In this document: positions 1 to 64,000 of the stretch, piece by piece | Layout of the letters: each line of letters begins with the position of its first letter | Position numbering within the stretch: the first letter of the stretch is position 1 | DNA from: Candidatus Omnitrophota bacterium | GTDB lineage: Bacteria > Hinthialibacterota > Hinthialibacteria > Hinthialibacterales > Hinthialibacteraceae | DNA: 64,000 bases | NCBI GenBank assembly: GCA_040755155.1 | Contig: JBFMBP010000032.1 | Span: 26,828 to 90,827, forward strand | Direction of reading: 5' to 3' | Program-made: the position numbers and the translations under genes | Notes under the pieces: generated by a model | Told to the model about the DNA's origin: nothing | The model's database searches: none | Seen by the model: only the letters and a program-made list of their open reading frames with translations

Positions 1-1665
1 AAAGCGCCCTTTAATCAATGGGATGTTCATTGTCTTGAAATAATCGGGAGTAATCGTGCGATATTCCGCCGTAATGAATTCGCCAACCGGCCGCGGACGT
101 CCTTCGATGATGAAACTGTTATTGGAGTTATACGGCGTCAATGGATGCATGTTGATCGCAGCGGCCGATTCGACGCCGGGAAGCGCGGCGATGCGCTCGA
201 CGATCCGATTGAAAAAACGGGCGCGGCTTCGCCAGTCTTGATTCATGGGAGTGGAGGGACGTTCGATTTGCGCGGCCAGGACATGATTCGGATCGAAGCC
301 GAGCGTGGCGTTTTGCAGATTGTAGAAGCTCGCGATCAGGAGTCCCGCTCCCATCAGGAGAATCAAAGCCAAAGCGATTTCCGCAATGACTAAGCCGCCG
401 AGGATGCGATGACGGGACGAACCGGAAGACGATCCGCGTCCGCCTTCCTTTAGTATCTCGTTGATTTTCGATTTGGAAATCTGCCAGGCGGGAACCACTC
501 CGAACAAGAGACCCGTCATCAAGGAGAGAACTAGCGTGAATCCCATGATCGCGGGATCGATGCCAATTTCATCGAAGCCTGGAATGCCCACGCCTCCCGT
601 TTCCACGCCGCGAGGAGCGATAAAGCGCAGCGCATCCAATCCCCATAATGCGAACATCAATCCCAGACATCCGCCGAAAAGCGACAACACTACGCTCTCG
701 GTCAGCGCCTGGCGGAAGATGCGCCATCGCCCCGCGCCCAACGCCGTGCGGATGGCGATCTCTTTACTGCGGGAACCAGCCTTGGCCAATAACAGGTTGG
801 CGACGTTGACGCAGGCGATCAATAGCAGAAAACCGACTGCGCCATAGAGAATAAGAAACGCCGTCTTGATTTCTCGAACCAGCATTTCTTTGAGCGGTTG
901 AACAATGACGCCTTTGTTTTTGTTGGAATCGACGTATTTCTCTTCCAAACGGTTGGCGATCAAACTCATTTCCGCCTGCGCTTGGTCGAGAGAAGCTCCT
1001 TCTTTCAACCGGCCCAGTATGCCCAAGGAATGGCTGCCGCGATTGCGGTTGAGGTCTTCCTTTTTGAAAGGAACGAAAAGTTGCGCCATCTCCTCGATAA
1101 AACCCATCATTGGCGGCGCCACGCCGATCACCGTCCACGGTTCTTCCCCCAACGCGATCTTCTTGCCGACAATATTGGGATCGGAAGCAAAAAGATTTTT
1201 CCAAAGCCGGTCGCTCAAAACCGCGACTCGCTCTTTTCCCCCTTCCGATTCTTCAGGAAGAAATCCCCGTCCCAACGCGGGAGTGCCGCCGATGGCGTCG
1301 AAGAAATTCGTCGTCGCCCGTATGCCGAGCAAGGCTTTCGGCTCGCCCATGCCGGTCAAACTGAATTTGCAATCCGTCTGCATCGCGCACAATTCTTGAA
1401 AGACCGTGTTCTGTTCCACCCAGTCGAGGTAATCCGGTCCGGAACTGTTGCCCTGACCGCCGCCGCGCCATGTGGTTTGCACCCACATGATTTCTTCCGG
1501 TTGCGGAAAAGGCAGCGGGCTGAGCAGAACGCTGTAAATCAAGCTGAAAAGCGCCGTATTCGCTCCGATGCCAATCGCCAGCGCCAACGCCGCAAAGATG
1601 GAAACGTTGGGATTCTTCAACAACATGCGAAAGCCGAAACGGATGTCTTGGATTAGCGATGTCAT
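1..1665 (-). CDS. ADOP-type duplicated FtsX/MacB-like ABC permease (paralog 1 of 4), 3' part cut by left window edge
   Basis: Not in the ORF track because there is no stop inside the window. ATG at 1665-1663 with GGAG upstream. My translation MTSLIQDIRFGFRMLLKNPN... is near-identical to the N-terminus of the 1695..4226 paralog. Frame spot-checked open at 1200-1141 (KNLFASDPNIVGKKIALGEE), 780-721 (AGSRSKEIAIRTALGAGRWR) and 120-1 (...TPDYFKTMNIPLIKGRF, second periplasmic domain). About 555 codons are present. Confidence 0.85.
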   Translation of the reverse strand, partial: MTSLIQDIRFGFRMLLKNPNVSIFAALALAIGIGANTALFSLIYSVLLSPLPFPQPEEIMWVQTTWRGGGQGNSSGPDYLDWVEQNTVFQELCAMQTDCKFSLTGMGEPKALLGIRATTNFFDAIGGTPALGRGFLPEESEGGKERVAVLSDRLWKNLFASDPNIVGKKIALGEEPWTVIGVAPPMMGFIEEMAQLFVPFKKEDLNRNRGSHSLGILGRLKEGASLDQAQAEMSLIANRLEEKYVDSNKNKGVIVQPLKEMLVREIKTAFLILYGAVGFLLLIACVNVANLLLAKAGSRSKEIAIRTALGAGRWRIFRQALTESVVLSLFGGCLGLMFALWGLDALRFIAPRGVETGGVGIPGFDEIGIDPAIMGFTLVLSLMTGLLFGVVPAWQISKSKINEILKEGGRGSSSGSSRHRILGGLVIAEIALALILLMGAGLLIASFYNLQNATLGFDPNHVLAAQIERPSTPMNQDWRSRARFFNRIVERIAALPGVESAAAINMHPLTPYNSNNSFIIEGRPRPVGEFITAEYRTITPDYFKTMNIPLIKGRF

Positions 1666-1694
1666 TTATATACGCTCCATTATCAAAAATAAAT

Positions 1695-4226
1695 TTACTC
1701 GCACCGCAGCGCAGTCATGGGATCGACTCTCGCGGCGCGGCGTGCGGGGAGGTAACAGGCTAGAAGCGTGACGCCGTTCAAAACCACAAAAACTACAAAA
1801 TAGGTTATCGGATCCATCGGTGTTATTCCATAAAGCATGTTTGAAATTACGCGCGTGATTGCAAACGCACCCAGTAGACCAAGCCCAACACCGATCAGAG
1901 TGGGCTTCATTACCTGTCTGACGACCATTTTCATAATTTCGTTTCTAGTAGCGCCCAGGGCCATGCGGATTCCGATCTCCTGGGTGTGTTGGGAGACGAA
2001 AAAAGCGATCAAACCGTATATGCCGATCGATGCCAATAACAAAGCCGTTAAAGCGGGGACGCCCAAGAAAATCATAGTAAGACGCTGAGGAGAGATCATA
2101 CTATAAAACTGCTCGTATAAGGTTCTGATAGAGTTGATCACGACATTGCTATCCACAGTTGCAACCTCTTTTTTTATGGAAGATATCATGGAACCTGGAT
2201 CAAAATTCGTTCGGATAAACAGAGTCATATCAAAAATAAAACCCGATTGAAGGTAGGGAATATAAACTTCTGGATCACCTGGTTTACCTCTCCCAATATG
2301 TTTCACATCACCCACTACGCCGACAATCTCGCGGGCAATAGACGTCGGTTTCTTACTCGATTTGGATTGATCCTTGGAACTGTTATTCGATTTACGATCG
2401 CTGAATGTGATGTAGCGTCCAATGGGACTTTCATTTGGCCAAAAGCGTCGCATCATTGATTGATTGATGATCACCACCGGCGAAGCGGCAGCAGTATCCT
2501 GATCCGTGAAATGCCTGCCTTGGATCAACGGAGTTTTTAACGCGCGAAAATAATCGGGAAAGAGTTCCCAATATGGTATCCAAAAATGATCGCGGTCGGG
2601 CAAACTTTTATCAAAATCGGATAACTCGTTGTAGGTGGTATTGGTATAGCCATCGATCTTACATGGCTTCATGTTGCCCGTTCCGCCAAGAGGAGAAGAA
2701 TTGGCGGCGCTGACCACCTGCGTTCCGGGCAGATTCTTGATGCGGTCCTGGACTTCCTGAAAAAACGCCAGACAACGTTGCGGCTGGGAATAGGGCGGTT
2801 TTAACCAATCCAACTCAATCCTCGCCGTGATGACATTTTCCCGGTCGTATCCAGGATCGATCGTCAGAAGACCTAAATATCTATGAATCGTCAATCCCGC
2901 TGCAATCAACAGAACGAACGCTATCGCGATTTGCGATGTAACAAGATAATTGAGCAATCCATAGGAACGAAATCCGCCGCTCAATCTTCGGCTTCCTTCT
3001 TTTAATGTTTCCGTTAGGTTTGTTTTCACGCCAACCAGCGCAGGCGTTAAACCAAAAAGCAAACCTGTCATTAGGGATATCAATAATGCGAATAAAAGAA
3101 CTCGAGTATCGATAGCGACGTCCGCATACCAGGGTATATAGTAGGGTTTAAGCAGAACAAGAGAATCTATGCTCCAAACGGTTAAAAAAACGCCCAAAAC
3201 GCCTCCGAATCCGGCCAATAAAACGCTCTCGACGAGTAGTTGTTGAAATATTCGCAAACGCCCTGCGCCTACTGCGCTGCGGATGGCGATTTCCTTTTGG
3301 CGCGACGAGACTTTGGCTAACAATAAATTCGCAGCATTGATGCAGGCCACAAGCAATACCAAACCGGCGATCGCCTGAAGAACAAAAAATAGTTCTTTTC
3401 GAAAGATCTCCAATGCGAGGCGGGCATAAACCTCATTCAGAGATAGTACCGAAAAATGGACTCCTTTATTTGAGTCTGGATAAGCTTGCTCCAGATGTTC
3501 GGCAATGAGATTCAGGTCTTCTTGCGCCCGTATTCTTGCAATCCCTGGCTTAAGGCGTCCAACGGTTGCAAGAAACCTTTTTCCGCGATTGACCGTATCC
3601 ATTCCTGGAAGACATGATAAGGGGATCCACAAGGAGTTTTGGCGAGTAAACTCAAAACGAAAATTCGGCGGCGTGATCCCTACCACTGTAAAAGGCTGGT
3701 TATCGATGAAGATGGATTGACCAAGGATATTGGGATCGGAGGAAAAACGATTCATCCAATAATCATGGTTTAAAATCACTACAGGCTTCCCGCCCGGTTG
3801 GTGTTCATCAGGAAGAAAAGTACGTCCCAATATGGGTTTGACGCCCAACGTCGAGAAGAAATCGGAAGAAATGTAAATGGCGTTGATGCGCTCCATGCTG
3901 TCGCCAGTCCGCACCTGACGCCATTCCGCACCATAGTAGACCGCGAATCCCTCGAAAACTTGGTTCTGATCACACAAATCGGCAAAATTGGGATACGAAA
4001 CGCTGGTTCTGGAATTGTTCTCTTCGATTTTTGTTTGGTAAACGCGTACGAGCCGATGGGCATCGTTATAAGGCAGTGGACGTAACAGAACGGCATTGAT
4101 AACACTAAAAATGACCGTGTTCGCAGCAATGCCAATTCCCAATAGAACGGCAATCGTCAATGTCAGCCGCTTATTTTTGATTAACATGCGCAAGCCGAAA
4201 CGGATATCCTGGATCAATGACGTCAT
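1695..4226 (-). CDS. ADOP-type duplicated FtsX/MacB-like ABC permease (paralog 2)
   Basis: 843-aa ORF. N-terminus MTSLIQDIRFGLRML plus a TM helix. Two MacB-type periplasmic domains, each followed by FtsX helices (..EIAIRSAVGAGRLRI.. and ..EIGIRMALGATRNEI..). C-terminal ..VDPMTALRCE as in the TIGR03434 (ADOP) family. Confidence 0.9.
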   Translation of the reverse strand: MTSLIQDIRFGLRMLIKNKRLTLTIAVLLGIGIAANTVIFSVINAVLLRPLPYNDAHRLVRVYQTKIEENNSRTSVSYPNFADLCDQNQVFEGFAVYYGAEWRQVRTGDSMERINAIYISSDFFSTLGVKPILGRTFLPDEHQPGGKPVVILNHDYWMNRFSSDPNILGQSIFIDNQPFTVVGITPPNFRFEFTRQNSLWIPLSCLPGMDTVNRGKRFLATVGRLKPGIARIRAQEDLNLIAEHLEQAYPDSNKGVHFSVLSLNEVYARLALEIFRKELFFVLQAIAGLVLLVACINAANLLLAKVSSRQKEIAIRSAVGAGRLRIFQQLLVESVLLAGFGGVLGVFLTVWSIDSLVLLKPYYIPWYADVAIDTRVLLFALLISLMTGLLFGLTPALVGVKTNLTETLKEGSRRLSGGFRSYGLLNYLVTSQIAIAFVLLIAAGLTIHRYLGLLTIDPGYDRENVITARIELDWLKPPYSQPQRCLAFFQEVQDRIKNLPGTQVVSAANSSPLGGTGNMKPCKIDGYTNTTYNELSDFDKSLPDRDHFWIPYWELFPDYFRALKTPLIQGRHFTDQDTAAASPVVIINQSMMRRFWPNESPIGRYITFSDRKSNNSSKDQSKSSKKPTSIAREIVGVVGDVKHIGRGKPGDPEVYIPYLQSGFIFDMTLFIRTNFDPGSMISSIKKEVATVDSNVVINSIRTLYEQFYSMISPQRLTMIFLGVPALTALLLASIGIYGLIAFFVSQHTQEIGIRMALGATRNEIMKMVVRQVMKPTLIGVGLGLLGAFAITRVISNMLYGITPMDPITYFVVFVVLNGVTLLACYLPARRAARVDPMTALRCE

Positions 4227-4255
4227 TTGTTATGCTCCATTTCAATAAAAAGAAT

Positions 4256-6727
4256 TCACTCGCACCTCAGCGCGATCATGGGATCGACGTTGGCCGCGCG
4301 GCGCGCGGGAATCAGTGCGGCGAGCGCGGCTATTATAAAAATGGCTAAGATGGCTATCGCGAATGTCATAGGATCCGTGGAAGCAACGCCATACAATTGG
4401 CTTTGGATCAGCCTCGTAATTCCCAAAGCGCCTAGTCCGCCCAAAAGAGCGCCCGCCATGGCCATTAGCAAGGCGTCGCGCAGAATCGGCCAGAAGATGC
4501 GACGGCCCGTCGCTCCCAACGCCATGCGGATGCCTATTTCGTTCGTACGTTGAGAAACGTTGTACGCCATTAGACCGTACAAGCCTATGCAAGCCAGCAT
4601 GACAGCTAATATAGCGAGAGCGCTGCACAGAATGGCGAACATCCATTCTGAAGAAATCAATTTATCGCGTAATTGTTTTTGAGTGGCGATTCGTAGAATG
4701 GGAACATTGGGATCGACGGCCGCCATTGTTCTGCGAACGCCGTTAACAATCGTCGAAGGGGTGAGATTGGAATTGATCGCGATAAAGGCGCTATGCTCCC
4801 TTCGAAAGATGCTATCTTGGCGGCATGGAAAATAGACGGTGGGCGGAATTTCTTGCTTAATATTGTTATATTTGGCATCGGCGCAAACGCCAACGATTTG
4901 CCAATCCGTATCCTTCACACGGAGAATCTGGCCGATGGGATAGACATCCGGCAAGTATTGTTGGACAAAGGTTTCGTTGACTACGACTATTTTAGGAGCG
5001 TTGGCCGTATCGGCGGCGGTAAACACTCGTCCCACTCGCAAAGGAATATCCATCGTCGTAAAAAACGTTTCGCCTACTGTCAGCCGATAGGGCATTGAAC
5101 CTTGAGCATTGGGGTGATCAGGCAATGTAAAAAAGTGGCCATTAGTGCACCAGCCAGTCAATAAAGCCAGATGGGAGAGCGCAGTCGAGCGAACGCCGGG
5201 AATAGCCGCCAGTGCGGATTGCGTTCGATCGAAATATTCCTCGATCTCTTGTCCCTGATAACCGGCTTTTCCTGGATTTACTTCTAGCCACAACAATTTC
5301 TCCATTGCAAATCCCGGATCGATCATTACGATGTTCACTAATGTACGAACATACAGTCCTGCGCCGGTCAATAACAATAATGAAAATGCCATTTGAGCGA
5401 TCACGAGCGTTTTCCCGCTGCGCAAGCGATTTGTTCCCAGAACGGCGTGGGATTTGAGTCCCGGCAAAGGATCTCTATAAGCGGCGCGCAACGCGGGAAG
5501 CAGACCTGATATCAATGCTGTCGCTACGGAAACGGCGAGAACGAAACCCAGCACGCGAAGATCGAGCGAAGTATCGTAACGAAGTCCATCCGGCTTACCG
5601 GTAAGGAGGCGAGCCACCAAATCTTTTCCCCAAAGCGCAAACAACAATCCAAAACCGGAGCCGATCATGCAAAGCAATACGTTTTCCGTCAGGGTTTGGC
5701 GAATCATTCGCCAGCGTCCCGCGCCTACGGCGGCGCGTACGGAAAATTCATGTTGCCGGGCGGCGCCTCGCGCCAGCAAAAGTCCGGCGAGGTTGGCGCA
5801 GACTACCAGCGCCACCACGCCCACTATGCCGAATAGCAACATCAAAGGTTTCTTATATTCGTCTTGCTCATAATCCCGCGCGCCCCGGCGGCCATCGTCC
5901 ATGTAGATTTTGGTATTCGTCATCCACTGATCGGACGCATGGGCGAAAGCGACATCGAGCGACGCCTGCAATTGCGATTCCGAAACGCCGGGTTTTATTC
6001 TTGCAATAAGAGGAACCCACCAGCGGCCGGGATTGGCTAATTGGCAGTCGGACCTAAGTTGCGGTTGAGCGGCCATGGAGACGTAAAACTCGAATTCGTT
6101 GCCGGGGCGTATGCTAGGAAATCCTCGTGGAAGGATGCCAATGACAGTGAAACTATGGCCGTCTATCGTGAGGGACTGGCCAAGCGCACTGGGATCGAGA
6201 TCGAATTGCCGCTCCCACAAAGAATAAGAGATAATCGTCTCCAGCGCATCGCCCTCGGTAGATTCTCCCGGTATAAACAACCGCCCAATCAGCGGCCGCG
6301 CCTGCAAAGCCGAAAAGAAGTTGTCCGACGTCAACAATCCTTCGGCGCTGAACGCTTCGCGCCGAGCGCGGACTATTACCTTGTCCGTTTCTTTAAATCC
6401 AAATATATCCGCCTCCCCGGCGCATTGCTCTCGAAGGTTTTCAAAAACAGGATAGGAGAATCCGTCGCCAACCTCGCGGCCATCGCGTAGACTCCAACCT
6501 CCCGAGATGCCATTAAATTTCAGATCGTCCCCCGCCCATTGGATTGTGCGGAGTTCGTGCGGATTGGGAACCGGCAGCGAACGGAGGAGAATGGCGTTAA
6601 TCAGCGAAAAAATCGAAGCGCTCGCGCCAATTCCCAATGCAAGCGATAGCGTCGCCACCGTCGTAAAACCCAAGTTCTTTGTCAACATCCTCAAGCCATA
6701 ACGGATATCTTGCCATAACACCGACAT
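4256..6727 (-). CDS. ADOP-type duplicated FtsX/MacB-like ABC permease (paralog 3)
   Basis: ORF 4256..6745 with the same two-repeat architecture (..EFSVRAAVGAGRWRM.. / ..EIGIRMALGATGRRI..) and the ..VDPMIALRCE end. I place the start at the ATG at 6727 (MSVLWQDIRYGLRML). An AAGGAG-like site (6733-6739) lies between the two candidate ATGs, and this start matches the paralog N-termini. The longer start at 6745 is possible. Confidence 0.88.
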   Translation of the reverse strand: MSVLWQDIRYGLRMLTKNLGFTTVATLSLALGIGASASIFSLINAILLRSLPVPNPHELRTIQWAGDDLKFNGISGGWSLRDGREVGDGFSYPVFENLREQCAGEADIFGFKETDKVIVRARREAFSAEGLLTSDNFFSALQARPLIGRLFIPGESTEGDALETIISYSLWERQFDLDPSALGQSLTIDGHSFTVIGILPRGFPSIRPGNEFEFYVSMAAQPQLRSDCQLANPGRWWVPLIARIKPGVSESQLQASLDVAFAHASDQWMTNTKIYMDDGRRGARDYEQDEYKKPLMLLFGIVGVVALVVCANLAGLLLARGAARQHEFSVRAAVGAGRWRMIRQTLTENVLLCMIGSGFGLLFALWGKDLVARLLTGKPDGLRYDTSLDLRVLGFVLAVSVATALISGLLPALRAAYRDPLPGLKSHAVLGTNRLRSGKTLVIAQMAFSLLLLTGAGLYVRTLVNIVMIDPGFAMEKLLWLEVNPGKAGYQGQEIEEYFDRTQSALAAIPGVRSTALSHLALLTGWCTNGHFFTLPDHPNAQGSMPYRLTVGETFFTTMDIPLRVGRVFTAADTANAPKIVVVNETFVQQYLPDVYPIGQILRVKDTDWQIVGVCADAKYNNIKQEIPPTVYFPCRQDSIFRREHSAFIAINSNLTPSTIVNGVRRTMAAVDPNVPILRIATQKQLRDKLISSEWMFAILCSALAILAVMLACIGLYGLMAYNVSQRTNEIGIRMALGATGRRIFWPILRDALLMAMAGALLGGLGALGITRLIQSQLYGVASTDPMTFAIAILAIFIIAALAALIPARRAANVDPMIALRCE

Positions 6728-6829
6728 CGCCCTTCTCCTTTTCATCCAGATACCGGTTTTATCCCCCAGCGAATTGTTTATCTACTCGATAGATAATGTA
6801 AATATATCATTCCATTGCTTAAGATGGAT

Positions 6830-9280
6830 TTACTCGCACCGCAGCGCAATCATGGGATCGACGTTGGCCGCTTTGCGGGCGGGGATATAGCATGCCAATA
6901 GAGAGACGACTCCCAAAAGAATGGAAATGACAATGTAAGTTGCGGGATCGGCGGCGCCAATTCCATAGAGCGAACTGGCCAATACTCTTGTAACGGCGAA
7001 GGAGACGGCCAGGCCGATCGTCACGCCGATTAAAATCAATTTGAAACCCTGCCATACGACCATGCGCACGACGTCGTTCATCTGGGCGCCCAAGGCCATG
7101 CGTACGCCGATTTCATGAGTCCTCTGGCTGACGGAATAGGCGATAATTCCGTATATTCCCAGCGAAGAAAGTATCAGCGCCACCACGGAAACCATGGAAA
7201 CGAGAATCATGCGAAAACGTTCCATAATCATCGTATCGGTAATCAACCGATCCATGCTGCGGAGATTTTGGATGGGCATGTCGGGATCGATCGCCCGGAT
7301 TTGTTGCCGTACCGCCGGAGCGAGCTTGTAAGGATCGCCTTTCGTACGAATGGCGAAACAGATCGAACCTCCGGGACGATGCAGGAAAGGCGTAAAAATC
7401 GCCGGACGGAATTCGCTCGTCATGCCGTATTCTTTGACGTTGCCGACGACGCCGACGATTTCGTAGGGGTGGGAATCCCAATCGGGAATCGTTAGGTATT
7501 TCCCGATAGGATCGCCGCCATTCTCGATGCGCCGCGCCAAAAACTCATTGATAATAATCCGGCGGCTTTCCGAATTTTCGTCATCCGGCGAAAAAAATCG
7601 GCCTTTCAACAAAGAAATTTTCATGGCTTGGAAATAGGCGGGATTGATTTGGCGGATTTCCGCCGTTTGTACATCTCGCGAATCCCCCGATTCCCGGCCC
7701 GGAATTTCGTAAACCGCGCTCGTTCCCCAGGTCAAAGGCAAAATGCTGGTAACTCCGGCCGACTCCGCGCCGGGAATCTTTTCGATGCGTTCGATGGCGT
7801 TTCTGTAGAAGGCTGTTTTTTGATGGTCTTCTTTATATTTGCTATTGGTGAGAGGGAGATGGAATGTAAGAAGATTATCCGAATCGAAACCAATATCGAT
7901 ATGTTGGAGACGGGCGAAACTATTGACTAACAATCCCGCGCCAATCAATAGAATCAAAGATAAAGCGATTTCGCTTACGACCAGATAACGCAGAATGCGC
8001 CCGCTCTTCGTTCGTCCAACTGAACCGCGTCCTCCTTCGTTCAAAGTTTCCACGATGTTGGTTTTGGAGGTTTGCAGCGCCGGAGCCAGACCAAACAACA
8101 ATCCCGTCAGAATGGAGACGGCGAATGTAAATCCTAACACATTAATATCAATGCCGGCGCGCAGGATAAATGGCGCAAGCCCGGGAGGCAGAAGACCAAC
8201 CATCAGATCCAATCCCCACAGCGTCAACATCAATCCGCCAATTCCGCCCAAGCAAGAGAGAATGACGCTTTCCGTCAATATTTGACGTATGATGCGAAAA
8301 CGGCTGGCGCCAAGAGAGGTGCGAATGGCGATTTCTTTCTGCCGGATTCCGGCGCGAGCCAGGAGCAGGCTGGCGACGATCGAACAGGCCAACAAAAGCA
8401 CGAAGCCCACTGCGCCATGAAGAACGATTAACGTCTGCGTCATCAGACGCACCAAGCGATCGATCATCGGTTCGACAAATAGATGGTATTTTTGGTTAGC
8501 TTCGGGATACTCCTTTTCGAGATTTTTGGAGATCACATCGATTTCGGCGCGGGCTTGTTGCAAAGAAACGCCTTCCTTCAACATAGCGACCGCGTTGTAA
8601 TAACGGTTGTTGCGATTTTCTTTTACGCGATCGCTTGGTAAGGGAAGCCACATTTTCGCTTCGCCTTCCAAAAAACCCATTTCCGATGGCAGCACTCCTA
8701 GAACGGTATACGGCGTTCCATCCAAAAAAATCTTGCGGTTCAGTATATCCTTGTCTCCGCCGAAATGTTCTTTCCAATAACCGTACCCTAATAATACGAC
8801 TCGTTCCTTTCCTGGCTGTTCTTCTTCGGCGGAAAAGGGCCTGCCGAGAGTCATTGACAGCGTACCGGTCGTCCGAAATATTTCTGCTGTCATCATATAA
8901 ACGGAAATTCTCTCCGGCTCGCCATCTCCCGTCAGGTTATACCAATTCACCGTAACGAGAGCGAGCGAATCGAAAGACTGGCTTTGTCGCTTCAAATCCA
9001 AGTAATTCGGTCCGGATATGGCGGTGCTGTTGACATCCTCGCCTTCTTGAATTTCGCAAACGCGCATCATCCGCTCCAGATGGGGAAACGGCATGGGACT
9101 CAACATGATGGAATTCACTAAGCTGAAAATCGTCGAATTCGCGCCAATGCCGATCGTCAACGCCAAAACCGCCAACAGCGTAATCCACCGGTTTTTGACT
9201 AACATTCGGATGCCGAAACGAACGTCTTGCAAAAATGTTGACATGTTTTCGATTCCATATTTTCTATTTTCTTTGCCCAT
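6830..9280 (-). CDS. ADOP-type duplicated FtsX/MacB-like ABC permease (paralog 4)
   Basis: 816-aa ORF with the same architecture (..EIAIRTSLGASRFRI.. / ..EIGVRMALGAQMNDV..), ending ..VDPMIALRCE. By homology the start could be the internal ATG at 9244 (MSTFLQDVRFGIRML). Confidence 0.88.
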   Translation of the reverse strand: MGKENRKYGIENMSTFLQDVRFGIRMLVKNRWITLLAVLALTIGIGANSTIFSLVNSIMLSPMPFPHLERMMRVCEIQEGEDVNSTAISGPNYLDLKRQSQSFDSLALVTVNWYNLTGDGEPERISVYMMTAEIFRTTGTLSMTLGRPFSAEEEQPGKERVVLLGYGYWKEHFGGDKDILNRKIFLDGTPYTVLGVLPSEMGFLEGEAKMWLPLPSDRVKENRNNRYYNAVAMLKEGVSLQQARAEIDVISKNLEKEYPEANQKYHLFVEPMIDRLVRLMTQTLIVLHGAVGFVLLLACSIVASLLLARAGIRQKEIAIRTSLGASRFRIIRQILTESVILSCLGGIGGLMLTLWGLDLMVGLLPPGLAPFILRAGIDINVLGFTFAVSILTGLLFGLAPALQTSKTNIVETLNEGGRGSVGRTKSGRILRYLVVSEIALSLILLIGAGLLVNSFARLQHIDIGFDSDNLLTFHLPLTNSKYKEDHQKTAFYRNAIERIEKIPGAESAGVTSILPLTWGTSAVYEIPGRESGDSRDVQTAEIRQINPAYFQAMKISLLKGRFFSPDDENSESRRIIINEFLARRIENGGDPIGKYLTIPDWDSHPYEIVGVVGNVKEYGMTSEFRPAIFTPFLHRPGGSICFAIRTKGDPYKLAPAVRQQIRAIDPDMPIQNLRSMDRLITDTMIMERFRMILVSMVSVVALILSSLGIYGIIAYSVSQRTHEIGVRMALGAQMNDVVRMVVWQGFKLILIGVTIGLAVSFAVTRVLASSLYGIGAADPATYIVISILLGVVSLLACYIPARKAANVDPMIALRCE

Positions 9281-9304
9281 CGCCGTTCCGCCAGCGAAGG
9301 GATT

Positions 9305-10042
9305 TTACAACGCCTCTATGGCAGCAGGTTTTGCGGATTCGCCGAACGAATCGTGCAGTTCTTCTTCCACGATTTGGCCGTCGAAGAGATGAACGCTGCG
9401 GTCGGCGTGCTGCGCGTAGCGCGGATCGTGGGTTACCATGCAAATGGTCGCGCCTTCGCGGTGCAGGTCGCGCAGCAGTTCCATAACTACTTCGCCGTTA
9501 TGGGAATCGAGGTTGCCCGTCGGTTCGTCCGCCAACAGGATCGAGGGTTCTCCCGCTACGGCGCGGGCGACGGCGACGCGCTGCTGCTGGCCGCCGGAAA
9601 GCTGGGCGGGGTAGTGCTTCATGCGATGCGACATGCCTACTTTCTCCAGCGCCTCGATAGTCCGTTTTTTCCGTTCCGCCGCCGTCATCCCGCGATAGGT
9701 CAAAGGCAGTTCGACGTTTTCGTACACCGTCAAATCGCCGATCAAGTTGAAACTTTGGAAAATGAAGCCGATTTCCTTGTTGCGGATGCGGGCGCGCTGG
9801 CTCAAAGAGAGTTCGGAGGCGTTGGTCCCGTTCAAAATGTAAGTTCCATCGGACGGCGCATCCAGCAGGCCCATAATGGAAAGCAGCGTCGATTTCCCGC
9901 AGCCCGAAGGTCCGGCGATGGCGATGTAATCGCCCTTGTCGATCGTTAAATGTATGTTTGTCAAAGCATGAGTTTCCACTTCTTCGGTGACGAAGACCTT
10001 GCGGATGTCGGTCATTTGAATAAGACCGGAATTGTGACTCAT
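9305..10042 (-). CDS. ABC transporter ATP-binding protein (MacB/LolD-type ATPase), copy 2
   Basis: 245 aa. Walker A GPSGCGKST, signature LSGGQQQRVAVARA, Walker [14 protein letters not shown]-loop VTHD. Confidence 0.92.
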   Translation of the reverse strand: MSHNSGLIQMTDIRKVFVTEEVETHALTNIHLTIDKGDYIAIAGPSGCGKSTLLSIMGLLDAPSDGTYILNGTNASELSLSQRARIRNKEIGFIFQSFNLIGDLTVYENVELPLTYRGMTAAERKKRTIEALEKVGMSHRMKHYPAQLSGGQQQRVAVARAVAGEPSILLADEPTGNLDSHNGEVVMELLRDLHREGATICMVTHDPRYAQHADRSVHLFDGQIVEEELHDSFGESAKPAAIEAL

Positions 10043-10125
10043 GGCGCCTCTCCTTTACCGTTTGGCTATTGCTTTTTCGTTTATAAGTTTTCTAGTAATT
10101 TAATAACTCATGTTACGCAATCCCA

Positions 10126-10156
10126 TTCCCTCGCCCTCTGGGAGAGGGTTAGGGTG
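10126..10156. repeat. Half-copy of the nested-palindrome repeat family (ttccctcgccctctgggagagggttagggtg)
   Basis: Matches the right arms (reverse complement) of the full elements at 14639-14800 and 25619-25712, including the flanking catgttacg motif at 10109-10118. Lies in the 194-bp spacer between the two ATPase genes. Confidence 0.7.
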
Positions 10157-10173
10157 TGGGCTTTTAATCTGTG

Positions 10174-10205
10174 TAGGGTGGGCTCAAAGCGAAGCGTAGC
10201 CCATC
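10174..10205 (+). repeat. REP-like hairpin, family B (tagggtgggctcaaagcgaagcgtagcccatc)
   Basis: Stem gggtgggct/agcccatc(c). Related copies at 17331-17365, 24449-24483, 25010-25043 and 57639-57670. Confidence 0.75.
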
Positions 10206-10235
10206 ATTCTCCTACTAAAAATTCACGTCGCTCCG

Positions 10236-11012
10236 TTATCGTGATCCAACCGCTTCCTTACATTCGCCGGAATGAATATCGCCCGCGACGACGCCGTCTT
10301 GCAACTGGATAATTCGATGGCCGTAGGCCGCGTTTTTTTCGGAATGGGTAACCTGAACGATGGTAGTCCCTTCTCTATTCAGTTTGGCGAATAATTCCAT
10401 AATTTCCTCGCCTTGCTTGGAATGCAGATTTCCCGTCGGTTCGTCGGCGAGGATTAGTTTAGGATTGGCGACGACGGCGCGGGCGACGGCCACTAGTTGC
10501 TGCTGCCCGCCGGAAAGCTGGCTGGGGTATAAATCCTTCTTTCCCACGATCTGGAAGCGGTCCAAGGCGTCGCAGACGATGGAGGCGCGTTCGGATGCCT
10601 TGATGTTGCGATAAGAAAGCGGCGTATCGAGATTTTCATACACGGTCAGCGAATCGAGCAGATGGAAACTCTGAAAGACGAAGCCGATGGTTTGTTTGTT
10701 CAATTCGTTGCGCTCTTTGGGCTGGAGTTTATGAACCGGTTTGCCCATAAGGTAATATTCGCCGTTCCACTCGCCATCGAGCAGACCCAGGATATGCAGC
10801 AGCGTCGATTTGCCCGCGCCCGAAGGCCCCATGATCGTTACGAATTCGCCGGGCTGAATATCCAGGCTGATATCTTGTAAAACGTATGTTTTTCCCGCTT
10901 TGTTTTGATAGTACTTTTCAACGCCATGCAGGTGGATCAACATCGAATCGTCCGGCGCCAATTCGCGAAAATGCACTTGAGATTCCGGTTGGATTGTTTT
11001 TTTGAAGAACAT
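10236..11012 (-). CDS. ABC transporter ATP-binding protein (MacB/LolD-type ATPase), copy 1
   Basis: 258 aa. Walker [10 protein letters not shown], signature [14 protein letters not shown], Walker [13 protein letters not shown]-loop VTHS. Confidence 0.92.
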
Positions 11013-11067
11013 ATTTTTATCCTATCGATATAGATACGAAGATTTGTTTGGATTTATTTCGAATGGT

Positions 11068-12330
11068 TCATCTTAATCGGACGCGATCTTCTTTATCGTA
11101 CTCTTTCATATCCGACAGAATTATACGGTCGCCTTCTTTCAGACCTTCCAAAATCTCGACGGTATTGACGGAATTGCGGCCCAGCTGAACTCGCGTCCGC
11201 TGCGCTTCAGGACGTTCGGGATCGAGTTTGAAGACGCTGATGGCGGCGTTGGTTTGAGCGAAGACGGGTCGTCCAACATACAAAATATTCGTCATTTTCT
11301 CGATTTCAATATATCCGTCCAGCGTTTGGTCCGGGCGCGCGCCCGCCGGAAGCGAATCGTCCAAAGCCACGTCTACGTTGACCGTTCCTTCCTGAACCGA
11401 GGGATCGATGCGGATGACATGCCCCTTCAAGATGGAACTGCGCAGATCGATTTTCGCCGGAAGACCGATTTTCACTTCCCGCGCCTGGTTTTGTTCGATG
11501 CGCAGCACTGCTTTCAGCTTCGTAGGATCGGAGACCTTGGCTAAGTTTGTTGACGGAGTTACTTGATGGCCTTCTTCCACCAGCATCTGCTCCAACACGC
11601 CGCCGAATCCCGCTTTTACCTGGAGCGATTGGACCTGCCGTTCTTTCAGCGCCAGGTAAGCGCTGGCTTGTTCCACTAGCGCTTGAGACACTTCCAGTTC
11701 TTTTTTGGAAAGCCGCCGCTGAACGGTAATGCGCTTTTCCTCGATGATTTTCAACTTGGCCAACTCTTCCGCTCGCACTTTGGATACTTGCAATTGCAGA
11801 TCGGAAATCAAACCGTTTTGGGCCAGTTCTTCATCCGCTTTGGCTTTGAGCTTGGCTTCGGCCAGGTTGGCTTCCATCTGTGCGGAAGAACTTTCCAGGT
11901 TCAGCAATTGGTTTTCCAACTCCACTTCTTTCGCCGCCAACCTGGATTCCTCCGACTGGAGTTTCAACTGAGCGTCATCCAAATCCAATTGCAATTCGGG
12001 ATTGCTCAGTTCGATAATCACCGTTTCTTTCGTTACGAATGTTCCCGGCCGCACGAGTATATTTTCCACTCGCCCATTGGTTTCAGGCGCCACCCAGCGA
12101 ATATCGGTGGGAACCAGGCTGCCCGGCCCCCGCACTTCACGCAGCATATCGCCGCGCTTCACGGCATCGATCCAGACGGTAGAGCGTTCCACCGTAGGCG
12201 CAGCCGGTTCCAAGCGGGAAAGAGCGGCGGTAACGCCGCCGATTACGATCAAGGTTAAGACAACGGCGAGAGTGCGCCGGATAATGCGTTTGCGTCTGGA
12301 AGATTCGCGAGGTATATCCATAATTCTCAT
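11068..12330 (-). CDS. HlyD/MacA-family periplasmic adaptor (membrane fusion protein)
   Basis: 420 aa. N-terminal basic stretch plus TM anchor (RRTLAVVLTLIVIGGV), a barrel-sandwich start (VRGPGSLVP..GRVENILVRPG), a long coiled-coil hairpin, then a beta-barrel/MP domain. It is the first gene of the minus-strand ABC operon. Confidence 0.85.
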   Translation of the reverse strand: MRIMDIPRESSRRKRIIRRTLAVVLTLIVIGGVTAALSRLEPAAPTVERSTVWIDAVKRGDMLREVRGPGSLVPTDIRWVAPETNGRVENILVRPGTFVTKETVIIELSNPELQLDLDDAQLKLQSEESRLAAKEVELENQLLNLESSSAQMEANLAEAKLKAKADEELAQNGLISDLQLQVSKVRAEELAKLKIIEEKRITVQRRLSKKELEVSQALVEQASAYLALKERQVQSLQVKAGFGGVLEQMLVEEGHQVTPSTNLAKVSDPTKLKAVLRIEQNQAREVKIGLPAKIDLRSSILKGHVIRIDPSVQEGTVNVDVALDDSLPAGARPDQTLDGYIEIEKMTNILYVGRPVFAQTNAAISVFKLDPERPEAQRTRVQLGRNSVNTVEILEGLKEGDRIILSDMKEYDKEDRVRLR

Positions 12331-12627
12331 CTCCTTCGATCACCGCTAAAAGGCAAGGATCGTTCCAATGGCGATAAGTTTAACGAATTCATCCTGTTCG
12401 ATAATTCCTACCTTCGAAAACGAGAGGCAATTCCTAGCTGGCCATGTCCGATAACGGACAGGAAAACGTCCGGCGCCGGACGCTATTCGGAGAATCACGC
12501 AGTATAAATTAGGTTTACGAAAAGGAATGCGCATGACTTTACAGTATGGTTACCTTGCGAAAAAAACAGATTCGAATATATAAATATTCATTGTAAATCG
12601 AGCGCGCCGCCGGTATTTTTTATAATA

Positions 12628-12782
12628 AGAGCCTCTTGCAAAATTCCATTATTCCTCCCCCATGCTTGGGGGACGTTAGGAGGGGGTTGCTTTAAGTCTA
12701 ATATAATCAACCCCCCTTAACTCTCCCCAAGCATGGGGGGAGAATTAAAAAAGCGGACCTTATCATTTTTGCAAGAGCCTCA
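12628..12782. repeat. Nested-palindrome element, sequence variant
   Basis: Outer inverted repeat gagcctcttgcaaaa / ttttgcaagagcctc. Inner arms attcctcccccatgcttgggggacgttaggagggggttg and caaccccccttaactctccccaagcatggggggagaat are inverted copies, and each contains its own small palindrome. Lies in the divergent spacer between the adaptor gene and the CDF gene. Confidence 0.7.
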
Positions 12783-12847
12783 TAAAAGAAATCGCCGAAT
12801 GATATTCTTGAAAAACGATATTCGATTTGGACAAAGGATGCTATTCA

Positions 12848-13771
12848 ATGCAAATATCCGCTTCTATTAACGACTGGCGCCACACCCATGCGTTTGATGA
12901 AGGCAATCCCTTGGCCGAGAGAAACGCGCGTTGGGCTGTGGCGTTGACAACCGTAATGATGATCGCCGAGATTGCCGGGGGGTGGGCGTACAACTCGATG
13001 GCGGTGTTGGCGGACGGTTGGCATATGAGTTCCCACGCTTTGGCGCTCGGACTGTCGGTGTTGGCGTACGGGACCGCCCGCCGCTTTGCCCGCGACGAAC
13101 GATTCGCCTTCGGCACATGGAAAATTGAGGCGCTTGGCGGATATACCAGCGCCGTCTTTCTCGCAGGCGTCGCCGGATTGATGCTCTATCAGTCCTTTGA
13201 GCGCCTGATCTCGCCGACGCCGATACAATATAACCAGGCCATTGCGATCGCCATATCCGGCCTGCTGGTCAATCTTGCCTGCGCGCAGATGCTCAAGGAC
13301 GATCGTGAACTTCACCACGACCGCCATCATCGCGACATGAACCTACGTTCCGCCTATCTGCATGTCCTTGCCGACGCCTCCACATCGGCGCTTGCCATTT
13401 TGGCTCTGATCGGCGGCAAATTTTGGGGCGCCGATTGGCTCGATCCGGCCATGGGCATTGCGGGCGCCGTACTTGTCGCAGTATGGGCTTATGGATTGTT
13501 GCGCGATACCGGGCGCGTCCTGCTCGACGCCGAAATGGATGCTCCCGTCGTGGCCAAAATCCGGAAAGCCATCGACGCAAGATCGGAGAAGATCGACATC
13601 ACGGACCTGCACGTATGGCGCGTCGGAAAAAGCAAGTATGCCTGCATCCTTTCGCTCGCCGTGACGGACGCCGCCGTTCCGGACGAATTCCGGCGGCTGC
13701 TAAGCATCCACGATGAACTGGCGCATGTCACCGTAGAAGTAAACCAACGCCAAGGATTGCAAAGCACATGA
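12848..13771 (+). CDS. Cation diffusion facilitator (CDF) metal efflux transporter, DmeF/CzcD-like
   Basis: ORF 12827..13771. ATG at 12848 with AAGGA 10 nt upstream. Six TM segments, metal-site motifs LADGWHMSSH and YLHVLADA, a His-rich loop (ELHHDRHHRD) and a C-terminal cytoplasmic domain. Confidence 0.88.
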   Translation: MQISASINDWRHTHAFDEGNPLAERNARWAVALTTVMMIAEIAGGWAYNSMAVLADGWHMSSHALALGLSVLAYGTARRFARDERFAFGTWKIEALGGYTSAVFLAGVAGLMLYQSFERLISPTPIQYNQAIAIAISGLLVNLACAQMLKDDRELHHDRHHRDMNLRSAYLHVLADASTSALAILALIGGKFWGADWLDPAMGIAGAVLVAVWAYGLLRDTGRVLLDAEMDAPVVAKIRKAIDARSEKIDITDLHVWRVGKSKYACILSLAVTDAAVPDEFRRLLSIHDELAHVTVEVNQRQGLQST

Positions 13772-13866
13772 CGGGCCGATCGCCCTATCGGCTTTGGCCC
13801 TCTCTATTCCTAACGCCCCTATCACCGGAACAATCCTCATCGCGATTTTAACGGTACAGAAATCAA

Positions 13867-13886
13867 CCCGCCGTTGAAACGGCGGG
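13867..13886 (+). terminator. Candidate stem-loop terminator after the CDF gene
   Basis: cccgccgtt-gaa-aacggcggg, a perfect 9-bp GC-rich stem followed by ctattatcgtt. A second hairpin gcccctttaaaggggc lies at 13899-13914. The T-run is weak. Confidence 0.4.
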
Positions 13887-14086
13887 CTATTATCGTTAGC
13901 CCCTTTAAAGGGGCATTCCGTTAATAAAAATATTCCACGAAGATTCGATTGCTTATCCGCCTAACTCATGATACTTTATTATGTCATCGAATTTCCGAAA
14001 AATGATAAACTCGTTAGGCGCATTGGCAGAAAACGAGAAGGAATAATGCTTTTTTTGCGAATCAATGACTATTGGGGAGAACGAAA

Positions 14087-14635
14087 ATGTCCAATAAAGG
14101 TTTTACTCTCATCGAATTGCTGATCGTCGTGGCCATCATTGGCATCCTAGCCGCCATCGCCGTTCCCAATTTCTTGAACGCGCAAGTGCGGGCCAAAATA
14201 TCCCGCGTCGTTTCCGAAGAGCGCTCCATCGCCGAAAGTTATCTTATGTATAGATTAGACCGAGGCGCCTATCCCCCGCACATTGACGGCGATCCCGCTC
14301 AGCACCGCTTCGTTACGACGCCTATTTCCTATCTCACGTCCTCCGTCGCCGACATCTTCGCCGATCCCAAACGCAAAGGCGAATGGCCTTGGCAATGCTG
14401 CACCGTGGGACAATATCACTGCGAACCCGCCTATTTCGCTTATAACAAAAACTCGAAAGATCCGGTGCGCAGCAACCGCCAAGCGGCGTATTTCGTTTTG
14501 AGCTACGGCCCCGACAAGGTTTTTGACGGAGAAACATACAACGCCACCAATGGCCTTACCAGTCCGGGAAACATCATCGCTCTCGTTGAAGGTCATTACA
14601 AGGACGGATTTCCCTATACCAAGGGGAATTACTGA
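14087..14635 (+). CDS. Prepilin-type N-terminal cleavage/methylation domain protein (pseudopilin/GspG-like), paralog A
   Basis: MSNKGFTLIELLIVVAIIGILAAIAVPNF: the class III signal motif G|FTLIE plus a hydrophobic helix. GGGGAGA RBS 7 nt upstream of the ATG at 14087. Confidence 0.85.
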   Translation: MSNKGFTLIELLIVVAIIGILAAIAVPNFLNAQVRAKISRVVSEERSIAESYLMYRLDRGAYPPHIDGDPAQHRFVTTPISYLTSSVADIFADPKRKGEWPWQCCTVGQYHCEPAYFAYNKNSKDPVRSNRQAAYFVLSYGPDKVFDGETYNATNGLTSPGNIIALVEGHYKDGFPYTKGNY

Positions 14636-14638
14636 CTC

Positions 14639-14800
14639 TTGTTACGCATGAATGCCATTTTTCAAGGAATTTGCCGTCTTTACAATTCCTCTCCCAAGAT
14701 GGGGAGAGGTTAGGTGAGGGTTGATTTGATTGAACTTATAACCCCTCACCCTAACCCTCTCCCAAAGGGCGAGGGAATAGAAATACGTAACATGCGTTAT
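14639..14800. repeat. Nested-palindrome element, full copy
   Basis: Left arm ..ttcctctcccaagatggggagaggttaggtgagggttg and right arm caacccctcaccctaaccctctcccaaagggcgagggaa are inverted copies. Ends are gttacgcatg / catgcgtta. Fills the gap between two convergent stop codons (14635 and 14806), so it could act as a bidirectional terminator. Confidence 0.75.
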
Positions 14801-14805
14801 TAAGG

Positions 14806-16329
14806 TTATTTCTTCTCCACCCACTCCACGATGGAAAGAACCGCATTCGCCGCGTCGCGCTTATTTTGGGCGCGGATATACAGGCGGCCTAGAGCCGATT
14901 CATCCGACGAGACCGGGCATTCGAGCCATCGCCCTTCTTCGAAATGTTCGATGACGCCTAAGGAGGTTTTCCCTACCCAGACTTCCTGTTTACGCCCTCC
15001 TTTAAATTGATCGGCGTCGATGGCGTAGAGACGAACGGTTCCCACGGAGCGAGGGGGAACGGTCAATTCGATAATCAGCTCCTTGTCATCGGCGCGGCAA
15101 TGGTAAACCGGAGGCCGGAAGCCGTCCCAGCTGTATCCTTTTTTCGTTTCCGCGCCGTAACCTTCTTCGGCGAAAATCACTTCTTTCTGCGGCCGGCCGC
15201 AAAGCATATAGATTTTCACGCCCTGGGTTCGCAGTTCTTCCTCCATTGGCAGTTTTTCCACGCTCGGCCACAGCGGATTTTCCGGCGCCGGGGCGCGTTC
15301 GGCGGCGGCGGGCAAGGGAGGCAGCGGCGCATGAGGTTCCCGTTGATACCAATAAACGACGGTGGAGAGTTGCAGCTCGTTTCCCGGCTTGGAAAACTCT
15401 TGGCGGAAAAAGGGATCTTCGTTTTCGCCGAAGCCGATCGTCAGGCGCAGCGAGCGATCGAACGAGATGGCATCGTTGAGAAAGAAACGATAAGCCATAG
15501 CGCCTTGGAGAAATTTACAATATCCCGTATAAGGAAATTGCACGTCCACGGGAGGAAAGCCCCAGCTAAAGCCAAAGGAATCTTCAATGCCTTGCAATTC
15601 GACGGACGGCTTCTCCTCACCGTCGATATAAAATTTCGCGTTCTCATCGACAGGATAGCCGGAGCGGCCAGGGCGGCGCACCGTGGCGTTCCAACCAATG
15701 AACTTCCCTCTTCCTTTCGCCTCCAATGCCAGATAATCCTCCTTCCCCAACAGCAATCCCTCCTGCCGCCAATAGGCGTGAAAGTAAGCGATATCGTCAT
15801 CGATATTTTGATCGGTTCGGATCATCGCATAGCTGTAGCACGGCATGATTTTCCACAGTTCCTCGCCCGGCTCGACCGGTCCATCGTAGACCAACTCAAT
15901 GCGGGCGGAGCGGCGGAACGGCATGGGAAAATAAGCGTTGAAGCCCCGCTGTTTATTCACCATTGCCGTATTGACTTCGTCCCGCGTTCCGGCGGGATCG
16001 CAAAAGAAATCCACCAACGGGACGTCGACGCTGGGTTCCGCTTCGCCGTCCCAATACATTTTCAACAAGAGGTCACGGTTCAATTTCAACGTCTGGGGCA
16101 TGGCGAAATGGATCACGGTAATCGCCGCTGGACCAGTTGCGTCGACGACGGTTACCGTTTTCGAGGAATTGAACCGCGCCGTCAATGGAGTTTCGATCCA
16201 TAAAGCGTTTTGCGCATACGTCTTGCCGGGGATCAACCGGGCCAGATCGAGAATTTCCGAGGCTTGGGTGGAAAGAGATTGAAAAAGAATGAATACGAGA
16301 ATCCATCCGGTTAGGTTTTTCCTGTTCAT
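14806..16329 (-). CDS. DUF2961 (GH172-like) family protein, secreted
   Basis: ORF 14806..16407. I start it at the ATG at 16329 (GGAGGG RBS at 16335-16340), which gives the signal peptide MNRKNLTGWILVFILFQSLSTQASE. Family-typical stretches: FHAYWRQE, KFYIDGEEKPS, GIEDSFGFSWGF. Confidence 0.8.
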   Translation of the reverse strand: MNRKNLTGWILVFILFQSLSTQASEILDLARLIPGKTYAQNALWIETPLTARFNSSKTVTVVDATGPAAITVIHFAMPQTLKLNRDLLLKMYWDGEAEPSVDVPLVDFFCDPAGTRDEVNTAMVNKQRGFNAYFPMPFRRSARIELVYDGPVEPGEELWKIMPCYSYAMIRTDQNIDDDIAYFHAYWRQEGLLLGKEDYLALEAKGRGKFIGWNATVRRPGRSGYPVDENAKFYIDGEEKPSVELQGIEDSFGFSWGFPPVDVQFPYTGYCKFLQGAMAYRFFLNDAISFDRSLRLTIGFGENEDPFFRQEFSKPGNELQLSTVVYWYQREPHAPLPPLPAAAERAPAPENPLWPSVEKLPMEEELRTQGVKIYMLCGRPQKEVIFAEEGYGAETKKGYSWDGFRPPVYHCRADDKELIIELTVPPRSVGTVRLYAIDADQFKGGRKQEVWVGKTSLGVIEHFEEGRWLECPVSSDESALGRLYIRAQNKRDAANAVLSIVEWVEKK

Positions 16330-16397
16330 CGCAATCCCTCCGTATGGCTTAATGGCATGTATAAATCCGAATGAAGTCGATTCCCTCTCCAAGTAAT

Positions 16398-16430
16398 GAT
16401 GGGTCAAAAAACGCGACCCATCCTACTTTT
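16398..16430 (+). repeat. REP-like hairpin, family C (gatgggtcaaaaaacgcgacccatcctactttt)
   Basis: Stem gggtc/gaccc inside gatggg..cccatc. A near-identical copy lies at 57765-57799 and an inverted copy at 57714-57742. Confidence 0.75.
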
Positions 16431-16435
16431 CCAAA

Positions 16436-17302
16436 TCATTCCTTTTGGTTTAACTCTCCATAGCTCATCAGGCGGATGCTTCGTTTTTGGATAATGGACT
16501 TCACTTTCTCGCTGGTGAACGCCTTGGTAACGCCGTCGCGGTCGGCGGCTACGTTGCGGTAGCCTTCATGGCCGATGGAACGCATTTCCGGCGTATCCAG
16601 GCCGGGATGATCGATGAAAAGCCAAAGGCCAGGCTTTAGGTTTTCCAGTATCTTGCACAAGGCGGATTCTTTCTCCTGCGGCGTCATTTCGCTGCCGCCG
16701 AAGCCCCCTGCATATTTGGCGGCGGGCGCTTCAAGAGGTAAGTCGTATTCGTCGGCGAGCCGCATCGTCAACGCTTTCAATTCAGGCGTACAGACGGGCG
16801 TTCCCATGTGGGCGCTCAGATGGGTGACATTGGCGATTTTATCGATCGCCAATTCGATCTGGGCGCGCAGTTCTTTTTCCACCTCTTCAATTTTGGCGCG
16901 GGCTTCCATGAAACTGGAATGAGGCGGAAAATTTTTATTTGGGCTTGTCATGGGAAAGAAATGTCCCATCTCATCCACCAAACTGGGAGCATGAGTGATA
17001 GGCCCCCATTTGTAATACTCCCACTCGCTGGTCAAATCCAAATGAACGCCAACATCCAACTGCGGATTTTCCGCCAGCATCTTCACGGCTTCGTTAAACC
17101 AGGGCGCGGGAACCATGACCTCCACGGAACGCACGATCCCCTCGCGATAACATTGGATGCAGGCGACATTGGCGGCGTGGCAAGAGCCGATATCGTCGCC
17201 CCGCACGATCAATTGGATTTCGTTCTTGGAATCTTGGGCGCCAGCCATTGCGACGTAGCCGATAAAGAATAAAACAGCTATCAATCCCATATTTCGCTGC
17301 AT
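16436..17302 (-). CDS. YdjC/ChbG/HpnK-family carbohydrate deacetylase, secreted
   Basis: 288 aa. Signal-like N-terminus, then LIVRGDDIGSCHAANVA..VEVMVPAPW..DVGVHLDLTSEW, typical of the YdjC family. Confidence 0.8.
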   Translation of the reverse strand: MQRNMGLIAVLFFIGYVAMAGAQDSKNEIQLIVRGDDIGSCHAANVACIQCYREGIVRSVEVMVPAPWFNEAVKMLAENPQLDVGVHLDLTSEWEYYKWGPITHAPSLVDEMGHFFPMTSPNKNFPPHSSFMEARAKIEEVEKELRAQIELAIDKIANVTHLSAHMGTPVCTPELKALTMRLADEYDLPLEAPAAKYAGGFGGSEMTPQEKESALCKILENLKPGLWLFIDHPGLDTPEMRSIGHEGYRNVAADRDGVTKAFTSEKVKSIIQKRSIRLMSYGELNQKE

Positions 17303-17330
17303 TAATTTGTTCCTTTCTTCAATGGGGCAA

Positions 17331-17365
17331 TGGTGGGCTACGCTTTGCTTTGAGCCAGCCCTACA
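17331..17365 (-). repeat. REP-like hairpin, family B
   Basis: tggtgggctacgctttgctttgagccagccctaca is the reverse orientation of the 10174 copy. Lies between the esterase stop and the deacetylase start. Confidence 0.7.
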
Positions 17366-17384
17366 TTTCTTTCTTCTATGCTGT

Positions 17385-18533
17385 TCAACGGAAAAGCAGC
17401 GGGATAAACTCGGATAAATAGAGCCGCCAGACGCTCCATTGGTGGGCGCCTTCCGTCTCGTTGTAAATATGATCGATTTTATTGTCCTTCAGCGACTTGA
17501 TGAAATTATGGTTTTCTTCCAGCAGAAAATCGTTCTTGCCGATGGCGATCCACAGCAGTTTCATTTGTTTATTGACGCCTTCGGCCTCGGCGGCCAGTTT
17601 GGCGACGACCGGCTCCATGCCTCTAGCGGCGGAACTGAAACCGCCCACCCAGGCGAACGTATCCAGGTTGTTCAATCCCACGAAGAGCGATTGGCCGCCG
17701 CCCATCGACAAGCCGACGATGGCGCGATTTTCGCGTCCGGGCAGAACGCGATACGCCGATTCCACCAAGGGGATAACATCGGTCATCAAATCTTTTTCGA
17801 AAGCTTCGCGGGAACGGCTCCAACGGTTGGCGCGGTCTTGTTCCATAGAAACGGGAAGCGGAACATGGCCATCGGGCATGACGACAATCATCGGCTGCGA
17901 CTTGCCGTCGGCGATCAGGTTGTCGGCGACGACGTTGGCGCGTCCGATCCACATCCAATGGGAATCGTTATCGCCGCTGCCATGCAGCAGATAGAGCGCG
18001 GGATATTTCTTTTCCCCGTTCTTGAAATAATCCGGCGGCGTATAGACATGCACGCGCCGCCGTGCGCCCTCCGCCGCCGAGGAGGCGTACCAGTGTATGT
18101 TTACCGATCCGTGAGGAACATCGCGCCATTCGTCATGACGCGGCTGACCTTTGGGACCGGGCACTTCGACGTAGCCGCGCGAACCTTGGCGGTTGCCGAA
18201 GACGAAGGGGCTGGAGGGATCGGTATTGACTACGCCGTCCACATCGAAGGTATAGTCGTAAATCCCCGGCTTCAGCGGCCCTACCGTCAGGCTCCAAACG
18301 CCGTTCTCGCCCTTGGTCATCTCTTTGGAGGATGCGCCGATCTGCGATTGCATTTCGCCGCAATTCATACTTACTTTTTGAACATTAGGAGCGTAGAGTT
18401 CAAACGTGACGCGCCCGTCGTCCGATACTTGCGGGGATTTGACGGATGGACGTTCCGCCGCGCTTGCATAAAAAACATGATTGATGGCAATCGCTAAAGC
18501 CAGACCCGCGAATACAATTTTTCGGCAATGCAT
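17385..18533 (-). CDS. Esterase-family alpha/beta hydrolase (CE1 / enterochelin-esterase-like) with N-terminal Ig-like (E-set) domain
   Basis: ORF 17385..18701. I use the ATG at 18533 (GGAGGA RBS at 18541-18547), giving the signal peptide MHCRKIVFAGLALAIAINHVFYASA. The longer form would overlap the upstream gene. Motifs: YPALYLLHGSGDNDSHW and the nucleophile GLSMGG. Confidence 0.82.
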   Translation of the reverse strand: MHCRKIVFAGLALAIAINHVFYASAAERPSVKSPQVSDDGRVTFELYAPNVQKVSMNCGEMQSQIGASSKEMTKGENGVWSLTVGPLKPGIYDYTFDVDGVVNTDPSSPFVFGNRQGSRGYVEVPGPKGQPRHDEWRDVPHGSVNIHWYASSAAEGARRRVHVYTPPDYFKNGEKKYPALYLLHGSGDNDSHWMWIGRANVVADNLIADGKSQPMIVVMPDGHVPLPVSMEQDRANRWSRSREAFEKDLMTDVIPLVESAYRVLPGRENRAIVGLSMGGGQSLFVGLNNLDTFAWVGGFSSAARGMEPVVAKLAAEAEGVNKQMKLLWIAIGKNDFLLEENHNFIKSLKDNKIDHIYNETEGAHQWSVWRLYLSEFIPLLFR

Positions 18534-18631
18534 AATATTCTCCTCCATCGAGTTTCGAATGAATATAGATAGGTTTGAAAACGCCAACCGGCTTTTAATC
18601 ATTCCAAAAAAAATCCAAAATTGCAAGCGGT

Positions 18632-19225
18632 TCAGGAGCCGATGCGCCAGATGCCGCCCTGGCTGACCAAGCCGTTGCTGGCGTCGTAGGGCATCAGCCA
18701 ACAGGCGGTCAATTCGGCGCGCCAGCCGTAATTAATGGATGGGCCGATGGAATAGATTTGCCACGCGGCGCCCTTGAAAAGGTCTGCGAAGGGAAGTCCC
18801 GGTTCCCATGAATTGACGCCTTCGTTGTATTTGCGATTGAGAAAGAACTGCGATTTCTGATAGTTTTGAGCGTCGCTGATCGGCGTCCATCCTTTCCATT
18901 CCATTTTGCTGTTGAAGGGATCGATGGGAATGGAACTCATATAGGCGATGGGCGTGGTCAAGTGTTTGCCGCTGGAGGGTTGTTTGGCCCAATATAAGGC
19001 GAAATGAGTATAGACGCCGGACCGGGCGTCGGGAGGATACTCGTTCGTGTCCAGTTTATACATTTCCAAGGCGGTTCCGATGCTTTCGGCGTCGGCCTGG
19101 ACGCGGGCGATCTTGGCTCGCGTCTGCGCATTGATGAAATTGGGAACGGCGATGGCGGCCAATACTCCAATAATAGCGACAACGATTAATAGTTCGATTA
19201 AAGTAAAACCCGCCGATTTCGGCAT
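18632..19225 (-). CDS. Prepilin-type N-terminal cleavage/methylation domain protein (pseudopilin-like), paralog B
   Basis: MPKSAGFTLIELLIVVAIIGVLAAIAVPNF. AAGGAG RBS upstream of the ATG at 19225. Clearly paralogous to 14087..14635 through the first ~75 aa. Confidence 0.85.
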   Translation of the reverse strand: MPKSAGFTLIELLIVVAIIGVLAAIAVPNFINAQTRAKIARVQADAESIGTALEMYKLDTNEYPPDARSGVYTHFALYWAKQPSSGKHLTTPIAYMSSIPIDPFNSKMEWKGWTPISDAQNYQKSQFFLNRKYNEGVNSWEPGLPFADLFKGAAWQIYSIGPSINYGWRAELTACWLMPYDASNGLVSQGGIWRIGS

Positions 19226-19310
19226 GATTCTTCTCCTTCGCATTCATTGTCGTTCGTTGATTATTCCCAAACCGAAATTCTCCTCTACCCTACGGCAAGA
19301 AGCGTTCTCT

Positions 19311-20630
19311 TTATAGGCTCCACGGCGAGCGCATGGGGCGGTTGAGCATCCAATTCGCCGCCGGATCGCCGATGAAGCGTTCCTGGTCCGGATCCCATTT
19401 CAGTTTGCGTCCCAGTTGCATGGAGATATGGCCGATATGAGCGATGGTGATGGTGCGATGGCCGACTTCCGCGGGAGCGTAACAGGGTTTGCGCGTCTTT
19501 ATGCCGTCGAGAAAATTGCGCTGTTCGCCCGCCGGGCAGGTATAGAGATGGATTTCGTTTTCGCCGATTTTTTCTTGCAGGATGGAGGGCGAACTGGCTT
19601 CCAGCGGCCCGCACCACCCGGTGTTGCCGATCCAGCCTTCCGTTCCCTTGAAGCGCAGTGAAGGTTCTTTGGAAAAAACGGTCAGGGAGACGCCGTTGGC
19701 GTATTTGTAGTCGATGTGAAATTGAGTCGGCGCGTTGTATAGGCCTTCCTTGGGAAATTCGCCTTTCCCCTCCACTTCGATGGGGCCGGTATGTTCCGTA
19801 TCGTTGCCCCATTGCGCTAGATCGATCATGTGGGCGCCCCAGTCGGTTAACTGCCCGCCGGAATAATCGAGAATCCAGCGGAAGTTCCAATGGCAGCGTG
19901 CGGGACAGTAAGGCGCTTCGGGTGCCTGGCCGAGCCAGAGGTCATAATCGAAGCCTTCCGGAACAGGCGCCGGATCCATGCCGGCTTTTTGGATGGAATG
20001 ACCTTGCGGCAGGCCGACCTTGATGCTTTGCAGCTTGCCGATGCGTCCGTTGCGCACCAGTTCGCACATACGGTAATAGACTTCCACGGAGCGGTTTTCC
20101 GAAGCCGTTTGAAAGATGCGTCCCGTGCGCTGCATGGCGTCGCTGAGCGCCCGGCCTTCGAGAACCGTGAGGGAAAGCGGCTTTTCGCACATTACGTCTT
20201 TGCCCGCTTCGGCGGCCATGATGGCGGGAATGACGTGCCAATGGTCGGGCGTGGCGATCATGACGGCGTCGATATCTTCTCGCGCGATCAATTCGCGGAA
20301 GTCGTTGCAATCGTCGCAGCCTTTATACGTTCCCTTTGGCAGCAATTCGCCGTAACGCTCTTCGATCAGGGCTTTGGCTCCAAGGCGCCGCTTGCGATCC
20401 ACGTCGCATACGGCGACGATGCGGCAGTCCGGCTCTGGCAGGAAGCGCTTGATATTGCGATTGACGCCGTGATCGCCGGTTCCGATGATTCCCAGCGCAA
20501 TCCGCTCGCTAGGCGCCACGGCGCCGTCCAATCCTAACGCGGAAGAGGGGATGACGAAAGGAGCGGCGGCGGCGAAAGCGGCGCGGTATATAAAATTCCG
20601 GCGCGATAAGATGCTGCGATAAACCTTCAT
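19311..20630 (-). CDS. Gfo/Idh/MocA-family oxidoreductase with twin-arginine (Tat) signal
   Basis: ORF 19311..20645. The ATG at 20630 lies 7 nt after GGAGG. SRRNFIYRAAFAAAAPFVI is Tat-like, followed by the Rossmann motif IALGIIGTGDHG and a Gfo/Idh/MocA C-terminal domain. Confidence 0.85.
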   Translation of the reverse strand: MKVYRSILSRRNFIYRAAFAAAAPFVIPSSALGLDGAVAPSERIALGIIGTGDHGVNRNIKRFLPEPDCRIVAVCDVDRKRRLGAKALIEERYGELLPKGTYKGCDDCNDFRELIAREDIDAVMIATPDHWHVIPAIMAAEAGKDVMCEKPLSLTVLEGRALSDAMQRTGRIFQTASENRSVEVYYRMCELVRNGRIGKLQSIKVGLPQGHSIQKAGMDPAPVPEGFDYDLWLGQAPEAPYCPARCHWNFRWILDYSGGQLTDWGAHMIDLAQWGNDTEHTGPIEVEGKGEFPKEGLYNAPTQFHIDYKYANGVSLTVFSKEPSLRFKGTEGWIGNTGWCGPLEASSPSILQEKIGENEIHLYTCPAGEQRNFLDGIKTRKPCYAPAEVGHRTITIAHIGHISMQLGRKLKWDPDQERFIGDPAANWMLNRPMRSPWSL

Positions 20631-20706
20631 TTTCATTCCTCCCAAAGATGCGATTCTTTATATTTTATAAGAAATATCGGTTGGGAATAACGAGAATAAC
20701 GGCTTC

Positions 20707-20882
20707 ATAATCCTAAAAATAGTGATTAGTGACAAGTGACGAGTGATTAGTAAAAGAAATTCAGTGAGTTATAAATACTTTCCGCTCGCCTTTTGGGTAA
20801 TAAGGATGCTATTACGCATTCTTATTAAAAAATAAGGATTAATATTCTCAAACAAATCGCCAACTGTTTTTTTTAGGATTAT
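20707..20882 (+). mobile_element. MITE-like non-coding element, copy 1 (176 bp, 13-nt terminal inverted repeats)
   Basis: TIRs ataatcctaaaaa / tttttaggattat. Four tandem heptamers agtgatt-agtgaca-agtgacg-agtgatt at 20721-20751. A second copy of the same length and orientation lies at 33576-33751, nearly identical over the first ~55 nt and clearly related over the rest. Confidence 0.7.
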
Positions 20883-20965
20883 TGACTTTCATTATGAAAA
20901 ACGATTTTTAGTAAAACGCAATATCCGATAACCTTCAATCCATAAACATACCTTTAGAGGGGGCT

Positions 20966-21238
20966 ATGAACAAATGGCTAGCTCTAGCGGTCGTCGTCTG
21001 CATTGTCGCTTTAGTAGGAATCATAGTCTTCATGGGCGGCAAAAAACCTGCCAATCAATCTCCTAACGACGTCGTCGTCATGGTGGAGAAGGGCGTCGTG
21101 CGCATGGAAGGCGAGAACGAACTGACGCTTCAAGCCGGGGAAATCGGCAACGTCACTTCGGACCGCTTGGCTTCGAAAACCTTCGAAGCGGCGAAGATGG
21201 GAACTGACGCAGATAATCTACTTTCTTCCAACATTTAA
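20966..21238 (+). CDS. Hypothetical small membrane-anchored protein
   Basis: 90 aa. AGAGGGGG RBS, an N-terminal TM helix (WLALAVVVCIVALVGIIVFM) and a soluble tail. No family recognised. Confidence 0.5.
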   Translation: MNKWLALAVVVCIVALVGIIVFMGGKKPANQSPNDVVVMVEKGVVRMEGENELTLQAGEIGNVTSDRLASKTFEAAKMGTDADNLLSSNI

Positions 21239-21358
21239 AAAATACGGGCGCCACTGGCAAACAACAGCGTCGCGCTTCAAATGCACGATTATCAGTTATA
21301 ATCTCTATATGTCGTAGAGTGAATATCCGTCAGTCAACCAAAGGTTTTTCTTGTTTAT

Positions 21359-21364
21359 TATAAT
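21359..21364 (+). promoter_or_regulatory. Possible -10 hexamer (TATAAT) upstream of the toxin-antitoxin pair
   Basis: Perfect TATAAT in an AT-rich spacer, 22 nt upstream of the ATG at 21386. No convincing -35 at canonical spacing. Confidence 0.3.
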
Positions 21365-21385
21365 TCAATAAGATATAGTTTAACA

Positions 21386-21676
21386 ATGATCGAAATTCAC
21401 CAGACAGAGGCCTAAGCCCAATGGTTCGACAGTTTGCGAGACCGGCAAGCGCGAGCGCGAATTGATATTCGTATTCGCCGTTTGTCGCTGGGAAACTTCG
21501 GAGACGTTAGACCCGTCGGTGAAGGCATCTCGGAATTACGCATCGACTACGGTCCGGGTTATAGAGTATATTTCAAAATACGCGAACGTTCATTGGTAAT
21601 CCTTCTTGCAGGCGGCGATAAACGCTCCCAAGAACGGGATATTTATACAGCGATCAATCTGGCGCGCGAATTGTAG
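21386..21676 (+). pseudogene. RelE/ParE-superfamily addiction-module killer gene (TIGR02683-like) interrupted by an in-frame TAA at codon 10
   Basis: Reading from the ATG at 21386 gives MIEIHQTEA-stop(21413-21415)-AQWFDSLRDRQARARIDIRIRRLSLGNFGDVRPVGEGISELRIDYGPGYRVYFKIRERSLVILLAGGDKRSQERDI... The stop sits where family members carry an aromatic residue. The ORF track only recovers the part from the TTG at 21434. Confidence 0.75.
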
Positions 21677-21685
21677 GAGATTCTC

Positions 21686-21979
21686 ATGGCAAAAACCCTA
21701 ATCCAGCCTTGGGATGCGGCCGAACATTTGAAAACCAAGGAGGACATGGCTGCCTATCTGGAAGCCGCGCTTGAAGATGGCGATCCTTCAATGATAACAG
21801 CGGCCTTGGGAGACATCGCGCGGGCCAAAGGTATAACGCAAATCGCTCGCGAAACTGGCATTGAATGCGAAAGCCTCAATAAAGCGCTGTCGCCGGAAGG
21901 CCATCCGGATTTCGCCACTGTTCTCAAAATAGTGCGGGCATTGGGTCTGTGCTTACATGCCGCCACTCCGTGCGCCTAA
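21686..21979 (+). CDS. Addiction-module antidote protein, HigA-family HTH (TIGR02684-like)
   Basis: 97 aa, 9 nt after the toxin stop. ..AYLEAALEDGDPSMITAALGDIARAKGITQIARETGI..ESLNKALSPEGHPDFATVLKIVRALGL.. is the typical antidote sequence. Confidence 0.85.
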   Translation: MAKTLIQPWDAAEHLKTKEDMAAYLEAALEDGDPSMITAALGDIARAKGITQIARETGIECESLNKALSPEGHPDFATVLKIVRALGLCLHAATPCA

Positions 21980-22144
21980 TCAAGAAAAGACTGCGCCGAT
22001 TCCGCGCCGATTGCTCCGCGCGAAAAGAACAAGATCGCACAAATAAGGCATAGCCGCCATCCGCTTCGCTCGACCCGCCGCCTCTCTGGAGTATAATGAA
22101 CATCGCCTTTATCGAGTCACCTAATTTCCTAATCAAGAGCGGCG

Positions 22145-22729
22145 ATGAGCGCAGTTTTGGGCGAGATTATTTATACCAGCACCACCGAGATCGTCGGCCA
22201 GTGCGTCAGGAACCAGCCGTCTCCGGCTTACGGGTCATTCATCCGCGCCGGGCGGGATAATGCCTGCGTGGGCGTGGTCTATAACGTGGAAACCGCCAGC
22301 ATCGATCCCCACCGCCGTCCTTCCGCCTTGGGCGTCCCCGAAGATCAAATCCAACAATACTATCCGCAACTAGCCGGGCTGCTGCGCTCGGAATTTCAAG
22401 CATTGCTCATCGGCTCTTTGAACGGCGGCCAATTTCTATTCGGCCTGCCCGCCATCCCGCCCGCGCTGCACGCCGAGACGCGGGAATGCGGCGACGAAGA
22501 AGTGCGGCGCATCGGCGAAGATTTGGGTTTTCTGCGCCTGCTCTATTCCTCCGGTAAATCGTCCGCGGAAGAGCTGCTAGTCAGCGCTTGCCGCCGCCTT
22601 CTGGCGGCTTATAGCTGGGAGCGGCGCTGCGCCGTGCGCATAGGCAAAGCCGTCTCGGAATTGTTTCGCGACGATTACGACTCGCTGCGGCGCATCGCGG
22701 CGCGGTTGGAAGCGGGGATGAATCCATGA
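22145..22729 (+). CDS. Hypothetical protein, N-terminal beta-barrel-like segment plus helical domain; partner of the HerA-like ATPase
   Basis: 194 aa. Its stop overlaps the next start (ATGA at 22726-22729). The N-terminus LGEIIYTSTTEIVGQCV..YGSFIRAG..CVGVVYNVET reads like a HAS/OB-type barrel. I see no nuclease or NTPase motif. Confidence 0.6.
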   Translation: MSAVLGEIIYTSTTEIVGQCVRNQPSPAYGSFIRAGRDNACVGVVYNVETASIDPHRRPSALGVPEDQIQQYYPQLAGLLRSEFQALLIGSLNGGQFLFGLPAIPPALHAETRECGDEEVRRIGEDLGFLRLLYSSGKSSAEELLVSACRRLLAAYSWERRCAVRIGKAVSELFRDDYDSLRRIAARLEAGMNP

Positions 22730-24408
22730 AAAATCCCATTCTCGGCGTCATCACATCCGGCTCGCTGGCGGAAGGATTGGAGATGCGGCTGCATCCTTCG
22801 CATTCGGTGGAGCAGGTGCGGGCGGGAAAGTTCGTTGTGGTGGAGGGGCGCGAATTCGATTTCTTTTCCATGATTACGGATGCGCGGCTAGACGCTTCCA
22901 GCCAATCGATTCTGCGCGATCCGCCGCCGGGGGAATCGCTGCTGGCGGACGTTCTCGCGGGGGATCACACCTACGCCACCGTGTCGCTCAAGCCCATGCT
23001 GATGATGCAGCGGACGGCGGCGCAAGGGCGCATCGACCGCGAGGAGCTGCTGCGGCCGGTCAAGAGCATCCCCGCCCATTTCTCGACGGTGCGGGAAGCG
23101 TCGCGCGAGGATGTGAACCGCGTCTTCGGCGAAGAAGAGGAACGTTCGGCGCGCTATTTCAATCTGGGAGCGCCGCTGGATATGGAGAACGTCGAGGTCT
23201 GCCTGGATTTGGACCGCTTCATCGAACGCTCCAACGGCATTTTCGGTAAAACGGGTACCGGCAAAACCTTTTTGACGCGGCTGGTATTGGCCGGTTTAAT
23301 TCAAGGCAACAAGGCCGTCAACCTGATCTTCGACATGCACAGCGAATACGGCTGGCAAACGCGCTCGGAAGGCGACGCGGGCAACGACGCATTCGTCAAA
23401 GGATTGAAAAACATATTCGCCGCCCGGGGCAACGTCCTCATCTGCACTCTTGATCCCGAATCGGCAAGCAAGCGAGCCGTGAAGTGGGATTTGGAGTTGC
23501 GAATCCCGCTCTCGGAAATCGAGGTGGAGGATATCGCGCCTTTGCAGGAGGAACTAAACCTGCACGCCACCGCCATCGAGACGGCGTATATCCTGCGCAA
23601 TCGTTATAACAAAAATTGGATGAAAACGCTGCTGGACATCCCGCCGGAAGAGATGAAAGATAGAGCGGAAGAACTCGGCGCCAATAAAGAGAGCATGGCG
23701 GCGCTGTACCGCAAACTGCGGGCTATCCGCGATCTGCCGTTTATCGCCGATAAAGAGGAAGAAAAGATCGCAGGCGCATCTTCGAATCGCGTCAACATCG
23801 CCCGGCTTATCAACGAATTGCGCAGCGGCAAGCATATCGATCTGGAATTCGGACGCATCTCCAGCCTGCTGGCTTATCTGCTTGTCGCTAACCTCATCTC
23901 GCGGCGGATTCATCACGAGTGGGTGAAGCAGGCGGAAAAATACATGGCGAGCCAGGACGCCAAAGACCGGCCCAAGCCGCTAGTCATCACCATCGAGGAA
24001 GCGCACAAGTTTCTCAATCCCTCGGCGGCGCGGCAGACCATCTTCGGAACCATCGCGCGGGAATTGCGCAAATATTTCGTATCGCTGTTGATCGTGGATC
24101 AGCGGCCATCGGGAATCGACGACGAAATCCTCTCGCAATTGGGAACGCGCATCACGGCGCTGCTCAACGACGAAAAGGACATTCAAGCCGTATTCACGGG
24201 AGTATCCGGCGCCGCCGCATTGCGCAACGTGCTGGCCTCGCTGGACAGCAAGCAGCAAGCGCTGATCCTAGGCCACGCCACGCCCATGCCCATCGTTGTC
24301 AAAACCCGGCATTACGGAGAGGAATTTTATAAAGCCATGGGCATGAAATCCGCCGAAGAAAAAACGGACCGCCTGCGGAAGATTACGAATCTGTTTCCGG
24401 AGGGGTAG
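22726..24408 (+). CDS. HerA/FtsK-superfamily ATPase (DUF87-type, HerA-like) with N-terminal HAS-barrel
   Basis: 560 aa. Barrel GVITSGSLAEGLEMRL..VRAGKFVVVEG, Walker A GIFGKTGTGKTF, Walker B LVITIEEAHKFL, and the sensor/arginine-finger region SLLIVDQRPSGIDDEILSQLGTRITALLNDEKD. Confidence 0.85.
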   Translation: MKNPILGVITSGSLAEGLEMRLHPSHSVEQVRAGKFVVVEGREFDFFSMITDARLDASSQSILRDPPPGESLLADVLAGDHTYATVSLKPMLMMQRTAAQGRIDREELLRPVKSIPAHFSTVREASREDVNRVFGEEEERSARYFNLGAPLDMENVEVCLDLDRFIERSNGIFGKTGTGKTFLTRLVLAGLIQGNKAVNLIFDMHSEYGWQTRSEGDAGNDAFVKGLKNIFAARGNVLICTLDPESASKRAVKWDLELRIPLSEIEVEDIAPLQEELNLHATAIETAYILRNRYNKNWMKTLLDIPPEEMKDRAEELGANKESMAALYRKLRAIRDLPFIADKEEEKIAGASSNRVNIARLINELRSGKHIDLEFGRISSLLAYLLVANLISRRIHHEWVKQAEKYMASQDAKDRPKPLVITIEEAHKFLNPSAARQTIFGTIARELRKYFVSLLIVDQRPSGIDDEILSQLGTRITALLNDEKDIQAVFTGVSGAAALRNVLASLDSKQQALILGHATPMPIVVKTRHYGEEFYKAMGMKSAEEKTDRLRKITNLFPEG

Positions 24409-24448
24409 AATTGGAGGGGCTTTAGTTGTTCGGATAGTACCTATCAAA

Positions 24449-24483
24449 TGGTGGGTTACGCTTCGCTTTGAGCCCACCCTACT
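24449..24483 (-). repeat. REP-like hairpin, family B
   Basis: tggtgggttacgcttcgctttgagcccaccctact, 41 nt after the ATPase stop. Possible terminator for both convergent units. Confidence 0.7.
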
Positions 24484-24502
24484 ACGCTGTCCAGAAACAC
24501 TT

Positions 24503-24814
24503 TCATTGCAAATACCACTCCTCTTCGCCGGTTTCCGAATTTTCCGTCGGTTTTACGATGCCATTAAATCGCTGAAGGGTATGCCAATCTTCGCGTTTTT
24601 GAGTCGCTTTCAATTCGCGGAGTTTATCGATGGCGTCGTCGATATCGTTCGCCTGCAACTGCGCATTCGCAAGTTCCTGGCCTTCAATGATAATCCGGTT
24701 CATGATTTTTTCCTTTTCCGCCAAAGCCGCCTTTTCGACTATTTCGTCACTATTATTCTCGGTCAAATCCTTCCTTCTACCCAAAACGCGCATCCCCCGG
24801 CGATCGATGCTCAA
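24503..24814 (-). CDS. Hypothetical small acidic coiled-coil protein (start uncertain)
   Basis: ORF-track start is a TTG. Alternative ATGs at 24793 and 24703; the latter has an AAGGA RBS and gives a 66-aa product MNRIIIEGQELANAQLQ... No family recognised. Confidence 0.4.
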   Translation of the reverse strand: MSIDRRGMRVLGRRKDLTENNSDEIVEKAALAEKEKIMNRIIIEGQELANAQLQANDIDDAIDKLRELKATQKREDWHTLQRFNGIVKPTENSETGEEEWYLQ

Positions 24815-24999
24815 CGCGATATTCGTTTAATAACGCGAGCAATTCTTTGAAGTCCGATTGAATCTCCATAATATTGCCTGCGCAATTCTTCGACGGCGGC
24901 GATGCGCTCCTCGGGCGTTTTGCTCAGCCAATAGGCCAAATCTTCCTTGACAGAAGAGGCGTCTTGCAGACGGCATTTCTTAATCGACTTCTCTATCAT
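24811..24999 (-). CDS. Hypothetical small protein
   Basis: I trim the ORF-track start (a TTG at 25023 inside a REP copy) to the ATG at 24999: MIEKSIKKCRLQDASSVKEDLAYWLSKTPEERIAAVEELRRQYYG..LQRIARVIKR. It resembles small stand-alone proteins I have seen unannotated elsewhere. No function assigned. Confidence 0.4.
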   Translation of the reverse strand: MIEKSIKKCRLQDASSVKEDLAYWLSKTPEERIAAVEELRRQYYGDSIGLQRIARVIKRISR

Positions 25000-25009
25000 A
25001 TTCGCTAAG

Positions 25010-25043
25010 TAGGGTGGGCTCAAAGCGAAGCGAAGCCCACCGT
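25010..25043 (+). repeat. REP-like hairpin, family B
   Basis: tagggtgggctcaaagcgaagcgaagcccaccgt, inverted relative to the 24449-24483 copy. Together they bracket the two tiny ORFs. Confidence 0.7.
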
Positions 25044-25062
25044 ATAACTAATAACGCAACGT

Positions 25063-25539
25063 TCAGCACAAATTAACGATCAACTGCACTTCCCCCTTGG
25101 TTATGCGCAGTTCTTCCGCGATTTTTTCCATTGGCCATCCCTGTTTGTGCAGGTCTATAACTTTTTCCCGCGCATGGTGCCGCGCCGCCGGCTGCTTCGT
25201 GGAGAGGGGAACGATCCGCGTGGCGGCGGATTCGGGGACGAGGGCGGGTTCTTCCAACTCCTTGAGTTTCGCTTCCAGGCGTCCGCACAATTCGCTCATG
25301 GCTTGGGTTTGGACTTGCATTTTTTTCAATTGGGATTCGGCGTAGACTTCGACTTCTTCCACCAAATGAGCCATCGCCGCTTGCAATTTTCGTAAGTCGG
25401 CGGCGGAAAAGGAAGGCAGTTCCGGCGGGCGGGAGGCGATCTCCCTCTCCAACTCCCGTACTTTCGCTTTCAAATGAAGCGTCCACAATCCCAAGCCAAC
25501 GAAGGCCAGGATCAATAACGCATCGATCGCTGCGCTCAT
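25063..25539 (-). CDS. Membrane-anchored coiled-coil protein with C-terminal HTH-like segment
   Basis: 158 aa. GAGGG RBS, an N-terminal TM helix (IDALLILAFVGLGLW), a coiled coil, and a C-terminus ..LHKQGWPMEKIAEELRITKGEVQLIVNL that resembles a sigma70-region-4-like HTH. Same strand and neighbourhood as fliA. Confidence 0.6.
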   Translation of the reverse strand: MSAAIDALLILAFVGLGLWTLHLKAKVRELEREIASRPPELPSFSAADLRKLQAAMAHLVEEVEVYAESQLKKMQVQTQAMSELCGRLEAKLKELEEPALVPESAATRIVPLSTKQPAARHHAREKVIDLHKQGWPMEKIAEELRITKGEVQLIVNLC

Positions 25540-25618
25540 GGATTTCCCTCAATCCGCAGAAACAATTCCCAAATCACATCTAAAAATACAAATCGCTTTT
25601 AAATTTGTCGCTTTTCAA

Positions 25619-25712
25619 ATCCCTCTCCCAAGATTGGGAGAGGTTAGGCGAGGGTTGATACTATTAGACTTATTTTTCCCTCACCCTAACCCTCTCCCAT
25701 AGGGCGAGGGAA
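25619..25712. repeat. Nested-palindrome element, full copy
   Basis: tccctctcccaagattgggagaggttaggcgagggttga ... tccctcaccctaaccctctcccatagggcgaggga. The arms are inverted copies, and ctctccca/tgggagag forms an inner hairpin. Confidence 0.75.
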
Positions 25713-25776
25713 CAGGAATTGCGAAAAATGAGTTATTTAAACCGGCTCGCTCCAACGCCCATAGGCGCATCGGAAC

Positions 25777-26109
25777 TTAAGCCTGAATATCCAAAAGATT
25801 GCCATGAATGCCGTCGCGTACGCGGGGTTTGGCCGCCGCCGGTTCCTCCGGCTCCTCCTCCATCCGCTTGGCGCGCCGCCGTATGCGTTGCTTACGAATG
25901 TCGCCCCGCTGCGTATCTTCCTCGTTGATACGGTCTTTCCCTTGTTGTTCGTTGGTTTCTTGTACGGTGTTGAGCTCTTCCCGAACCTCGTCTTCGAACG
26001 TTTTGCCTACCATCGACGGCGCAAATTGAGCTTGCATACTCTGCGCCTGCTGCATTTGCTGCATCAGGGGCATATTGGCAAGCGGATTTTGGAAGTCGGC
26101 GAGAGTCAT
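25777..26109 (-). CDS. Hypothetical Q/E/R-rich, probably disordered small protein downstream of fliA
   Basis: 110 aa with low-complexity composition (MQQMQQAQSMQAQ.., RKQRIRRRAKRMEEEPEEP). No family recognised. Confidence 0.45.
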   Translation of the reverse strand: MTLADFQNPLANMPLMQQMQQAQSMQAQFAPSMVGKTFEDEVREELNTVQETNEQQGKDRINEEDTQRGDIRKQRIRRRAKRMEEEPEEPAAAKPRVRDGIHGNLLDIQA

Positions 26110-26284
26110 GATGGTTCTCGCTCTCCTTCCTTATCGATAAAATCGTACAAAGGCCGCCTTTCCGGCGAGCGGCAAGTTTCAGACGATATTATTATAATCT
26201 CTTTTTTGCCGCAAGTCACGTTTTTTTATGGCCGCAATAAAAAACTTCTTTTCCCGGCGATTCGCTAAGAAATCGTCCCCGCCG

Positions 26285-27097
26285 TCAAGTCATCATATCC
26301 TGCTGCCAGGTTTGCAATTTTCCCCGCAGCCGCAGCATGGCTTTGGTGTGCAACTGGCATATGCGCGATTCGGTAACTCCCAACACTTCGCCGATTTCGC
26401 GCAAGGTCAATTCTTCGTTGTAATACAGAACCACCACCAGACGCTCTTTGCTCGGCAGGTTCTCGATGGCCTGCGTCAAGAGTTCGACGATCTCCTCCTG
26501 TTGGATGGAATTGCGGGGATCGTCGATTTTGCGGGAAGGGGTCACGTCGCCGCGAGTGGTGGCGCCGTCGTCTGAAACACGCAACACCTCGTCCAGGGAC
26601 AACAGCGTGGCCCGGCTGGCGTGATGGAGCAATTGCTGCAGCTCTTTGACGTCGATTCCCAATTTCTCCGCCAGCTCGGTTTCGTTGGCGGGACGCATCA
26701 GTTCGCCTTCCAATTCGGAAAACACGGCTTGCAGGCGATTCACCTGCTGCCGCAACGATCGGGGGATCCAATCCACCGACCGCAATTCGTCGATAATAGA
26801 GCCTTTGATGCGGGGGATGGCGTAGGTGATGAATTTCACGTCCCGCGAGGGATCGAAATTGTCGATGGCCGTCAGCAGCCCCATGACGCCGCAGGAATAA
26901 AGGTCGTCGTAATCCAACACTTCGCTTTCGATATGCGAAACGGCCAACATGCGATTGATGACGTACTTGACCAGGTGGATGTATTTTTCCGCCAATTTTT
27001 CACGCGCATCCAGGGAGCCGGTTTGGGTAAACTCCACCCAATACTTCGCTTCTTCTTCCTGCGATATTTTCTCTTTGACGACATTATAGTAGCGCAT
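26285..27097 (-). CDS. fliA: FliA/WhiG-family RNA polymerase sigma factor (sigma-28)
   Basis: 270 aa. Region 2 (YDDLYSCGVMGLLTAIDNFDPSRDVKFITYAIPRIKGSIIDELR), region 3, and region 4 (LPSKERLVVVLYYNEELTLREIGEVLGVTESRICQLHTKAMLRLR). Confidence 0.9.
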   Translation of the reverse strand: MRYYNVVKEKISQEEEAKYWVEFTQTGSLDAREKLAEKYIHLVKYVINRMLAVSHIESEVLDYDDLYSCGVMGLLTAIDNFDPSRDVKFITYAIPRIKGSIIDELRSVDWIPRSLRQQVNRLQAVFSELEGELMRPANETELAEKLGIDVKELQQLLHHASRATLLSLDEVLRVSDDGATTRGDVTPSRKIDDPRNSIQQEEIVELLTQAIENLPSKERLVVVLYYNEELTLREIGEVLGVTESRICQLHTKAMLRLRGKLQTWQQDMMT

Positions 27098-27187
27098 GAA
27101 ATATCATACCTGGATAGACGGCCGTTTTCGATCGATCGGCGGGAAACGCCGATCGTTGACTAATTTCTCCTCCGTTCCGGCGCCTGT

Positions 27188-27670
27188 CTAGTCCGATTCG
27201 GAAGGGATGGTTCGCTTGGCTTCAACGCTGACTTGCTGAATATTGTTGTCTTTAATAATTTTAATCAACCGTTCCGTCAAACTGGCGCCGCCCCGCACCA
27301 GCAGCGCCCCTTCTTTGCTATAGATGGGATCGATGACTTTCATGTTGGGCGTGAGTTCGGATACGCCGACTCTCATCGCCATCCTTTGGCTGCCCATGGT
27401 TTTCAATTCGTCGATCCGCTGCTTCGCTTCCGCCCGATACGAATCGATCAACGGAGCCTCCACAATTTTTTCGTAGAGGATGCCGCATACGTAAGCCAAT
27501 CCTCCGAAGGCGATGATGGCGATGATGCTGTTGCGAAACAGAAAGACGAAATTGAAGCCATGACCAATTATAGTTGCTGTACCTACAGCCAAAAAACCCG
27601 CGAGACTCACCATCGCGAACATTTGCTTCTTCACGCGCGCAATATCTCGGAATAATCTGACTTTATCCAT
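27188..27670 (-). CDS. Hypothetical membrane protein
   Basis: 160 aa. Two or three TM helices, then a soluble tail (..VSELTPNMKVIDPIYSKEGALLVRGGASLTERLIKIIKDNNIQQVSV) that resembles the N-terminal regulatory region seen in some HD-GYP proteins. Weak call. Confidence 0.5.
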   Translation of the reverse strand: MDKVRLFRDIARVKKQMFAMVSLAGFLAVGTATIIGHGFNFVFLFRNSIIAIIAFGGLAYVCGILYEKIVEAPLIDSYRAEAKQRIDELKTMGSQRMAMRVGVSELTPNMKVIDPIYSKEGALLVRGGASLTERLIKIIKDNNIQQVSVEAKRTIPSESD

Positions 27671-27705
27671 TGTTTCATACTCTTCGATTCGACAAAACGG
27701 TTATT

Positions 27706-27734
27706 GTAAAAACTTGGCTGGGCCTCTCCAGCCC
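27706..27734 (-). terminator. Rho-independent terminator candidate after murQ
   Basis: Minus-strand reading: GGGCTGG-AGAGGC-CCAGCC followed by AAGTTTTTAC. Confidence 0.5.
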
Positions 27735-27931
27735 GAAAAGAAGCGGTGGATAACAGTTACGCTCAGTTTTCCTAATTGAATCGATACAAAAATAAGTTGT
27801 TTAAGTATATCACTTTGGGAAATGGGAAACAATAGACCATTTTAAAGGAAATCATTACAAAAAAGAAATAATTCAACGATCAATGGCGGTTTAACGTCTT
27901 TTTGAAGGATAGGATTGAGATTGTTTGTATT

Positions 27932-28870
27932 TTATCTCCGGGCGTTATTCTCAACCTGAGAATGAATGGCGGGGATATCCTGAATTCTTCCCTTTTTTTC
28001 CAGGATGCATTTTTCCGCCTCTTCGCGCTCTATTCCGCAATAATGCATGACTAACGCCGTTTTCAATCGTCCATTGGCTTTTCTAACCAGCTCATCCGCT
28101 TCTTCATATGATAAATCCGTCAGAGAGGCGACGATTCGGCGCGAGCGGTCTTCCAACTTGCGGTTGGTGGCTGTAAGGTCCACCATCAAGTTTTGATAGA
28201 CCTTTCCAATTCGAATCATGGCCGTCGTCGTAATCATGTTCAATACCAATTTCGTCGCCGTCGCCGCTTTCATCCGCGTCGAGCCGGTAACTACTTCAGG
28301 CCCAACGGTCAGGGTGATGACGGCGTCCGCTTCCGGGACGGAATCCTGGTTGGGATTGCAAGTGATAAAGACGGTTTTCGCGCCTCGCGCATGAGCTTCA
28401 TGCAGCGCGCCGACGACGAAAGGCGTAGTGCTGGAAGCCGCAATACCCGCCACTACATCTAAGAAAGCGACGTTTCGTTGGCGCATCTCCTCCGCGCCAT
28501 GTTCGGGATAATCCTCCGCTCTTTCCACCGCCCGCCGCAAGGCCTCCCAACCCCCCGCAATGACTCCCTGCACCATCTCCGGCGGCGACGAAAACGTGGG
28601 AGGGCATTCGGCGGCGTCCAAAACGCCTAACCGTCCGCTGGTTCCGGCGCCTACGTAGATCAAGCGTCCCTTATGGCGAAACGCTTCTACGGTCCATTCC
28701 ACCGCTTTTTCGATATTTGCAATTTGATCGTCTACCGCGCGGAAAGCGTTGTAATCTTCCGAGTGGATCAACTCCAAAATCTCCCGCGTGGAGAGGCGGT
28801 CGATATTCATGGAATGGGGATTCCGCTGCTCCGTAAGCAGGGAGGCCATCTTTTGCGAATCGGGGGTCAT
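27932..28870 (-). CDS. murQ: N-acetylmuramic acid 6-phosphate etherase
   Basis: 312 aa. LLTEQRNPHSMNIDRLST.. then a SIS domain with YVGAGTSGRLGVLDAAECPPTF. Its start overlaps the rng stop (ATGA at 28867-28870). Confidence 0.9.
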   Translation of the reverse strand: MTPDSQKMASLLTEQRNPHSMNIDRLSTREILELIHSEDYNAFRAVDDQIANIEKAVEWTVEAFRHKGRLIYVGAGTSGRLGVLDAAECPPTFSSPPEMVQGVIAGGWEALRRAVERAEDYPEHGAEEMRQRNVAFLDVVAGIAASSTTPFVVGALHEAHARGAKTVFITCNPNQDSVPEADAVITLTVGPEVVTGSTRMKAATATKLVLNMITTTAMIRIGKVYQNLMVDLTATNRKLEDRSRRIVASLTDLSYEEADELVRKANGRLKTALVMHYCGIEREEAEKCILEKKGRIQDIPAIHSQVENNARR

Positions 28871-30378
28871 GCAATTTCCTCGATGATTTGCTCGAAGTGA
28901 ACGTCGGCGCTGGGGAGAATTTTCAAATCCGTGCCGTATCGCTTGATGAGAACTTCGATTTGCTCTTTCCGTTCTTCGTTGATTTTCGCGGCCAGGCGGG
29001 GATGGACTTTCAAGGCGACGCTATGCGCGCCTTCTTCCTTGCAGATCTCTTCGAAGGTGCGGAAAATCCGGATAATCATGGATTCGTTGGAAAGGATATG
29101 CCCATCCCGCTTGCAGTAATAACACGGCTGCGTCAGCGCTTTGTTTAAACTCTTGCGCACCCGCTTGCGCGTCATTTGCAATAATCCCAATTCCGTCAGC
29201 GGGAACAGATGGGCGCGGGAACGGTCGCGCTTCAAGTGGGTTTCGAAATGCTCGATCAGGTGTTGCTGATGCTCCTTGGAGCGCATATCGATGAAATCGA
29301 TGATGATGATCCCCCCGATGTCGCGCAGCCGCAGTTGCCGCGCGATCTCGGCGGCCGATTCCAAGTTGGCCTGAAAGACAGTTTCTTCCAGATTATGCTT
29401 GCCAACGTAACGCCCCGTATTCACGTCGATGACGGTCATCGCTTCCGTCTCGTCGATGATGATGTACCCGCCGCAATGCAGCCATACTTTCTTGCTGCGC
29501 AATCCTTCGATTTCGGATTCCACGCCATAAGCGCGGAAAACCGGCGCCGCTTCGTCGTAGTAATTGATGCGGTGAACTGGATGCGGCTGTTGTTCTTTGA
29601 TGAATTCTACTATTTCCGTATAGAGTTTCGGCTCGTCGACGACGATCTCGTCAATGCCGTCGGCGATCAAATCGCGGATAATCAAAAAAACCATGCCCGG
29701 ATTCTGATGGATTTTGGCGGGAGCGGCCGCTTTCTCGCTTCTTTTCTGAATTTTTTCCCATTCGGCCAACAGAAATTGCAAGTCTTTGCCGAACTCGTCC
29801 TTCCCCATCTCTTTTCCCGCCGTGCGCACGATGGCGCCCATATTCTCCGGCAGCATTTGGGAAACCATTTCTTTCAAGCGGTTGCGTTCTTCCGGCTCTT
29901 CGATCCGGCGGGATATGCCGATGTGTTTCGTGGAAGGAAGCAGCACCAGGTAGCGCCCCGGCAGGGAAATATTGGTCGTGATGCGGCTGCCTTTGGCCCC
30001 GATCGGCTCCTTGTGCAACTGTACCAGGATTTGTTGCTGCTCTTTCAGCATGTCGCGGATATTGAGCGGCGGCAATTCCGTCTCTACGATTTCTTCCTCG
30101 CCTTCTTCGAAACCATTCTCCTCATCGGTGAAATAACCGAATTCGTCGATTTGGGGATAGAGATCGTTGACATAGAGAAACGCATTGCGGGGCAATCCGA
30201 TATCCACAAAAGCGGCTTCGATGCCGGGAATGATGGAAGTCACAACCCCTTTGTAAATATTGCCGACAATGCGTTGCTCGTTATGCCTCTCGAAATAATA
30301 CTCCGCCAATTTCGAATTTTCGACGATTGCGACCCGGATTTCATAATCATCGGAACTGACAATTATTCGCCTTTGCAT
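28867..30378 (-). CDS. rng: Ribonuclease G/E-family endoribonuclease (Rne/Rng)
   Basis: 503 aa. S1 domain (GNIYKGVVTSIIPGIEAAFVDIG), the catalytic core (..GGIIIIDFIDM.. Mg-site region) and no long C-terminal scaffold, hence RNase G-like. Confidence 0.9.
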   Translation of the reverse strand: MQRRIIVSSDDYEIRVAIVENSKLAEYYFERHNEQRIVGNIYKGVVTSIIPGIEAAFVDIGLPRNAFLYVNDLYPQIDEFGYFTDEENGFEEGEEEIVETELPPLNIRDMLKEQQQILVQLHKEPIGAKGSRITTNISLPGRYLVLLPSTKHIGISRRIEEPEERNRLKEMVSQMLPENMGAIVRTAGKEMGKDEFGKDLQFLLAEWEKIQKRSEKAAAPAKIHQNPGMVFLIIRDLIADGIDEIVVDEPKLYTEIVEFIKEQQPHPVHRINYYDEAAPVFRAYGVESEIEGLRSKKVWLHCGGYIIIDETEAMTVIDVNTGRYVGKHNLEETVFQANLESAAEIARQLRLRDIGGIIIIDFIDMRSKEHQQHLIEHFETHLKRDRSRAHLFPLTELGLLQMTRKRVRKSLNKALTQPCYYCKRDGHILSNESMIIRIFRTFEEICKEEGAHSVALKVHPRLAAKINEERKEQIEVLIKRYGTDLKILPSADVHFEQIIEEIA

Positions 30379-30761
30379 ATTATGAGCATCTCAATCATTC
30401 GCCAAAGGATCGAAAGGATTTTTTATTAAAGTTCAAACTTAGGATTTTTCTTTTAAGTTATTATATATGAATTTATTATTAAATCATTCGCCGGAAAGAA
30501 AAAAAACCGAAAAAAAAGAAAAAAGAAAACGATAGAGCAAACCATCGCCACCCCATCGCCTCTCGTCTCCCTCATTATTTTATCACAACGCCGTCCTTAC
30601 GCCTAAGTTAATTTAAAAGCCGCTTTTATTTCGACGGGGCGGCAAGGGCAAAGTTGTTTTTGCCTTTGAATGAAGCAGAAATAAATCAAGGACGGAAAAA
30701 GTTAATCCACCATTTAGTCAAATACAGATAAGACCTTAACCTTGCTTCTCGCCACCCGCTG

Positions 30762-33284
30762 CTAATCGCCGTATTTAAGAATCAACGGCCTCAACATCCC
30801 GTCTCCGCTTCGATCGTACATATCCAAGCGAGTAGCTTTGACGATTTTCAATGGAAGATCAAGGACTCGGCGCAAAACCTCGATGGCGGCTTCCGGCTTG
30901 ACGTATTTTCCTCCATCTACGGGACAAACGTATTTCAATAGGCATTCGTTTTGATTCACCCGCGAAAGCTCGATCTCTTCCAGACGTAAAATCTTAATCA
31001 ATTCCTTATCGCGCAGAGCGCATTCGATTAATTCGTTCTTTTCCGCATCCATTTCGGGATGAGATAACCGCACGCCGAAATGGAACGCATGAACGGCGGC
31101 GCTGATCTTCTTGGCGTTGGCGTCAAGCTGTACCGCCGCTTCGAATTGAATTCCCGCCGGACAATTGGCGTTGAGACGATCTTTCAGAGTCGATGGATCG
31201 TAATATTCCACAGTCGTAATATCGACATATTCGCGCAAACTCTCCATCCCCACCGGCAGCGCCGAAGCGAAGACGATTTTGGGGTGAGGATGAAATCCCT
31301 CCGAATACGCCAATGGAATGCCCGCCCGCCGCAACAGCGAGTCGAACAAAATCATCAAGTCGTGATGCGAAGCGTAAATCAGCCGTCCGGTTTTACGGAA
31401 GCATAATCGGTATCGACAGCCTTGGCCCGCCGCTTTTGGCGATTCCTCTAAAACGGCGGCTTCTTCATTAGGCGCATGAATGGTAACGATCGTCTCCCCA
31501 TCGCAGACGCGGCATACCCGGCACTCTTCCTGCCCGCAGTGGCGCGACTCTACGCCCCGCAGCGTCTTTTCCCACTCGCGCCATAAATAGCGGGGATCGA
31601 CCCGCGAGGAAACGGCTTGCCATGGCAGGACGTCATCTTTTTCATACGTTTTGGCGGCGTATTCGCTCAAGGAAAGCCCCTGCGAGCGAAAAGCCTCCTC
31701 CCAGCGCTGGATATCGAAAAAGTCGCTCCACTCGTCAAACCGCGCCCCATTTTCGTAAGCGCAGCGGATAACGCCGCCCAGCCGGGAGTCTCCCCGCGCC
31801 ATCGCCGCTTCCAACCGGCTCCTATTAGGATCGTGCCAGTTGAGCTTGATCCGATGCGGCTTGAGGCGCGATGCGATCAAATTCACTCTTCTTTCTATCT
31901 CCGTTTGAGAAATCTGCCCCTGCCATTGGTAGGCGGTATGCGGTTTGGGAACGAAGGGCGACAAGGCGACATGGATAGCGGTTCGTCTGCGTCCCATCTC
32001 TTGCAATAGGCGCTTAATGTTTAAAACCAAATCGGCAATGCCATCTATGTCCTCATCGGTTTCCGTCGGCAGTCCGATCATGAAGTAAAATTTGACCGTC
32101 GATTGATTGGCTGTAACCGATTCGCGCACTGTGGCGTAAATCTCTTCGTCACTGAACGATTTATTGATCGCGCGCCGCAATCGTTCCGTTCCCGCCTCCG
32201 GCGCGAAGGTTAGGCCGGTGGCGCGGATTTTCCCAATCTCCGCCGTTACGTTCGGCGGCAGTTTATCGATGCGCAGCGAAGGCAGAGAAAGAGCAACCCG
32301 CTGCGGATGGTATTCCCGGATCAAAGCGCCGCACAGCGCGGGCAGCGGCGTATAATCCGCCGTAGACAACGACAATAGCCCCAGCTCGTTGAAACCCGAT
32401 CGCTTCAATCCCTCCCGCGCGTCGTTCATGATCCTCTGCGCCGAACGCTCGCGCACCGGACGGCTGGTATACCCCGCCTGGCAAAAACGGCATCCCCCTG
32501 CGCAGCCCCTCATCAATTCCAGCGCCATCCGGTGATGCGTCGTCTGCGTAATAGGGAAAACGGGCCGCGAGGGATAGTAAGAATGTTCATAATCGGCGAC
32601 GATCCGTTTCCTTACTATATCAGGGATTCCGGCCATTTTCGGCGTTAGCGGAAAAATATCCCCCAGCCGGTTCATTCCCCGTTCATAGAGCGACGGGACG
32701 AAGACGCCCTCGATCTCCCCCAGTTTTTCCACTATTTCCGTACGCTTGGCGCCGCTGTTGCGAAGCGCATCCACGCTATGGCAGATATCTAAAACAACAT
32801 CCTCCCCCTCGCCGATGACGAAAGCGTCAATAAAGTCCGCCATGGGCATAGGATTGAAAGCGCAAGGCCCCCCCGCCAAAATCAGCGGATCGCTCTCGCC
32901 GCGTTCGGAAGCATTTAAAGGGATGCCTGCCAGATCCAGCATGGCCAGCACATTCGTGTAAAGCATTTCATGTTGCAACGAAAAACCCACAATGTGCATT
33001 TGTTTCAGCGGCGTTTCGCTATCCAGCGAAGACAAAAGCTCCTGCGATTTCCGCATGGCCTCTTCCATATCCGGCCAAGGCGCAAATACCCTTTCACAAT
33101 GGATATACGGCTGCTCGTTTAATAATCCATAGAGAATTTGCAAGCCGAGGAAGGACATGCCCACCTCGTATACATCTGGGTAAGAGATAGCGATGCGCAA
33201 CCGCGCTTCCGGCTTGAAACGAACCGCGTTCCACTCGCCCCCGATATAGCGCACAGGCTTTTGTATGGAAAGAAGATCAGTCAT
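30762..33284 (-). CDS. B12-binding-domain radical SAM protein (TIGR03960-like) fused to DUF2344 (TIGR03936-like)
   Basis: 840 aa. N-terminus KPVRYIGGEWN, the CxxxCxxC site CAGGCRFCQAGY, and a C-terminal half with ..YASHHDLMILFDSLLRRAGIPLAYSEGFHPHPKI.. The gene pair radical-SAM/DUF2344 followed by rng is a common conserved neighbourhood. Confidence 0.85.
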   Translation of the reverse strand: MTDLLSIQKPVRYIGGEWNAVRFKPEARLRIAISYPDVYEVGMSFLGLQILYGLLNEQPYIHCERVFAPWPDMEEAMRKSQELLSSLDSETPLKQMHIVGFSLQHEMLYTNVLAMLDLAGIPLNASERGESDPLILAGGPCAFNPMPMADFIDAFVIGEGEDVVLDICHSVDALRNSGAKRTEIVEKLGEIEGVFVPSLYERGMNRLGDIFPLTPKMAGIPDIVRKRIVADYEHSYYPSRPVFPITQTTHHRMALELMRGCAGGCRFCQAGYTSRPVRERSAQRIMNDAREGLKRSGFNELGLLSLSTADYTPLPALCGALIREYHPQRVALSLPSLRIDKLPPNVTAEIGKIRATGLTFAPEAGTERLRRAINKSFSDEEIYATVRESVTANQSTVKFYFMIGLPTETDEDIDGIADLVLNIKRLLQEMGRRRTAIHVALSPFVPKPHTAYQWQGQISQTEIERRVNLIASRLKPHRIKLNWHDPNRSRLEAAMARGDSRLGGVIRCAYENGARFDEWSDFFDIQRWEEAFRSQGLSLSEYAAKTYEKDDVLPWQAVSSRVDPRYLWREWEKTLRGVESRHCGQEECRVCRVCDGETIVTIHAPNEEAAVLEESPKAAGQGCRYRLCFRKTGRLIYASHHDLMILFDSLLRRAGIPLAYSEGFHPHPKIVFASALPVGMESLREYVDITTVEYYDPSTLKDRLNANCPAGIQFEAAVQLDANAKKISAAVHAFHFGVRLSHPEMDAEKNELIECALRDKELIKILRLEEIELSRVNQNECLLKYVCPVDGGKYVKPEAAIEVLRRVLDLPLKIVKATRLDMYDRSGDGMLRPLILKYGD

Positions 33285-33389
33285 TAAGCAAACTCTCTCA
33301 CTGTTTCTTTATTTAACACCGATTTCCACAGCGTTTTTAAGCGTCAGGAGTAAGGGCGTCCAAACGATTCTAAGCGGCTTGTTATCGAG

Positions 33390-33575
33390 TCAGGGGACCG
33401 CGATGTCGGATTTCAGTTTTTCGATTCCCATTAGAATAGGAGTGGCGGCGCGTTTGCGGATTTTGACCGTAAAGGACTTTCCATCGAAAACAACTTGCCC
33501 CGGCATATCGATAAAGTGGCGAAAGATCTTACGGGCGCGGCATTTGTCAAACCGGCGCAACTCCTGCGCGAAGAT
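33390..33575 (-). pseudogene. Possible C-terminal relic of a DDE (IS4-like) transposase gene
   Basis: Start-less open frame IFAQELRRFDKCRARKIFRHFIDMPGQVVFDGKSFTVKIRKRAATPILMGIEKLKSDIAVP-stop (TGA at 33392-33390). From memory, the pattern (..F..F...PG.v.....tf.V.l.kRa..P.L) matches transposase C-terminal tails. The frame opens exactly at the MITE boundary. Needs a search. Confidence 0.35.
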
Positions 33576-33751
33576 ATAATCCTAAAAACAGTGATAAGTG
33601 ACAAGTGACGAGTGATTAGTAAAAGAAATTCAGCGATTTACGAAATACATTCCGTTCACCTTATGGGTGAGAAGGATATTATTACGCATCATTATGAAAA
33701 ACAAGGATTAATATTCTCATACTAATTGCCAACTGCCGTTTTTAGGATTAT
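33576..33751 (+). mobile_element. MITE-like non-coding element, copy 2 (176 bp)
   Basis: Same 13-nt TIRs, same heptamer block and same length as copy 1 at 20707-20882. Confidence 0.7.
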
Positions 33752-33774
33752 TAAAACTCGAAAATCGGTTTGAC

Positions 33775-33805
33775 AAAAAAGGCGGGAGTCGCTTCCCGCC
33801 TTTTT
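33775..33805 (-). terminator. Rho-independent (bidirectional) terminator after the serine hydrolase gene
   Basis: aaaaaa-ggcggga-gtcgct-tcccgcc-ttttt: a perfect 7-bp GC stem flanked by an A6 run and a T5 run, 25 nt downstream of the stop at 33830. Confidence 0.7.
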
Positions 33806-33829
33806 CGCGTTATTCATACAAGATGAATC

Positions 33830-35740
33830 TTAGTTCGATAAGAACTCCACGGGACCCGTATTGGCGTAAGGGCCGGAGTAAACGGGGGAGCCGCTGGCTG
33901 TTAACACATACACTTTGAATGCGTATTTATGGCCGAATTGCGGACCGTTTTGAAAAGTGGGGTTTTGAAATTTCTGGTAGCCGGATTTCCATTCGTAATA
34001 CGTATCCGACGTGCTGGCCGCCTGGCCTAAATACTGATAGGCGCCGCCGTCCACGGAAACGTAGACGTGATAGGCTTTCGCGTCCGCATCCGTCAAGTTC
34101 CATTTGACCGCCAAAGCGCGTTCGGCGTCGGCGTCTTTATCCTGGCTATTGCTGAGATCGACCAAGGAAGCGGCGTTGTCCGCAACCGTTACGTTTGCGG
34201 TCGAACCGGTGCTGAAGGACCACAGCGGGCCTTGGATCGTTCCGTTGTTTTTCGTCACGGCGTCGACGCGCCAATAATATTGCGTCTCTTTTTGCAGACT
34301 ATCCACAGCGGCGCTGAGGATTGAGGATGTATATTGCTTTACGGACGAAGTAACAGCGGAGGCTTTATCCACTTCGTCGGCGTTGGTTCCTACGTAAATA
34401 TTGTAGGTTTCGCCGTAGTATCGGCCCGGCTGCCATTTCAGAAGGGCGCCGCCATTGCCGTCGATGGTTACGTTGGCCGCGTTATTCTTGGGCGCGGGTT
34501 CGCAGGGAGCGTTGAGAGCCAAAGGCATGACGCTGTCCAGCAGAACGACTTCGTAACTGCCGTCCCAGGTGTTGGTGCTGATGACGATGGACGCCTCGGA
34601 GTCTTTGAAATTATAGATCAGAGTATGGTAGCCGGGGAATGCGCCGCCGTGGCCGCGGCAGTCGCCGTAAGCCTGATGGGCTTGGATGAGTCCGCCGACG
34701 CCGTAATCCGTGTTAAACCATTTCAGATCGGCGGAGACGAACGTCTTCCATTTTTTCTGCGTACCTTTATTGAGAAGTTCTTCGCTGTTGAAGAGCGCTT
34801 CCAAGTAACGCAGCATATCCCACGGCGTGGAAATGACGGCGCCCGCCGCCCAGGCGTAGGATGGATTGACGTTGGTGACGTCTTGCCAATCTTCATAAGT
34901 GGGAACCTGAAGCGAATTGGCGCGGCTGTAGCCGTGGATCATATTGCTGGGTATCGTTTCGTCCGTGGCGAAATAGGTGTCGTCGAGGCCGAGTTTGTCG
35001 CAGATGCGCGACTTGACTTCTTCCGCCATCGTATGCCCCGTCACTTTTTCGATGATCATACCCACGAGAGTCAAGCCGGAATTGGTATACCACCAGTAAG
35101 GAATTTTAGAAGCTTGATCGGCGGGCGTTTGATATATGGCGGTTTCGTAGGGATTGGGATAGGTATCGCCCGGATTGAAGACGACTGCCATCGTATTCAT
35201 GCTGTCCACAAGATCTTGAGGAGTCCACGCCTTGGTGGGGTAGAGGTCCGGCGTCATGAGGATGTTTTTATCGTTGAGATATTCGGGCAGGCCGGAAGTC
35301 ATTTGCAGACAGTGTTGAATCGTAACCTTGTCGGCGTTATGCGTCAAAATGGTTTCGCCTAGATATTTCGATACCAAATCGTCCAGCCGGATCAATCCTT
35401 CCTGTTCCAATTGAAGGGCGATCATGGCAGTTAAAGATTTCGATACGCTGCCGATGCGGAATTGCATATCGGGCGCTTGCGGAATATTCTCCGCGATATT
35501 CGCTTTACCCGTCGTTCCAACGCGAACGCCCCAGTCCGGCGATTTAACGATCACGACGGCGCCGGGAATTTTTCCTTCGTTCGAGAGCGCGTCGATCTTG
35601 GCTTGCCAGGGAGAGGGAAACGATCTGTAATCCAGGACGTTCGACGCCGCATGAACGGCGCTGGGCATCATGATCGCGAATCCCGCCAGCGCGAGGACGG
35701 CGCTGCAAAAGACGGCAATCCATGGGCTTTTTCGCATCAT
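33830..35740 (-). CDS. Secreted S12/beta-lactamase-fold serine hydrolase (PBP/DD-peptidase-like) with C-terminal Ig/Fn3-like domains
   Basis: ORF 33830..35818. ATG at 35740 with an AGGAGAAG RBS, giving the signal peptide MMRKSPWIAVFCSAVLALAGFAIMMPSAVHA|AS. Catalytic motifs: SxxK (FRIGSVSKSL, DNA 35435-35461), YxN (WWYTNSG) and HxG (GHGGAFPGY). The last ~200 aa contain two Fn3-like repeats (..YYWRVDAV..). Confidence 0.85.
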   Translation of the reverse strand: MMRKSPWIAVFCSAVLALAGFAIMMPSAVHAASNVLDYRSFPSPWQAKIDALSNEGKIPGAVVIVKSPDWGVRVGTTGKANIAENIPQAPDMQFRIGSVSKSLTAMIALQLEQEGLIRLDDLVSKYLGETILTHNADKVTIQHCLQMTSGLPEYLNDKNILMTPDLYPTKAWTPQDLVDSMNTMAVVFNPGDTYPNPYETAIYQTPADQASKIPYWWYTNSGLTLVGMIIEKVTGHTMAEEVKSRICDKLGLDDTYFATDETIPSNMIHGYSRANSLQVPTYEDWQDVTNVNPSYAWAAGAVISTPWDMLRYLEALFNSEELLNKGTQKKWKTFVSADLKWFNTDYGVGGLIQAHQAYGDCRGHGGAFPGYHTLIYNFKDSEASIVISTNTWDGSYEVVLLDSVMPLALNAPCEPAPKNNAANVTIDGNGGALLKWQPGRYYGETYNIYVGTNADEVDKASAVTSSVKQYTSSILSAAVDSLQKETQYYWRVDAVTKNNGTIQGPLWSFSTGSTANVTVADNAASLVDLSNSQDKDADAERALAVKWNLTDADAKAYHVYVSVDGGAYQYLGQAASTSDTYYEWKSGYQKFQNPTFQNGPQFGHKYAFKVYVLTASGSPVYSGPYANTGPVEFLSN

Positions 35741-35978
35741 TATTCTTCTCCTTTTTTTATGTAGTTGATAGAAGGCTTGTAAGAAGCCAATACAACCAAA
35801 TCCAAAATCAATTTGCAATAAAAATCCAATATCAAGGGAAGGAATATCGCCGTTTTTATAAAATTTTATATTAGTACGACTTTTTTCAATATAACATATT
35901 TGCTATTCCTTGTATAGTTAATAAGGCAGAAGAATATTCGAGCCAGCATACAATTTTGATATTGCGCGAATCTCTATG

Positions 35979-38900
35979 TCATCGTTCAATGAACGAATGC
36001 TCAATGTGCGCTAATGTTTTCAATTCATTCTCGAACTCGCCAAGGAACCGTTCGATCGTTTCGCGCCGGTGAATTTTCCTGTTGTATCCAACATGGAAAA
36101 TAAGGCTGTTATGAAGCGTCATGCCGTCCATTTCCAATAAATGGCGGCGCTCCAATTCCGGGGCGATAGAGGCGGCGTCGAATTCTTCGGCGAGAGTGAA
36201 AACGCCGTTATTTTGAAATAAACCATCCACTCGGCCCATATAATTGAACAAAATATCGGGAGGAGGGAAGAAGCAAATTTCTTTTTCCAACGTTTCCGGC
36301 GTGAGATATTTCAGAACGCCATATCCGATCCCCTTATCGGGAATGGATTGCAGCATCTTCTGGATAAAAATAAGTTGTTCTTCGATATCTTTCTTGATAG
36401 GCAAATCCAGCAAGACGGGATAATGGCTGGTAAACCAACCCACTGTCCGGCTGATATCGAGACCTTTTTCAATCTCTTCCCGTCCATGGCCCGTAAGCGC
36501 AATCCTAAAGCGTTTTCCTGGGCGCCAACGGTTTAAGGCGCGGGCTAAAGCCGTCAACAATATAGCGATCGCGTCCGCGTTTTGGTTGAGACTGGCGGTT
36601 TGTTGCAACCGATCCGCATCATCCAGCGAGAGTTCCAGGCGCATCGATTTCACGTCGCCATAACGATTCTCGCTCTCTGGAAAATCGCGAGGAATCGAGA
36701 CCGCATCCGCCGAATCCACTTCCATCCAGTAAGATTTTTGCGCGAGTAGATCGGTGCGGACGCTATATTGGCGCAGAGCTTCCGACCATTGTTGATAGGA
36801 AGCCGTTTTAACAGGTAGAACCGGAGCAACTCCGTTCATCGCTTGTTTCAAGCTATCCGTCAGGTCTTCGAGGAGAAAACGCCAGGAAACGGCGTCCACG
36901 GCCAGATGATGAACTGTCAGCAAGAGATAATCATTCGTTTTCAATCGATAGAGGACGGATTTCATCAAGGGGCCGGTTTTCAAATCGAATCCATCCTGCA
37001 GGCATGCCGCATGGCGGATCATGGCTTGGGCGCCGTCGTTCTCGCGGCGGAAATCCATGACTGAAAATTGGATGGGAAGCGGGTCGCCGGCCATTTTCTG
37101 AATTACGCCGGAGGGCGTGAAACGGTAGCGCATTCGCAACGCATCGTGATGATTTTGGATCGCTTGCAGGGCGGTTCGCAGCGCCTCTTCCGGCAGACGA
37201 TCTTTCGCCCACAGCCAAACAGTATGATTGAAATGATGGAGGTTGGTAGAGTGTTCCTCGAAGAACCAACGTTGTATGGGAGTCAGTTCAACGATGCCCG
37301 CCGCGGTCTCATGAACGGCGGAGCGTTGGTTATGATTCAGTTTTTTGCATAGCCCCGCGATGGTTTTCCATTCGAACAAATCCCGTAAGGAAAGACGAAT
37401 GCCCGCCTTATGCAGACGGCTGGCAACCTGAATGGCTTTGATGGAATCGCCGCCTAGATCGAAAAAGGAATCGTGAACGCCTACTTTATCCTTTCCTAGC
37501 GCTTCTTGCCAGACTCTGGCGATTTCGATTTCCATTTTCGTTTTCGGAGGAACATAATTGTCGCCGCCGCTTTTCGATTGCGGCGAAGGCAATGATTTTT
37601 TATCGATTTTTCGATTGGGCGTCAGAGGCAATTCGTCCAAGCGAACGATATATTTAGGAACCATGTAAAAGGGCAAGACGCTGAATAAATGGCGGCGCAG
37701 TTCCAAGGAATCGCATTCGTTTCCGGCGGAGAAGTAAGCCGCCAATTCCTGGGTTCCATCTTTTCCCGCCAACGCTATAACCGTTGTTTGTTGCACGCCG
37801 GGATAGGCGCGCAGGCGATTTTCGATTTCCCCAAGTTCGATGCGGCAGCCGTGAATTTTCATTTGATCGTCTTCGCGGCCTAGAAATTCGATGCTTCCGT
37901 CCTCCAGCCAGCGGCCGATATCGCCGGTGCGGTAGAGCCGACCGTCTTCCTGGAAAGGGCTGGGGATGAATTTCTCATCCGTCTGTTCCGGGCGATTCAA
38001 ATAACCGCGCGCCAAACCTGCGCCTGCTAGGCAAATCTCTCCCGGCGCGCCGATGGGAAGCGGTTGGAGCGCGCGATCCAGAATACGGATGCGGGTGTTG
38101 ACTATCGGTTTGCCGATGGGAATGGCGCCGGGAAACGAATCGCCCGGCTTGATTTCCTGGTAGGCGGCGCACACCGTGGCTTCCGTCGGACCGTAGGCGT
38201 TGAAATAACGCAGGTTTTTTGCGTAATGGAGCGCGTCTTCCGCATAAGCCGCCTCGCCCGCCGTAATCATGACGCGCAAGCCGGGGAAATCCGCCTGCTC
38301 CAAAGCGCGAAGATAGGAGGGGGGAAATGTAACCACGGTCGCGCCATGACGCATCATATAAGCTCGCAGCGCATGTCCATCGCGGATGGTCTCTTCGCTC
38401 GCCAAGATCAAAGCGGCGCCCGATAGCAAGGCCATAAATATTTCGGAAAGGGAAGCGTCGAAGGAACAAGAGGCGAATTGCAGAACGCGGTCTTGAGGCG
38501 TTACGCCGAAGCCGCGAATCTGCTCGAGGATCATATTGACAAAGCCGCGATGTTCCACCATCACGCCTTTGGGCGTTCCCGTCGAGCCGGATGTATAGAT
38601 TACGTAAGCGAGATGGCGGCTGGCGCAGAATTTTGAAGGATTCTCGGATGGTCCATCGGCGATGGTTTGGATATTCAATGACAATCCGGGAAGAATGGCT
38701 TCGATTCTCTTGGTTGAGGCGGCGTCCGCAAGCGCAACCCGGCAACCGCAGTCTTGCAGAATGAATTGGATTCGCGCTTCGGGATAGGCGGGATCGATGG
38801 GAGTATAGGCGCCGCCCGCCTTCATGGCGCCCAACAGCGCTGCGATCGCCCAATCGCTTCGTTCCAGAAAGACTCCGATGCGGTCGTCGGGTTGAATGGA

Positions 38901-40457
38901 GTAATGTTGGCGCAAATAATGGGCGATGCGGTTAGCGCGTTCGTTCAATTCGCGATAAGTGAGACGGATTTCCTGAAAGAATACTGCAACATGATCCGGC
39001 GTTTTTTCTGCCTGTTCTTCCCAGAGATCAATCAGCGTCTTTTCTTCGGAGATGGGAACCGTGGGGCTGTTAAAATCATAAAGAATTCGCCGTTTTTCCG
39101 TCTCCGCGAGAATGCCCAGTAGTTTCAGAGGAATGCCGCCGCCGCAAATAACGCCACTGGCGATAGCGCGAAGATGTCCCGCCATGCGCTCAACCTGACG
39201 GCGCGAATAAGCGTTTCCATTGTAATTGAATTTGATTTCTATTTCCGCGCCGGGATGAACCAGAAGGCCGAAATTGTAATGAACTTGTTCGAACGTCCGG
39301 ATGCCTTCCACTTTGAAGCCCAGCCCGGAGTCCTCCGTTATTTCCTGCAGTTTGGAATCGATCGGATAGTTTTCGAAAACTAATAGATGATCAAGCAGTC
39401 CATGCTTGAGGGGCGATTCGGCTTGAATTTCGGCGAAGGGAAAGAAATCGTAAGGAGCGCTTTCCGTCGAAGCGATTTGGATTTGCTTCATCAAATCCAT
39501 GAAAGAAAGATCGTCATGCAATCGGATGCGGACGGGGATCGTATTGATGAACAATCCCACCAATCGCTCGACGCCGTTAACGTCCGCTGGACGTCCAGAA
39601 GCCACGGCTCCGAAGACGACGTCGTCCGCCCCGTTGTAACGGCTAAGCAAAACACCCCAGAGGCATTGCATCGCCGTGTTCAGCGTCGCGCCGTTCTGCG
39701 CCGCCAACCGGTTCAAGGCGGCGCTGGTTTCGGCGTCCAGGCGGAAATCGTATTCTTCAACGGCGTAGCCTTCCTTCCGTTTGGCGGCGTTCGCTCCTAA
39801 TGGAGAGGCGAGAGATTCGTAACCGGATAAATAATCCCGCCAATAGGCGCGCGCCGCTTCCCGATCCCGCGATTCAATCCAATCCAGATATTCGCCACAG
39901 GATACCGGTTCCAGCAGATGGGGAGGCCGGTTTTCTTTCAACGCTTGGTAAATTTCCAAAAATTCCGCTTGCAGAATGCCGCCGGACCAGCCGTCGATCA
40001 AAATATGCGGATGGCTCCAGATCATTTCGTAGAGAGAATCGCCAAGTTGAAGTATGGATATGCGCATAAGGACGTCGTGGCGCAGATCGAAGCCCCGGTT
40101 TCTATCTTCTTCTTTGTAATTTTTTAAAAAATCCTGCTGCGCCTTCGCATCGAGCGAACGTAAGTCTTTATAAGCGAATTCGGCGGATCTCTCTTTGAGA
40201 ATGAGATGGAGAGGTTGGGATGCGCCTTCGTGAACGAAGGCCGATCGCAGAATTTCATGCCGCTCCGACAAGAATTTCCAGGCGGCTTCGCAACGCTTCG
40301 CCTCGAAATCGCCGCGGAGGCGATAGGCGGTCTGTTCGAAATAAGCCCAGGATTTGGGTTCGTAGAGAGCGTGAAAAAGCATCCCCTCCTGCATGGGCAG
40401 CAGGGGATAAATGTTTTGCAGATTTTTTTTGGATACGGCGCCCGGTTGATTACTCAT
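35979..40457 (-). CDS. NRPS, terminal module C-A-T-E (no thioesterase or reductase)
   Basis: 1492 aa. DCL-type C domain (LLPMQEGMLFH..; SHPHILIDGW at 39985-40020). A domain (SGSTGTPKG at 38565-38610; ..NRKIDKKSLP at 37590-37635). T domain ([10 protein letters not shown] at 37428-37460). E domain (HHLAVDAVSW at 36881-36915, TGHGREE, VGWFTS), then stop. The ATG overlaps the upstream stop (ATGAGTAA, 40450-40457). Confidence 0.92.
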   Translation of the reverse strand: MSNQPGAVSKKNLQNIYPLLPMQEGMLFHALYEPKSWAYFEQTAYRLRGDFEAKRCEAAWKFLSERHEILRSAFVHEGASQPLHLILKERSAEFAYKDLRSLDAKAQQDFLKNYKEEDRNRGFDLRHDVLMRISILQLGDSLYEMIWSHPHILIDGWSGGILQAEFLEIYQALKENRPPHLLEPVSCGEYLDWIESRDREAARAYWRDYLSGYESLASPLGANAAKRKEGYAVEEYDFRLDAETSAALNRLAAQNGATLNTAMQCLWGVLLSRYNGADDVVFGAVASGRPADVNGVERLVGLFINTIPVRIRLHDDLSFMDLMKQIQIASTESAPYDFFPFAEIQAESPLKHGLLDHLLVFENYPIDSKLQEITEDSGLGFKVEGIRTFEQVHYNFGLLVHPGAEIEIKFNYNGNAYSRRQVERMAGHLRAIASGVICGGGIPLKLLGILAETEKRRILYDFNSPTVPISEEKTLIDLWEEQAEKTPDHVAVFFQEIRLTYRELNERANRIAHYLRQHYSIQPDDRIGVFLERSDWAIAALLGAMKAGGAYTPIDPAYPEARIQFILQDCGCRVALADAASTKRIEAILPGLSLNIQTIADGPSENPSKFCASRHLAYVIYTSGSTGTPKGVMVEHRGFVNMILEQIRGFGVTPQDRVLQFASCSFDASLSEIFMALLSGAALILASEETIRDGHALRAYMMRHGATVVTFPPSYLRALEQADFPGLRVMITAGEAAYAEDALHYAKNLRYFNAYGPTEATVCAAYQEIKPGDSFPGAIPIGKPIVNTRIRILDRALQPLPIGAPGEICLAGAGLARGYLNRPEQTDEKFIPSPFQEDGRLYRTGDIGRWLEDGSIEFLGREDDQMKIHGCRIELGEIENRLRAYPGVQQTTVIALAGKDGTQELAAYFSAGNECDSLELRRHLFSVLPFYMVPKYIVRLDELPLTPNRKIDKKSLPSPQSKSGGDNYVPPKTKMEIEIARVWQEALGKDKVGVHDSFFDLGGDSIKAIQVASRLHKAGIRLSLRDLFEWKTIAGLCKKLNHNQRSAVHETAAGIVELTPIQRWFFEEHSTNLHHFNHTVWLWAKDRLPEEALRTALQAIQNHHDALRMRYRFTPSGVIQKMAGDPLPIQFSVMDFRRENDGAQAMIRHAACLQDGFDLKTGPLMKSVLYRLKTNDYLLLTVHHLAVDAVSWRFLLEDLTDSLKQAMNGVAPVLPVKTASYQQWSEALRQYSVRTDLLAQKSYWMEVDSADAVSIPRDFPESENRYGDVKSMRLELSLDDADRLQQTASLNQNADAIAILLTALARALNRWRPGKRFRIALTGHGREEIEKGLDISRTVGWFTSHYPVLLDLPIKKDIEEQLIFIQKMLQSIPDKGIGYGVLKYLTPETLEKEICFFPPPDILFNYMGRVDGLFQNNGVFTLAEEFDAASIAPELERRHLLEMDGMTLHNSLIFHVGYNRKIHRRETIERFLGEFENELKTLAHIEHSFIER
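35982..37320 (-). other. Terminal epimerization (E) domain of the last NRPS module (approximate bounds)
   Basis: [11 protein letters not shown].., HHFNH, HHLAVDAVSW, TGHGREE, VGWFTS, FNYMG. It runs to the last residue of the protein. Confidence 0.8.
37590..39080 (-). other. Adenylation domain A4 (approximate bounds), Tyr-like specificity code
   Basis: Manual alignment to GrsA-PheA gives D-A-S-T-I-A-A-V-C-K (FDASLSE, VVTFPPS, MITAGEA, FNAYGPTEATVCA). This is closest to published Tyr-type codes DAST[VI]AAVCK. Confidence 0.6.
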
Positions 40458-43400
40458 CTTGGAAGATGTCCTCGAATTCGTTCAAATCCATCTTGACGCG
40501 CGAAACGTCGCTGGGAGTGATCTCCGCCGTTTGCCGGGATTGGCAATAAGCGACGATTTCATTCAATTCGGCGGCGTAATGTTCGAGAAACTGTTCGATC
40601 GTTTGGCGGCGGTGAATGGCGCGGTTGAACAGAATCGTTATTTCCAATCGATCGTTTTGGATCATACATCCGACATCCAGCAAATGGCTTCGCTCAAGAT
40701 TCTTGCCCGCTACGCTTCCGCATGGTTCTTGGGAGAGAGCGAAAGTTCCGTCTTTTTGCTTTTCGTCGATGCGTCCCAGATAATTGAAGCCGATTTCTCC
40801 ATGGATAAGGAGAGAAGCGCCGCCCAGACGTTCGGGTGGCGTCAGGTAGCGCAACGCGCCATAACCGATGCCTTTATTGGGAATGCGCCGCAGGGTTTCC
40901 TTGATTTCTTTAATTTGGCCGCCAATGTCGTTTTTCCCGCGCAGTTCCAATACGACGGGATATAGGCTGGTAAACCACCCGGCGGTGTGGCTGACATCTA
41001 CGCCTGGGACGGCGGTTTCCCGGCCATGCCCTTCCAGCATAATCAGGCAGCGGTTTCCGCCATGCCAACGCTTCAAGGCGCGGGCCAACGCTGTCAGCAA
41101 AAGGTCGGAGGTTTCCGTTTTGAAGGCATGGTTGGTTTTGGCGAGCCAATCGTTCGTTGCGGCGGAAGATAGCGTCAAACCGACCGTCTCCGAATCGCCG
41201 TAACGGTTAACGCTGATGGGAAAATCTACGGGAATAGGCGCAGTTTCGGCGGCAGCGGTTTTGGTCCAATAGTCCAGTTCCCGCAGCAGGCTTGGCGTTT
41301 CGCTGAATTTCCGCAGCGCTTCGGACCATTGCTTGAACGAGTCCGTCTTCATGGGTAAGCGGATTTCTCGCCCGGCGAGCGTCTGCCGGTAAGCCGTAGC
41401 CAGGTCTTCGAACAACACGCCCCAAGAGACGATGTCCACGACAAGATGATGAATGACGATCAACAGCCGGTCGCCGTCTTTCAAACGGCATAAGGCCGTT
41501 TTCATCAGAGGGCCTTTTTCTAGATTGAGGCTGCGCTGCATCGTCTCGGCGCAAGCGAGAAAATCTCTTTTACCGTCCTTGGCTTTTCGCATGTCGATGG
41601 TTTCGAAGGATAATGGGACGGGAAGCGGGGCGTATTCCTGAACGATCTTGTCATGTTGAATATGGAAACGCATCCGCAGGGCGTCATGATGGTTTTGCAG
41701 CGCTTCCAAAGCCAATTTCAAAGCGGATTCGTCGAAACGATCTTTGGCTTTCAGCAAAGCGGAATGGTTGAAATGATGCAAATCTTTCCGCCTTTCTTCG
41801 AAGAACCAATGTTGAATAGGCGTCAAAGCAACCGCGCCCGCCGCCGCTTCCTGCATGACTTCTTTCTTCGCGGCTCTTGTTTTGCCCGCCAGAGCGGCGA
41901 TCGTCGGCGATTGGAACAAATCCTTCATCTCGAGGGCGACGCCCGCCTGGCGCAAGCGGCTGACAGTTTGAATGGCTTTGATGGAATCGCCGCCGATTTC
42001 GAAAAACCGCTCGTGAATCCCCACGGTTTTTCGGCCTAAGACGTCCTGCCAGATTTTGGCCATAACCGCTTCGGTCTCGTTGCGCGGCGCGGCGTATTCG
42101 GTTTTGGAGCCAAGAGCGAAGGCTTCGGGCGCGGGGAGCGCTTTGCGGTCCACTTTGCCGCTCGGCGACAGCGGCATGGCGTCCAGCTGCGCCCAGCGGG
42201 TGGGAATCATATAATCGGGAAGCGTCTTTGCGAGATAGTCTTTCAACGCGGCGGCGTCCAGTACTTCGCTGGCGGCGATATAGCCGATCAGTTCCTTCGC
42301 TCCGTCCGCCGCATCGCGGACGACGACGGCGGCGCCGTTGATTTTAGGATGTTGCAGCAAATGGTGTTCGATCTCGCCGCATTCGATGCGGAATCCGCGC
42401 ACTTTCACCTGATCGTCGCGGCGTCCCATATAAACCACTTCGCCGCCGGGCAGCCAATAGCCCAGATCGCCCGTGAGATAGAGGCGGCGGCCTGGCTTAA
42501 AGGGATGGGAGATGAAAGCAGACGCCGTCAGGTCGTCGCGGCGGAGATAGCCCCGCGCCAACCCCGCGCCGCCGATGCCGATTTCGCCGGGCACGCCGAT
42601 AGGCGCGGGATTCTTATACTCGTCCAATATAAGAATTTCGAAATTGGATATCGGCTTTCCGATAGGAATGGCGCCGTTGTATATCCGCAGGGCATCCACT
42701 TCGTGCGCCGTGGCGCATACGGTCGATTCCGTCGGTCCATATGCGTTGACGAAGCGCAAGCATTGGGCGAAAGCGAGAGCGTCGTCCACCCGCGCCGCCT
42801 CACCCGCGGAGACCAATAGTCTCAAGGAAGGTAAATCCTCCGCTTTCAACTCGGCGGCGTAGGAGGGCGGCAGCGTGGCGATGGTTACTTGTTTTTCATT
42901 TATATAATCGGCGAAGCGGCGGTAATCGTCGACGCGCTCGCGTCCGGCGACGACCAGACAGGCGCCTTGCAACAACGCCATCAGCATCTCCCAAACGGAA
43001 GCGTCGAACGAAGACGGAGCGAATTGAAGAACGCGATCCTGCGCCGTTACGCCGAGTCCGCTCTTATGCCAGGCGGCCAGGTTGAGCGCACCCGAATGCT
43101 CCAGCATGACGCCTTTGGGCCGCCCTGTGGAGCCTGATGTGTATATGACGTACGCCAGGTTGTCCGCCTTGGCTGCGGAGATGGGATTGGCGGGCGAACC
43201 GTCTTGCAGCGCGCAGATATCAGCGGCGTTCTTGAGCGTTTCGCCAAACATTTTCCGATGCTTCTCGTCCGTCAAAACGACGGAGCATTGGGAATCGGAA
43301 AGCATATAGTCGATGCGGTCGCGGGGATAACTCGGATCAATGGGAAGATAGGCGCCGCCCGCTTTTACGATGCCCAGAAAAACGATGGGCGTCCATTCGC

Positions 43401-46400
43401 TGCGGTCGAGCAGGACGGCGGCGAGCTTGTCGGGACCTATGCCGTAATCTTCGCGCAGGCGATGGGCCAGTTTGTTCGCCCGCTCGTTCAATTCAGCGTA
43501 TGTAAGTTGCGCCTCTTCGCAAATGACCGCCAGCCGGTCCGGCGCGGCGGCGGCGATCTCCTCGAACTGGGCGGCGATAGTTTTCTCTTGCGGGTAAGGA
43601 GCGATGCAGTCGTTGAATTCCGTCAAAACCTGGCGGCGCTCCCATTCCGGAAGAATATTGATTTTGTTGATGGATTGCGAAGGATCGGCGACGGCGTTCT
43701 TCGCTAACTCGGCGAGATGCTGCGCCATGCGTTCCATCCGGCCGCGGTCGAATAGATCGGTATTGTATTCAAGGTTGAGAAGCATTTCGCCGTTATTTTT
43801 TTCTACGAATTCGAAGGAGATGGCGAATTTGCTGACTTGGAATACGTCGATAAAATCGCCGATCTTCACGCCTTCCAATTCGAATTCGCGTTGATTTTTA
43901 TCTTGCAAGATCAACATGACTTCGAAGAGCGGCGGTCGGCTCATATCGCGTTCCAGACCCAGATCGTCCACCAGCCGGTCGAAGGGATAAGCGCGATGCT
44001 CCAAGGCTTCTTCCGCCGTGCGCTTGATTTTCTCGAAGGTTTGCGCGAAGGAATCGCTTCCCTTCAGCCGGTCGCGCAGCGCCAGCGTATTGACGTAGAA
44101 ACCAATTTGATTCTCCAAATCCGCATGATCCCGCCCCGCGATGGGACTGCCGATGATTATGTCTTCCTGTCCCGAATAACGATAGAAGAGCGTTTTCACC
44201 AAGGCCGTCAGCGTCATGAAGAGGCTGCCCCCATGCTCGCGAGCGAAGCGCCGCAGCATCGACGCAAAATCTTTATCCCAAGCGCAAACCACCTTATCGC
44301 CGTTAAAGGTTTGAATCGCCGGACGCGGGCGGTCAGTGGGAAGATTCAACGGCGGCGGTTCGGGAGTAAATTGTTGGCGCCAATATTCGCGATGCGGCTG
44401 TATGGCCTCGCTGGTCAGCAAGGCGTTCTGCCAGGCGGCGTAATCTTTATAGTGGATTTTCAAGGGCGCAAGAGGATTCTCTTCGTTTTTGGCGAAAGCC
44501 TGATATAGCGTCAGCAGTTCGTTCACTATTACGGACGCCGACCAGCCGTCGAAGACGATGTGATGGATGTTAACGAGCAATATATGGCGATGCTCGCCGA
44601 GTTTGACCAGCTTGGCTCGCAGCAACGGCCCGCGCGTCAAATCGAAACGCTGCACCGCGTCTTGGCGCGCCAATTTCTTCGCTTTCTCTTCGGATTGGGA
44701 TTCGCCGCTGACATCGATGAGTTCCACTTGAAAGCCGATATCGTCATGGATAATCTGCCGCGGTTCGCCCGCGATGGAAGCGAAAGTCGTACGCAGCGAT
44801 TCGTGGCGCTTCACGATGGTTTCCAGCGCTTTTCGCAACGCTATAACGTTGAACGATCCTTCTAATAACAGCGCTGTGGGCAGGCTGTAGGCTTCGGAAG
44901 CTACTTCCAATTGACTTAGAATCCACAAGCGCCGCTGGGCGTGAGAAACGGCGTAATCGGGGCGGGGCGGCAGCGGCTCAATAGCGGCGTAATCCCGCTT
45001 CTGCGCCGTCCGAATATATTCCGCCAGCTGACGGATCGTAGAGCGTTCGAAGAAGAGGCGGATGCTGACGTCGACTCCGAAATCGCGGTGGATCCAGGAT
45101 AGGATGCGGATGGCGTTTAATGAGTTGCCGCCGATTTCCAGGAAGGGGGAATTGACGCCCACACGCTCCAATCCTAACGTCTCGCGCCATATCGCCGCCA
45201 ATTTCTCTTCCGTCTCGCCGGCGGGCGGTTCGTAAGCGATGCGGTCGTAAATCAGTTCTTCCGGTTTGGGCAAAGCGCGACGGTCAATCTTGCCGTTCAC
45301 GTTGAGCGGGAAAGCATCCATACGCACGAAGAAACTGGGTATCATCGCGGGCGGCAGGTAATCGCGCAATCGCTCGCGCAGAACGGCGCCGTCGATGGGA
45401 GTTTTTTCCGTGTAGTAGCAAGCGAGCGCTTCCTGGCCGTCCGCGCGTTTGTGGACGGCGGCGAGGGTTTGGTCGATTTCCGGCGAAGCGAGCACGGCGC
45501 GGTCGATCTCCGCCAATTCCACGCGCACTCCGTTGATTTTGACTTGGCGGTCGACGCGCCCGATGAAATCGATGGCGCCATCAGGAAGAAAGCGGCCTAA
45601 ATCGCCGGTGCGGTAAATGATGTCGTCGGGATTGTCCGATAATGGATTATGAACGAAACGCTCCACCGTCATGGCCGGATCACGGAAATAACCCTGGCAG
45701 CGGAAAGGCGGCTGAATGCAGATTTCGCCGATGGCGCCCGCCGCCGCCGTTTTTTTCTCTTTGAGAATAAAAACATTTGCGCCCTGGATCGGCTTGCCGA
45801 TGGGGATGATTTTATTGGGATCGCCGATGGGGCCGTCGAGGCGGTTGAAAATTTTCGCCAGCGTGGTTTCGGACGGTCCGTATAGATTGACGAATTGCGT
45901 TTGATCGCCTAAACACTCCCGCCCGCGCAATACGTCTTTGCCTAACAGCGCTTCTCCCGCCAGAATCACAAAGCGCATGGCGGAGAGGATTTTTTTGCGC
46001 TCGCCGCGCGCTTCGATTTCATTGAGCAGCATACGAAAGATGCTGGGTACGATGTGCATCAGCGAGACTTGTTTTTCGTCCAGCCAGCGCAACAGCAGAG
46101 AAGCGTTTCCCCGCAACTCATGATCGGGAATGCAGACGATTCCGCCGGATAGAAGCGGAACGAAGATATCGCGCAGGCTGACGTCGAACGTCGTCAGCGC
46201 CAGGTTGCTAGCGCGGACGGAAGCGTCGAATCCAAACTCGGAAATCTCCCATTGAATAAAATGGCTTAATCCTTCATGGCTGCTAAGAATGGCTTTCGGT
46301 TCGCCGGTGGAGCCGGAGGTAAAAATGACGTACAGGCTATCGCCGGGAACGGGGCGATCTTCCAGATTTTCGTCCGCTTTGCCGCTCGTAACGGCGGCGC

Positions 46401-49400
46401 GGCTATTCTCTCCCCAGCGTTCATAATCAAAAGCGCCGTCTTCACCCGCGATAAAAATCCCTTGCGGCGGGGATTGGAGTTGAATAGCGGATAGGGCGGT
46501 GTCCAGGGACGATTTCCACGCTTCGCTGGTAATAAGGATCGCCGGTTCGATTTTATTGAGAATCGTTTCCAGCCGCTTGATGGGGCTGTCCACGTCGAGA
46601 GGAACAAAGACGCCGCCCGCCTTTTGCGCGGCGAGAATGCTGACGAGATAATTGATGCTGTTGCGCTGATAGACGCCAACCAAAACGCCGCGCTGGACGC
46701 CTCGTTCGCGCAGAGCGCGGGCGAGAATATTGGCGCGGCGATTCAGTTCGCGGTAAGAAATTTCCTTCCCAGCGCCATCGGCGGCGATGGCATCCGGCGT
46801 TCGGCGCGCTTGTTCTTCGAATAAATCCAATACCGTCGCATCGGCGCGATAGGAAGCAGCGGATGGCGTTGAAATATCATCGGCGCTTAGTTTTTCTCTT
46901 TCGCTTAAAATTTCTATTTCATCGAAAAGAATATTTTCATTTTGCAAAACGGCGGCGACGAGCGAGCGGAAATGGTTTTCCATATTTTCGATCTGTCGCC
47001 GATCATAGGCGTTGGCGTTATAGGTAAACTTGATTTCGGTTTCTTCACCCGGATGAATGACGATGCCGAAATCGTAGTGCATCTGCTCAACGCCGCGAAC
47101 ATTTTCGACGATAAAGCCAAGGGAAGAATGAGCCGATCCATCCTGCAGTTTTTGCGCCAGGGGAAAATTCTCGAAGACCAGCAAATGATTCAGCAGGTCA
47201 TGTTTCAACGGCGAACGCGTCTGAATTTCCACTAGCGGATAATAATGATGCGGCTCGCATTCCGCCGCCCGGCGTTGGACGTTTTGCGCCAATTCGGCAA
47301 AAGTTTGATGGTCGTCTATTCGAATGCGCACCGGCAAGGAATGGAGAAACAAGCCTACCATATTCTCCACGCCATTCACTTCCGCCGGACGTCCGGAAAC
47401 CACGGCGCCGAAGACAACGTCGCGTTTCCCGGAATAACGTCCTAACAAAATTCCCCACAAAGTCTGTATGACTGAATTCAAGGTCGCGCCCAATCGCGCC
47501 GCCAGTGCGTTCAGTCCGGCGCAGGTCTCTTTAGAAAGCGAAAAGGGACGTTCTTCCAAAGCGTATTCCGCAAACGTCCCTGCTATCCTGCCCAAAGGAA
47601 CGGCGAGCGCGTCGTAGCCTTCCAGATAGGCGTCCCAAAAACGGCGCGCGGCGTCTTTGTCCCGCTGTTCCAGCCAGTCGATGTAATCGCCATAAGAAGG
47701 CGCTGGAGCGAGCGCAAGCGGCTGTTTCGTTCGCAAGGCTTGATAGATGGACGCGAAATCCTCCTGCAATACGCCCAGAGACCAGCCGTCGAGGATGATG
47801 TGATGATGGCTCCAGACTACCTCGAAGGTTTTGTCTTCTATTTGCAGCAGCGCGATACGCATGAGGACGCAGCGGGTTAAATCGAAGGGACGGCGGCGAT
47901 CCTCTTGGCAGTAGTATTCGACGCGCGCCTCGCGTTCGGCGGCGGGCAGATGGCGCAGGTCTTGGTAATGAAACTCGGCGTCGCGTTTTTTCCACACGAT
48001 CTGCAAGGGGCGTTTGACTTGTTTATAAACAAAGGAAACGCGCAGAATCGCATGGCGCCTTACTAATTCGTTCCATGCAGATTCAAAGAGGCCGCGGTCC
48101 AAATCGCCGCGCAGGCGATAGGCGAATTGTTCGAAATAGGAATTGGAATTTTCTTCGGCCAGCGAATGATACAGCATCCCTTCCTGCATCGTGGAGAGAG
48201 GCAGAATGTCTTCCACTTCATGCGCCGCCGCGCCGATGGAGCGCAATAATGAATCGAATTCGTCCAAATTCAATTCGCAATAATGCAAATCGCTGGGAGT
48301 AATCTCATCATGAATTCGATCCCGGCAATAATCGATGACGCGCCGCAGCTCGTTTTGATAATTATCCAGAAAATGTTGGATGGTTTCCTGGCGATGGATG
48401 CGGCGGTTGTAATGAATGGCTAGTTGCAAACGCCCATCGAAAACGGCGCCTTCTATTTCCAATAGGTGAGCGCGTTCGACCTGATCTCCGCAAGAATGGC
48501 TTGTTGATTCCTTCGCCAAAGAGAAAAGGCGATTAGGCCCGGCGTCGAAACTACCCAAATAATTGAAAGCGATTTCCGGCGCCAGACCGAACGCCAAATC
48601 TTCTTTCAACTCCGCTAGCGTAAGATATTTCAATATTCCATAGCCGACGCCCTTCTTGGGAATCCGGCGCAGCGTTTCTTTAATGGTCTTAATTTGAAGT
48701 GGTAGATCGTTAGCGCCGGATATATCCAAGATGGCGGGATAAAGGCTAGTAAACCATCCCACGGTTCGGCTCGCATCGATGCCTTCGGCCACAGATTCGC
48801 GTCCATGCCCTTCGAGCAGCAGGCGAAAGCGTCCGCCGCCGCTCCAATTCTTGAGCGCGCGGCTTAGCGCCGTCAGCAACAGATCGTTGATCTCCGTGCG
48901 ATAGGCATGACTGGCGCGCTTGAGCAAATCCTCCGTTTCTTGCGCGGTTAGTTCTGCATGAAGTACATCTTCGTCTCGATACAGATTATCGGCGGCGTCA
49001 AAATCACGGGGGATAGCGTCCCAAGCGGTGGATTCAATTTCCCGCCAATAGGATTTTCCCGCCAATAGCGAATCGCTGCCGGCGTAAACATCAAGAGCAT
49101 CGCCCCATTGGATAAACGACGACGTTTTAGCGGGCAGATGAATGGTTTTTCCTTCCTGCGCTTGCCGGTAAGCGGATTCCAGGTCTTCCATAAGGATGCG
49201 CCAGGATACGCCGTCGATAACCAAATGGTGGAACAGCAACAGCAGCCGGTCGCCGTCTTCCAGCCGGAACAGCGCCGCTTTCATCAAGGGGCCGGTTTCC
49301 AGATTAAACGATTTCTGCATTTCCTCGGCGCGAGCTGTCAACGCCGCCGCGCCGTCTTTGTTTTGGCGCAAGTCCGCCGTTTCGAAATGAAGCGGATGGG

Positions 49401-52400
49401 AAAGACCATTCACTTCTTGGATAATATCGTCTCTCTGAAAGCGATAGCGCATACGCAAGGCGTCGTGATGTTCCTGAATGGCGGCTAACGCTTGCCGCAG
49501 CGCCGCTTCGTCGAGCTGCTCTTGCGCTCGCCATAAGGCGGCATGATTGAAATGATGGCGATCGGAGAAATGCTCCTTAAAGAACCAACGTTGAATCGGC
49601 GTCAGTCTCGCCTCGCCGACCGCCGCGCTCTGGTTGGCCGCGCGTGTGATTTCTTTCGCTTGCCCGGCGAGGACGGCGATGGTCCGCGCTTGGAAGAGTT
49701 GGCTCATCTCCACTTTCAGGCCCACCTGGTATAAGCGGCTGACGACTTGAATGGCTTTGATGGAATCGCCGCCCAAAGCGAAATAATCGTCGTAAATCCC
49801 CACGCTGGACGCGCCGAGAACTTCTTTCCACGCTTGCGCCAGTTTGGCTTCGATTGGATTTCGCGGAGCGGCGTAGGCCGTTCCCGTATTGATGGTTCGC
49901 CGATCAGGCGCAGGCAGCGCTTTTCGATCCACCTTGCCGTTAGCCGTTAAAGGGAATGTTTCCATCTGAACGAAATAGGATGGAATCATATAAACCGGCA
50001 GCGTCTGCGAAAGATGCTGGCGCAGCGTCTGGATGTTCAACGGTTCGGCGGCGGTGAAATAAGCCGTCAGTTCCTGCGCTCCGCTCTCGGCTTCATGCGC
50101 CAGGACTACAGCCTTTTCGATGCGGGGATGCTGCAACAGCTGATGGCCGATCTCTTCCAACTCGATGCGAAAGCCGCGGATTTGCACTTGTCGATCGTTG
50201 CGGCCTAAATACTCGACGCCGCCGTCAGCCAGCCTGCGTCCCAGATCACCCGTCCGGTAAAGCCGCTCGTTCTTGCGGAAGGGGCTGGCGAGAAAACGCT
50301 CTTTCGTCAATTCCGGACGGTTGAGGCAGCCCTGGCAAACGCCGGTTCCGCCGACGTAGATTTCGCCCGCGACGCCGATGGGCTGTTGGTTCATGAATTC
50401 GCCGCAAATATAGAGCGTGGTTTCGGGAATGGGGCGCCCGATGGGGCTGCGCCCGCCCGCGCCGGATATATCGCTCGATCGAATCGGATAATAAGTAACG
50501 TGCACCGTGGTTTCAGTGATGCCGTACATATTGATAAGAGCGATTTTGTCGAGGGGATACAGTTCCGTCCACGGGCGCAGAAAAGCCGGTTCCAGCCGGT
50601 CGCCGCCGAAGATGACATAACGCAGATGTTCGCCGAGGTTGTGAGTCTTTTGGCGCCGTTCCGCTTCGATCAGGTTGTAGAACGCGCCCGGCGTCTGATT
50701 CAAAACTGTGATTTTATTTTGCTGGATGAAATCCAAAAAAGCGTGGCTGTCCCGCGCGACTTCTTTTGGAACGACAACCGTTTTTCCTCCATACAATAAC
50801 GCTCCATACATTTCCCATACGGAAAAATCGAAGCAGAAGGAATGAGCGATGGCCCAAACGTCGTTTTCATGAAAATCGAAATCGAATCGGCTGTTTTTCA
50901 TCAATCGTACGACGTTGCGGTGCGTAATCAGGCAGCCTTTAGGCTTGCCCGTCGAACCTGAAGTATAGATGACGTAGGCGGGCATATCCGGCTTAGCCGC
51001 CGGAGCTGGATTGGAGGTTTCAGCGGAAGCGAAGGAATGGATATCGACGGCTTTTTCCCGAACAGCGGGCGCCAGCGTTTGCGCTAGCGTTCCGCTGGTC
51101 AAGAGAACGCGGCAGCCGCTGTCTTCCATCATGAAATTAAGCCGCTCCGCCGGATATTCGGGATCGAGGGGAACATACGCGCCGCCTGCTTTTAAAACGC
51201 CAAGCAGAGCGACGGGCGTCCATTCGCTGCGTTCGAGCAGAACGCCGACGAGATCGCCCGGCTTGACTCCGTATTGTTGGCGCAGGGCGTTGGCGATTCG
51301 ATTCGCCCGCGCATTCAATTCCCGATATGCAAGAACGGCGCCGCCGAAAACGACGGCGGGACGATCCGGCGTCTGATGGACTTGTTCTTCGAAAAGATCG
51401 GCAAGCGTCTTATTCTGGGGATAATCGGCGCTAGTGTTATTCCACTGCGCCAGCTGATCGCGCTCTTCATGCGTGAGAATATCCATGCCGCCGATAGGAC
51501 GATCGGGAGAAGCCGCGATTTCCTGCAAAATTTTCAAGAAATATCCGCGCCAGCGTTCCGCTGTCTCCCGCTTGAAGAGACGAGTGGAATATTGAAAATC
51601 GAGATGCAGCGTTTCGCTCTCTTCAACAATATCAAGACTAAAATCGAACATGGAAGCGGGAAGATGAATCTCTCGCGCCATGAAAGTAAGGTCTTTGATC
51701 GTGAAGACGCGCGAATCGGCGTTTTCGTAAGACAACATCGCGTCGAATAGCGCATGGCGGCTTTGAGAGCGGGATGCATTCCACTCCGCCAATTTTTCGA
51801 AGGGATAATCTTGGTTGTCGTAGACGGCGGCGCAGGTGTTCTTGACGGAATCGAGAAATTCGCGGAAAGGCGCATCCCCGCGCGGATGGCAGCGCAAAAC
51901 CACGGTATTGACGAACATGCCTACGGCTTCCGCCAATTCGGCGCGCTGGCGTCCGGATGCGGGGCCGCCTACGAGAATGTCGTCCTGGCCCGTGAGCCTA
52001 TAAAGCAGAACGTTATAAGCCGCCAAGAGCAGCATGTAGAGCGAGGCGCCGGATTGCTTGGCCAGCGTTTTCAATCGGCGCAGCAAAGGCGCGTCTACTA
52101 ATGCCAAAAGATGATCGCCTTCGAATGACAACTCGGCAGGACGGGGATAATCGGAAGGTAAGTTCAACGCTGGAAGCGTTCCGCCAAGCTGTTCCCGCCA
52201 GAAGGCTTCCTGTTTGGCGATCTTCTGCGATTTCTGCTCCTCTTCGATCAAGCGCAGACATTCCCGGTAGGAATGTTTGATCGGCGTCAGTGAAAGCCCT
52301 TGATAAAGCGCCATCAAATCGCGGGCGATGATATTGAAGGAGATGCCATCGACGGCGATGTGGTGGGCGTCGGCCATCAAGAGATAACGATCGGGCCGGA

Positions 52401-55400
52401 TTTTAACGACGCCGACGCGCAGCAGCGGCGCTTGCTCCAGATCGAAGGGGCGCAGAAATTGTTTTTCGATTTCGCCGATGCCATCTTCATCTGCTTCGTA
52501 GCGCTCGACGGAGAAACGCGGCTCGTCGGCGATGTGCTGGGTCAATTCACCGTCAATGACGAGAAAACGAGCGCGCAGGCTTTCATAACGGCGGATGATT
52601 TGGGCGAAACAATCTTCCAATTTGTCGACATCGAGCGGTCCGTCGATCCAGAAGGACTGCGGCAGATGGTATGGGAACTGGCCGCCGGGACGTTGGCTCA
52701 GCGCGTAAAGCCGCCGCTGCGTCGAGGAAGGCGCTAGGAAGCGGCGCGGCGCGTCTTCCGGCGCTTCGAAGGCGAATCCAGCGGCGCGGATTTCCTCTAT
52801 GCTTTCCTTGATGCTCCACAAAACGAGGTCGATGTCCTCTTCGCTATGCGCCGCCGAAAAGAAGCAAATCCGGCGTTCCCATGTATAAACGCCATTAATC
52901 ATCAATAACAAATAAAGTATCTCCATCTCGATGGGATGAAGATGATCGGATTCGCTCAGCGGAACCAGGCGCCATTGCGAGGCGAAATGCTTTGCCCGCA
53001 TAGGAATCCGCTCCTTTTCACACCAATAATTTAAAGCGTCGCAGAAGGCCGTCGTGCGGCGCGTGGTTTCTTCCTGCAAGGCGGGGCCGCTTTCCTTCAG
53101 TTTCAGAAGCGCGGCGCGGGCCGACGCCATCGTCATGGGATTGCGTCCGAAGGTGCCGCCGAAATAGATCATATCCGAACGCGGGCCGGAGTTGTCGCCG
53201 TAATCCCATGCGCCGCCGTCGATGTAATCGAGATACTTCGTCTTGCCTGCGATGACGCCGATGGGCATCCCGCCGCCGACAATCTTACCGTAAGTTGCGA
53301 TGTCGGCTTGTACGCCGAACCATGCCTGGGCGCCGCCGGGATGAATACGGAAGCCGGTAATCATTTCATCGAAAATGAGCGCGATCTCCCGTTCCCGCGT
53401 CAATCGCCGCAGCCGCCGCAGAAACACCTGCGGTTGCAAATCGGGATTGCGGCTTTGCGCCGGTTCCACCAGCACGGCGGCGATTTCCGGCGCATGAGCG
53501 GCGATGAATTCCAACGATTCCGGCGCGTCGTATTCCAAAACGATCACGTCTTCGATCATGCCGCGAGGCGTACCCAAGCCGACGGGAGCGATTTCGCCGT
53601 CCGCTTCTTCCGCTAGCACGCCGTCGAAGATGCCGTGATAGGAATTTTTAAAGAGGACTATTTTGTTTCGCCGCGCCGCCGCCCGCGCCAGGCGCAGCGC
53701 CACCATCACGGCTTCCGTGCCCGTGTTGCTGAATGTAACGCGCTCCATGCCCGTCAACTCGCAGATCAACCGCGCGACTTCGCCTGTCAAATCGCATTGC
53801 GTTCCTAGCTCCATGCCTTCCGCCATTTGGCGGGTGAGAGCGTCGACGATGAAGGGGGGAGTATGGCCGAAGAAATGCACGCCCATGCCCATCGCGATAT
53901 CGATATACTCGTTGCCGTCCACATCCCAAAATCGCGAGCCATGCGAGCGGGCGGAGACGATGGGAAATTTCGCTTCTTTGAATTGGCCCCAATAAGAGAG
54001 CGTATGCTTCCAATCCGCCAGCGTCGAGCGGGATTGGCTCGTCATGGTTTTAGAGGTTTTCGCGCGCTCTGTATGGCGGCGGATAACGCCGTCGATGAAC
54101 GCCCGCTGTTCCGGCGTAAATGCGCTGCCTTTTTTGAGATTAAGCGAACGGAATTTTTCCGCGCCCTTGCCCATTTTTTTTGCTTCCGTTTTAGAGGCGA
54201 CAGATGGCGTGCTGGAGGCTTTCGGTAATGGTGAAATCTCTCCCGCAGGCGGCGCTAAAATGGAAGATGGCTGGCGCAACAGTTCCGAAACGATCTGCGC
54301 GTTTTGGGCGGATATCTGCGAGAGGCATTGCAATTGCTGCTGCATGAGTTGCAGCAGCGCGTTTCCGCCGCTGAGAGCGGTGGTTGGAATGGTCTGAACA
54401 TTAGCAGGCGGCGTTGGGGGCATAGACAACGGTTCGAAGGCGGGCGGCGTTGGTGGAGGCGGCGCGGCGGCTTCCTTGATGGCGCCATGTTGAACCAGAT
54501 GAGCGGATAGATCGTCGAGATTGATAAGTTCTTGGAAAAATTGGCTCATCTGCAATTCGACGCCGTAGCGGTTTTTGATCTCCAATCCCATTTTCAGCAG
54601 CATCAGCGAATCCAATCCCATTTCCATCAAATTGTCCTGAGGTTGGATGTCTTGCGGAGCGAAGCCGCCGATTTCCGCCAGAATTTTCGTCAAATCGACC
54701 AATACTCTTTTTCGAACATCGTCAATGCTGGTAGAGCTTATTTGTTTATTATCAATAGCCGATGAAGCCGCTTGCAAATCTTTCATCTCTTCGATGGTTG
54801 CCTCCTGACAATGAACCGCGTTAATTTTTTCCGCCCGTATGGGAGATAGATCGAGCCAATACCGTTTTCGTTGGAAGGGGTAGTTTGGAAGAACAACTTT
54901 CCGATAAGCGTAGGGCGCGTCGAATCCTTCCCAATCGATATCCGCTCCATGAACGTACAAAAGACCCAAACTCGCTAACATGCGCCGCCAGTCGTCCACG
55001 CCTTTGCGCAGCGACGGCAGCCATAAGCGATCGTCTCCCGGCGCGCATTGGCGTCCTAGCGCCGTGAGCGCATCCATCGGGCCGATTTCTAAAAACAGGA
55101 TATAGCCGTCGCCAACCATAGATTGAATGGCGTTATAAAAAAGCACCGGCTGCAAAATTTGCTGGCTCCAATAGGAGGGCGAAGCGATTTCTTTCGGCGG
55201 AATCAAACCACCCGCCGCGGTGGAATAGAACGGAATTTGGGGGGGAGAAAATGTCATCTTCGCCGCCTGCGCTGCAAAATCCTTTACTATCGGCTCCATG
55301 CGGCGCGAGTGGAAAGCGTGAGATACGCGCAGCGGGCGCGATTCGATTTGCTCTTTTTTGAATCGATCCAATACCGCGTGAATCGCATCCTCGTCTCCGG

Positions 55401-57591
55401 AAATCGTAATGCGTTCAGGCCCATTTACCGCCGCAATGGAAATTCGCTCGCCATAGGCGCTAATGGCGTTGCGTACAGCCGCTTCCGAGGCGAAGACGGC
55501 GGCCATCGTTCCGCCTGCTGGCAGGCTTTGCATTAGCCGCCCCCGCTCCGCCGCCAGTTGCAATCCCGTCTCCAGCGTAAAAACGCCTGCAGCGCAAGCG
55601 GCAGCGTATTCGCCGATGCTGTGGCCCACAACTGCCGAGGGGGTGATGCCCCAAGAACTCCATAATTCCGTCAGCGCATATTCAATGGCGAATAATGCAG
55701 GCTGGGTAATGGCGGTTTGATTCAACGCTTCTACTTCTTCGGCGGCTTCGCTGTAGAGAAGATCGATAAGCGAAGGCTTGAACTGCGTTCGCAGCAGCGC
55801 GTCGCAGCGCTCCAACGCCTCGCGGAACACCGCCTGCGTTTGGAATAATACGCGGCCCATGCCGACGTACTGTGCGCCTTGGCCCGTATAGAGAAAAGCA
55901 ATTCCCTTCGCGCCCAGTTCGCTCTTTTCGCGGCTTTGTATTAGATTCGGCGCGGCTTCGCCCTTCCCATATGCCTCAAGTGCTTGAGCCATTTCCTCTT
56001 TCGAAGCGCCAATCAACGCCAGGCGCTGCGTGAAATGCGCCCGGTTTATGACGGTATGGCATAGATCGGCGAGAGGAGAGCCGTCCTCGCTTAGGAATTG
56101 GCGATAGCGTTCCCCCAGTTCTTGCAAGGCGATATCGTTTTGCGCCGAGAGAGGAAGAATATGCAGCGGGCGTTCGGCTTTTACGTTTGCCGCAGGAGAA
56201 AATTCCGGCGCTTCCTCTATAAGAACATGGGCGTTAGTGCCGCTTAATCCAAACGAACTGACGCCCGCTACGCGGGGCGCATCGGTCTTGATCCAATCCA
56301 TCGCCTCGCTGACGACTTTAATGGGCGTTTCGTTCCAAGGAATATGCTGGTTTGGCGTATGGTAATGCAGACTGGCGGGAATCTTTTTATGTTGTAGAGA
56401 GAGGATGACTTTGATGACGCCCGCAATGCCCGCGGATGCTTCCGTATGGCCGATATTGGTTTTCACGGAGCCGATGAGTAGTTTCTTTTCCGGCGGCCGT
56501 CCCTTGCGAAAAACTTCGCTCAGCGCGTTGACCTCAATAGGATCGCCGAGAATGGTGCCGGTGCCGTGGGCTTCGATATAATCGACATCGTTCGGAGATA
56601 GATCCGCTGCGTCCAGCGCTTTACGAATCGCTTCGCGCTGGGCGGGGCCGTTGGGAGCCGTCAGGCCGTTGCTGCGCCCGTCATGATTGACGGCGGCGCC
56701 GCGGATGACGGCGAGTAGGCGGTCGCCGTCCCGCTGCGCTTCCGATAGGCGCTTGAGCAAAATCAACCCGCAGCCTTCGCCGCGGCCATAGCCGGAAGCG
56801 GCGTTATCGAACGTGCGGCAGCGTCCATCGCGAGAAAGCGCATTGACCTTGGCAAGAGCAATGAAACTATCCAATGAGAGCAAAAGGTTGACGCCGCCGG
56901 TCAGCGCCAAATCGGATTCGCCGCTCCATAAACTTTGGATCGCCAGATGCAGCGAGACGAGGGAGGATGAGCAAGCCGTATCCACCGTTAGGCACGGTCC
57001 GCGAAAATCGTAGGTATACGACAGCCGTCCGGCGGCGGTGCTGAACATGACGCCGCTGCCGGAATAGGGCGTGATGCGCGCGGCGTCGCCGGAATGAATA
57101 TGCGCTTGAATGTAATCGTAATTGGAAAGGCCGAGGAAAACGCCGGTGCGGCTGCCGCGCAGTTTGGCGATATTGACGCCCGCGTTTTCCAGCGTTTCCC
57201 AACTGACTTCCAAGAGAATCCGCTGCTGGGGATCGATGGCTTCCGCCTCGCGGGGCGTGATGCCGAAAAAGGCGGCGTCGAATCGATCGGCGTTTTTCAA
57301 GAACGCGCCGCAACGGGTATACATTTTACCCGGCGCGTCGCCGTTGGGATCGTAATAAGCGTCCACATCCCAGCGATCCGGGGGAATCTCCGCGACGGCG
57401 TCCACTCCATTAATTAACAGATTCCAAAATGCTTCGGGAGAGTTGGCATCGCCGGGAAAACGGCAGCCAACGCCGATGACGGCGATCGGCTCCTTCTTTT
57501 TCAGCGAATCGTTTTCCGCCAGTAATTCTTTAATTTTGGCGGACGCTTTTTTCAGCGTTTGAACATACTTTTGTTCGGCAGCTTGATCCAT
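40450..57591 (-). CDS. Hybrid PKS-NRPS megasynthase: KS-AT-ACP-AMT-C-A-T-E-C-A-T-C-A-T-E
   Basis: Single 5713-aa ORF. Motif anchors (nt): KS DTACSSS 56961-56985; AT GHSIGE 55608-55632 with HAFH (malonyl-type); ACP GLDSLM 54601-54630; aminotransferase 52900-53975; C1 HHIAVDG 52341-52370; A1 SGSTGKPKG 50941-50973; T1 49747-49773; E1 [10 protein letters not shown] 49201-49240; C2 ([11 protein letters not shown]) HHHIILDGW 47781-47815; A2 SGSTGEPKA 46291-46335; T2 GGNSLNAI 45100-45140; C3 (LCL) HHIVFDGW 44541-44575; A3 SGSTGRPKG 43111-43155; T3 41965-41995; E2 [10 protein letters not shown] 41421-41460. Confidence 0.92.
42130..43620 (-). other. Adenylation domain A3 (approximate bounds), Phe-type code
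   Basis: Manual alignment to GrsA-PheA gives D-A-W-T-V-A-A-V-C-K ([34 protein letters not shown]). Confidence 0.6.
45270..46850 (-). other. Adenylation domain A2 (approximate bounds), non-canonical code
   Basis: Manual alignment gives D-V-R-H-I-A-L-L-A-K ([34 protein letters not shown]). I cannot assign a substrate. Confidence 0.5.
49920..51400 (-). other. Adenylation domain A1 (approximate bounds), Thr code
   Basis: Manual alignment gives D-F-W-N-I-G-M-V-H-K ([33 protein letters not shown]), the canonical Thr code. Confidence 0.65.
52900..53975 (-). other. Embedded class-III (GSA-aminomutase-like) PLP aminotransferase domain (approximate bounds)
   Basis: ..[36 protein letters not shown].. 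(anchor 53957-53975), [17 protein letters not shown], and the PLP-lysine context [14 protein letters not shown] (about 53284). It sits between the ACP and the first C domain. Confidence 0.8.
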
Positions 57592-57638
57592 ATTCCAACT
57601 TCCCGAAACTTCGCATTTTCAATAGGTGAACTATCATG

Positions 57639-57670
57639 CAGGGTAGGCTAAAAGCGAAGTACAGCCTTCC
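57639..57670 (+). repeat. REP-like hairpin, family B (diverged copy)
   Basis: gcagggtaggctaaaagcgaagtacagccttc, in the spacer between the two megasynthase genes. Confidence 0.55.
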
Positions 57671-57713
57671 TTGTCAATATCTAATAACTACTCCTGAGAA
57701 AAAAATTAAAACT

Positions 57714-57799
57714 GTAGGATGGATCATGTCGTTTGACCCATCAATTACTCCATTCTTTAAATATCGATGGGTCAAAAAACGCGACCCATCCTACTTTTC
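57714..57799. repeat. Inverted pair of family-C REP-like units forming an ~85-nt hairpin
   Basis: gtaggatggatcatgtcgtttgacccatc (57714-57742) matches the reverse complement of gatgggtcaaaaaacgcgacccatcctac (57771-57799) at 23 of 29 positions. The right unit is near-identical to 16398-16430. Confidence 0.7.
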
Positions 57800-57812
57800 T
57801 GCCTGTCCCGCT

Positions 57813-60800
57813 TCAAACAAGCAATTCGTCGATTTCTTTCAATACCGATTGCGTTTCCGTTTTGGATTCATCCGGCGCCGGTTCGCTCTCTTCCAATATG
57901 ACGACTTCGTCCAATAAATATCGGGAAATCTTATCTAATGTTGGATAATCGTAAAGCAACGACGCTGGCAGCGAGGCGCCGATCTCCTTGCTTAAGCGGT
58001 TGCGCATATCCACTGTCGTCAGCGAGTCGAATCCCTGGTTCACCAGCGGTTGGTCGGGCGCGATACGCTCCGACTCGTTGTATCCCAATACGCTTTGCGC
58101 GATGCGTTGCAGCCGCGCCGCCAGCAGGCCGCGCCTTTGCGCGGGCAAGACTTCGCGCAGTTCGTTGGCGATATCGCGGCGGTCGCTTGGGGCTTCGTCC
58201 GCCGCCGATTTCGCCGTTTCGCCGATAAGGTTGGCGAATAGCCCAGCGGAAGCATCAAGGCCGTGGCTGGCGCCGTAGGCGTTCCAATCCACGTCGAAAG
58301 CGCAGGCTTGAATCATGTTTTCTTGCAAGATAGTTTTCATCAGCCTCATGCCGGTTTCCGGTTGGATATAGCGGATGCCCTGCGCGAAAAAGCGGTCGAC
58401 GGCCATATCCGCCGCCATGCCCGCATCGGCCCACGGCCCCCAGTTGACGCTGACCGCCGCAAGGCCGAGCTGGCGGCGGTAATGCGCTAATCCGTCCATA
58501 AAGGCGTTAGCCGCCGCGTAATTGCTTTGGCCTAGATTGCCGATGATGGCGGCGACGGATGAGAAGAGCGCGAAGAAATCCAGATCGTCGTTCTTGGTTG
58601 CTTGATGCAGATTCCAGGCGCCGCGAACTTTCGGCGCCATGACTTTTTGGAAGCGCTCCCACGTTTGTTCCGCCATCATGCCGTCATCGAGCAGTCCCGC
58701 CGCGTGGATGATTCCCTTGAGGGGCGGCATAGCGCTGCGAATATGGTTCAGGATGCGCTCCACATCGGCGCCGCAAGCCATATCGCCCTGCAAAACGGCG
58801 ATTTCCGCGCCACCTTCGCGCAGTTCGCGCATAACAGCTTCGGCGGCGGGTTTGGGAGCGCTGCGTCCCGTCAACGCGAGATGGTGGGCGCCTTGCTCCG
58901 CCAACCAGCGAACCATCAGCAGGCCGAGAGCGCCAAGGCCTCCGGTGATGAGGTAAGTTCCCTCGCTTTGAATCAGGCCGCGCCGTTGAATGTTCTCGCG
59001 ACGAATTTCATCTTGGCGAGATAGAACAATCTTGCCGATATGCTTTGCCTGCGCCATATAGCGATAGGCGTCGATGGCGTTCGCGAGGGGAAAAACGGTA
59101 ATGGGCAGCGGCTTCAAATCGCCCTTGGCGAATTTCGCCATCAGCTCATGGAACATGCGCCCGATCAACGCCGGATTTTGGCGCGACACCGCCGCCAAGT
59201 CGAAGGGATAATAGGCGAAGGTAGGATTCAACTCGCGAACTTGGCTTGCATCCCAAATGCCGATTTTGCCCATCTCCAAAAAGCGGCCCAGATTCGCCAG
59301 TACGGAAAAACTCTTGGCGATGAATTCGCCCGATAGGGAATTGAGAACGGCATCGACGCCGCGCCCGCCGGTGATTCGCTTAATCTCGTCCGCAAAATCC
59401 AGCGTCCGCGAATTTAAGACATGATGGACGCCGAGGGATCGCAAGTATTCCCTCTTTTCGGGGGAACCCGCCGTAGCGAAAATCTCCGCTCCCGCATCCA
59501 GCGCTAGTTGAACGGCGGCCATGCCCACGCCGCCAGCGCCCGCGTGAATAAGAATGCGCTCCCCGCGCTTCAATGCGCCCAATTCATGCAATGCATAGTA
59601 AGCCGTCAGAAAAGTGGCGGGGATAGTAACGGCCTCTTCCAATGTCATGCCGTCCGGTTTTTTGAAAACGAAAGCGCGGTTCAGCGTGATGTAACTGCCA
59701 ATGCAGCCGGGAGCGGCCATGGCGATTACGGGATCGCCAACCTTCAAATCGCCGACGTTCTCGCCGATGGCGGCGACGGTTCCGGCGGATTCGTAGCCCA
59801 TAAGTCCCGCATCGCCGGGATACTGTCCCAGCGCGTTGAGAACGTCGCGGAAATTCAATCCGGCGGCATGAATCCGCACTTCCACTTCATCCGCATCGGG
59901 AACGCGGCGCTCGCGGATTTTGAAGGATAACTCGTCCAGCGTTTTGCGCGCGCCGACGTCCAGATAATAGGCTTGCGTCTCCGAGACGGCGGGATAAGCT
60001 AGCGTCTTGTCATACTCTTGGCGCGAGGTTTTCGCTTTCCGCCTCGCCAATCGCGCCGCGAAGCGGCGTCCACCCCGGCGCAAGGCGGTTTGATCCTCGC
60101 CGTTGGACTTATTCATCAATTCCAACAAGGCAAGCGCGCTAGCCGCCGAGGCGTCGTTATCGATATCGAGCAGGCCGCCCCACATTTCCGGATGCTCCAG
60201 CGCCAGCGCTCTTCCCAATCCCCAAAGCGCCGCTGATGCCGGAGGCGTCAAGCGGTCTTCCGGCGCCACTGCCTGGCAGCGGTTAGTAACGAGCCAAAGT
60301 TGGGCCTTATCCGTTTTGTTCAATTTTTCTAAAGCATGGACGATATGAAGTACGCCGCCGCACAGGCGTTTCTCTTCTTCCTCCAGCGCCTGCGTATCTT
60401 GAGAGGGCATGGCGTCCACGCCCCAGAGAAAGAGAATCTTCGTCATAGCCGGGGAAGAGTCCTTCGCCCAATGTTCGAACAAACGCATAAAATCTTCAGC
60501 GTTGGCGGGATCGATCGTAGAAATATTGTCTCCCGTTTTTTCGAATTGCTTCCCCGCAACTACTTTGATATATGCTTCCCCTTTTTTCTCGATCTCCTTT
60601 TCCAAAGCGTCGCATACGCCTTGCGAATCGGCGAAGAGAATATAACGCAATTTCTCTTGGGCTGCGGAAAACTCCTCCGCTTTCATCTCGCGCCATTCGA
60701 TTTCGTATATCGAATTCTTGTCGTCTTCGCGCAGTTCGCGGTACAGCGTTTGGCGATCCGTTAGTTTCAAAAGGAAGTCTTTAATTTCGAGCGCCTGTTC

Positions 60801-63800
60801 GCCTTGGCTGTTGAAGACGGCGATTTCGCACTTGATGATGCTTTCCTGCAATTTCACGCGCGTATAGCAATACAATTCTCCCGCCAGCGAGCGATGAACT
60901 TGAACTTGGCTCATGTGCAGGGGAATTAAAATATTATCGCCTTCCAGCATCGCCGTCGCTGACGCTTTACAGGCGGGCAGCACCGTTTGCAGCATAGAAT
61001 CGATCAATCCGGGATGAACGGCCGCGTCGTCGATGGCTTTGGCCGGTTGCAGACGGCAAAAGGCTTCGTCCGTTCCTTGTCGGATGGCGTGGATGCATTG
61101 GAAATTAGGGCCAGTGCTGTAGCCGACGCTTTCGATATAGGAATAGAATTCCTCCGATTCCATCGCGCCGCTGGAAAATTTCTCTTCCAACTCTCGCCAA
61201 GAAGAACCGGACGTCGTCATGTCTGACTGTTGATCGCTCTTGCGGGCGATGTTGCCGGAGCAATGAGTAATCCAGGAAGCGGCGTCGTCCTCGGCGGATC
61301 GGCTGACGATACGGAAAGAGGGCTTGGCGCTTTTGCTATTTTCTATAATGGTCTGCACCCAGCGTGATTCGCCTTCGTTCACCACCAATGGCGCGGTGAA
61401 CTCCACCTCTTCAATAACGCCCATTCCATCGCCGAATACGCGGCGGCAGGCGGAAAGCGCCATCGAAACGTGGGCGGCGGCGGGAGAAATAATCTTGCCG
61501 TATATTTTATGCTCTTTCAAAAAAGCAGGCCGCGTTTCGGTGAAAAGATTTTGAAAGAGAATAATGCCGCCATCGAGGCAAGGCGAGGCAATCTTCTGGC
61601 CCAGATAAGGATGCGCGTTCCGGCCAAGAGAAATCTCTCCTCCCGATTGGCCGTTCTGAACCGGACTCATGTAGTAACTTTTTCGTTGGAAGGGATAGGC
61701 CGGCAGCGCGATTTTTGTTCGGGAATAAGACGCGTCGAAGCCTTCCCAATCGATTTCCGCGCCGCGAACGTAAATTTCCGCCAAGCTGGCGAGCAGGAAA
61801 TTCCAATCGTCCTCCCCTTTTTTCAATGAGGCTAGAAACGCTTTGTTTTCCTGGGAAATGCTGCGCCGCGCCAGTCCCGTCAGCGTCGGCGCCGCGCCCA
61901 TTTCCAGAAATATGTCCGCATTTTCCGCCGCCATCGTCTCCATCGCCGCCAGAAAACGCACCGGCCGCCGTATCTGGTTGGCCCAATAAGAAGCGCTGGC
62001 CAAATCGCCGCTCGCCGCTTTTTTCCCCGTAACTGTCGAGACGATCAATAATCGCGGCGCCTCATAGTTCACGCTGGCCGCGATGTGTTCGAATTTGTTC
62101 AGGATCGGATCCATTAGAGGAGAATGGAAAGCGTGGGATACGTTGAGTTCTTGCGATGAAATCCCTTTGCTTTTCAACTTGGCGAGGATTTCCGCCACGG
62201 CTTCCCGCCGTCCGGAAATTACCACGCTGCCCGGCGAGTTGATCGCCGCGAGGGAAGCGTCCGTTTTCCGGGCGTCAACCAAAGGTTGAACCTCATCTTC
62301 ATTCGCGAAGACGGCGGCCATGCTTCCCCCCGCTGGCAGCGACTGCATCAGTTGTCCCCGCGCCGCTACGAGTTTGAGAGCGTCTGGCAGGCTGACGATT
62401 CCCGCCGCGCAGGCGGCGGCGTATTCGCCGATGCTATGCCCCGCCGCGATGTCCGCCGTTGCGCCCCACGATGTCCATAAGCGGTAGAGCGCGTATTCAA
62501 TGGCGAAGATCGCCGGTTGGGCGTATTGCGTCTGCGTCAGAACGGCGTCGTCCGCCTTTTCGCCGTATATCGAATCGATGAGGGATGCGTTCAGATATTC
62601 GCGCAGGATGGCGTCGCATTCCTCCATCGCTTGGCGGAAAACCGGCTGCGCATCCCATAATCCACGTCCCATGCCCACGTATTGCGAGCCTTGTCCCGTA
62701 AAGAGAAACGCTAAGCGCGGACGCCCTCCCCTTGCAGACGTAAGGGATTTCGTTTTTTCGCCTTGAGAAAATTTACGAAGCGCGTCTTTAAAATCCTCGC
62801 TGGCAGCGCCCGCCGCCGCCAATCGGTTTTCGAAATGGCTGCGCCCGGCGCCGGCGGTATAGCAAGCATCGGCGATCGGCGTATTGGGATTTTGCTCGAA
62901 GTAATCCGCATATCGCGCCGCCAGTTGCTTCAACGCCACTTCGTTTTTGGCGGAAAGGGGAAGGATATGAACCGGACGTTCCGCCGATATCGCCGCAGCG
63001 GCGGGCGTTGGTTTTTCGCCTGTATCCTCTCCAACTTCGCCTGCAATTCCGCTGGGAACCATCGTCCGCTTGACGATAGGCGCTTCTTCAACGATGGCGT
63101 GGGCGTTCGTGCCGCTGAAGCCGAACGAACTAACGCCCGCCCGGCGCGGCGTCTCGCTGCGCGGCCACGGCGTCAGCGCGGTGGGAACGAAAACCGGCAA
63201 TTGATCCCAAGGAATATAGGGGCTGGGATTTTTCAAATGAGGATGAGGCGGAATTTTTTCATGCCGCAGAGATTGAATGACTTTAATCACGCCGGATATC
63301 CCCGCCGCCGCTTCCAAATGCCCGATATTCGCCTTTACGGAGCCAAGGAGAATGGGATTCTCCTTGGTATGCCCATTCTTCATGACTCTGGCGATGGATT
63401 CCACTTCGATAGGATCGCCGAGGGGCGTGCCGGTACCGTGCGCTTCCATATACCCAATGTCGGCGGGTTGTAGTCCGGCGTTCTCCAAAGCGCGGCGAAT
63501 TACTTTTTCCTGCGCCAGCCCGTTGGGCGCCGTGAGTCCATTGCTTTTGCCGTCTTGGTTGACCGCTGTTCCGCGCAGGACTGCCAATATCCGGTTATTG
63601 TCTTTGATGGCGTCGCTCAAGCGCTTTAAGAGCAGCGCGCCGCAGCCCTCGCCCCGGCCATAACCGTCGGCGGAAGCGTCAAAAGTTTTGCAGCGGCCAT
63701 CGGGGGATATCGTGCCCAGTTTCGTCGAGCATATATGGAAGATGGGCGAGAGGATAAGATTAACCCCTGCTGCTAAGGCCATATCCGATTCTTGATTGCG

Positions 63801-64000
63801 CAAACTATGGCAGGCGAGATGCAGCGCTGCCAGCGATGAGGAACAAGCCGTATCCACAGCCATGCACGGCCCTTCAAAGCCGAAAGTATAAGAGATGCGC
63901 CCGGCGGCGGGTGCGAAACAGGTTCCCGTCAGCGCGTAGCCGTCGATGATGCCGTTATGGCCGGAATGGCGGTGCGACTGCGTATAATCGTCGCTAGAGA
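57813..64000 (-). CDS. Type I PKS module KS-AT-DH-ER-KR-ACP, 5' part outside the window
   Basis: The frame is open up to base 64000 (..[55 protein letters not shown]), so the M at 63863 is internal. KS Cys at ~63840-63860. AT GHSIGE at 62421-62450 with HAFH (malonyl-type). DH HPYLGQKIASP at 61601-61625. ER LNFRDVL and HAGAGGVGMAAVQLA at 59521-59560. KR TGGLGALG at 58921-58960 plus SNYAAAN. ACP GFDSLT at 58005-58040. Short C-terminal docking tail. Confidence 0.9.
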   Translation of the reverse strand, partial: SSDDYTQSHRHSGHNGIIDGYALTGTCFAPAAGRISYTFGFEGPCMAVDTACSSSLAALHLACHSLRNQESDMALAAGVNLILSPIFHICSTKLGTISPDGRCKTFDASADGYGRGEGCGALLLKRLSDAIKDNNRILAVLRGTAVNQDGKSNGLTAPNGLAQEKVIRRALENAGLQPADIGYMEAHGTGTPLGDPIEVESIARVMKNGHTKENPILLGSVKANIGHLEAAAGISGVIKVIQSLRHEKIPPHPHLKNPSPYIPWDQLPVFVPTALTPWPRSETPRRAGVSSFGFSGTNAHAIVEEAPIVKRTMVPSGIAGEVGEDTGEKPTPAAAAISAERPVHILPLSAKNEVALKQLAARYADYFEQNPNTPIADACYTAGAGRSHFENRLAAAGAASEDFKDALRKFSQGEKTKSLTSARGGRPRLAFLFTGQGSQYVGMGRGLWDAQPVFRQAMEECDAILREYLNASLIDSIYGEKADDAVLTQTQYAQPAIFAIEYALYRLWTSWGATADIAAGHSIGEYAAACAAGIVSLPDALKLVAARGQLMQSLPAGGSMAAVFANEDEVQPLVDARKTDASLAAINSPGSVVISGRREAVAEILAKLKSKGISSQELNVSHAFHSPLMDPILNKFEHIAASVNYEAPRLLIVSTVTGKKAASGDLASASYWANQIRRPVRFLAAMETMAAENADIFLEMGAAPTLTGLARRSISQENKAFLASLKKGEDDWNFLLASLAEIYVRGAEIDWEGFDASYSRTKIALPAYPFQRKSYYMSPVQNGQSGGEISLGRNAHPYLGQKIASPCLDGGIILFQNLFTETRPAFLKEHKIYGKIISPAAAHVSMALSACRRVFGDGMGVIEEVEFTAPLVVNEGESRWVQTIIENSKSAKPSFRIVSRSAEDDAASWITHCSGNIARKSDQQSDMTTSGSSWRELEEKFSSGAMESEEFYSYIESVGYSTGPNFQCIHAIRQGTDEAFCRLQPAKAIDDAAVHPGLIDSMLQTVLPACKASATAMLEGDNILIPLHMSQVQVHRSLAGELYCYTRVKLQESIIKCEIAVFNSQGEQALEIKDFLLKLTDRQTLYRELREDDKNSIYEIEWREMKAEEFSAAQEKLRYILFADSQGVCDALEKEIEKKGEAYIKVVAGKQFEKTGDNISTIDPANAEDFMRLFEHWAKDSSPAMTKILFLWGVDAMPSQDTQALEEEEKRLCGGVLHIVHALEKLNKTDKAQLWLVTNRCQAVAPEDRLTPPASAALWGLGRALALEHPEMWGGLLDIDNDASAASALALLELMNKSNGEDQTALRRGGRRFAARLARRKAKTSRQEYDKTLAYPAVSETQAYYLDVGARKTLDELSFKIRERRVPDADEVEVRIHAAGLNFRDVLNALGQYPGDAGLMGYESAGTVAAIGENVGDLKVGDPVIAMAAPGCIGSYITLNRAFVFKKPDGMTLEEAVTIPATFLTAYYALHELGALKRGERILIHAGAGGVGMAAVQLALDAGAEIFATAGSPEKREYLRSLGVHHVLNSRTLDFADEIKRITGGRGVDAVLNSLSGEFIAKSFSVLANLGRFLEMGKIGIWDASQVRELNPTFAYYPFDLAAVSRQNPALIGRMFHELMAKFAKGDLKPLPITVFPLANAIDAYRYMAQAKHIGKIVLSRQDEIRRENIQRRGLIQSEGTYLITGGLGALGLLMVRWLAEQGAHHLALTGRSAPKPAAEAVMRELREGGAEIAVLQGDMACGADVERILNHIRSAMPPLKGIIHAAGLLDDGMMAEQTWERFQKVMAPKVRGAWNLHQATKNDDLDFFALFSSVAAIIGNLGQSNYAAANAFMDGLAHYRRQLGLAAVSVNWGPWADAGMAADMAVDRFFAQGIRYIQPETGMRLMKTILQENMIQACAFDVDWNAYGASHGLDASAGLFANLIGETAKSAADEAPSDRRDIANELREVLPAQRRGLLAARLQRIAQSVLGYNESERIAPDQPLVNQGFDSLTTVDMRNRLSKEIGASLPASLLYDYPTLDKISRYLLDEVVILEESEPAPDESKTETQSVLKEIDELLV

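What the first reader, a model, noticed from the sequence alone, without database searches (positions are those of the whole stretch)
22145..24408. Translationally coupled two-gene module: barrel-like 194-aa protein plus HerA/FtsK-type ATPase, next to a decayed TA locus
The 560-aa protein has the full HerA signature: HAS-barrel, Walker A GKTGTGKT, Walker B ITIEEAH, and DQRPS..LLNDEKD. Its partner is not a recognisable NurA nuclease, Sir2 or DUF4297 protein, which are the known HerA partners in DNA repair and anti-phage systems. The partner is a 194-aa protein whose N-terminus itself looks like a HAS/OB barrel, followed by a helical domain with no catalytic motif that I can see. The two genes overlap by ATGA. 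The pair sits in an accessory-looking patch with a MITE copy upstream, a toxin-antitoxin pair directly upstream and a REP hairpin downstream. That is the typical context of defence islands. It could be an uncharacterised HerA-based defence or DNA-processing module with an effector-less adaptor. Alternatively the effector may be recruited from elsewhere.
Basis: partly seen in the sequence, partly recalled or inferred. Interest (0 to 1): 0.72.

Follow-up and report, generated by a model that had tools for sequence, protein, structure and literature searches.

The report
HerA motor with unnamed small partner
The two overlapping genes encode a HerA DNA-pumping ATPase and a small, unnamed barrel protein that in hundreds of other bacterial species sits between the NurA nuclease gene and herA, so the pair is most likely part of a DNA-end-processing machine with an undescribed third subunit and not a new anti-phage system.

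Summary
ORFs 22145-22729 (194 aa) and 22726-24408 (560 aa) overlap by ATGA. The large protein is a HerA (DUF87 115 bits, HAS-barrel, Walker A/B). The small protein matches no curated family, but its model (pLDDT 88.6) matches only the N-terminal HAS-barrel region of solved HerA structures.

The defence reading is not supported. The small protein belongs to a large unnamed family: 661 clusters at 50% identity and at least 566 GTDB species. In 79 loci found with the small protein, 60 read NurA-small-HerA, 9 of them followed by Mre11-Rad50. Six read NurA-small with HerA elsewhere. Starting from NurA, 57 of 81 loci carry the small gene next.

It is therefore a conserved, apparently undescribed third component of bacterial NurA/HerA systems, probably an adaptor on the barrel face of HerA where NurA docks.

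In the window's lineage (12 of 12 species) the pair has no NurA within 10 kb, and the flanks are not syntenic. One Armatimonadota MAG carries small-HerA and NurA on separate contigs, so an unlinked NurA is plausible here but not shown.

I found no relatives of the small protein on plasmids, phages or viral contigs, and no defence genes nearby, only a toxin-antitoxin pair whose toxin has a nonsense codon.

The parts
22070..22097 (+). Promoter-like site (TCGACC-16-TATAAT) about 48 nt upstream of the small gene. Tentative own promoter of the pair.
   Evidence: Consensus scan, 10 of 12 matches. Consensus match only, not evidence of function.
22145..22729 (+). Gene for the 194-aa small partner: an N-terminal HAS-type beta-barrel (about residues 5-115, with a conserved helical insert at 52-82) and a C-terminal five-helix domain (117-190). 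Member of an unnamed family found next to nurA and/or herA.
   Evidence: ORF. No significant Pfam, NCBIfam or PADLOC family. AF2 pLDDT 88.6. Foldseek hits are HerA-family chains only. 661 clusters at 50% identity. Operon position NurA-small-HerA.
22726..22729 (+). ATGA overlap: the herA start codon overlaps the stop codon of the small gene, suggesting translational coupling.
   Evidence: Sequence. The same 4-nt overlap was estimated in 13 of 77 small-HerA pairs, and other overlaps or gaps of at most 20 nt in 20 more (rough start assignment).
22726..24408 (+). Gene for a 560-aa HerA-family ATPase: HAS-barrel (residues 7-91), DUF87 ATPase core (146-395) and a HerA C-terminal region (413-528).
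   Evidence: Pfam DUF87 5e-33, HAS-barrel 7e-7. 50-60% identical relatives in at least 588 GTDB species. Distant from all solved HerAs (at most 89 bits).
23245..23268 (+). Walker A / P-loop GKTGTGKT (HerA residues 174-181).
   Evidence: Sequence. Invariant in alignment A3.
23986..24006 (+). Walker B region ITIEEAH (HerA residues 421-427).
   Evidence: Sequence. I423, E424, E425, A426 and H427 are invariant in A3.

Best explanation
The pair encodes two subunits of a bacterial NurA/HerA-type DNA-end-processing machine.

The 560-aa protein is the hexameric HerA dsDNA translocase, from a distinct and strongly conserved bacterial subfamily. The 194-aa protein is its dedicated small subunit. It is a stand-alone HAS-barrel plus helical-domain protein without catalytic residues, made in step with HerA through the ATGA overlap.

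Inferred mechanism: the small subunit docks by its barrel on the HAS-barrel face of the HerA ring. In solved HerA-NurA complexes this is the face that binds the NurA nuclease dimer. There it would act as a collar or adaptor between motor and nuclease, or gate DNA passing between them.

In this lineage nurA is not next to the pair and is presumed to lie elsewhere in the genome.

Shown: the gene identities, the fold, the operon associations and the family size. Inferred: physical binding, the docking site, stoichiometry, the end-resection function, and the presence of NurA in this genome.
For: (1) HerA identity: Pfam DUF87 and HAS-barrel, with Walker A/B motifs.

(2) Small-protein fold: AF2 pLDDT 88.6. 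All listed Foldseek PDB hits are HerA-family chains. The strand and helix order of its first ~95 residues parallels the N-terminus of the window's own HerA in the low-confidence HerA model.

(3) Operon position, seeded on the small protein (at least 566 species). Of 79 loci:
- 60 read NurA-small-HerA, and 9 of these continue with Mre11-Rad50;
- 6 read NurA-small;
- 7 read small-HerA;
- 5 have the small gene alone.

(4) Operon position, seeded on NurA. Of 81 loci, 57 have the small gene downstream of NurA.

(5) Independent gene calls with Pfam labels:
- NurA-190aa-HerA-Metallophos-Rad50 in a Bacillota contig;
- groES-groEL-NurA-small with a 4-nt overlap and no HerA;
- NurA (PF09376), Mre11 and Rad50 with zinc hook verified in several lineages.

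(6) The small gene stays with NurA when HerA is elsewhere (L183, L165, L190) and with HerA when NurA is elsewhere (window clade, KSB3, L043). This fits a protein that works with both.

(7) Split genomes exist. Armatimonadota MAG JBBIJA01 has small-HerA on one contig (L043) and NurA alone on another (L196). Thermodesulfobacteriota MAG BQJP01 has HerA alone (L027) and NurA-small (L190).

(8) In D. radiodurans and Sulfolobus the HAS-barrel face of HerA is the NurA-binding face (PMC9960219, read).

(9) All family-wide conserved residues of the small protein (E7, P27, G30, R57, P74, P102, P105, H109) are kept in the window's copy.
Against: - No NurA, Mre11 or Rad50 lies in the 64-kb window or within 10 kb of the pair in any of the 12 species of its lineage. 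I could not show that these genomes encode NurA at all. The NurA-seeded scan returned none of them among its best 80, which is inconclusive.
- No complex was modelled, so the docking site and adaptor role are inference.
- Sequence profiles of the small protein and of HerA show no detectable similarity (hhalign). The barrel relationship rests on structure prediction alone.
- The in vivo role of bacterial NurA-HerA is itself not settled, so 'end resection for repair' is borrowed from archaeal and Deinococcus work.
- Many close HerA relatives (cyanobacteria, Chloroflexaceae) have neither the small gene nor nurA within 8 kb.
Confidence: 0.6

Rival explanations
1. The pair is a self-contained anti-phage or anti-plasmid defence system. 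HerA would sense or translocate foreign DNA, and the small protein would be an adaptor for an effector that is absent or recruited from elsewhere.
For: - HerA is the motor of several defence systems, and the best PADLOC matches are HerA models (PDLC04105, 1.1e-34).
- The pair sits at different genomic places in each species.
- Toxin-antitoxin genes flank it in the window, in L003 (HicA) and in L005, where a type III CRISPR-Cas locus also follows.
- Mobile-looking repeats lie nearby.
Against: - The small protein has no PADLOC hit.
- The NCBIfam anti-phage HerA equivalogs score 77-80 bits against cut-offs of 800-850.
- The small protein has no relatives in plasmids, phages or IMG/VR.
- There are no defence genes among the window neighbours.
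- The family is embedded in NurA/Mre11/Rad50 operons and next to groESL, tsaD and dnaG-rpoD in other phyla.
- It is present in all 12 sampled species of the lineage, unlike the patchy spread typical of defence genes.
- Loss of synteny is expected at 42-60% protein identity between these species.
Confidence: 0.1
2. In this lineage the small protein and HerA have become a NurA-independent two-component DNA translocase, with the small protein capping or gating the ring. It would serve some process other than end resection, such as DNA transfer, segregation or remodelling.
For: - 12 of 12 species keep the pair tightly coupled with no NurA, Mre11 or Rad50 within 10 kb.
- The pair has its own promoter-like site.
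- HerA relatives alone, without small gene or NurA nearby, are common in cyanobacteria.
- HerA-family ATPases act in DNA transfer in Thermus and archaea (titles listed).
Against: - Genes of this system are demonstrably scattered in other genomes that still have NurA (L043 with L196, L027 with L190).
- All family-wide conserved residues of the small protein are retained in the window copy, so there is no sign of relaxed constraint on a lost interface.
- Absence of NurA from these genomes was not shown.
Confidence: 0.15
3. The system is the same, but the small protein has a different role. It would be a regulator or assembly factor, acting as a HAS-barrel decoy that occupies the NurA-binding face or controls HerA hexamer formation. 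It would keep the motor-nuclease off until needed and would not be a structural bridge.
For: - It has the same fold as the HerA domain that binds NurA (PMC9960219).
- It has no catalytic motif.
- The most conserved stretches (residues 51-60, 71-90, 101-110) include a helical insert of lower model confidence (pLDDT 65-74), as expected for a segment that orders only on binding a partner.
Against: - Translational coupling to HerA (window) or to NurA (L183, L169) suggests near-stoichiometric production, which is more typical of a structural subunit.
- No data here discriminate between bridge and brake.
Confidence: 0.2

Closest known systems
Archaeal HerA-NurA(-Mre11-Rad50) DNA end-resection system (Sulfolobus, Pyrococcus, Thermococcus; PDB 4d2i, 9x1l)
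   Same: HerA with HAS-barrel, RecA-like core and Walker motifs. In relatives of the window pair the same four genes (nurA, herA, mre11, rad50) form one operon.
   Different: - The archaeal system has two components at the motor-nuclease core. The bacterial operons here carry an extra ~190-aa HAS-barrel gene between nurA and herA.
- The window HerA scores only 70-76 bits against the NCBIfam archaeal HerA equivalogs, whose cut-offs are 800-970.
- The window locus itself lacks nurA, mre11 and rad50.
Deinococcus radiodurans NurA-HerA (PDB 7wrw, 7wrx, 7f6d; PMC9960219)
   Same: A bacterial NurA-HerA pair. NurA docks on the HAS-barrel face of the HerA hexamer, which is the face the small protein is proposed to occupy.
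   Different: - It is a two-gene operon. The paper does not mention a small third subunit.
- D. radiodurans HerA is not detected by sequence search with the window HerA or its profile, so it belongs to a different HerA subfamily.
Anti-phage HerA systems: Sir2-HerA (Nezha; 8j4u, 8sub, 8wiv), DUF4297-HerA (9c1m, 8ziq), TdpAB (8wet)
   Same: A HerA hexamer paired with a partner encoded in the adjacent gene that binds the HAS-barrel side. These are the nearest solved sequences (8wiv at 74-89 bits).
   Different: - The partner here has no Sir2, DUF4297 or nuclease domain.
- NCBIfam anti-phage HerA equivalogs are not met.
- The small protein has no PADLOC hit.
- The genomic associations are with repair genes, not defence genes.
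Synechocystis Sll0284-type cyanobacterial DUF87/HAS-barrel proteins (PMC8136920)
   Same: Probably the same bacterial HerA subfamily. Cyanobacterial relatives are 50-53% identical to the window HerA. The paper describes such proteins as largely undescribed.
   Different: Cyanobacterial loci show HerA alone, with no small gene or nurA within 8 kb. I did not test directly whether Sll0284 itself is an orthologue.

Membership tests
HerA / FtsK-HerA superfamily ATPase (Pfam PF01935 DUF87 + PF09378 HAS-barrel) | Central DUF87 ATPase domain above the Pfam gathering score | tested here: met
   115.5 bits against a cut-off of 23.2, residues 146-395.
HerA / FtsK-HerA superfamily ATPase (Pfam PF01935 DUF87 + PF09378 HAS-barrel) | N-terminal HAS-barrel domain | tested here: met
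   29.7 bits against a cut-off of 25.2, residues 7-91.
HerA / FtsK-HerA superfamily ATPase (Pfam PF01935 DUF87 + PF09378 HAS-barrel) | Walker A and Walker B motifs intact | tested here: met
   GKTGTGKT at 174-181 and ITIEEAH at 421-427, invariant across the subfamily.
HerA / FtsK-HerA superfamily ATPase (Pfam PF01935 DUF87 + PF09378 HAS-barrel) | Hexameric ring that translocates dsDNA | not testable with these tools
   The monomer AF2 model is poor (pLDDT 64). No multimer modelling was available.
NurA-HerA(-Mre11-Rad50) end-resection system | NurA nuclease (PF09376) encoded with HerA | tested here: not met
   No NurA in the 64-kb window or within 10 kb in the 12 clade loci (NurA HMM from 80 sequences). 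The feature is met in relatives: 60 of 79 small-protein loci, with Pfam NurA verified.
NurA-HerA(-Mre11-Rad50) end-resection system | Linkage to mre11-rad50 | tested here: not met
   Absent from the window and the clade loci. Present in 9 of 79 small-protein-seeded loci, from Entotheonella/Tectimicrobiota, a Bacillota MAG and an unclassified bacterium (L146). Also present in L008/L009 (Bacillota) and in NurA-seeded L213 (Thermoanaerobacterium, mre11 at the locus edge).
NurA-HerA(-Mre11-Rad50) end-resection system | HerA matches the curated repair-HerA equivalogs (NCBIfam NF040819, NF040937) | tested here: not met
   69.6 and 76.3 bits against cut-offs of 970 and 800. This is a separate subfamily.
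NurA-HerA(-Mre11-Rad50) end-resection system | NurA present somewhere in the same genome | tested here: inconclusive
   The NurA-seeded scan of GTDB genomes kept only the best 80 of at least 585 hits, and none came from clade assemblies. The whole genomes could not be read.
Anti-phage HerA systems (Sir2-HerA, DUF4297-HerA and others in PADLOC/NCBIfam) | Adjacent effector with a Sir2, DUF4297 or other known defence domain | tested here: not met
   The small protein has no Pfam, NCBIfam or PADLOC match apart from a weak HAS-barrel hit.
Anti-phage HerA systems (Sir2-HerA, DUF4297-HerA and others in PADLOC/NCBIfam) | HerA matches the anti-phage HerA equivalogs (NF042943, NF042944) | tested here: not met
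   76.5 and 79.8 bits against cut-offs of 800 and 850.
Anti-phage HerA systems (Sir2-HerA, DUF4297-HerA and others in PADLOC/NCBIfam) | Location in defence islands or on mobile elements | tested here: not met
   No PADLOC hits of note in the neighbours. No plasmid, phage or IMG/VR relatives of the small protein. Only TA genes, and in one relative a type III CRISPR locus, lie nearby. No formal enrichment statistic was computed.
Anti-phage HerA systems (Sir2-HerA, DUF4297-HerA and others in PADLOC/NCBIfam) | Protection against phage | not testable with these tools
   Needs an experiment.
Stand-alone HAS-barrel small subunit family (unnamed; defined here by alignments A1/A2) | About 190 aa; HAS-type barrel plus C-terminal helical domain; conserved E7, P27, G30, R57, P74, P102, P105, H109 and a C-terminal DDYxxL motif | tested here: met
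   The window protein scores 1e-67 against the family HMM. All these residues are present.
Stand-alone HAS-barrel small subunit family (unnamed; defined here by alignments A1/A2) | Encoded immediately upstream of the cognate HerA and/or immediately downstream of NurA | tested here: met
   In the window it lies upstream of HerA with a 4-nt overlap. The family pattern is shown.

The most novel reading that the evidence does not exclude
The ~190-aa stand-alone HAS-barrel protein is a new, obligatory third subunit that builds a second barrel ring on HerA and changes how motor and nuclease are coupled. In the window's lineage this small-HerA core has been freed from NurA altogether and works as an autonomous two-protein DNA machine, possibly in conflict with mobile DNA. 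That would be a HerA system whose only partner has no enzymatic domain.
Probability: 0.15. Interest if true: 0.65.

Novelty: new variant of a known kind. Interest (0 to 1): 0.45.

Why it matters
NurA-HerA has been studied as a two-protein motor-nuclease. Structures exist for the archaeal and Deinococcus complexes, but the role of the bacterial versions remains unclear.

The data here indicate that a large, phylogenetically broad bacterial branch carries a third, unannotated gene wedged between nurA and herA. That branch covers at least ~570 GTDB species, including Latescibacterota, Gemmatimonadota, Dehalococcoidia, Tectimicrobiota, Bacillota, Armatimonadota and KSB3. The product of the third gene has the same fold as the HerA domain that binds NurA.

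If it is an adaptor or gate, current models of how HerA feeds DNA to NurA would not transfer directly to these bacteria. The family also deserves a name and a profile so that genome annotation stops calling it 'hypothetical'.

At least one cultured carrier exists for experiments: Thermoanaerobacterium butyriciformans DSM 101588 (L213). A MAG assigned to Gemmatimonas phototrophica also carries the operon (L147/L198).

For the window itself the practical message is that this is not a new defence system candidate.

Tried and rejected
- **Similarity of the small protein to HerA's N-terminus by sequence.** The hhalign profile-profile comparison gave no signal (probability 0.35%). A PDB sequence search with the small-protein profile gave no hit at E up to 10.
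- **GTDB scan with the 55-sequence small-protein alignment A2.** I replaced it with the HerA alignment A3 and the narrower alignments A4 and A1.
- **AF2 model of HerA from A3.** Mean pLDDT is only 64, so it was not used for fold search. It served only for a qualitative comparison of secondary-structure order.
- **Modelling a small-HerA complex through a linker fusion with a paired alignment.** I prepared 25 diverse pairs but did not submit them.
- **Finding NurA in the window's own lineage.** An HMM search of the window and clade loci was negative. The NurA-seeded GTDB scan kept none of the 11 clade assemblies among its best 80. The result is inconclusive, not negative.
- **Looking for fused domains that would hint at function.** Longer family members carry only low-complexity tails, apparently unrelated C-terminal sequence (P0266) or a NurA C-terminal remnant (P0150).
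- **Literature.** Four full-text searches found no paper describing a small HAS-barrel subunit in NurA-HerA operons.
- **Foldseek against viral structures.** Nothing at E of 1e-3 or below.
- **Third database search and metagenome scan.** Not used. A NurA query would list only its 120 nearest relatives and was unlikely to surface the clade's copy.
Full report
**1. What is in the window**

Two + strand ORFs lie at the stated coordinates: 22145..22729 (194 aa) and 22726..24408 (560 aa). They overlap by ATGA.

The 560-aa protein is a HerA-family ATPase.
- Pfam gives DUF87 at 115.5 bits, HAS-barrel at 29.7 bits and a weak HerA_C match.
- Walker A (GKTGTGKT, residues 174-181), Walker B (ITIEEAH, 421-427), DQRPS and LLNDEKD are all present.
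- These motifs are invariant or nearly so among relatives.

The 194-aa protein matches nothing significant in Pfam, NCBIfam or PADLOC. The only hit is a sub-threshold HAS-barrel match at E=0.043.

An AlphaFold2 model built from 21 homologues is confident, with mean pLDDT 88.6 and pTM 0.83.
- It shows a beta-barrel at about residues 5-115, with a helical insert at 52-82.
- A five-helix C-terminal domain follows.
- In Foldseek against the PDB, all 50 listed matches are HerA-family chains from repair and anti-phage complexes (HerA or its relative TdpA). E-values run from 1.6e-7 to 1.2e-4 over 122-187 alignment columns.
- Foldseek against viral structures found nothing.

By sequence profiles the small protein and HerA are not detectably related.

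**2. The surroundings**

- The pair 21434-21979 is an HI1419/HI1420-type RelE/ParE toxin-antitoxin module. The toxin has an in-frame TAA at 21413-21415 after codon 9. With that codon masked, the product covers positions 2-94 of the 95-position model at 129.6 bits. The toxin is therefore nonsense-disrupted and the antitoxin is intact.
- A 177-bp element with terminal inverted repeats at 20707-20883 recurs at 33576-33752.
- A palindromic REP-like element at 24447-24482 has four more copies in the window.
- The other neighbours are a FliA/WhiG sigma factor, MurQ, a Gfo/Idh/MocA oxidoreductase, a type II secretion pseudopilin and small unknowns. None gives a meaningful PADLOC hit.
- A promoter-like site lies 48 nt upstream of the small gene.

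This is not a defence island.

**3. How widespread the two proteins are**

A word-indexed search with the small protein found only 20 close relatives, all named 'hypothetical'. A profile search of 1.84 billion cluster representatives found 661 clusters at E of 1e-3 or below and 435 at 1e-10 or below. Sampled members are all unnamed.

The HerA is far more conserved.
- More than 8000 database proteins match.
- Identity is 50-61% across many phyla, including Latescibacterota, Gemmatimonadota, KSB3, Chloroflexota, Cyanobacteria, Armatimonadota and Bacillota.
- At least 588 GTDB species match.
- It is distant from every solved HerA (at most 89 bits).
- It is far below the NCBIfam cut-offs for both repair and anti-phage HerA equivalogs.

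**4. The decisive evidence: gene neighbourhoods**

The first clue was a Bacillota contig whose gene calls read NurA (PF09376), a 190-aa protein, HerA, Metallophos (Mre11) and SMC/Rad50. The 190-aa protein is a clear homologue of the window's small protein.

I built HMMs for the small protein, HerA, NurA, Mre11 and Rad50, and scanned all fetched loci.

Seeding on the small protein (at least 566 species) gave 79 loci:

| Architecture | Loci |
|---|---|
| NurA-small-HerA | 51 |
| NurA-small-HerA-Mre11-Rad50 | 9 |
| NurA-small, no HerA nearby | 6 |
| small-HerA (one with an extra downstream gene) | 7 |
| small alone | 5 |
| NurA, HerA and small called in another order (L110, overlapping ORF calls) | 1 |

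Seeding on NurA (at least 585 species, 3-kb flanks) gave 81 loci. Of these, 57 have the small gene downstream of NurA, and 43 of those also have HerA.

Pfam confirms NurA in four lineages, and Mre11 and Rad50 with zinc hook in Entotheonella. An independent gene call shows groES-groEL-NurA-small with a 4-nt overlap and no HerA.

The small gene therefore sits between nurA and herA. It stays with either partner when the other is elsewhere, and it can be translationally coupled to either.

**5. The window's own lineage**

The closest HerA relatives carry names such as Candidatus Hinthialibacter and 'Omnitrophota'.

A scan with the clade alignment found 11 GTDB species. With the window, that gives 12 of 12 species with small-HerA adjacent. 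None has NurA, Mre11 or Rad50 within 10 kb, and almost no flanking genes are shared.

At 42-60% identity of the small protein between these species, loss of synteny is expected and is not evidence of mobility.

Whether these genomes encode NurA elsewhere could not be established. Such split arrangements do exist.
- Armatimonadota MAG JBBIJA01 has small-HerA on one contig (L043). NurA sits alone on another contig (L196), followed by WD40, VanW and Pth genes.
- Thermodesulfobacteriota MAG BQJP01 has HerA alone (L027) and NurA-small (L190).
- KSB3 genomes show small-HerA loci (L007, L010, L013), and other KSB3 genomes show lone NurA loci (L197, L202).

All residues conserved across the whole small-protein family are retained in the window copy.

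**6. Mechanism**

Shown:
- a HerA motor gene;
- a co-translated partner with a HAS-barrel fold and no catalytic domain;
- family-wide placement between nurA and herA, frequently with mre11-rad50.

Established knowledge: NurA dimers dock on the HAS-barrel face of the HerA hexamer, and the complex resects DNA ends (PMC9960219, read; archaeal work listed).

Inference: the small protein binds that same face as a collar or adaptor between HerA and NurA, or it regulates their coupling.

The most conserved stretches are SxDPxRRP (residues 51-60), PQLxxLLR (71-90) and LPxxPPxxH (101-110). Two of the three lie in the helical insert, where model confidence is lowest. These are candidates for partner or DNA contacts.

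I put 0.6 on the pair being part of a NurA/HerA-type DNA-end-processing machine with the small protein as an accessory subunit.
- A brake or chaperone role within the same system is a live alternative (0.2).
- A NurA-independent role in this lineage gets 0.15.
- A defence system gets 0.1.

**7. Comparison and novelty**

The system works like archaeal and Deinococcus NurA-HerA. The window locus fails the membership tests of adjacent NurA and of the curated HerA equivalogs. I therefore file it as a distinct bacterial HerA subfamily with an extra subunit, not as a canonical member.

Four full-text literature searches found no description of this small subunit. A Synechocystis study calls bacterial DUF87/HAS-barrel proteins 'largely undescribed'.

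The appropriate label is a new variant of a known kind.

Noticed in passing
window 21386-21676: The RelE/ParE-type toxin gene upstream of the pair carries an in-frame TAA at 21413-21415 (MIEIHQTEA*AQWFDSL...). The antitoxin gene (21686-21979) is intact. With the stop masked, the product matches TIGR02683 over positions 2-94 of 95.
   Followed up: yes
window 20707-20883 and 33576-33752: A 177-bp intergenic MITE-like element with terminal inverted repeats (ATAATCCTAAAAA...TTTTTAGGATTAT). The two copies are 88-94% identical.
   Followed up: partly
window 24447-24482, 25009-25054, 10173-10218, 17318-17365, 57638-57683: A REP-like palindromic element (GTAGGGTGGGCTCAAAGCGAAGCGxAGCCCACC) in five copies. 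Two inverted copies bracket a two-gene cassette of small unknown ORFs on the minus strand (24503-24814 and 24811-25023), which might be mobile or another small addiction-type module.
   Followed up: partly
window 14668-14739 / 25602-25673 and 10121-10160 / 25678-25717: A second family of intergenic repeats containing a CCCTCTCCCAAGATGGGGAGAGG-type hairpin, present in direct and inverted copies.
   Followed up: no
window 36000-51400 and 1600-9250: Blocks of diverged direct repeats (60-84% identical). One set has three copies spaced about 4.5 and 7.8 kb apart. Another has three or four copies spaced about 2.5 kb apart. Both probably reflect tandem paralogous gene clusters.
   Followed up: no
L232 4235-5578 (Dehalococcoidales); similar 1-2.5 kb gaps in L219-L261: In Dehalococcoidales the operon reads NurA, an OB-fold protein (PF12869 tRNA_anti-like, 137 aa), a 306-aa coiled-coil protein, then small and HerA. 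These could be further lineage-specific components.
   Followed up: partly
L007 7910-8506, L010 7879-8484, L013 2021-2635: In KSB3/Moduliflexota the small-HerA pair is followed by a conserved ~200-aa protein with no Pfam match. In L007 the pair lies just downstream of dnaG-rpoD, a core-genome context.
   Followed up: partly
L005/L006 12401-18840: In one relative of the window pair (the 'Omnitrophota' SURF_12 MAG) the pair is followed by a DUF4160/DUF2442 pair and a type III CRISPR-Cas (Cas10/Csm) locus. This was the only defence-type neighbourhood seen among the clade loci whose gene calls carried domain labels (L001, L003, L005).
   Followed up: partly
L028-L090 (cyanobacteria, Chloroflexaceae): HerA relatives 50-55% identical to the window protein stand alone, with no small gene or nurA within 8 kb. 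Whether those genomes encode the small protein elsewhere is unknown. In L074 the small gene lies about 6 kb upstream of HerA.
   Followed up: no
L150 1193-1783, L151 7929-8567: In Armatimonadota-like genomes the small gene stands alone next to tsaD and a nucleotidyl-transferase gene. The three genes of the system can therefore be fully dispersed.
   Followed up: partly

What the first reader, a model, noticed from the sequence alone, without database searches (positions are those of the whole stretch)
33830..37320. Assembly line ends in an E domain with no TE/R/CT release domain, and the next gene is an S12 beta-lactamase-fold hydrolase
The last module is C-A-T-E and the protein stops at the end of the E domain. 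No thioesterase, reductase or terminal condensation-like domain appears anywhere in the 28 kb seen here. The next gene on the same strand, 238 bp downstream, is an SxxK/YxN/HxG serine hydrolase of the PBP/DD-peptidase fold. In surugamide-type pathways, stand-alone PBP-type thioesterases (SurE-like) release and macrocyclise peptides from TE-less NRPSs whose C-terminal residue is D-configured. That matches the situation predicted here (a terminal D-Tyr-like residue). Three features argue against a simple SurE analogy: a clear Sec-type signal peptide, Fn3-like C-terminal domains instead of the lipocalin-like domain, and an AT-rich spacer suggesting its own promoter. A periplasmic ClbP/XcnG-style maturation peptidase is a second option. 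However, I see no N-acyl-D-Asn prodrug module in the window, and this hydrolase lacks the C-terminal TM helices of ClbP. Either the release chemistry is unusual or the releasing enzyme is encoded elsewhere.
Basis: partly seen in the sequence, partly recalled or inferred. Interest (0 to 1): 0.75.

Follow-up and report, generated by a model that had tools for sequence, protein, structure and literature searches.

The report
Exported D-peptidase-like partner of TE-less NRPS
A peptide-making assembly line with no normal release domain is always followed by a secreted penicillin-binding-type hydrolase, and its last "epimerase" domain lacks a key catalytic residue, so how the peptide is released and finished is unusual and unsolved.

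Summary
NRPS-C (35979-40457, minus strand) is C-A-T-E and stops after the E-like domain. No TE, R or terminal C domain is found in the window. After a 238-bp spacer (29.8% GC) comes a 636-aa S12 hydrolase with SxxK, YxN and HxG motifs, a signal peptide and an Fn3-like domain.

The link to the NRPS is real. In 21 of 21 informative genomes from very different bacteria, the orthologous hydrolase lies directly after an orthologous C-A(Tyr)-T-E module. In Magnetospirillum it sits inside the cluster.

The SurE analogy fails on three points:
- The whole family carries export signals, and some members are lipoproteins.
- There is no lipocalin domain.
- The nearest structures are R61 DD-peptidase and alkaline D-peptidase. 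ClbP ranks 24th and SurE 48th.

The hydrolase is therefore most likely a periplasmic enzyme dedicated to this pathway. It would process the exported peptide, as ClbP, PvdQ or TriF do, and would not off-load the thioester.

One result is new. In all 23 orthologues the terminal "E" domain lacks the catalytic glutamate of epimerases, while 118 of 120 other E domains keep it. Its other motifs are retained. It may be the release domain. The D-Tyr prediction is therefore uncertain.

The parts
33830..35740 (-). Gene for a 636-aa exported S12 (PBP/beta-lactamase-fold) serine hydrolase. It is the obligatory partner of the NRPS.
   Evidence: PF00144 E = 6.5e-45. AAGGAG lies before ATG 35740. Orthologues follow C-A-T-E modules in 21 of 21 informative loci.
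35648..35740 (-). Sec-type signal peptide (aa 1-31, MMRKS, hydrophobic core, VHA|AS).
   Evidence: It is the only hydrophobic segment of the protein. An equivalent segment is present in 70 of 79 family members, and at least seven of the other nine are visibly N-terminally truncated. Several members carry a lipobox. No SignalP run was available.
34559..35605 (-). Catalytic PBP-like domain (aa 46-394) with S98xxK101, Y218xN220 and H364GG.
   Evidence: Invariant columns in the 32-sequence alignment. Best PDB folds are R61 DD-peptidase, D-stereospecific amidohydrolase 3WWX, alkaline D-peptidase 4Y7P, D-amino-acid amidase and dHy1, with TM 0.79-0.88 on the target. The best sequence match is alkaline D-peptidase at 6.2e-31.
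34208..34504 (-). Fn3-like beta-sandwich domain (aa 413-511), conserved in the family.
   Evidence: pLDDT above 90 and all beta-strands. fn3 or PF16656 hits in 10-11 of 32 members. Invariant W436, W490 and W507.
33833..34195 (-). Extra C-terminal domain (aa 516-636) found only in this protein. The fold is not established.
   Evidence: Absent from the other 31 aligned homologues. pLDDT is mostly below 50. No Pfam hit.
35741..35978 (-). 238-bp AT-rich spacer between NRPS-C and the hydrolase.
   Evidence: 29.8% GC. It has weak promoter-like matches and no terminator-like site on the minus strand. Orthologues have gaps of 8-139 bp.
35982..37307 (-). Terminal E-like domain 'E*' (aa 1051-1492 of NRPS-C). 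It lacks the catalytic Glu (T1322, codon 36492-36494), has HHLAVDA at aa 1183-1189, and has no COM/linker tail.
   Evidence: The position of GrsA E892 is T, S, A or M in 23 of 23 orthologues, against E in all 5 internal E domains and in 118 of 120 other E domains.
37344..37523 (-). Terminal T (PCP) domain with an intact GGDSI motif.
   Evidence: PF00550 at aa 979-1038. The motif is at aa 1001. The Ser motif is kept in orthologues.
37578..39047 (-). Terminal A domain with specificity code DASTIAAVCK (Tyr-type).
   Evidence: Of 20 orthologous loci, 14 have the same code and 6 a one-residue variant. The substrate assignment comes from my recollection of published codes.
39084..40418 (-). C domain of the last module, with active-site motif PHILIDGWS.
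   Evidence: PF00668. The motif is conserved in orthologues.
40450..57591 (-). Hybrid PKS-NRPS of 5713 aa: KS-AT-ACP-aminotransferase, then C-A(Thr)-T-E, C-A(X)-T and C-A(Phe)-T-E.
   Evidence: Pfam, domain map and specificity codes.
57813..64000 (-). PKS module KS-AT-DH-ER-KR-ACP. Its N-terminus lies beyond the window end; the full length is 2216 aa.
   Evidence: P0121.

Best explanation
Shown or nearly shown:
- The gene at 33830-35740 encodes an exported serine hydrolase. It would be periplasmic if the producer is diderm.
- It belongs to the R61 DD-peptidase / alkaline D-peptidase branch of family S12 and carries a C-terminal Fn3-like domain.
- It is a fixed component of a conserved, TE-less hybrid PKS-NRPS pathway. 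The predicted product is a short beta-aminoacyl-(D)Thr-X-Phe-Tyr peptide.

Inferred:
- The enzyme lies on the other side of the membrane from the NRPS, so it cannot take the peptide off the carrier domain.
- It acts after export on the free peptide. In orthologous clusters the exporter is a SyrD/PvdE-type 'cyclic peptide export' ABC transporter.
- It would cleave, or transfer, at a D-configured residue. This is a maturation or processing step of the kind ClbP, PvdQ or TriF perform.
- Which bond it cuts is unknown. The candidates are the bond after D-Thr1, the bond after D-Phe3 in this lineage, or the C-terminal Tyr.

More weakly inferred:
- Chain release from the carrier domain is done in cis by the terminal 'E' domain. 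This domain is not a normal epimerase. It keeps the His motif and the other E motifs but has lost the catalytic Glu in every orthologue, and it has no docking tail.
- It may hydrolyse the thioester, or let the free beta-amino group close a ring, as fungal terminal C domains do.

My confidence is about 0.85 that the hydrolase is exported and dedicated to the pathway but is not the off-loader. It is about 0.35 that E* is the release catalyst.
For: Synteny:
- The four closest relatives (47-52% identity) and 24 loci from a scan of one genome per species were examined. They include uncultured MAGs, Bryobacterales, Inquilinus, Sphingomonas, Rhodanobacteraceae, Duganella, Tahibacter, Magnetospirillum, Azospirillaceae and Lysobacterales. 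Every locus with upstream DNA (21 of 21) shows C-A-T-E directly 5' of the hydrolase on the same strand.
- Gaps are 8-139 bp in called genes.
- The downstream flanks differ from the window's.
- In M. molischianum the hydrolase and an AsnB-like gene lie between NRPS-C and the PKS genes.
- The A-domain codes X-Phe-Tyr are nearly the same everywhere.

Export:
- A positive n-region and a hydrophobic core occur in 70 of 79 members. At least seven of the other nine are visibly truncated. Some have lipoboxes.
- There is only one hydrophobic segment in the protein.

Fold and sequence:
- R61, 3WWX, alkaline D-peptidase, D-amino-acid amidase and dHy1 come first. ClbP ranks 24 and SurE 48.

Exporter:
- The cluster's ABC protein matches TIGR01194 above its cut-off.

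No TE:
- None in the window, upstream of the closest orthologous cluster, or in the 10-kb flanks of the other loci.

E*:
- The Glu is absent in 23 of 23 terminal domains. It is present in 5 of 5 internal E domains and in 118 of 120 background E domains.
- HH, D757, HGR and N975/Y976 are kept despite only 27-43% overall identity.
- The COM/linker tail is missing and the T domain is intact.

Literature:
- GrsA H753/E892 (TycA H743/E882) form the acid/base pair, and TycA E882A loses 99.5% of D-Phe-L-Pro diketopiperazine (DKP) product (PMC8905534).
- Fungal terminal C domains release peptides by attack of an internal amine (PMC10510592).
- TriF is a cluster-encoded D-peptidase with an exported domain that cuts after a D-aromatic residue (PMC8127968).
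Against: - Nothing here is biochemical. Export rests on sequence rules, not on SignalP or an experiment.
- GrsA E892A was reported to lose only about 6-fold activity (cited in PMC8905534). E* could therefore still epimerise slowly, or be a structural remnant like the inactive E domain of LgrA.
- The 23 terminal domains share one ancestor, so the Glu loss is one event that was kept, not 23 events.
- The AsnB-like gene that accompanies the hydrolase in 21 loci is absent from the window and its role is unexplained.
- The cluster's upstream end in this genome is outside the window, so a stand-alone TE there cannot be excluded.
- A 290-aa alpha/beta-hydrolase lies near the Magnetospirillum cluster.
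- Whether the producer is diderm is not known.
Confidence: 0.6

Rival explanations
1. SurE-type reading. The hydrolase is a trans-acting PBP-type thioesterase. It takes the peptide ending in D-Tyr from the last carrier domain and cyclises it head-to-tail through the free beta-amino group.
For: - It is a stand-alone S12 enzyme with SxxK, YxN and HxG directly after a TE-less T-E terminus, exactly as in the surugamide, desotamide and ulleungmycin clusters (review PMC11735501).
- The pairing is conserved in 21 of 21 loci.
- No other release enzyme is conserved.
- The product has a free beta-amino nucleophile, because an aminotransferase domain is present.
Against: - Export signals occur throughout the family, including lipoprotein forms, so the enzyme and the NRPS are in different compartments.
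- It has no lipocalin-like domain, which is reported to be essential for cyclisation in PBP-TEs (PMC11601455). It has Fn3 instead.
- SurE ranks only 48th among fold matches, with 20% identity, and is not among the 60 best sequence matches.
- The terminal E-like domain lacks the catalytic Glu, so the D-residue that PBP-TEs require is doubtful.
Confidence: 0.08
2. Self-protection reading. The hydrolase is a D-stereospecific resistance peptidase like TriF or BogQ. It destroys the cluster's own D-residue-containing peptide near the producer's membrane and is not part of biosynthesis.
For: - It is a cluster-encoded, exported S12 peptidase.
- TriF prefers a D-aromatic residue (PMC8127968).
- The predicted peptide has D-Thr and, in this lineage, D-Phe.
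- The nearest solved relatives are D-peptidases.
Against: - In a diderm producer a periplasmic enzyme would meet every exported molecule, which makes destruction futile.
- Retention in 21 of 21 loci, tightly next to the last NRPS gene across phyla, fits a biosynthetic step at least as well.
- Its sequence relation to TriF and BogQ was not tested, because no sequences were on hand.
Confidence: 0.2
3. Periplasmic transpeptidase or cyclase reading. After export, the PBP-like enzyme uses the C-terminal residue, or a C-terminal amide made by the AsnB-like enzyme, as a leaving group. It then transfers the acyl chain to the beta-amino group to close a ring, or to an envelope acceptor. This is the chemistry of peptidoglycan DD-transpeptidation.
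For: - The best structural matches are a DD-transpeptidase/carboxypeptidase (R61), a D-amino-acid amidase and an aminolysis-competent D-amidohydrolase.
- An active-looking AsnB-type amidotransferase (Cys2, SGGLDSS, TIGR01536 above cut-off) follows the hydrolase in 21 loci.
- The lineage with an E domain in module 3 would give a D-Phe-(D)Tyr end.
Against: - The module-3 E domain is present only in the window and two close MAGs, and no dual E/C motif was found elsewhere, so a D-D terminus is not general.
- The window has no AsnB gene.
- The idea is purely inferential.
Confidence: 0.1
4. The hydrolase is an unrelated secreted enzyme that merely happens to lie next to the cluster.
For: - An AT-rich 238-bp spacer with weak promoter-like matches.
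- Housekeeping genes follow it (rSAM, RNase G).
- The most divergent relatives, P0077 and P0079 (36-40% identity), are not next to an NRPS.
Against: - Conserved adjacency in 21 of 21 loci with different flanks.
- Position inside the cluster in Magnetospirillum.
Confidence: 0.02

Closest known systems
PBP-type thioesterases (SurE, MppK, DsaJ/WolJ, Ulm16, PenA)
   Same: A stand-alone S12/PBP-fold enzyme with the Ser-Lys-Tyr/Asn-His motifs. It is encoded right after a TE-less NRPS that ends in T-E. The predicted terminal residue is aromatic.
   Different: - It is exported (signal peptide or lipobox), not cytoplasmic.
- Its C-terminal domain is Fn3-like, not the lipocalin-like barrel.
- SurE is only the 48th fold match.
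- The terminal E-like domain lacks the catalytic Glu.
- It occurs in Proteobacteria, Acidobacteriota and uncultured MAGs, whereas the characterised PBP-TEs in the papers read here are from Streptomyces.
ClbP / XcnG / ZmaM-type periplasmic prodrug peptidases
   Same: A periplasmic S12 peptidase encoded in a hybrid PKS-NRPS cluster that has a dedicated exporter. The first NRPS module is C-A-T-E, which gives an N-acyl-D-residue.
   Different: - It has no C-terminal three-helix membrane domain.
- The first residue is Thr, not Asn.
- The acyl group carries a beta-amino group.
- ClbP ranks 24th by fold, and only its first ~100 residues match by sequence.
D-stereospecific resistance peptidases TriF and BogQ
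   Same: Cluster-encoded, exported S12 D-peptidases. TriF cuts after a D-aromatic residue.
   Different: Those are accessory self-protection genes in Firmicutes clusters. This one sits directly after the last NRPS gene throughout a cross-phylum family. The sequence relationship was not tested.
Streptomyces R61 DD-peptidase, Bacillus cereus alkaline D-peptidase, D-stereospecific amidohydrolase 3WWX, D-amino-acid amidase
   Same: These are the closest solved relatives by sequence (E down to 6e-31) and by fold (TM 0.79-0.88 on the target, 24-28% identity).
   Different: Those are single-domain enzymes that, as far as I recall, are not linked to natural-product clusters. This one has one or two added beta-sandwich domains and fixed NRPS synteny.
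Fungal terminal condensation (CT) domains and inactive E-like domains (LgrA)
   Same: The terminal domain is a C/E-superfamily domain at the very end of an NRPS with no TE. It keeps the catalytic His. A free internal amine is available as a nucleophile.
   Different: It is clearly E-derived: it has PIQxWF, HHxxxD, xGHGR, RTVGWFT and FNY, and does not have the SHxxxD motif of CT domains. No release activity has been shown. It could also be a weakened or inactive epimerase.
Pyoverdine periplasmic maturation (PvdE exporter plus PvdQ)
   Same: An NRPS product exported by a TIGR01194-type ABC transporter and then processed by a periplasmic hydrolase.
   Different: PvdQ is an Ntn hydrolase, and the pyoverdine NRPS has a TE.

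Membership tests
PBP-type thioesterase (SurE-like) | S12/PBP-fold catalytic domain with SxxK, Y/SxN and HxG | tested here: met
   S98xxK101, Y218xN220 and H364GG are invariant in 32 homologues. PF00144 matches.
PBP-type thioesterase (SurE-like) | Stand-alone gene beside a TE-less NRPS whose last module ends T-E | tested here: met
   21 of 21 informative loci.
PBP-type thioesterase (SurE-like) | C-terminal lipocalin-like eight-stranded barrel (PMC11735501, PMC11601455) | tested here: not met
   The C-terminal domain matches fn3 or PF16656 in 10-11 of 32 members. The model shows a beta-sandwich at aa 413-511.
PBP-type thioesterase (SurE-like) | Works in the cytoplasm on the carrier-bound thioester (no export signal) | tested here: not met
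   The signal-peptide pattern is found in 70 of 79 members, at least seven of the other nine are visibly truncated, and some have lipoboxes. This is a heuristic; SignalP was not run.
PBP-type thioesterase (SurE-like) | Closest relatives are SurE or Ulm16 | tested here: not met
   SurE (6KSU) ranks 48th at 20% identity. R61 and the D-peptidases come first.
PBP-type thioesterase (SurE-like) | Head-to-tail macrolactamisation of a peptide with a C-terminal D-residue | not testable with these tools
   This needs an enzyme assay. The D-configuration is itself doubtful.
ClbP-type prodrug peptidase | Periplasmic S12 peptidase domain | tested here: met
ClbP-type prodrug peptidase | C-terminal three-helix transmembrane domain | tested here: not met
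   There is no hydrophobic segment after aa 33.
ClbP-type prodrug peptidase | N-acyl-D-Asn motif made by a starter C-A(Asn)-T-E module | tested here: not met
   The first A domain code is DFWNIGMVHK (Thr-type). The module is C-A-T-E with a canonical E domain, so the motif would be acyl-D-Thr, not D-Asn.
D-stereospecific resistance peptidase (TriF/BogQ) | Exported S12 peptidase encoded in an NRPS cluster whose product has D-residues | tested here: met
D-stereospecific resistance peptidase (TriF/BogQ) | Cleaves the cluster's own product and protects the producer | not testable with these tools
   This needs the compound and the enzyme.
D-stereospecific resistance peptidase (TriF/BogQ) | Sequence kinship with TriF or BogQ | not tested
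MEROPS S12, R61 DD-peptidase / alkaline D-peptidase branch | Fold and motifs closest to R61, ADP and D-amidases | tested here: met
   4Y7P E = 6.2e-31 and R61 E = 4e-26. TM 0.83-0.88 on the target for R61, 3WWX, ADP and dHy1.
Canonical NRPS epimerisation domain (for the terminal domain) | HHxxxD motif and the other E motifs | tested here: met
   HHLAVDA, PIQRWF, RTVGWFT and FNYMG are present.
Canonical NRPS epimerisation domain (for the terminal domain) | Catalytic Glu of EGHGRE (GrsA E892 / TycA E882) | tested here: not met
   Thr in the window, and T, S, A or M in all 23 orthologues. Glu is present in 118 of 120 other E domains. The role of the Glu is taken from PMC8905534.
Canonical NRPS epimerisation domain (for the terminal domain) | Hands the D-product to a downstream C domain, through a linker or a COM donor tail | tested here: not met
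   The 'EITPSD...' tail present in E1 and E3 is absent.

The most novel reading that the evidence does not exclude
The Glu-less terminal E-like domain is a new kind of bacterial NRPS release domain. It would be an epimerase turned into an off-loading catalyst that hydrolyses the thioester or cyclises the peptide through the beta-amino group. Release and finishing would then be split between two compartments, with the exported PBP-like enzyme completing the molecule in the periplasm. That second step might be transpeptidation in the manner of cell-wall DD-peptidases.
Probability: 0.25. Interest if true: 0.85.

Novelty: new variant of a known kind. Interest (0 to 1): 0.66.

Why it matters
Chain release decides the final shape of a non-ribosomal peptide, and only a handful of release strategies are known. 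This work defines a widespread and apparently uncharacterised PKS-NRPS family found in Alpha-, Beta- and Gammaproteobacteria, Acidobacteriota and uncultured lineages. Its predicted peptide is almost invariant.

The family has three linked features:
- It has no TE.
- Its terminal epimerase-like domain has specifically lost its catalytic glutamate.
- It always carries a secreted D-peptidase-like enzyme.

If the E-like domain releases the chain, that is a new release domain type. If the secreted enzyme finishes the molecule outside the cytoplasm, it extends the ClbP/PvdQ idea of periplasmic maturation to a new enzyme branch, and it offers a new D-selective biocatalyst.

There is also a practical warning for genome mining. 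'TE-less NRPS plus PBP-like gene' should not be annotated as SurE-type without checking for export signals and for the lipocalin domain.

Cultured carriers make the question directly testable. They include Magnetospirillum molischianum DSM 120, Tahibacter aquaticus DSM 21667 and Inquilinus ginsengisoli.

Tried and rejected
1. Looking up the window's own hydrolase to see the rest of its 106-kb contig: it is not on record. The cluster's upstream end in this genome therefore stayed invisible, and orthologous contigs were used instead.
2. D-D terminus idea. If the peptide always ended D-Phe-D-Tyr, the R61-like enzyme could act as a DD-peptidase. This was rejected as a general rule. The module-3 E domain exists only in the window and two close MAGs, and no dual E/C motif (HH[ILMV]xxxxGD) occurs in the other loci.
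3. AsnB-like, cluster-type ABC or Band_7 genes in the window: the AsnB-like and Band_7 queries found nothing. The ABC query gave only weak matches (26-29% identity) to the unrelated MacB-system ATPases at 9305-11012.
4. A hidden TE, R or type II TE in the window: none. The only esterase-family protein (PF00756 + CBM48, 17385-18701) is 15 kb away among unrelated genes and is not seen in the orthologous clusters.
5. Literature searches for this cluster family, or for Gram-negative or secreted PBP-type TEs, found nothing relevant.
6. Testing whether all relatives are NRPS-linked: the most divergent ones are not. P0077 (40% identity) is a tandem pair. P0079 (36% identity) lies next to a racemase-like gene and an ABC gene. 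An R61-like Kitasatospora outgroup is also unlinked. The association therefore holds for the clade at about 42% identity or more.
7. The Fisher test on Glu loss (p about 1e-24) was computed but should not be read as 23 independent events.
8. A phylogeny including SurE, ClbP, TriF and BogQ was not built, because their sequences could not be obtained. Ranked fold and sequence matches to PDB entries were used instead.

Full report
**1. What is in the window**

The minus strand carries one assembly line.
- A PKS module, KS-AT-DH-ER-KR-ACP, lies at 57813 to beyond 64000. Its first ~155 residues are outside the window.
- A 5713-aa hybrid lies at 40450-57591. It reads KS-AT-ACP-aminotransferase, C-A-T-E, C-A-T, C-A-T-E.
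- NRPS-C lies at 35979-40457 and reads C-A-T-E.

The A-domain codes are DFWNIGMVHK, DVRHIALL-K, DAWTVAAVCK and DASTIAAVCK. From my recollection of published codes, these read Thr, an unassigned residue, Phe and Tyr. The predicted product is a short beta-aminoacyl-(D)Thr-X-(D)Phe-Tyr peptide with a free beta-amino group.

Pfam finds no thioesterase or reductase domain in these proteins or in the 21 other large ORFs scanned. The only esterase-type hit is a PF00756 + CBM48 protein about 15 kb away among unrelated genes. Downstream of the hydrolase come a TIGR03960-type radical SAM protein, RNase E/G and a SIS-domain (MurQ-like) protein. These are housekeeping genes.

**2. The hydrolase**

- The start is ATG 35740, preceded by AAGGAG, 238 bp after the NRPS-C stop. 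The spacer is 29.8% GC.
- The protein has 636 aa. PF00144 covers aa 46-394.
- The motifs S98xxK101, Y218xN220 and H364GG are invariant in an alignment of 32 homologues.
- Residues 1-31 look like a Sec signal peptide (MMRKS, 20 hydrophobic residues, VHA|AS). This is the only hydrophobic segment, so there is no ClbP-like membrane domain.
- An AlphaFold model (mean pLDDT 81) gives a confident catalytic domain and a confident beta-sandwich at aa 413-511.
- The equivalent region matches fn3 in 10 of 32 homologues and the Fn3-like PF16656 in 11 of 32.
- A further domain at aa 516-636 is unique to this protein and is not resolved.

**3. Is the hydrolase linked to the NRPS?**

Yes, strongly.
- The closest relatives (47-52% identity) each lie directly after an orthologous 5.2-5.7-kaa hybrid and a C-A-T-E protein. 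The gaps are 8-139 bp. Their downstream flanks differ from the window's: AsnB-like, ABC, ParA-like and PPTase genes.
- A scan of one genome per species returned 24 loci. They come from uncultured MAGs, Bryobacterales, Inquilinus, Sphingomonas, Rhodanobacteraceae, Duganella, Tahibacter, Magnetospirillum, Azospirillaceae and Lysobacterales.
- In all 21 loci that contain upstream DNA, a C-A-T-E module sits immediately 5' on the same strand.
- The last three A-domain codes are almost identical everywhere.
- In M. molischianum the order is NRPS-C, hydrolase, AsnB-like, PKS loading gene, PKS1, all on one strand. The hydrolase is therefore inside the cluster.
- The association has a boundary. Relatives at 36-40% identity and an R61-like Streptomycetales outgroup are not next to an NRPS.

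**4. Is it a SurE-type thioesterase?**

PBP-type TEs are defined as a PBP-like domain plus a lipocalin-like barrel. They cyclise peptides that end in a D-residue (PMC11735501; PMC11601455). This enzyme meets the fold and the genomic context but fails the rest.
- The C-terminal domain is Fn3-like.
- The N-terminal export signal is present in 70 of 79 family members. At least seven of the other nine are visibly truncated sequences. Some members have lipoprotein boxes.
- The best PDB sequence matches are alkaline D-peptidase (6e-31), a D-stereospecific hydrolase, a D-amidohydrolase and R61.
- By fold, R61, 3WWX, 4Y7P, D-amino-acid amidase and dHy1 lead, with TM 0.79-0.88 on the target. ClbP ranks 24 and SurE 48.

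An enzyme on the far side of the membrane cannot reach a phosphopantetheine thioester on a cytoplasmic synthetase. I therefore reject SurE-type off-loading, with a residual probability of about 0.08.

**5. What it most likely does**

- The orthologous clusters carry an ABC protein that passes the curated cut-off of TIGR01194, 'cyclic peptide export ABC transporter', the SyrD/PvdE type.
- The general scheme of export followed by processing by a dedicated periplasmic hydrolase is established for colibactin (ClbP) and pyoverdine (PvdQ). Cluster-encoded exported S12 D-peptidases are known as TriF and BogQ (PMC8127968).
- As far as I know, all characterised S12 peptidases take a D-residue at the acyl side. 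Here the candidate D-residues are D-Thr1 (module 1 has a canonical E domain), D-Phe3 in this lineage, and perhaps Tyr4.
- I cannot tell which bond is cut. I also cannot tell whether the role is maturation or self-protection. I favour maturation, because a periplasmic enzyme would meet every exported molecule.

**6. The release problem and a new observation**

- No TE appears upstream of the closest orthologous cluster, where the neighbours are a ligand-gated-channel-like gene, a sigma-54 activator, thioredoxin, CheW and an MCP. None appears in any 10-kb flank either.
- I aligned the terminal E-like domains of the window and 22 orthologues with internal E domains and with GrsA. The GrsA sequence was recalled from memory. 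Its numbering reproduces the published S573, H753, E892 and N975/Y976.
- At the position of the catalytic Glu, the first E of EGHGRE, the terminal domains have T, S, A or M in 23 of 23 cases.
- All five internal E domains of the same assembly lines keep Glu.
- Among the 120 nearest E domains in the protein database, 118 have Glu, one has Asp, and the single Ala belongs to this family.
- HH, D757, HGR, RTVGWFT and N975/Y976 remain conserved, although overall identity is only 27-43%.
- The preceding T domain is intact.
- The terminal domain lacks the 'EITPSD...' tail that links E1 and E3 to the next C domain.
- GrsA H753/E892 (TycA H743/E882) are the acid/base pair. TycA E882A loses 99.5% of product, although GrsA E892A was reported to be only about 6-fold down (PMC8905534).

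The domain is under selection but is not a normal epimerase. It could be a release domain analogous to fungal CT domains, which use an internal amine to cyclise and release (PMC10510592). It could be a slow epimerase. Or it could be a structural remnant like the LgrA E domain. I put the release-domain reading at about 0.35. One consequence is that the 'terminal D-Tyr' is not secure.

**7. Loose ends**

- An AsnB-type amidotransferase follows the hydrolase in 21 loci. It has an N-terminal Cys and the SGGLDSS motif, and it scores above the TIGR01536 cut-off. It is absent from the window. Its substrate is unknown.
- Together with the D-amidase-like fold of the hydrolase, it suggests a speculative amide-then-transpeptidation route. 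I keep this as a rival (probability about 0.1).
- The 238-bp AT-rich spacer is specific to this genome. There is no terminator-like site between the genes.

**8. Verdict**

- The functional link between the hydrolase and the NRPS is confirmed.
- The SurE interpretation is not supported.
- The ClbP/TriF-like reading of an exported processing peptidase is the best supported.
- A family-wide Glu-less terminal E-like domain is a new lead on how the chain is released.

This is a new variant that combines known themes. It occurs in a widespread and, as far as my searches show, undescribed cluster family.

Noticed in passing
window 45259-46842 (A domain of module 2, minus strand): The specificity code is DVRHIALL-K. 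The equivalent code is DVRH[LF][AG][LI]L[AC]K in nearly all orthologous clusters (one has DARH...). I could not assign a substrate. From memory it resembles the hydroxyphenylglycine-type code DIFHLGLLCK, but with Arg at position 239, which hints at a small acidic or otherwise unusual residue.
   Followed up: partly
window ~39990-40020 (C domain of NRPS-C): The active-site motif is PHILIDGWS, with the first His of HHxxxDG replaced by Pro. This is conserved as [PAS]H[IL]xxDGWS in all 18 orthologues examined.
   Followed up: partly
L001, L004-L032 (orthologous clusters); absent from the window: An AsnB-type glutamine amidotransferase (~620 aa) always accompanies the hydrolase (21 loci). A TIGR01194 ABC exporter and a Band_7 protein occur in 13 loci. 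An SBP_bac_8 protein, ParA-like plus DUF697 proteins and a PPTase occur in the closest clusters. No AsnB-like or Band_7 gene is in the 64-kb window, and the ABC query matched only the unrelated MacB-system ATPases.
   Followed up: partly
terminal E-like domains of the orthologues (alignment): Besides the Glu loss, 19 of 22 terminal domains have His where canonical E domains have Asn (GrsA N834), and 17 of 22 have Ala for GrsA D868. The window and its closest relatives keep Asn at 834.
   Followed up: no
hydrolase homologues P0023-P0074 (alignment A1): Many proteobacterial orthologues have a 30-100-residue Pro/Ala-rich linker after the signal peptide, with a conserved 'PPAVC' cysteine. The window protein lacks it.
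   Followed up: no
L033 and L034/L035: The most divergent relatives are not NRPS-linked. P0077 is one of two tandem paralogues. P0079 overlaps the stop of an Asp/Glu-racemase-like ORF (GCTE motif) and precedes an ABC gene, which suggests a link to D-amino-acid metabolism.
   Followed up: partly
window 22145-24408 (+): A HerA-like ATPase (DUF87 plus HAS barrel, 560 aa) overlaps the stop of a 194-aa ORF with no family hit. This may be a two-gene defence or DNA-processing module. The 20001-22000 bin just upstream has somewhat lower GC, 0.496.
   Followed up: no
window 1695-12330 (-): Three tandem MacB/FtsX-type permease paralogues (816-843 aa) are followed by two ABC ATPases and an HlyD-type adaptor. 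This is an unusually expanded MacB-like efflux locus.
   Followed up: no
window 33285-33829: A 545-bp non-coding gap separates the hydrolase stop from the radical SAM gene. It marks the cluster boundary in this genome. Its content was not examined.
   Followed up: no

What the first reader, a model, noticed from the sequence alone, without database searches (positions are those of the whole stretch)
35979..64000. Large cis-AT PKS/NRPS assembly line predicted to make a beta-amino-acyl tetrapeptide with three D-residues
Three collinear minus-strand genes, separated by a 221-bp spacer and then an 8-bp start/stop overlap, encode KS-AT-DH-ER-KR-ACP | KS-AT-ACP-AMT-C-A-T-E-C-A-T-C-A-T-E | C-A-T-E. 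Read literally, an incoming acyl chain gains one fully reduced malonyl unit and then one more malonyl unit whose beta-keto group is transaminated. The chain is then extended by D-Thr, X, D-Phe and D-Tyr. My manual codes are DFWNIGMVHK, DVRHIALLAK, DAWTVAAVCK and DASTIAAVCK. The KS-AT-ACP-AMT-C logic is known from iturin/mycosubtilin (ItuA/MycA) and microcystin/nodularin (McyE/NdaF) synthetases. I cannot assign the short four-residue peptide part, with three epimerases and a terminal E domain, to any named pathway. The loading end, with possibly more modules and tailoring genes, lies beyond base 64000.
Basis: partly seen in the sequence, partly recalled or inferred. Interest (0 to 1): 0.8.

Follow-up and report, generated by a model that had tools for sequence, protein, structure and literature searches.

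The report
Orphan PKS–NRPS cluster with exported D-peptidase
This is an intact gene cluster for a small hybrid fatty-acid/peptide natural product that carries a beta-amino acid and several mirror-image (D) amino acids; it belongs to a widespread but unstudied family that lacks the usual product-release enzyme and always carries a secreted D-specific peptidase instead.

Summary
Catalytic motifs are intact. The aminotransferase domain matches the mycosubtilin MycA AMT crystal structure (418 bits).

New findings:
1. The first PKS is 2216 aa and runs about 155 aa past base 64000. All six related clusters where that side was visible have an AT-less KS-ACP gene there.
2. No thioesterase, reductase or terminal C domain was found in the window, or in the parts I could read of the seven related clusters.
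3. The next gene (33830-35740) encodes a signal-peptide-bearing S12 serine hydrolase. Its closest relatives are alkaline D-peptidase, R61 DD-peptidase and D-amino-acid amidase. It forms a discrete clade that sits next to the C-A-T-E gene wherever I could see that flank.
4. The cluster belongs to a conserved orphan family, found in Magnetospirillum molischianum, Shumkonia mesophila and several MAGs, with conserved codes Thr–DVRHxALLx–Phe/Tyr–Tyr.

Predicted core: 3-aminoacyl–D-Thr–X–D-Phe–D-Tyr. Chain length, X, the release step and the hydrolase's role are unresolved. I found no characterised counterpart, but MIBiG could not be searched. Moderately interesting.

The parts
57813..64000 (-). PKS1, one fully reducing module KS-AT-DH-ER-KR-ACP. 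It is truncated by the window edge (full protein P0001 = 2216 aa). Approximate domains: KS 63234-64000, AT 61758-62708, DH 60750-61613, ER 59022-59894, KR 58425-58961, ACP 57915-58115.
   Evidence: Pfam. Motifs DTACSSS, HGTGT, NIGH, GHSIG/HAFH, HxxxGxxxxP, IHAGAGGVG, KR LDD + YAAAN. Open frame to the window edge. Full length.
40450..57591 (-). HYB, a 5713-aa hybrid: KS-AT-ACP-AMT-C-A(Thr)-T-E-C(DCL)-A(X)-T-C(LCL)-A(Phe)-T-E.
   Evidence: Pfam and motif scan. 56% identity end to end with the orthologue in contig CAZTDD010000003.1.
52795..54123 (-). AMT domain: PLP-dependent beta-ketoacyl-ACP aminotransferase, with PLP lysine in [13 protein letters not shown].
   Evidence: 418 bits, E = 3.6e-124, full-length match to the mycosubtilin synthase MycA AMT crystal structures 6kfm/6kfu. 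The best glutamate-1-semialdehyde aminomutase scores 181 bits. Sequence.
54496..57492 (-). KS (56362-57492), malonyl-type AT (54946-55896) and ACP (54496-54693) of the beta-amino-forming module.
48292..52731 (-). NRPS module 1: C (HHIAVDG; 51451-52731), A with code DFWNIGMVHK = Thr (49933-51393), T (49657-49854), E (48292-49614; [31 protein letters not shown]).
45007..48219 (-). NRPS module 2: DCL-type C ([15 protein letters not shown]), A with code DVRHIALLAK (substrate unknown), T. No E domain.
   Evidence: No literature hit for the code.
40453..44979 (-). NRPS module 3: LCL-type C ([15 protein letters not shown]), A with code DAWTVAAVCK = Phe, T, E (HHLVVDI, GHGRE, FNYLG). COM-donor-like C-terminal tail [22 protein letters not shown].
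35979..40457 (-). NRPS3, the terminal module: C(DCL; MQEGMLFH, PHILIDG)-A(DASTIAAVCK = Tyr)-T-E. The N-terminus looks like a COM acceptor. The C-terminus has no COM donor tail and no TE.
   Evidence: Pfam, motifs, codes. 50% identity to the CAZTDD orthologue.
33830..35740 (-). Exported S12 (beta-lactamase-fold) D-stereospecific peptidase-like serine hydrolase, 636 aa. It has a Sec-type signal peptide, motifs SVSK, YTN and HGG, and C-terminal beta-sandwich (Fn3-like) domain(s). It is a conserved member of the cluster family.
   Evidence: Pfam PF00144, signal peptide and motifs, RBS AAGGAG upstream of the ATG at 35740. PDB sequence hits: alkaline D-peptidase 6e-31, R61 4e-26. Foldseek on the AF2 model. 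Discrete clade co-located with the synthetase genes. 31 of 33 homologues have signal-like N-termini and none has a C-terminal TM segment.

Best explanation
The region is the greater part of an intact, co-linear cis-AT PKS-NRPS biosynthetic gene cluster.

Shown:
- The domain order, the intact catalytic motifs and a MycA-type aminotransferase.
- A DCL/LCL pattern that matches the E domains.
- COM-type tails linking HYB to NRPS3.
- No release domain.
- An adjacent exported S12 hydrolase that is conserved with the synthetases in related clusters from very different bacteria.

Inferred mechanism:
1. An acyl starter is delivered by an upstream AT-less KS-ACP protein. This protein is seen in related clusters and lies beyond base 64000 here.
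2. PKS1 extends the starter by one fully reduced C2 unit.
3. The HYB PKS module adds malonate, and the beta-keto group is transaminated on the ACP to give a 3-aminoacyl thioester.
4. Four NRPS modules add Thr (epimerised), an unknown residue X (code DVRHIALLAK, possibly an acidic amino acid), Phe (epimerised) and Tyr (epimerised).
5. The result is 3-aminoacyl-D-Thr-X-D-Phe-D-Tyr on the last T domain.

Release is not by a cis TE. I take it to be hydrolysis by a factor not visible here. After export, the S12 enzyme acts on the D-aromatic C-terminus of the peptide. Whether that step is trimming and maturation or self-protection is undecided.
For: - Anatomy.
- Specificity codes.
- AMT is MycA-like.
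- HYB to NRPS3 hand-over: 8-bp overlap, E followed by a DCL-type C, and COM-like tails.
- NRPS3 is terminal: no COM donor tail.
- No TE, MbtH or GxSxG-type hydrolase motif anywhere in the window.
- Family conservation: KS0-ACP, PKS1, HYB, C-A-T-E and S12 (plus AsnB-like) in CAZTDD010000003.1, CAYQOX010000007.1, JGI 3300048855, an ENA contig, M. molischianum and Shumkonia mesophila.
- A-domain codes are conserved across members.
- S12 is exported and D-peptidase-like.
- The S12 clade is discrete: about 78 clusters at 36-52% identity (40-52% for all but the weakest), then a drop to 26-34%. Nine contig lengths are shared with the PKS1 homologue list.
- Cluster boundary: the radical-SAM/RNase G pair downstream is syntenic with a sister MAG that has no NRPS there.
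Against: - No product has been observed.
- The starter and chain length are unknown. The KS0-ACP gene cannot be seen in this window, and PKS1 could act iteratively.
- If the beta-keto group made by KS0 is not reduced, the acyl part would carry a keto group.
- X is unassigned.
- No release enzyme is identified, so 'hydrolytic release' is an assumption.
- The AsnB-like gene present in four related clusters is absent from bases 1-64000.
- The number of E domains varies among family members, so the D-configuration pattern is not a family constant.
- MIBiG and antiSMASH could not be run, so a characterised relative may exist.
Confidence: 0.6

Rival explanations
1. The S12 protein is the missing release enzyme. 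On this view it is a SurE-like PBP-type thioesterase that takes the D-Tyr thioester from the last T domain and closes a head-to-tail macrolactam onto the free beta-amine, giving a cyclic iturin-like product.
For: The line ends in T-E with no TE. A stand-alone beta-lactamase-fold gene lies immediately downstream and is conserved. The minimal cluster in Shumkonia has no other hydrolase. PBP-type TEs need a C-terminal D-residue (PMC11735501). Motif III is HxG, as in SurE (PMC12903863).
Against: The window protein has a Sec-type signal peptide, as do 31 of 33 family members, so the enzyme is outside the cytoplasm and the NRPS is inside. The C-terminal domain is Fn3-like rather than lipocalin-like. 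The best sequence and structure matches are alkaline D-peptidase, R61 and D-amino-acid amidase. No entry named SurE or Ulm16 (6ksu/6ksv/8fek) is among the 60 sequence hits or the top 50 structural hits.
Confidence: 0.08
2. The S12 protein is a self-resistance D-stereospecific peptidase of the BogQ/TriF type. It degrades the D-residue-containing product outside the producer cell.
For: It is an exported S12 enzyme inside a BGC for a peptide rich in D-residues. D-stereospecific peptidases are statistically associated with such BGCs and cleave their cognate peptides (PMC9231227; PMC12903863).
Against: The clade is tied exclusively to this BGC family, even in the six-gene minimal cluster that has no transporter. 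That pattern fits a biosynthetic role at least as well as a resistance role.
Confidence: 0.25
3. The S12 protein is a ClbP-like prodrug-activating peptidase. It removes the (3-aminoacyl)-D-Thr head group after export and liberates a small X-D-Phe-D-Tyr peptide.
For: It is an exported S12 peptidase next to a hybrid PKS-NRPS. A lipid-D-amino acid N-terminus resembles the N-acyl-D-Asn prodrug motif. ClbP is a detectable homologue (E = 2e-9; Foldseek rank 24).
Against: There are no C-terminal transmembrane helices as in ClbP. There is no starter-C/Asn module. Similarity to ClbP is much weaker than to alkaline D-peptidase and R61. The E domain after the Thr module is missing in at least one family member (L157).
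Confidence: 0.1
4. The gene order is not the order of action. On this view C-A-T-E is the starter module, making an acyl-D-Tyr that feeds KS0, and HYB is the last enzyme.
For: In M. molischianum and in JGI contig L158 the C-A-T-E gene is followed (after S12 and AsnB) by KS0 and PKS1, so the gene order is circularly permuted.
Against: HYB and C-A-T-E overlap by 8 bp in the window, M. molischianum and Shumkonia (14 bp in CAZTDD). The C domain of NRPS3 has the DCL-type motif expected after the E domain of HYB. HYB ends in a COM-donor-like tail, NRPS3 starts with an acceptor-like sequence, and NRPS3 has no donor tail. In the best-resolved example, L156, KS0 starts at residue 5 with no N-terminal docking region. 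This order would still leave no release domain.
Confidence: 0.04
5. The cluster is decayed or silent, with no product.
For: There is no release domain. The AsnB-like gene of related clusters is missing from the visible part.
Against: About 28 kb of uninterrupted ORFs with all checked catalytic motifs intact. The orthologous clusters are equally TE-less and are conserved across phyla, which argues for selection.
Confidence: 0.03

Closest known systems
Mycosubtilin/iturin synthetase subunit A (MycA/ItuA)
   Same: A PKS-type condensation is followed by an on-line PLP aminotransferase and then a C domain, so a beta-aminoacyl chain starts the peptide. The AMT domain matches the MycA AMT crystal structure over its full length (418 bits). 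The product is rich in D-residues.
   Different: From my own knowledge, MycA starts with an acyl-ligase/ACP and uses a trans acyltransferase, and the iturin lines make heptapeptides and end in a TE that cyclises onto the beta-amine. Here the AT is in cis. A full reducing PKS module, and in relatives a KS-ACP protein, precede the AMT module. Only four residues are added, there is no TE, and an exported S12 hydrolase is part of the cluster.
Microcystin/nodularin McyE/NdaF and cyanobacterial beta-amino lipopeptide lines (puwainaphycin, microginin)
   Same: KS-AT-ACP-AMT-C logic in a cis-AT hybrid (puwainaphycin: PMC4219810, listed). Microginins are likewise linear beta-aminoacyl tetra- to hexapeptides ending in Tyr (own knowledge). 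The R239/H278 pocket of module 2 recalls the acidic, iso-linked residues of McyB2/McyE (from memory, not tested).
   Different: Those lines start from FAAL or phenyl starters, carry methyl-transferase or oxygenase domains, and end in TE domains (own knowledge). No direct sequence comparison could be made here.
Surugamide-type TE-less NRPSs with the trans-acting PBP-type thioesterase SurE (also PenA, Ulm16)
   Same: The NRPS ends in T-E without a TE, and a stand-alone beta-lactamase-fold protein with SxxK/YxN/HxG motifs is encoded alongside (PMC11735501).
   Different: The hydrolase here carries a signal peptide and an Fn3-like rather than a lipocalin-like C-terminal domain. It is far closer to alkaline D-peptidase, R61 and D-amino-acid amidase than to any entry named SurE or Ulm16. 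The family occurs in Gram-negative bacteria and uncultured lineages.
Exported S12 D-stereospecific peptidases acting on non-ribosomal peptides (BogQ, TriF, Lip3/Lip7, ClbP)
   Same: Sec signal peptide, S12 beta-lactamase fold, an extra C-terminal beta-rich domain (as in Lip3/7), and a D-residue-containing lipopeptide as the likely substrate (PMC12903863; PMC9231227).
   Different: Motif III is HGG (R61-like), not KGG or KTG. There are no ClbP-type TM helices. Sequence similarity to Lip3 and ClbP is weak (E about 1e-10 to 1e-9). The role is untested.

Membership tests
MycA/ItuA-type beta-amino-installing PKS-NRPS junction | AMT domain homologous to MycA AMT, with the PLP lysine, placed between an ACP and a C domain | tested here: met
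   418 bits, full-length match to 6kfm/6kfu. GK motif present. Domain order.
MycA/ItuA-type beta-amino-installing PKS-NRPS junction | Condensing KS with Cys-His-His upstream of the AMT | tested here: met
   DTACSSS, HGTGT and NIGH motifs.
MycA/ItuA-type beta-amino-installing PKS-NRPS junction | Fatty-acyl ligase (AL/FAAL)-ACP loading | not testable with these tools
   The loading end lies beyond base 64000. In six related clusters the upstream gene is an AT-less KS-ACP, not an acyl ligase.
MycA/ItuA-type beta-amino-installing PKS-NRPS junction | Terminal TE that cyclises onto the beta-amine | tested here: not met
   NRPS3 ends in an E domain. No TE was found in the window or in related clusters.
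SurE-like PBP-type thioesterase systems | NRPS without a cis TE, last module ending in E, stand-alone beta-lactamase-fold gene in the cluster | tested here: met
SurE-like PBP-type thioesterase systems | Cytoplasmic enzyme able to reach the T-domain thioester | tested here: not met
   Sec-type signal peptide in the window protein and in 31 of 33 homologues.
SurE-like PBP-type thioesterase systems | C-terminal lipocalin-like domain, and closest relatives among PBP-type TEs | tested here: not met
   An fn3 hit in the orthologue. Foldseek top 50 are alkaline D-peptidase, R61, D-amino-acid amidase, ClbP and AmpC, with no entry named SurE or Ulm16.
S12 D-stereospecific peptidases (R61 DD-peptidase / alkaline D-peptidase / D-amino-acid amidase group) | SxxK, YxN and H-x-G motifs in a beta-lactamase fold | tested here: met
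   S98/K101, Y218/N220 and H364-G-G are invariant or nearly invariant in 33 sequences. Target-normalised TM-score 0.83-0.88 to 4y7p, 1hvb, 3wwx and 9s7k.
S12 D-stereospecific peptidases (R61 DD-peptidase / alkaline D-peptidase / D-amino-acid amidase group) | Hydrolysis at a D-configured residue | not testable with these tools
   This needs an enzyme assay. It is only circumstantially supported by the predicted D-Phe-D-Tyr terminus.
ClbP-type prodrug peptidase systems | C-terminal transmembrane helices, and an N-acyl-D-Asn motif made by a starter C-A(Asn)-T-E module | tested here: not met
   No C-terminal hydrophobic segment. The first NRPS module has a Thr code and follows an AMT.
Unnamed conserved BGC family (M. 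molischianum, Shumkonia mesophila, MAGs) | PKS1 + HYB + C-A-T-E (start/stop overlap with HYB) + exported S12, with A-codes Thr / DVRHxALLx / Phe-or-Tyr / Tyr | tested here: met
   42-59% identity orthologues in the same architecture. Codes.
Unnamed conserved BGC family (M. molischianum, Shumkonia mesophila, MAGs) | AT-less KS-ACP gene upstream of PKS1, and an AsnB-like gene next to S12 | tested here: inconclusive
   The KS-ACP position is outside the window. No AsnB-like, ABC, Band_7 or PPTase homologue is found in bases 1-64000 by tblastn.

The most novel reading that the evidence does not exclude
The family represents a TE-less assembly-line logic in which maturation happens after export. 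The dedicated exported DD-peptidase-like S12 enzyme would use the D-Phe-D-Tyr end of the free peptide as an acyl donor, as R61 uses D-Ala-D-Ala, possibly after C-terminal amidation by the AsnB-like enzyme in other members. It would then transfer the acyl group to water, to the peptide's own beta-amine (periplasmic macrocyclisation with loss of D-Tyr), or to another amine. The product would in effect be a lipidated mimic of a peptidoglycan stem peptide.
Probability: 0.1. Interest if true: 0.8.

Novelty: new variant of a known kind. Interest (0 to 1): 0.5.

Why it matters
If the prediction holds, this family makes a small beta-aminoacyl peptide rich in D-residues by a route that departs from the usual rule that an NRPS line carries its own release domain. 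It pairs the synthetases with a cluster-specific exported D-peptidase. Because orthologous clusters occur in cultured, sequenced strains (Magnetospirillum/Phaeospirillum molischianum, M. fulvum, Shumkonia mesophila), the product, the release step and the role of the S12 enzyme can be tested directly. The conserved unknown A-domain code DVRHxALLx is also a target for specificity work. In other respects it is one more orphan hybrid BGC, of which there are many.

Tried and rejected
- Looking up the window's own proteins to extend the contig past base 64000 failed: the look-up of encoding contigs had no record for NRPS3 or P0001. I used orthologous contigs instead.
- The GTDB representative genomes hold no close relative of NRPS3. 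The best is 50%. For RNase G the best is 79% in an unnamed MAG and then 46% or less, so the source organism stays unassigned.
- Full-text searches for the A2 code and its variants gave nothing.
- Searches for a described counterpart gave no matching cluster: Phaeospirillum plus NRPS/PKS, AMT lipopeptides, and terminal E without a TE. The Collimonas carenaemin locus has an AMT but a different architecture.
- The PDB search with the A2 domain gave only generic A-domain hits and no substrate clue.
- The scan for MbtH-like and TE/GxSxG motifs in all six frames of the window found nothing.
- tblastn for the AsnB-like, ABC/Band_7 and PPTase genes of related clusters found nothing in the window.
- The Rfam and tRNA scans of the window were empty.
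- I rejected KS0 as a KSQ decarboxylating loader, because all five examples keep the active-site Cys.
- The last homology search (AMT-C) returned only short or partial proteins. It showed that AMT-C didomains are common in metagenomes but gave no characterised near neighbour.

Full report
OBSERVATION. The minus strand of the window carries three long ORFs at 57813..>64000, 40450..57591 (5713 aa) and 35979..40457 (1492 aa). The first ORF is open up to the window edge. The protein database holds the window's own product as a 2216-aa protein on a 106,142-bp contig (P0001), so about 155 residues lie beyond base 64000: the N-terminal docking region and the first part of the KS.

Pfam scans and a motif scan give this domain order:
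- KS-AT-DH-ER-KR-ACP
- KS-AT-ACP-AMT-C-A-T-E-C-A-T-C-A-T-E
- C-A-T-E

All the catalytic signatures I checked are present:
- KS: DTACSSS, HGTGT, NIGH.
- AT: GHSIG...HAFH in both ATs, the malonyl type by established motif rules.
- DH: HxxxGxxxxP.
- ER: NADPH motif.
- KR: LDD and YAAAN.
- Carrier domains: the carrier serines.
- C domains: HHxxxDG, with PHILIDG in the last C, which keeps the second (catalytic) histidine.
- E domains: PIQxWF, HHxxxD, GHGRE, RTVGWFT, FNYLG.
- AMT: the PLP lysine in TYGKIVGGG.

I re-derived the specificity codes by aligning each A domain to the GrsA-PheA pocket segment.

INTERNAL CONSISTENCY OF THE LINE. The two C domains that follow an E domain start with the MQEGML(Y/F)H motif typical of DCL-type domains. 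The one C domain that follows a module without an E domain starts with SHAQRRLW, the LCL type. This is the pattern expected if the E domains are functional. HYB ends in [22 protein letters not shown] and NRPS3 starts with [29 protein letters not shown]. These resemble the COM donor and acceptor pairs of E-terminated NRPS subunits (established knowledge). NRPS3 itself ends directly after its E domain with no such tail. Together with the 8-bp overlap, this supports the order PKS1 to HYB to NRPS3, with NRPS3 last.

THE AMINOTRANSFERASE. The AMT region (HYB residues about 1157-1599) matches the crystal structures of the mycosubtilin synthase MycA AMT domain (6kfm, 6kfu) over its whole length, with 418 bits and E = 3.6e-124. 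The best glutamate-1-semialdehyde aminomutase scores 181 bits. AMT-C didomains are common in metagenomes: more than 1100 proteins have E <= 1e-60, and JGI labels some of them 'iturin family lipopeptide synthetase A'.

(i) No release domain. NRPS3 ends in E. There is no TE, reductase or terminal C domain. A six-frame motif scan finds no TE-type or MbtH-type sequence in the window.

(ii) The next gene encodes an exported S12 hydrolase. Gene 33830..35740 has an AAGGAG RBS upstream of its ATG and encodes a 636-aa beta-lactamase-fold protein (PF00144).
- It has a classical Sec signal peptide, MMRKSPWIAVFCSAVLALAGFAIMMPSAVHA|AS.
- Its best solved relatives by sequence are alkaline D-peptidase of Bacillus cereus (4y7p, 6e-31), an S12 D-stereospecific amidohydrolase (3wwx), Streptomyces R61 DD-peptidase (4e-26) and D-amino-acid amidase. 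ClbP is far weaker (2e-9).
- An AlphaFold model (pLDDT 81, with a high-confidence catalytic domain and first beta-sandwich) gives the same order by Foldseek: 4y7p, R61, D-amino-acid amidase with bound D-Phe, then ClbP at rank 24. No entry named SurE or Ulm16 appears among the top 50.
- SxxK, YxN and HGG are invariant or nearly so in 33 homologues.
- 31 of the 33 have signal-peptide-like N-termini, and none has a ClbP-like C-terminal membrane segment.

(iii) The cluster's lower boundary. The genes below 33.8 kb (a radical-SAM/DUF2344 protein and RNase G) are housekeeping-like. They are syntenic with a sister MAG (79% RNase G identity) that has no NRPS at that place. The cluster therefore ends with the S12 gene.

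A CONSERVED ORPHAN FAMILY. The homologues of PKS1 and of the S12 protein fall on the same contigs; nine contig lengths are shared between the two lists. The S12 homologues form a discrete clade of about 78 sequence clusters at 36-52% identity (40-52% for all but the weakest). After these, similarity drops abruptly to 26-34% with Streptomyces DD-carboxypeptidases. Reading the contexts shows one recurring gene set:
- an AT-less KS-ACP protein of 713-1065 aa, with the active-site Cys intact in all five examined (most also keep HGTGT and NIGH) and no GHSxG;
- PKS1, about 2200 aa;
- HYB, 5041-5737 aa;
- C-A-T-E, overlapping HYB by 8 bp in three of the four clusters where the junction is visible and by 14 bp in the fourth;
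- the exported S12 hydrolase;
- in four of the five contexts where that side is visible, an asparagine-synthetase-like gene.

In Shumkonia mesophila these six genes are flanked by primary-metabolism genes, which gives a minimal cluster with no TE and no transporter. An ABC exporter with a Band_7 protein, or a PPTase, are optional neighbours. In M. molischianum and in one JGI contig the gene order is circularly permuted.

The window's HYB is 56% identical end to end to the CAZTDD orthologue and 47-54% identical to the others. NRPS3 is 42-50% identical to its orthologues. The pocket codes are conserved across members: DFWNIGMVH; DVRH(I/L)ALL(A/C); DAWTVAA(V/I)C or DASTIAAVC; DASTIAAVC or DASGIAAVC. 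The number of E domains varies. The window and CAZTDD have three, while in M. molischianum and Shumkonia HYB ends in a T domain. The window lacks the AsnB-like, ABC, Band_7 and PPTase genes within bases 1-64000. They may lie upstream or be absent.

MECHANISM.

Shown: the domain order, the motif integrity, MycA-type AMT membership, the DCL/LCL pattern, the absence of a release domain, and the exported nature and D-peptidase kinship of the S12 protein together with its conserved linkage to the synthetases.

Inferred from standard assembly-line rules:
1. An acyl starter is condensed by KS0 and handed to PKS1.
2. PKS1 adds one fully reduced C2 unit.
3. The HYB PKS module adds malonate, and the AMT converts the beta-keto thioester to a 3-aminoacyl thioester.
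4. The C domain after the AMT couples this to Thr.
5. The chain then grows by X, Phe and Tyr, with epimerisation at Thr, Phe and Tyr.

Open points:
- The starter and chain length are unknown. KS0 has no AT and no reducing domains. Either a keto group persists five carbons from the amine-bearing carbon, or PKS1 domains act on it, or PKS1 iterates.
- X is unassigned. From memory, Arg239/His278 pockets occur in the acidic, iso-linked residues of microcystin synthetases. This was not tested, and there is no literature hit for the code.
- The release step is unknown.
- The role of S12 is unknown. Its nearest characterised relatives act at a D-aromatic or D-Ala residue with a small C-terminal leaving group. 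This fits action on the D-Phe-D-Tyr end of the exported peptide. Exported S12 D-specific peptidases are known to act on non-ribosomal peptides in resistance (BogQ, TriF), prodrug activation (ClbP) and extracellular remodelling (Lip3/Lip7) (PMC9231227; PMC12903863).

COMPARISON WITH KNOWN SYSTEMS. The line works like the iturin/mycosubtilin and cyanobacterial beta-amino lipopeptide synthetases at the PKS-to-NRPS junction, but it is not a member of those pathways. It has a different loading end, a cis AT, an extra reducing module, only four residues and no TE. On paper it resembles the surugamide-type arrangement of a TE-less NRPS ending in E with a stand-alone PBP-fold enzyme (PMC11735501). It fails the defining features I could test for that system: cytoplasmic location, a lipocalin-like domain, and kinship to named PBP-type thioesterases.

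I found no described counterpart in the literature library. I could not query MIBiG, so this remains the main caveat.

VERDICT. This is a real, intact and correctly read hybrid BGC. The added value of this stage is fourfold: the cluster is one member of a conserved cross-phylum orphan family; no release domain was found in the window or in the readable parts of the related clusters; a clade-specific exported D-peptidase-like hydrolase belongs to the family; and cultured carriers exist for testing. I rate it a new variant of a known kind with moderate interest (0.5). The most novel reading not excluded is post-export maturation by DD-transpeptidase-like chemistry, which I put at about 10%.

Noticed in passing
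window 21434-21979 (+): A small toxin-antitoxin-like pair. An 80-aa Gp49/RelE-like protein (PF05973, weak) is followed by a 97-aa 'addiction module antidote' protein (PF21716, E = 3e-28).
   Followed up: partly
window 22145-24408 (+): A 194-aa ORF with no family hit overlaps the start of a 560-aa HerA-type ATPase (PF01935; PADLOC HerA models down to 1e-34). This may be a two-gene defence module.
   Followed up: partly
window 1695-12330 (-): An unusual tandem of three MacB-like FtsX permeases (816-843 aa each) with two ABC ATPases and an HlyD-type adaptor. It lies about 20 kb from the cluster, and I found no evidence that it exports the product.
   Followed up: no
window 28867-33284 (-); L076 7173-11515: A radical-SAM (Radical_SAM_N2 + DUF2344) gene and an RNase G gene are adjacent here and in the sister MAG (79% RNase G identity). 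The sister MAG has no NRPS there and carries its 55%-identical version of the cluster on another contig.
   Followed up: partly
L157 HYB residues about 2603-2813; L161 and L162 HYB C-termini: In some family members a C domain with the DCL-type N-terminal motif follows a T domain with no E domain in between. This raises the possibility of dual E/C domains, or of different stereochemistry, within the family.
   Followed up: no
L158 16567-19205 (-): In one related cluster (JGI 3300048855) a fatty-acid desaturase, a Rieske protein and a reductase sit directly after PKS1. These may be lipid-tail tailoring genes and are not seen in the window.
   Followed up: no
window 14072-14635 (+) and 18632-19243 (-): Two prepilin-type N-terminal methylation-motif proteins (T2SS pseudopilin-like) lie among GFO/IDH/MocA oxidoreductase, DUF2961 and YdjC genes. 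The source organism could not be placed: the nearest RNase G apart from one unnamed MAG is about 45% identical.
   Followed up: no
window 33830-34200 (S12 residues about 516-636): The window's S12 protein is about 110 residues longer at the C-terminus than most orthologues (520-530 aa). The extra part is modelled with low confidence and looks like a second beta-sandwich.
   Followed up: no
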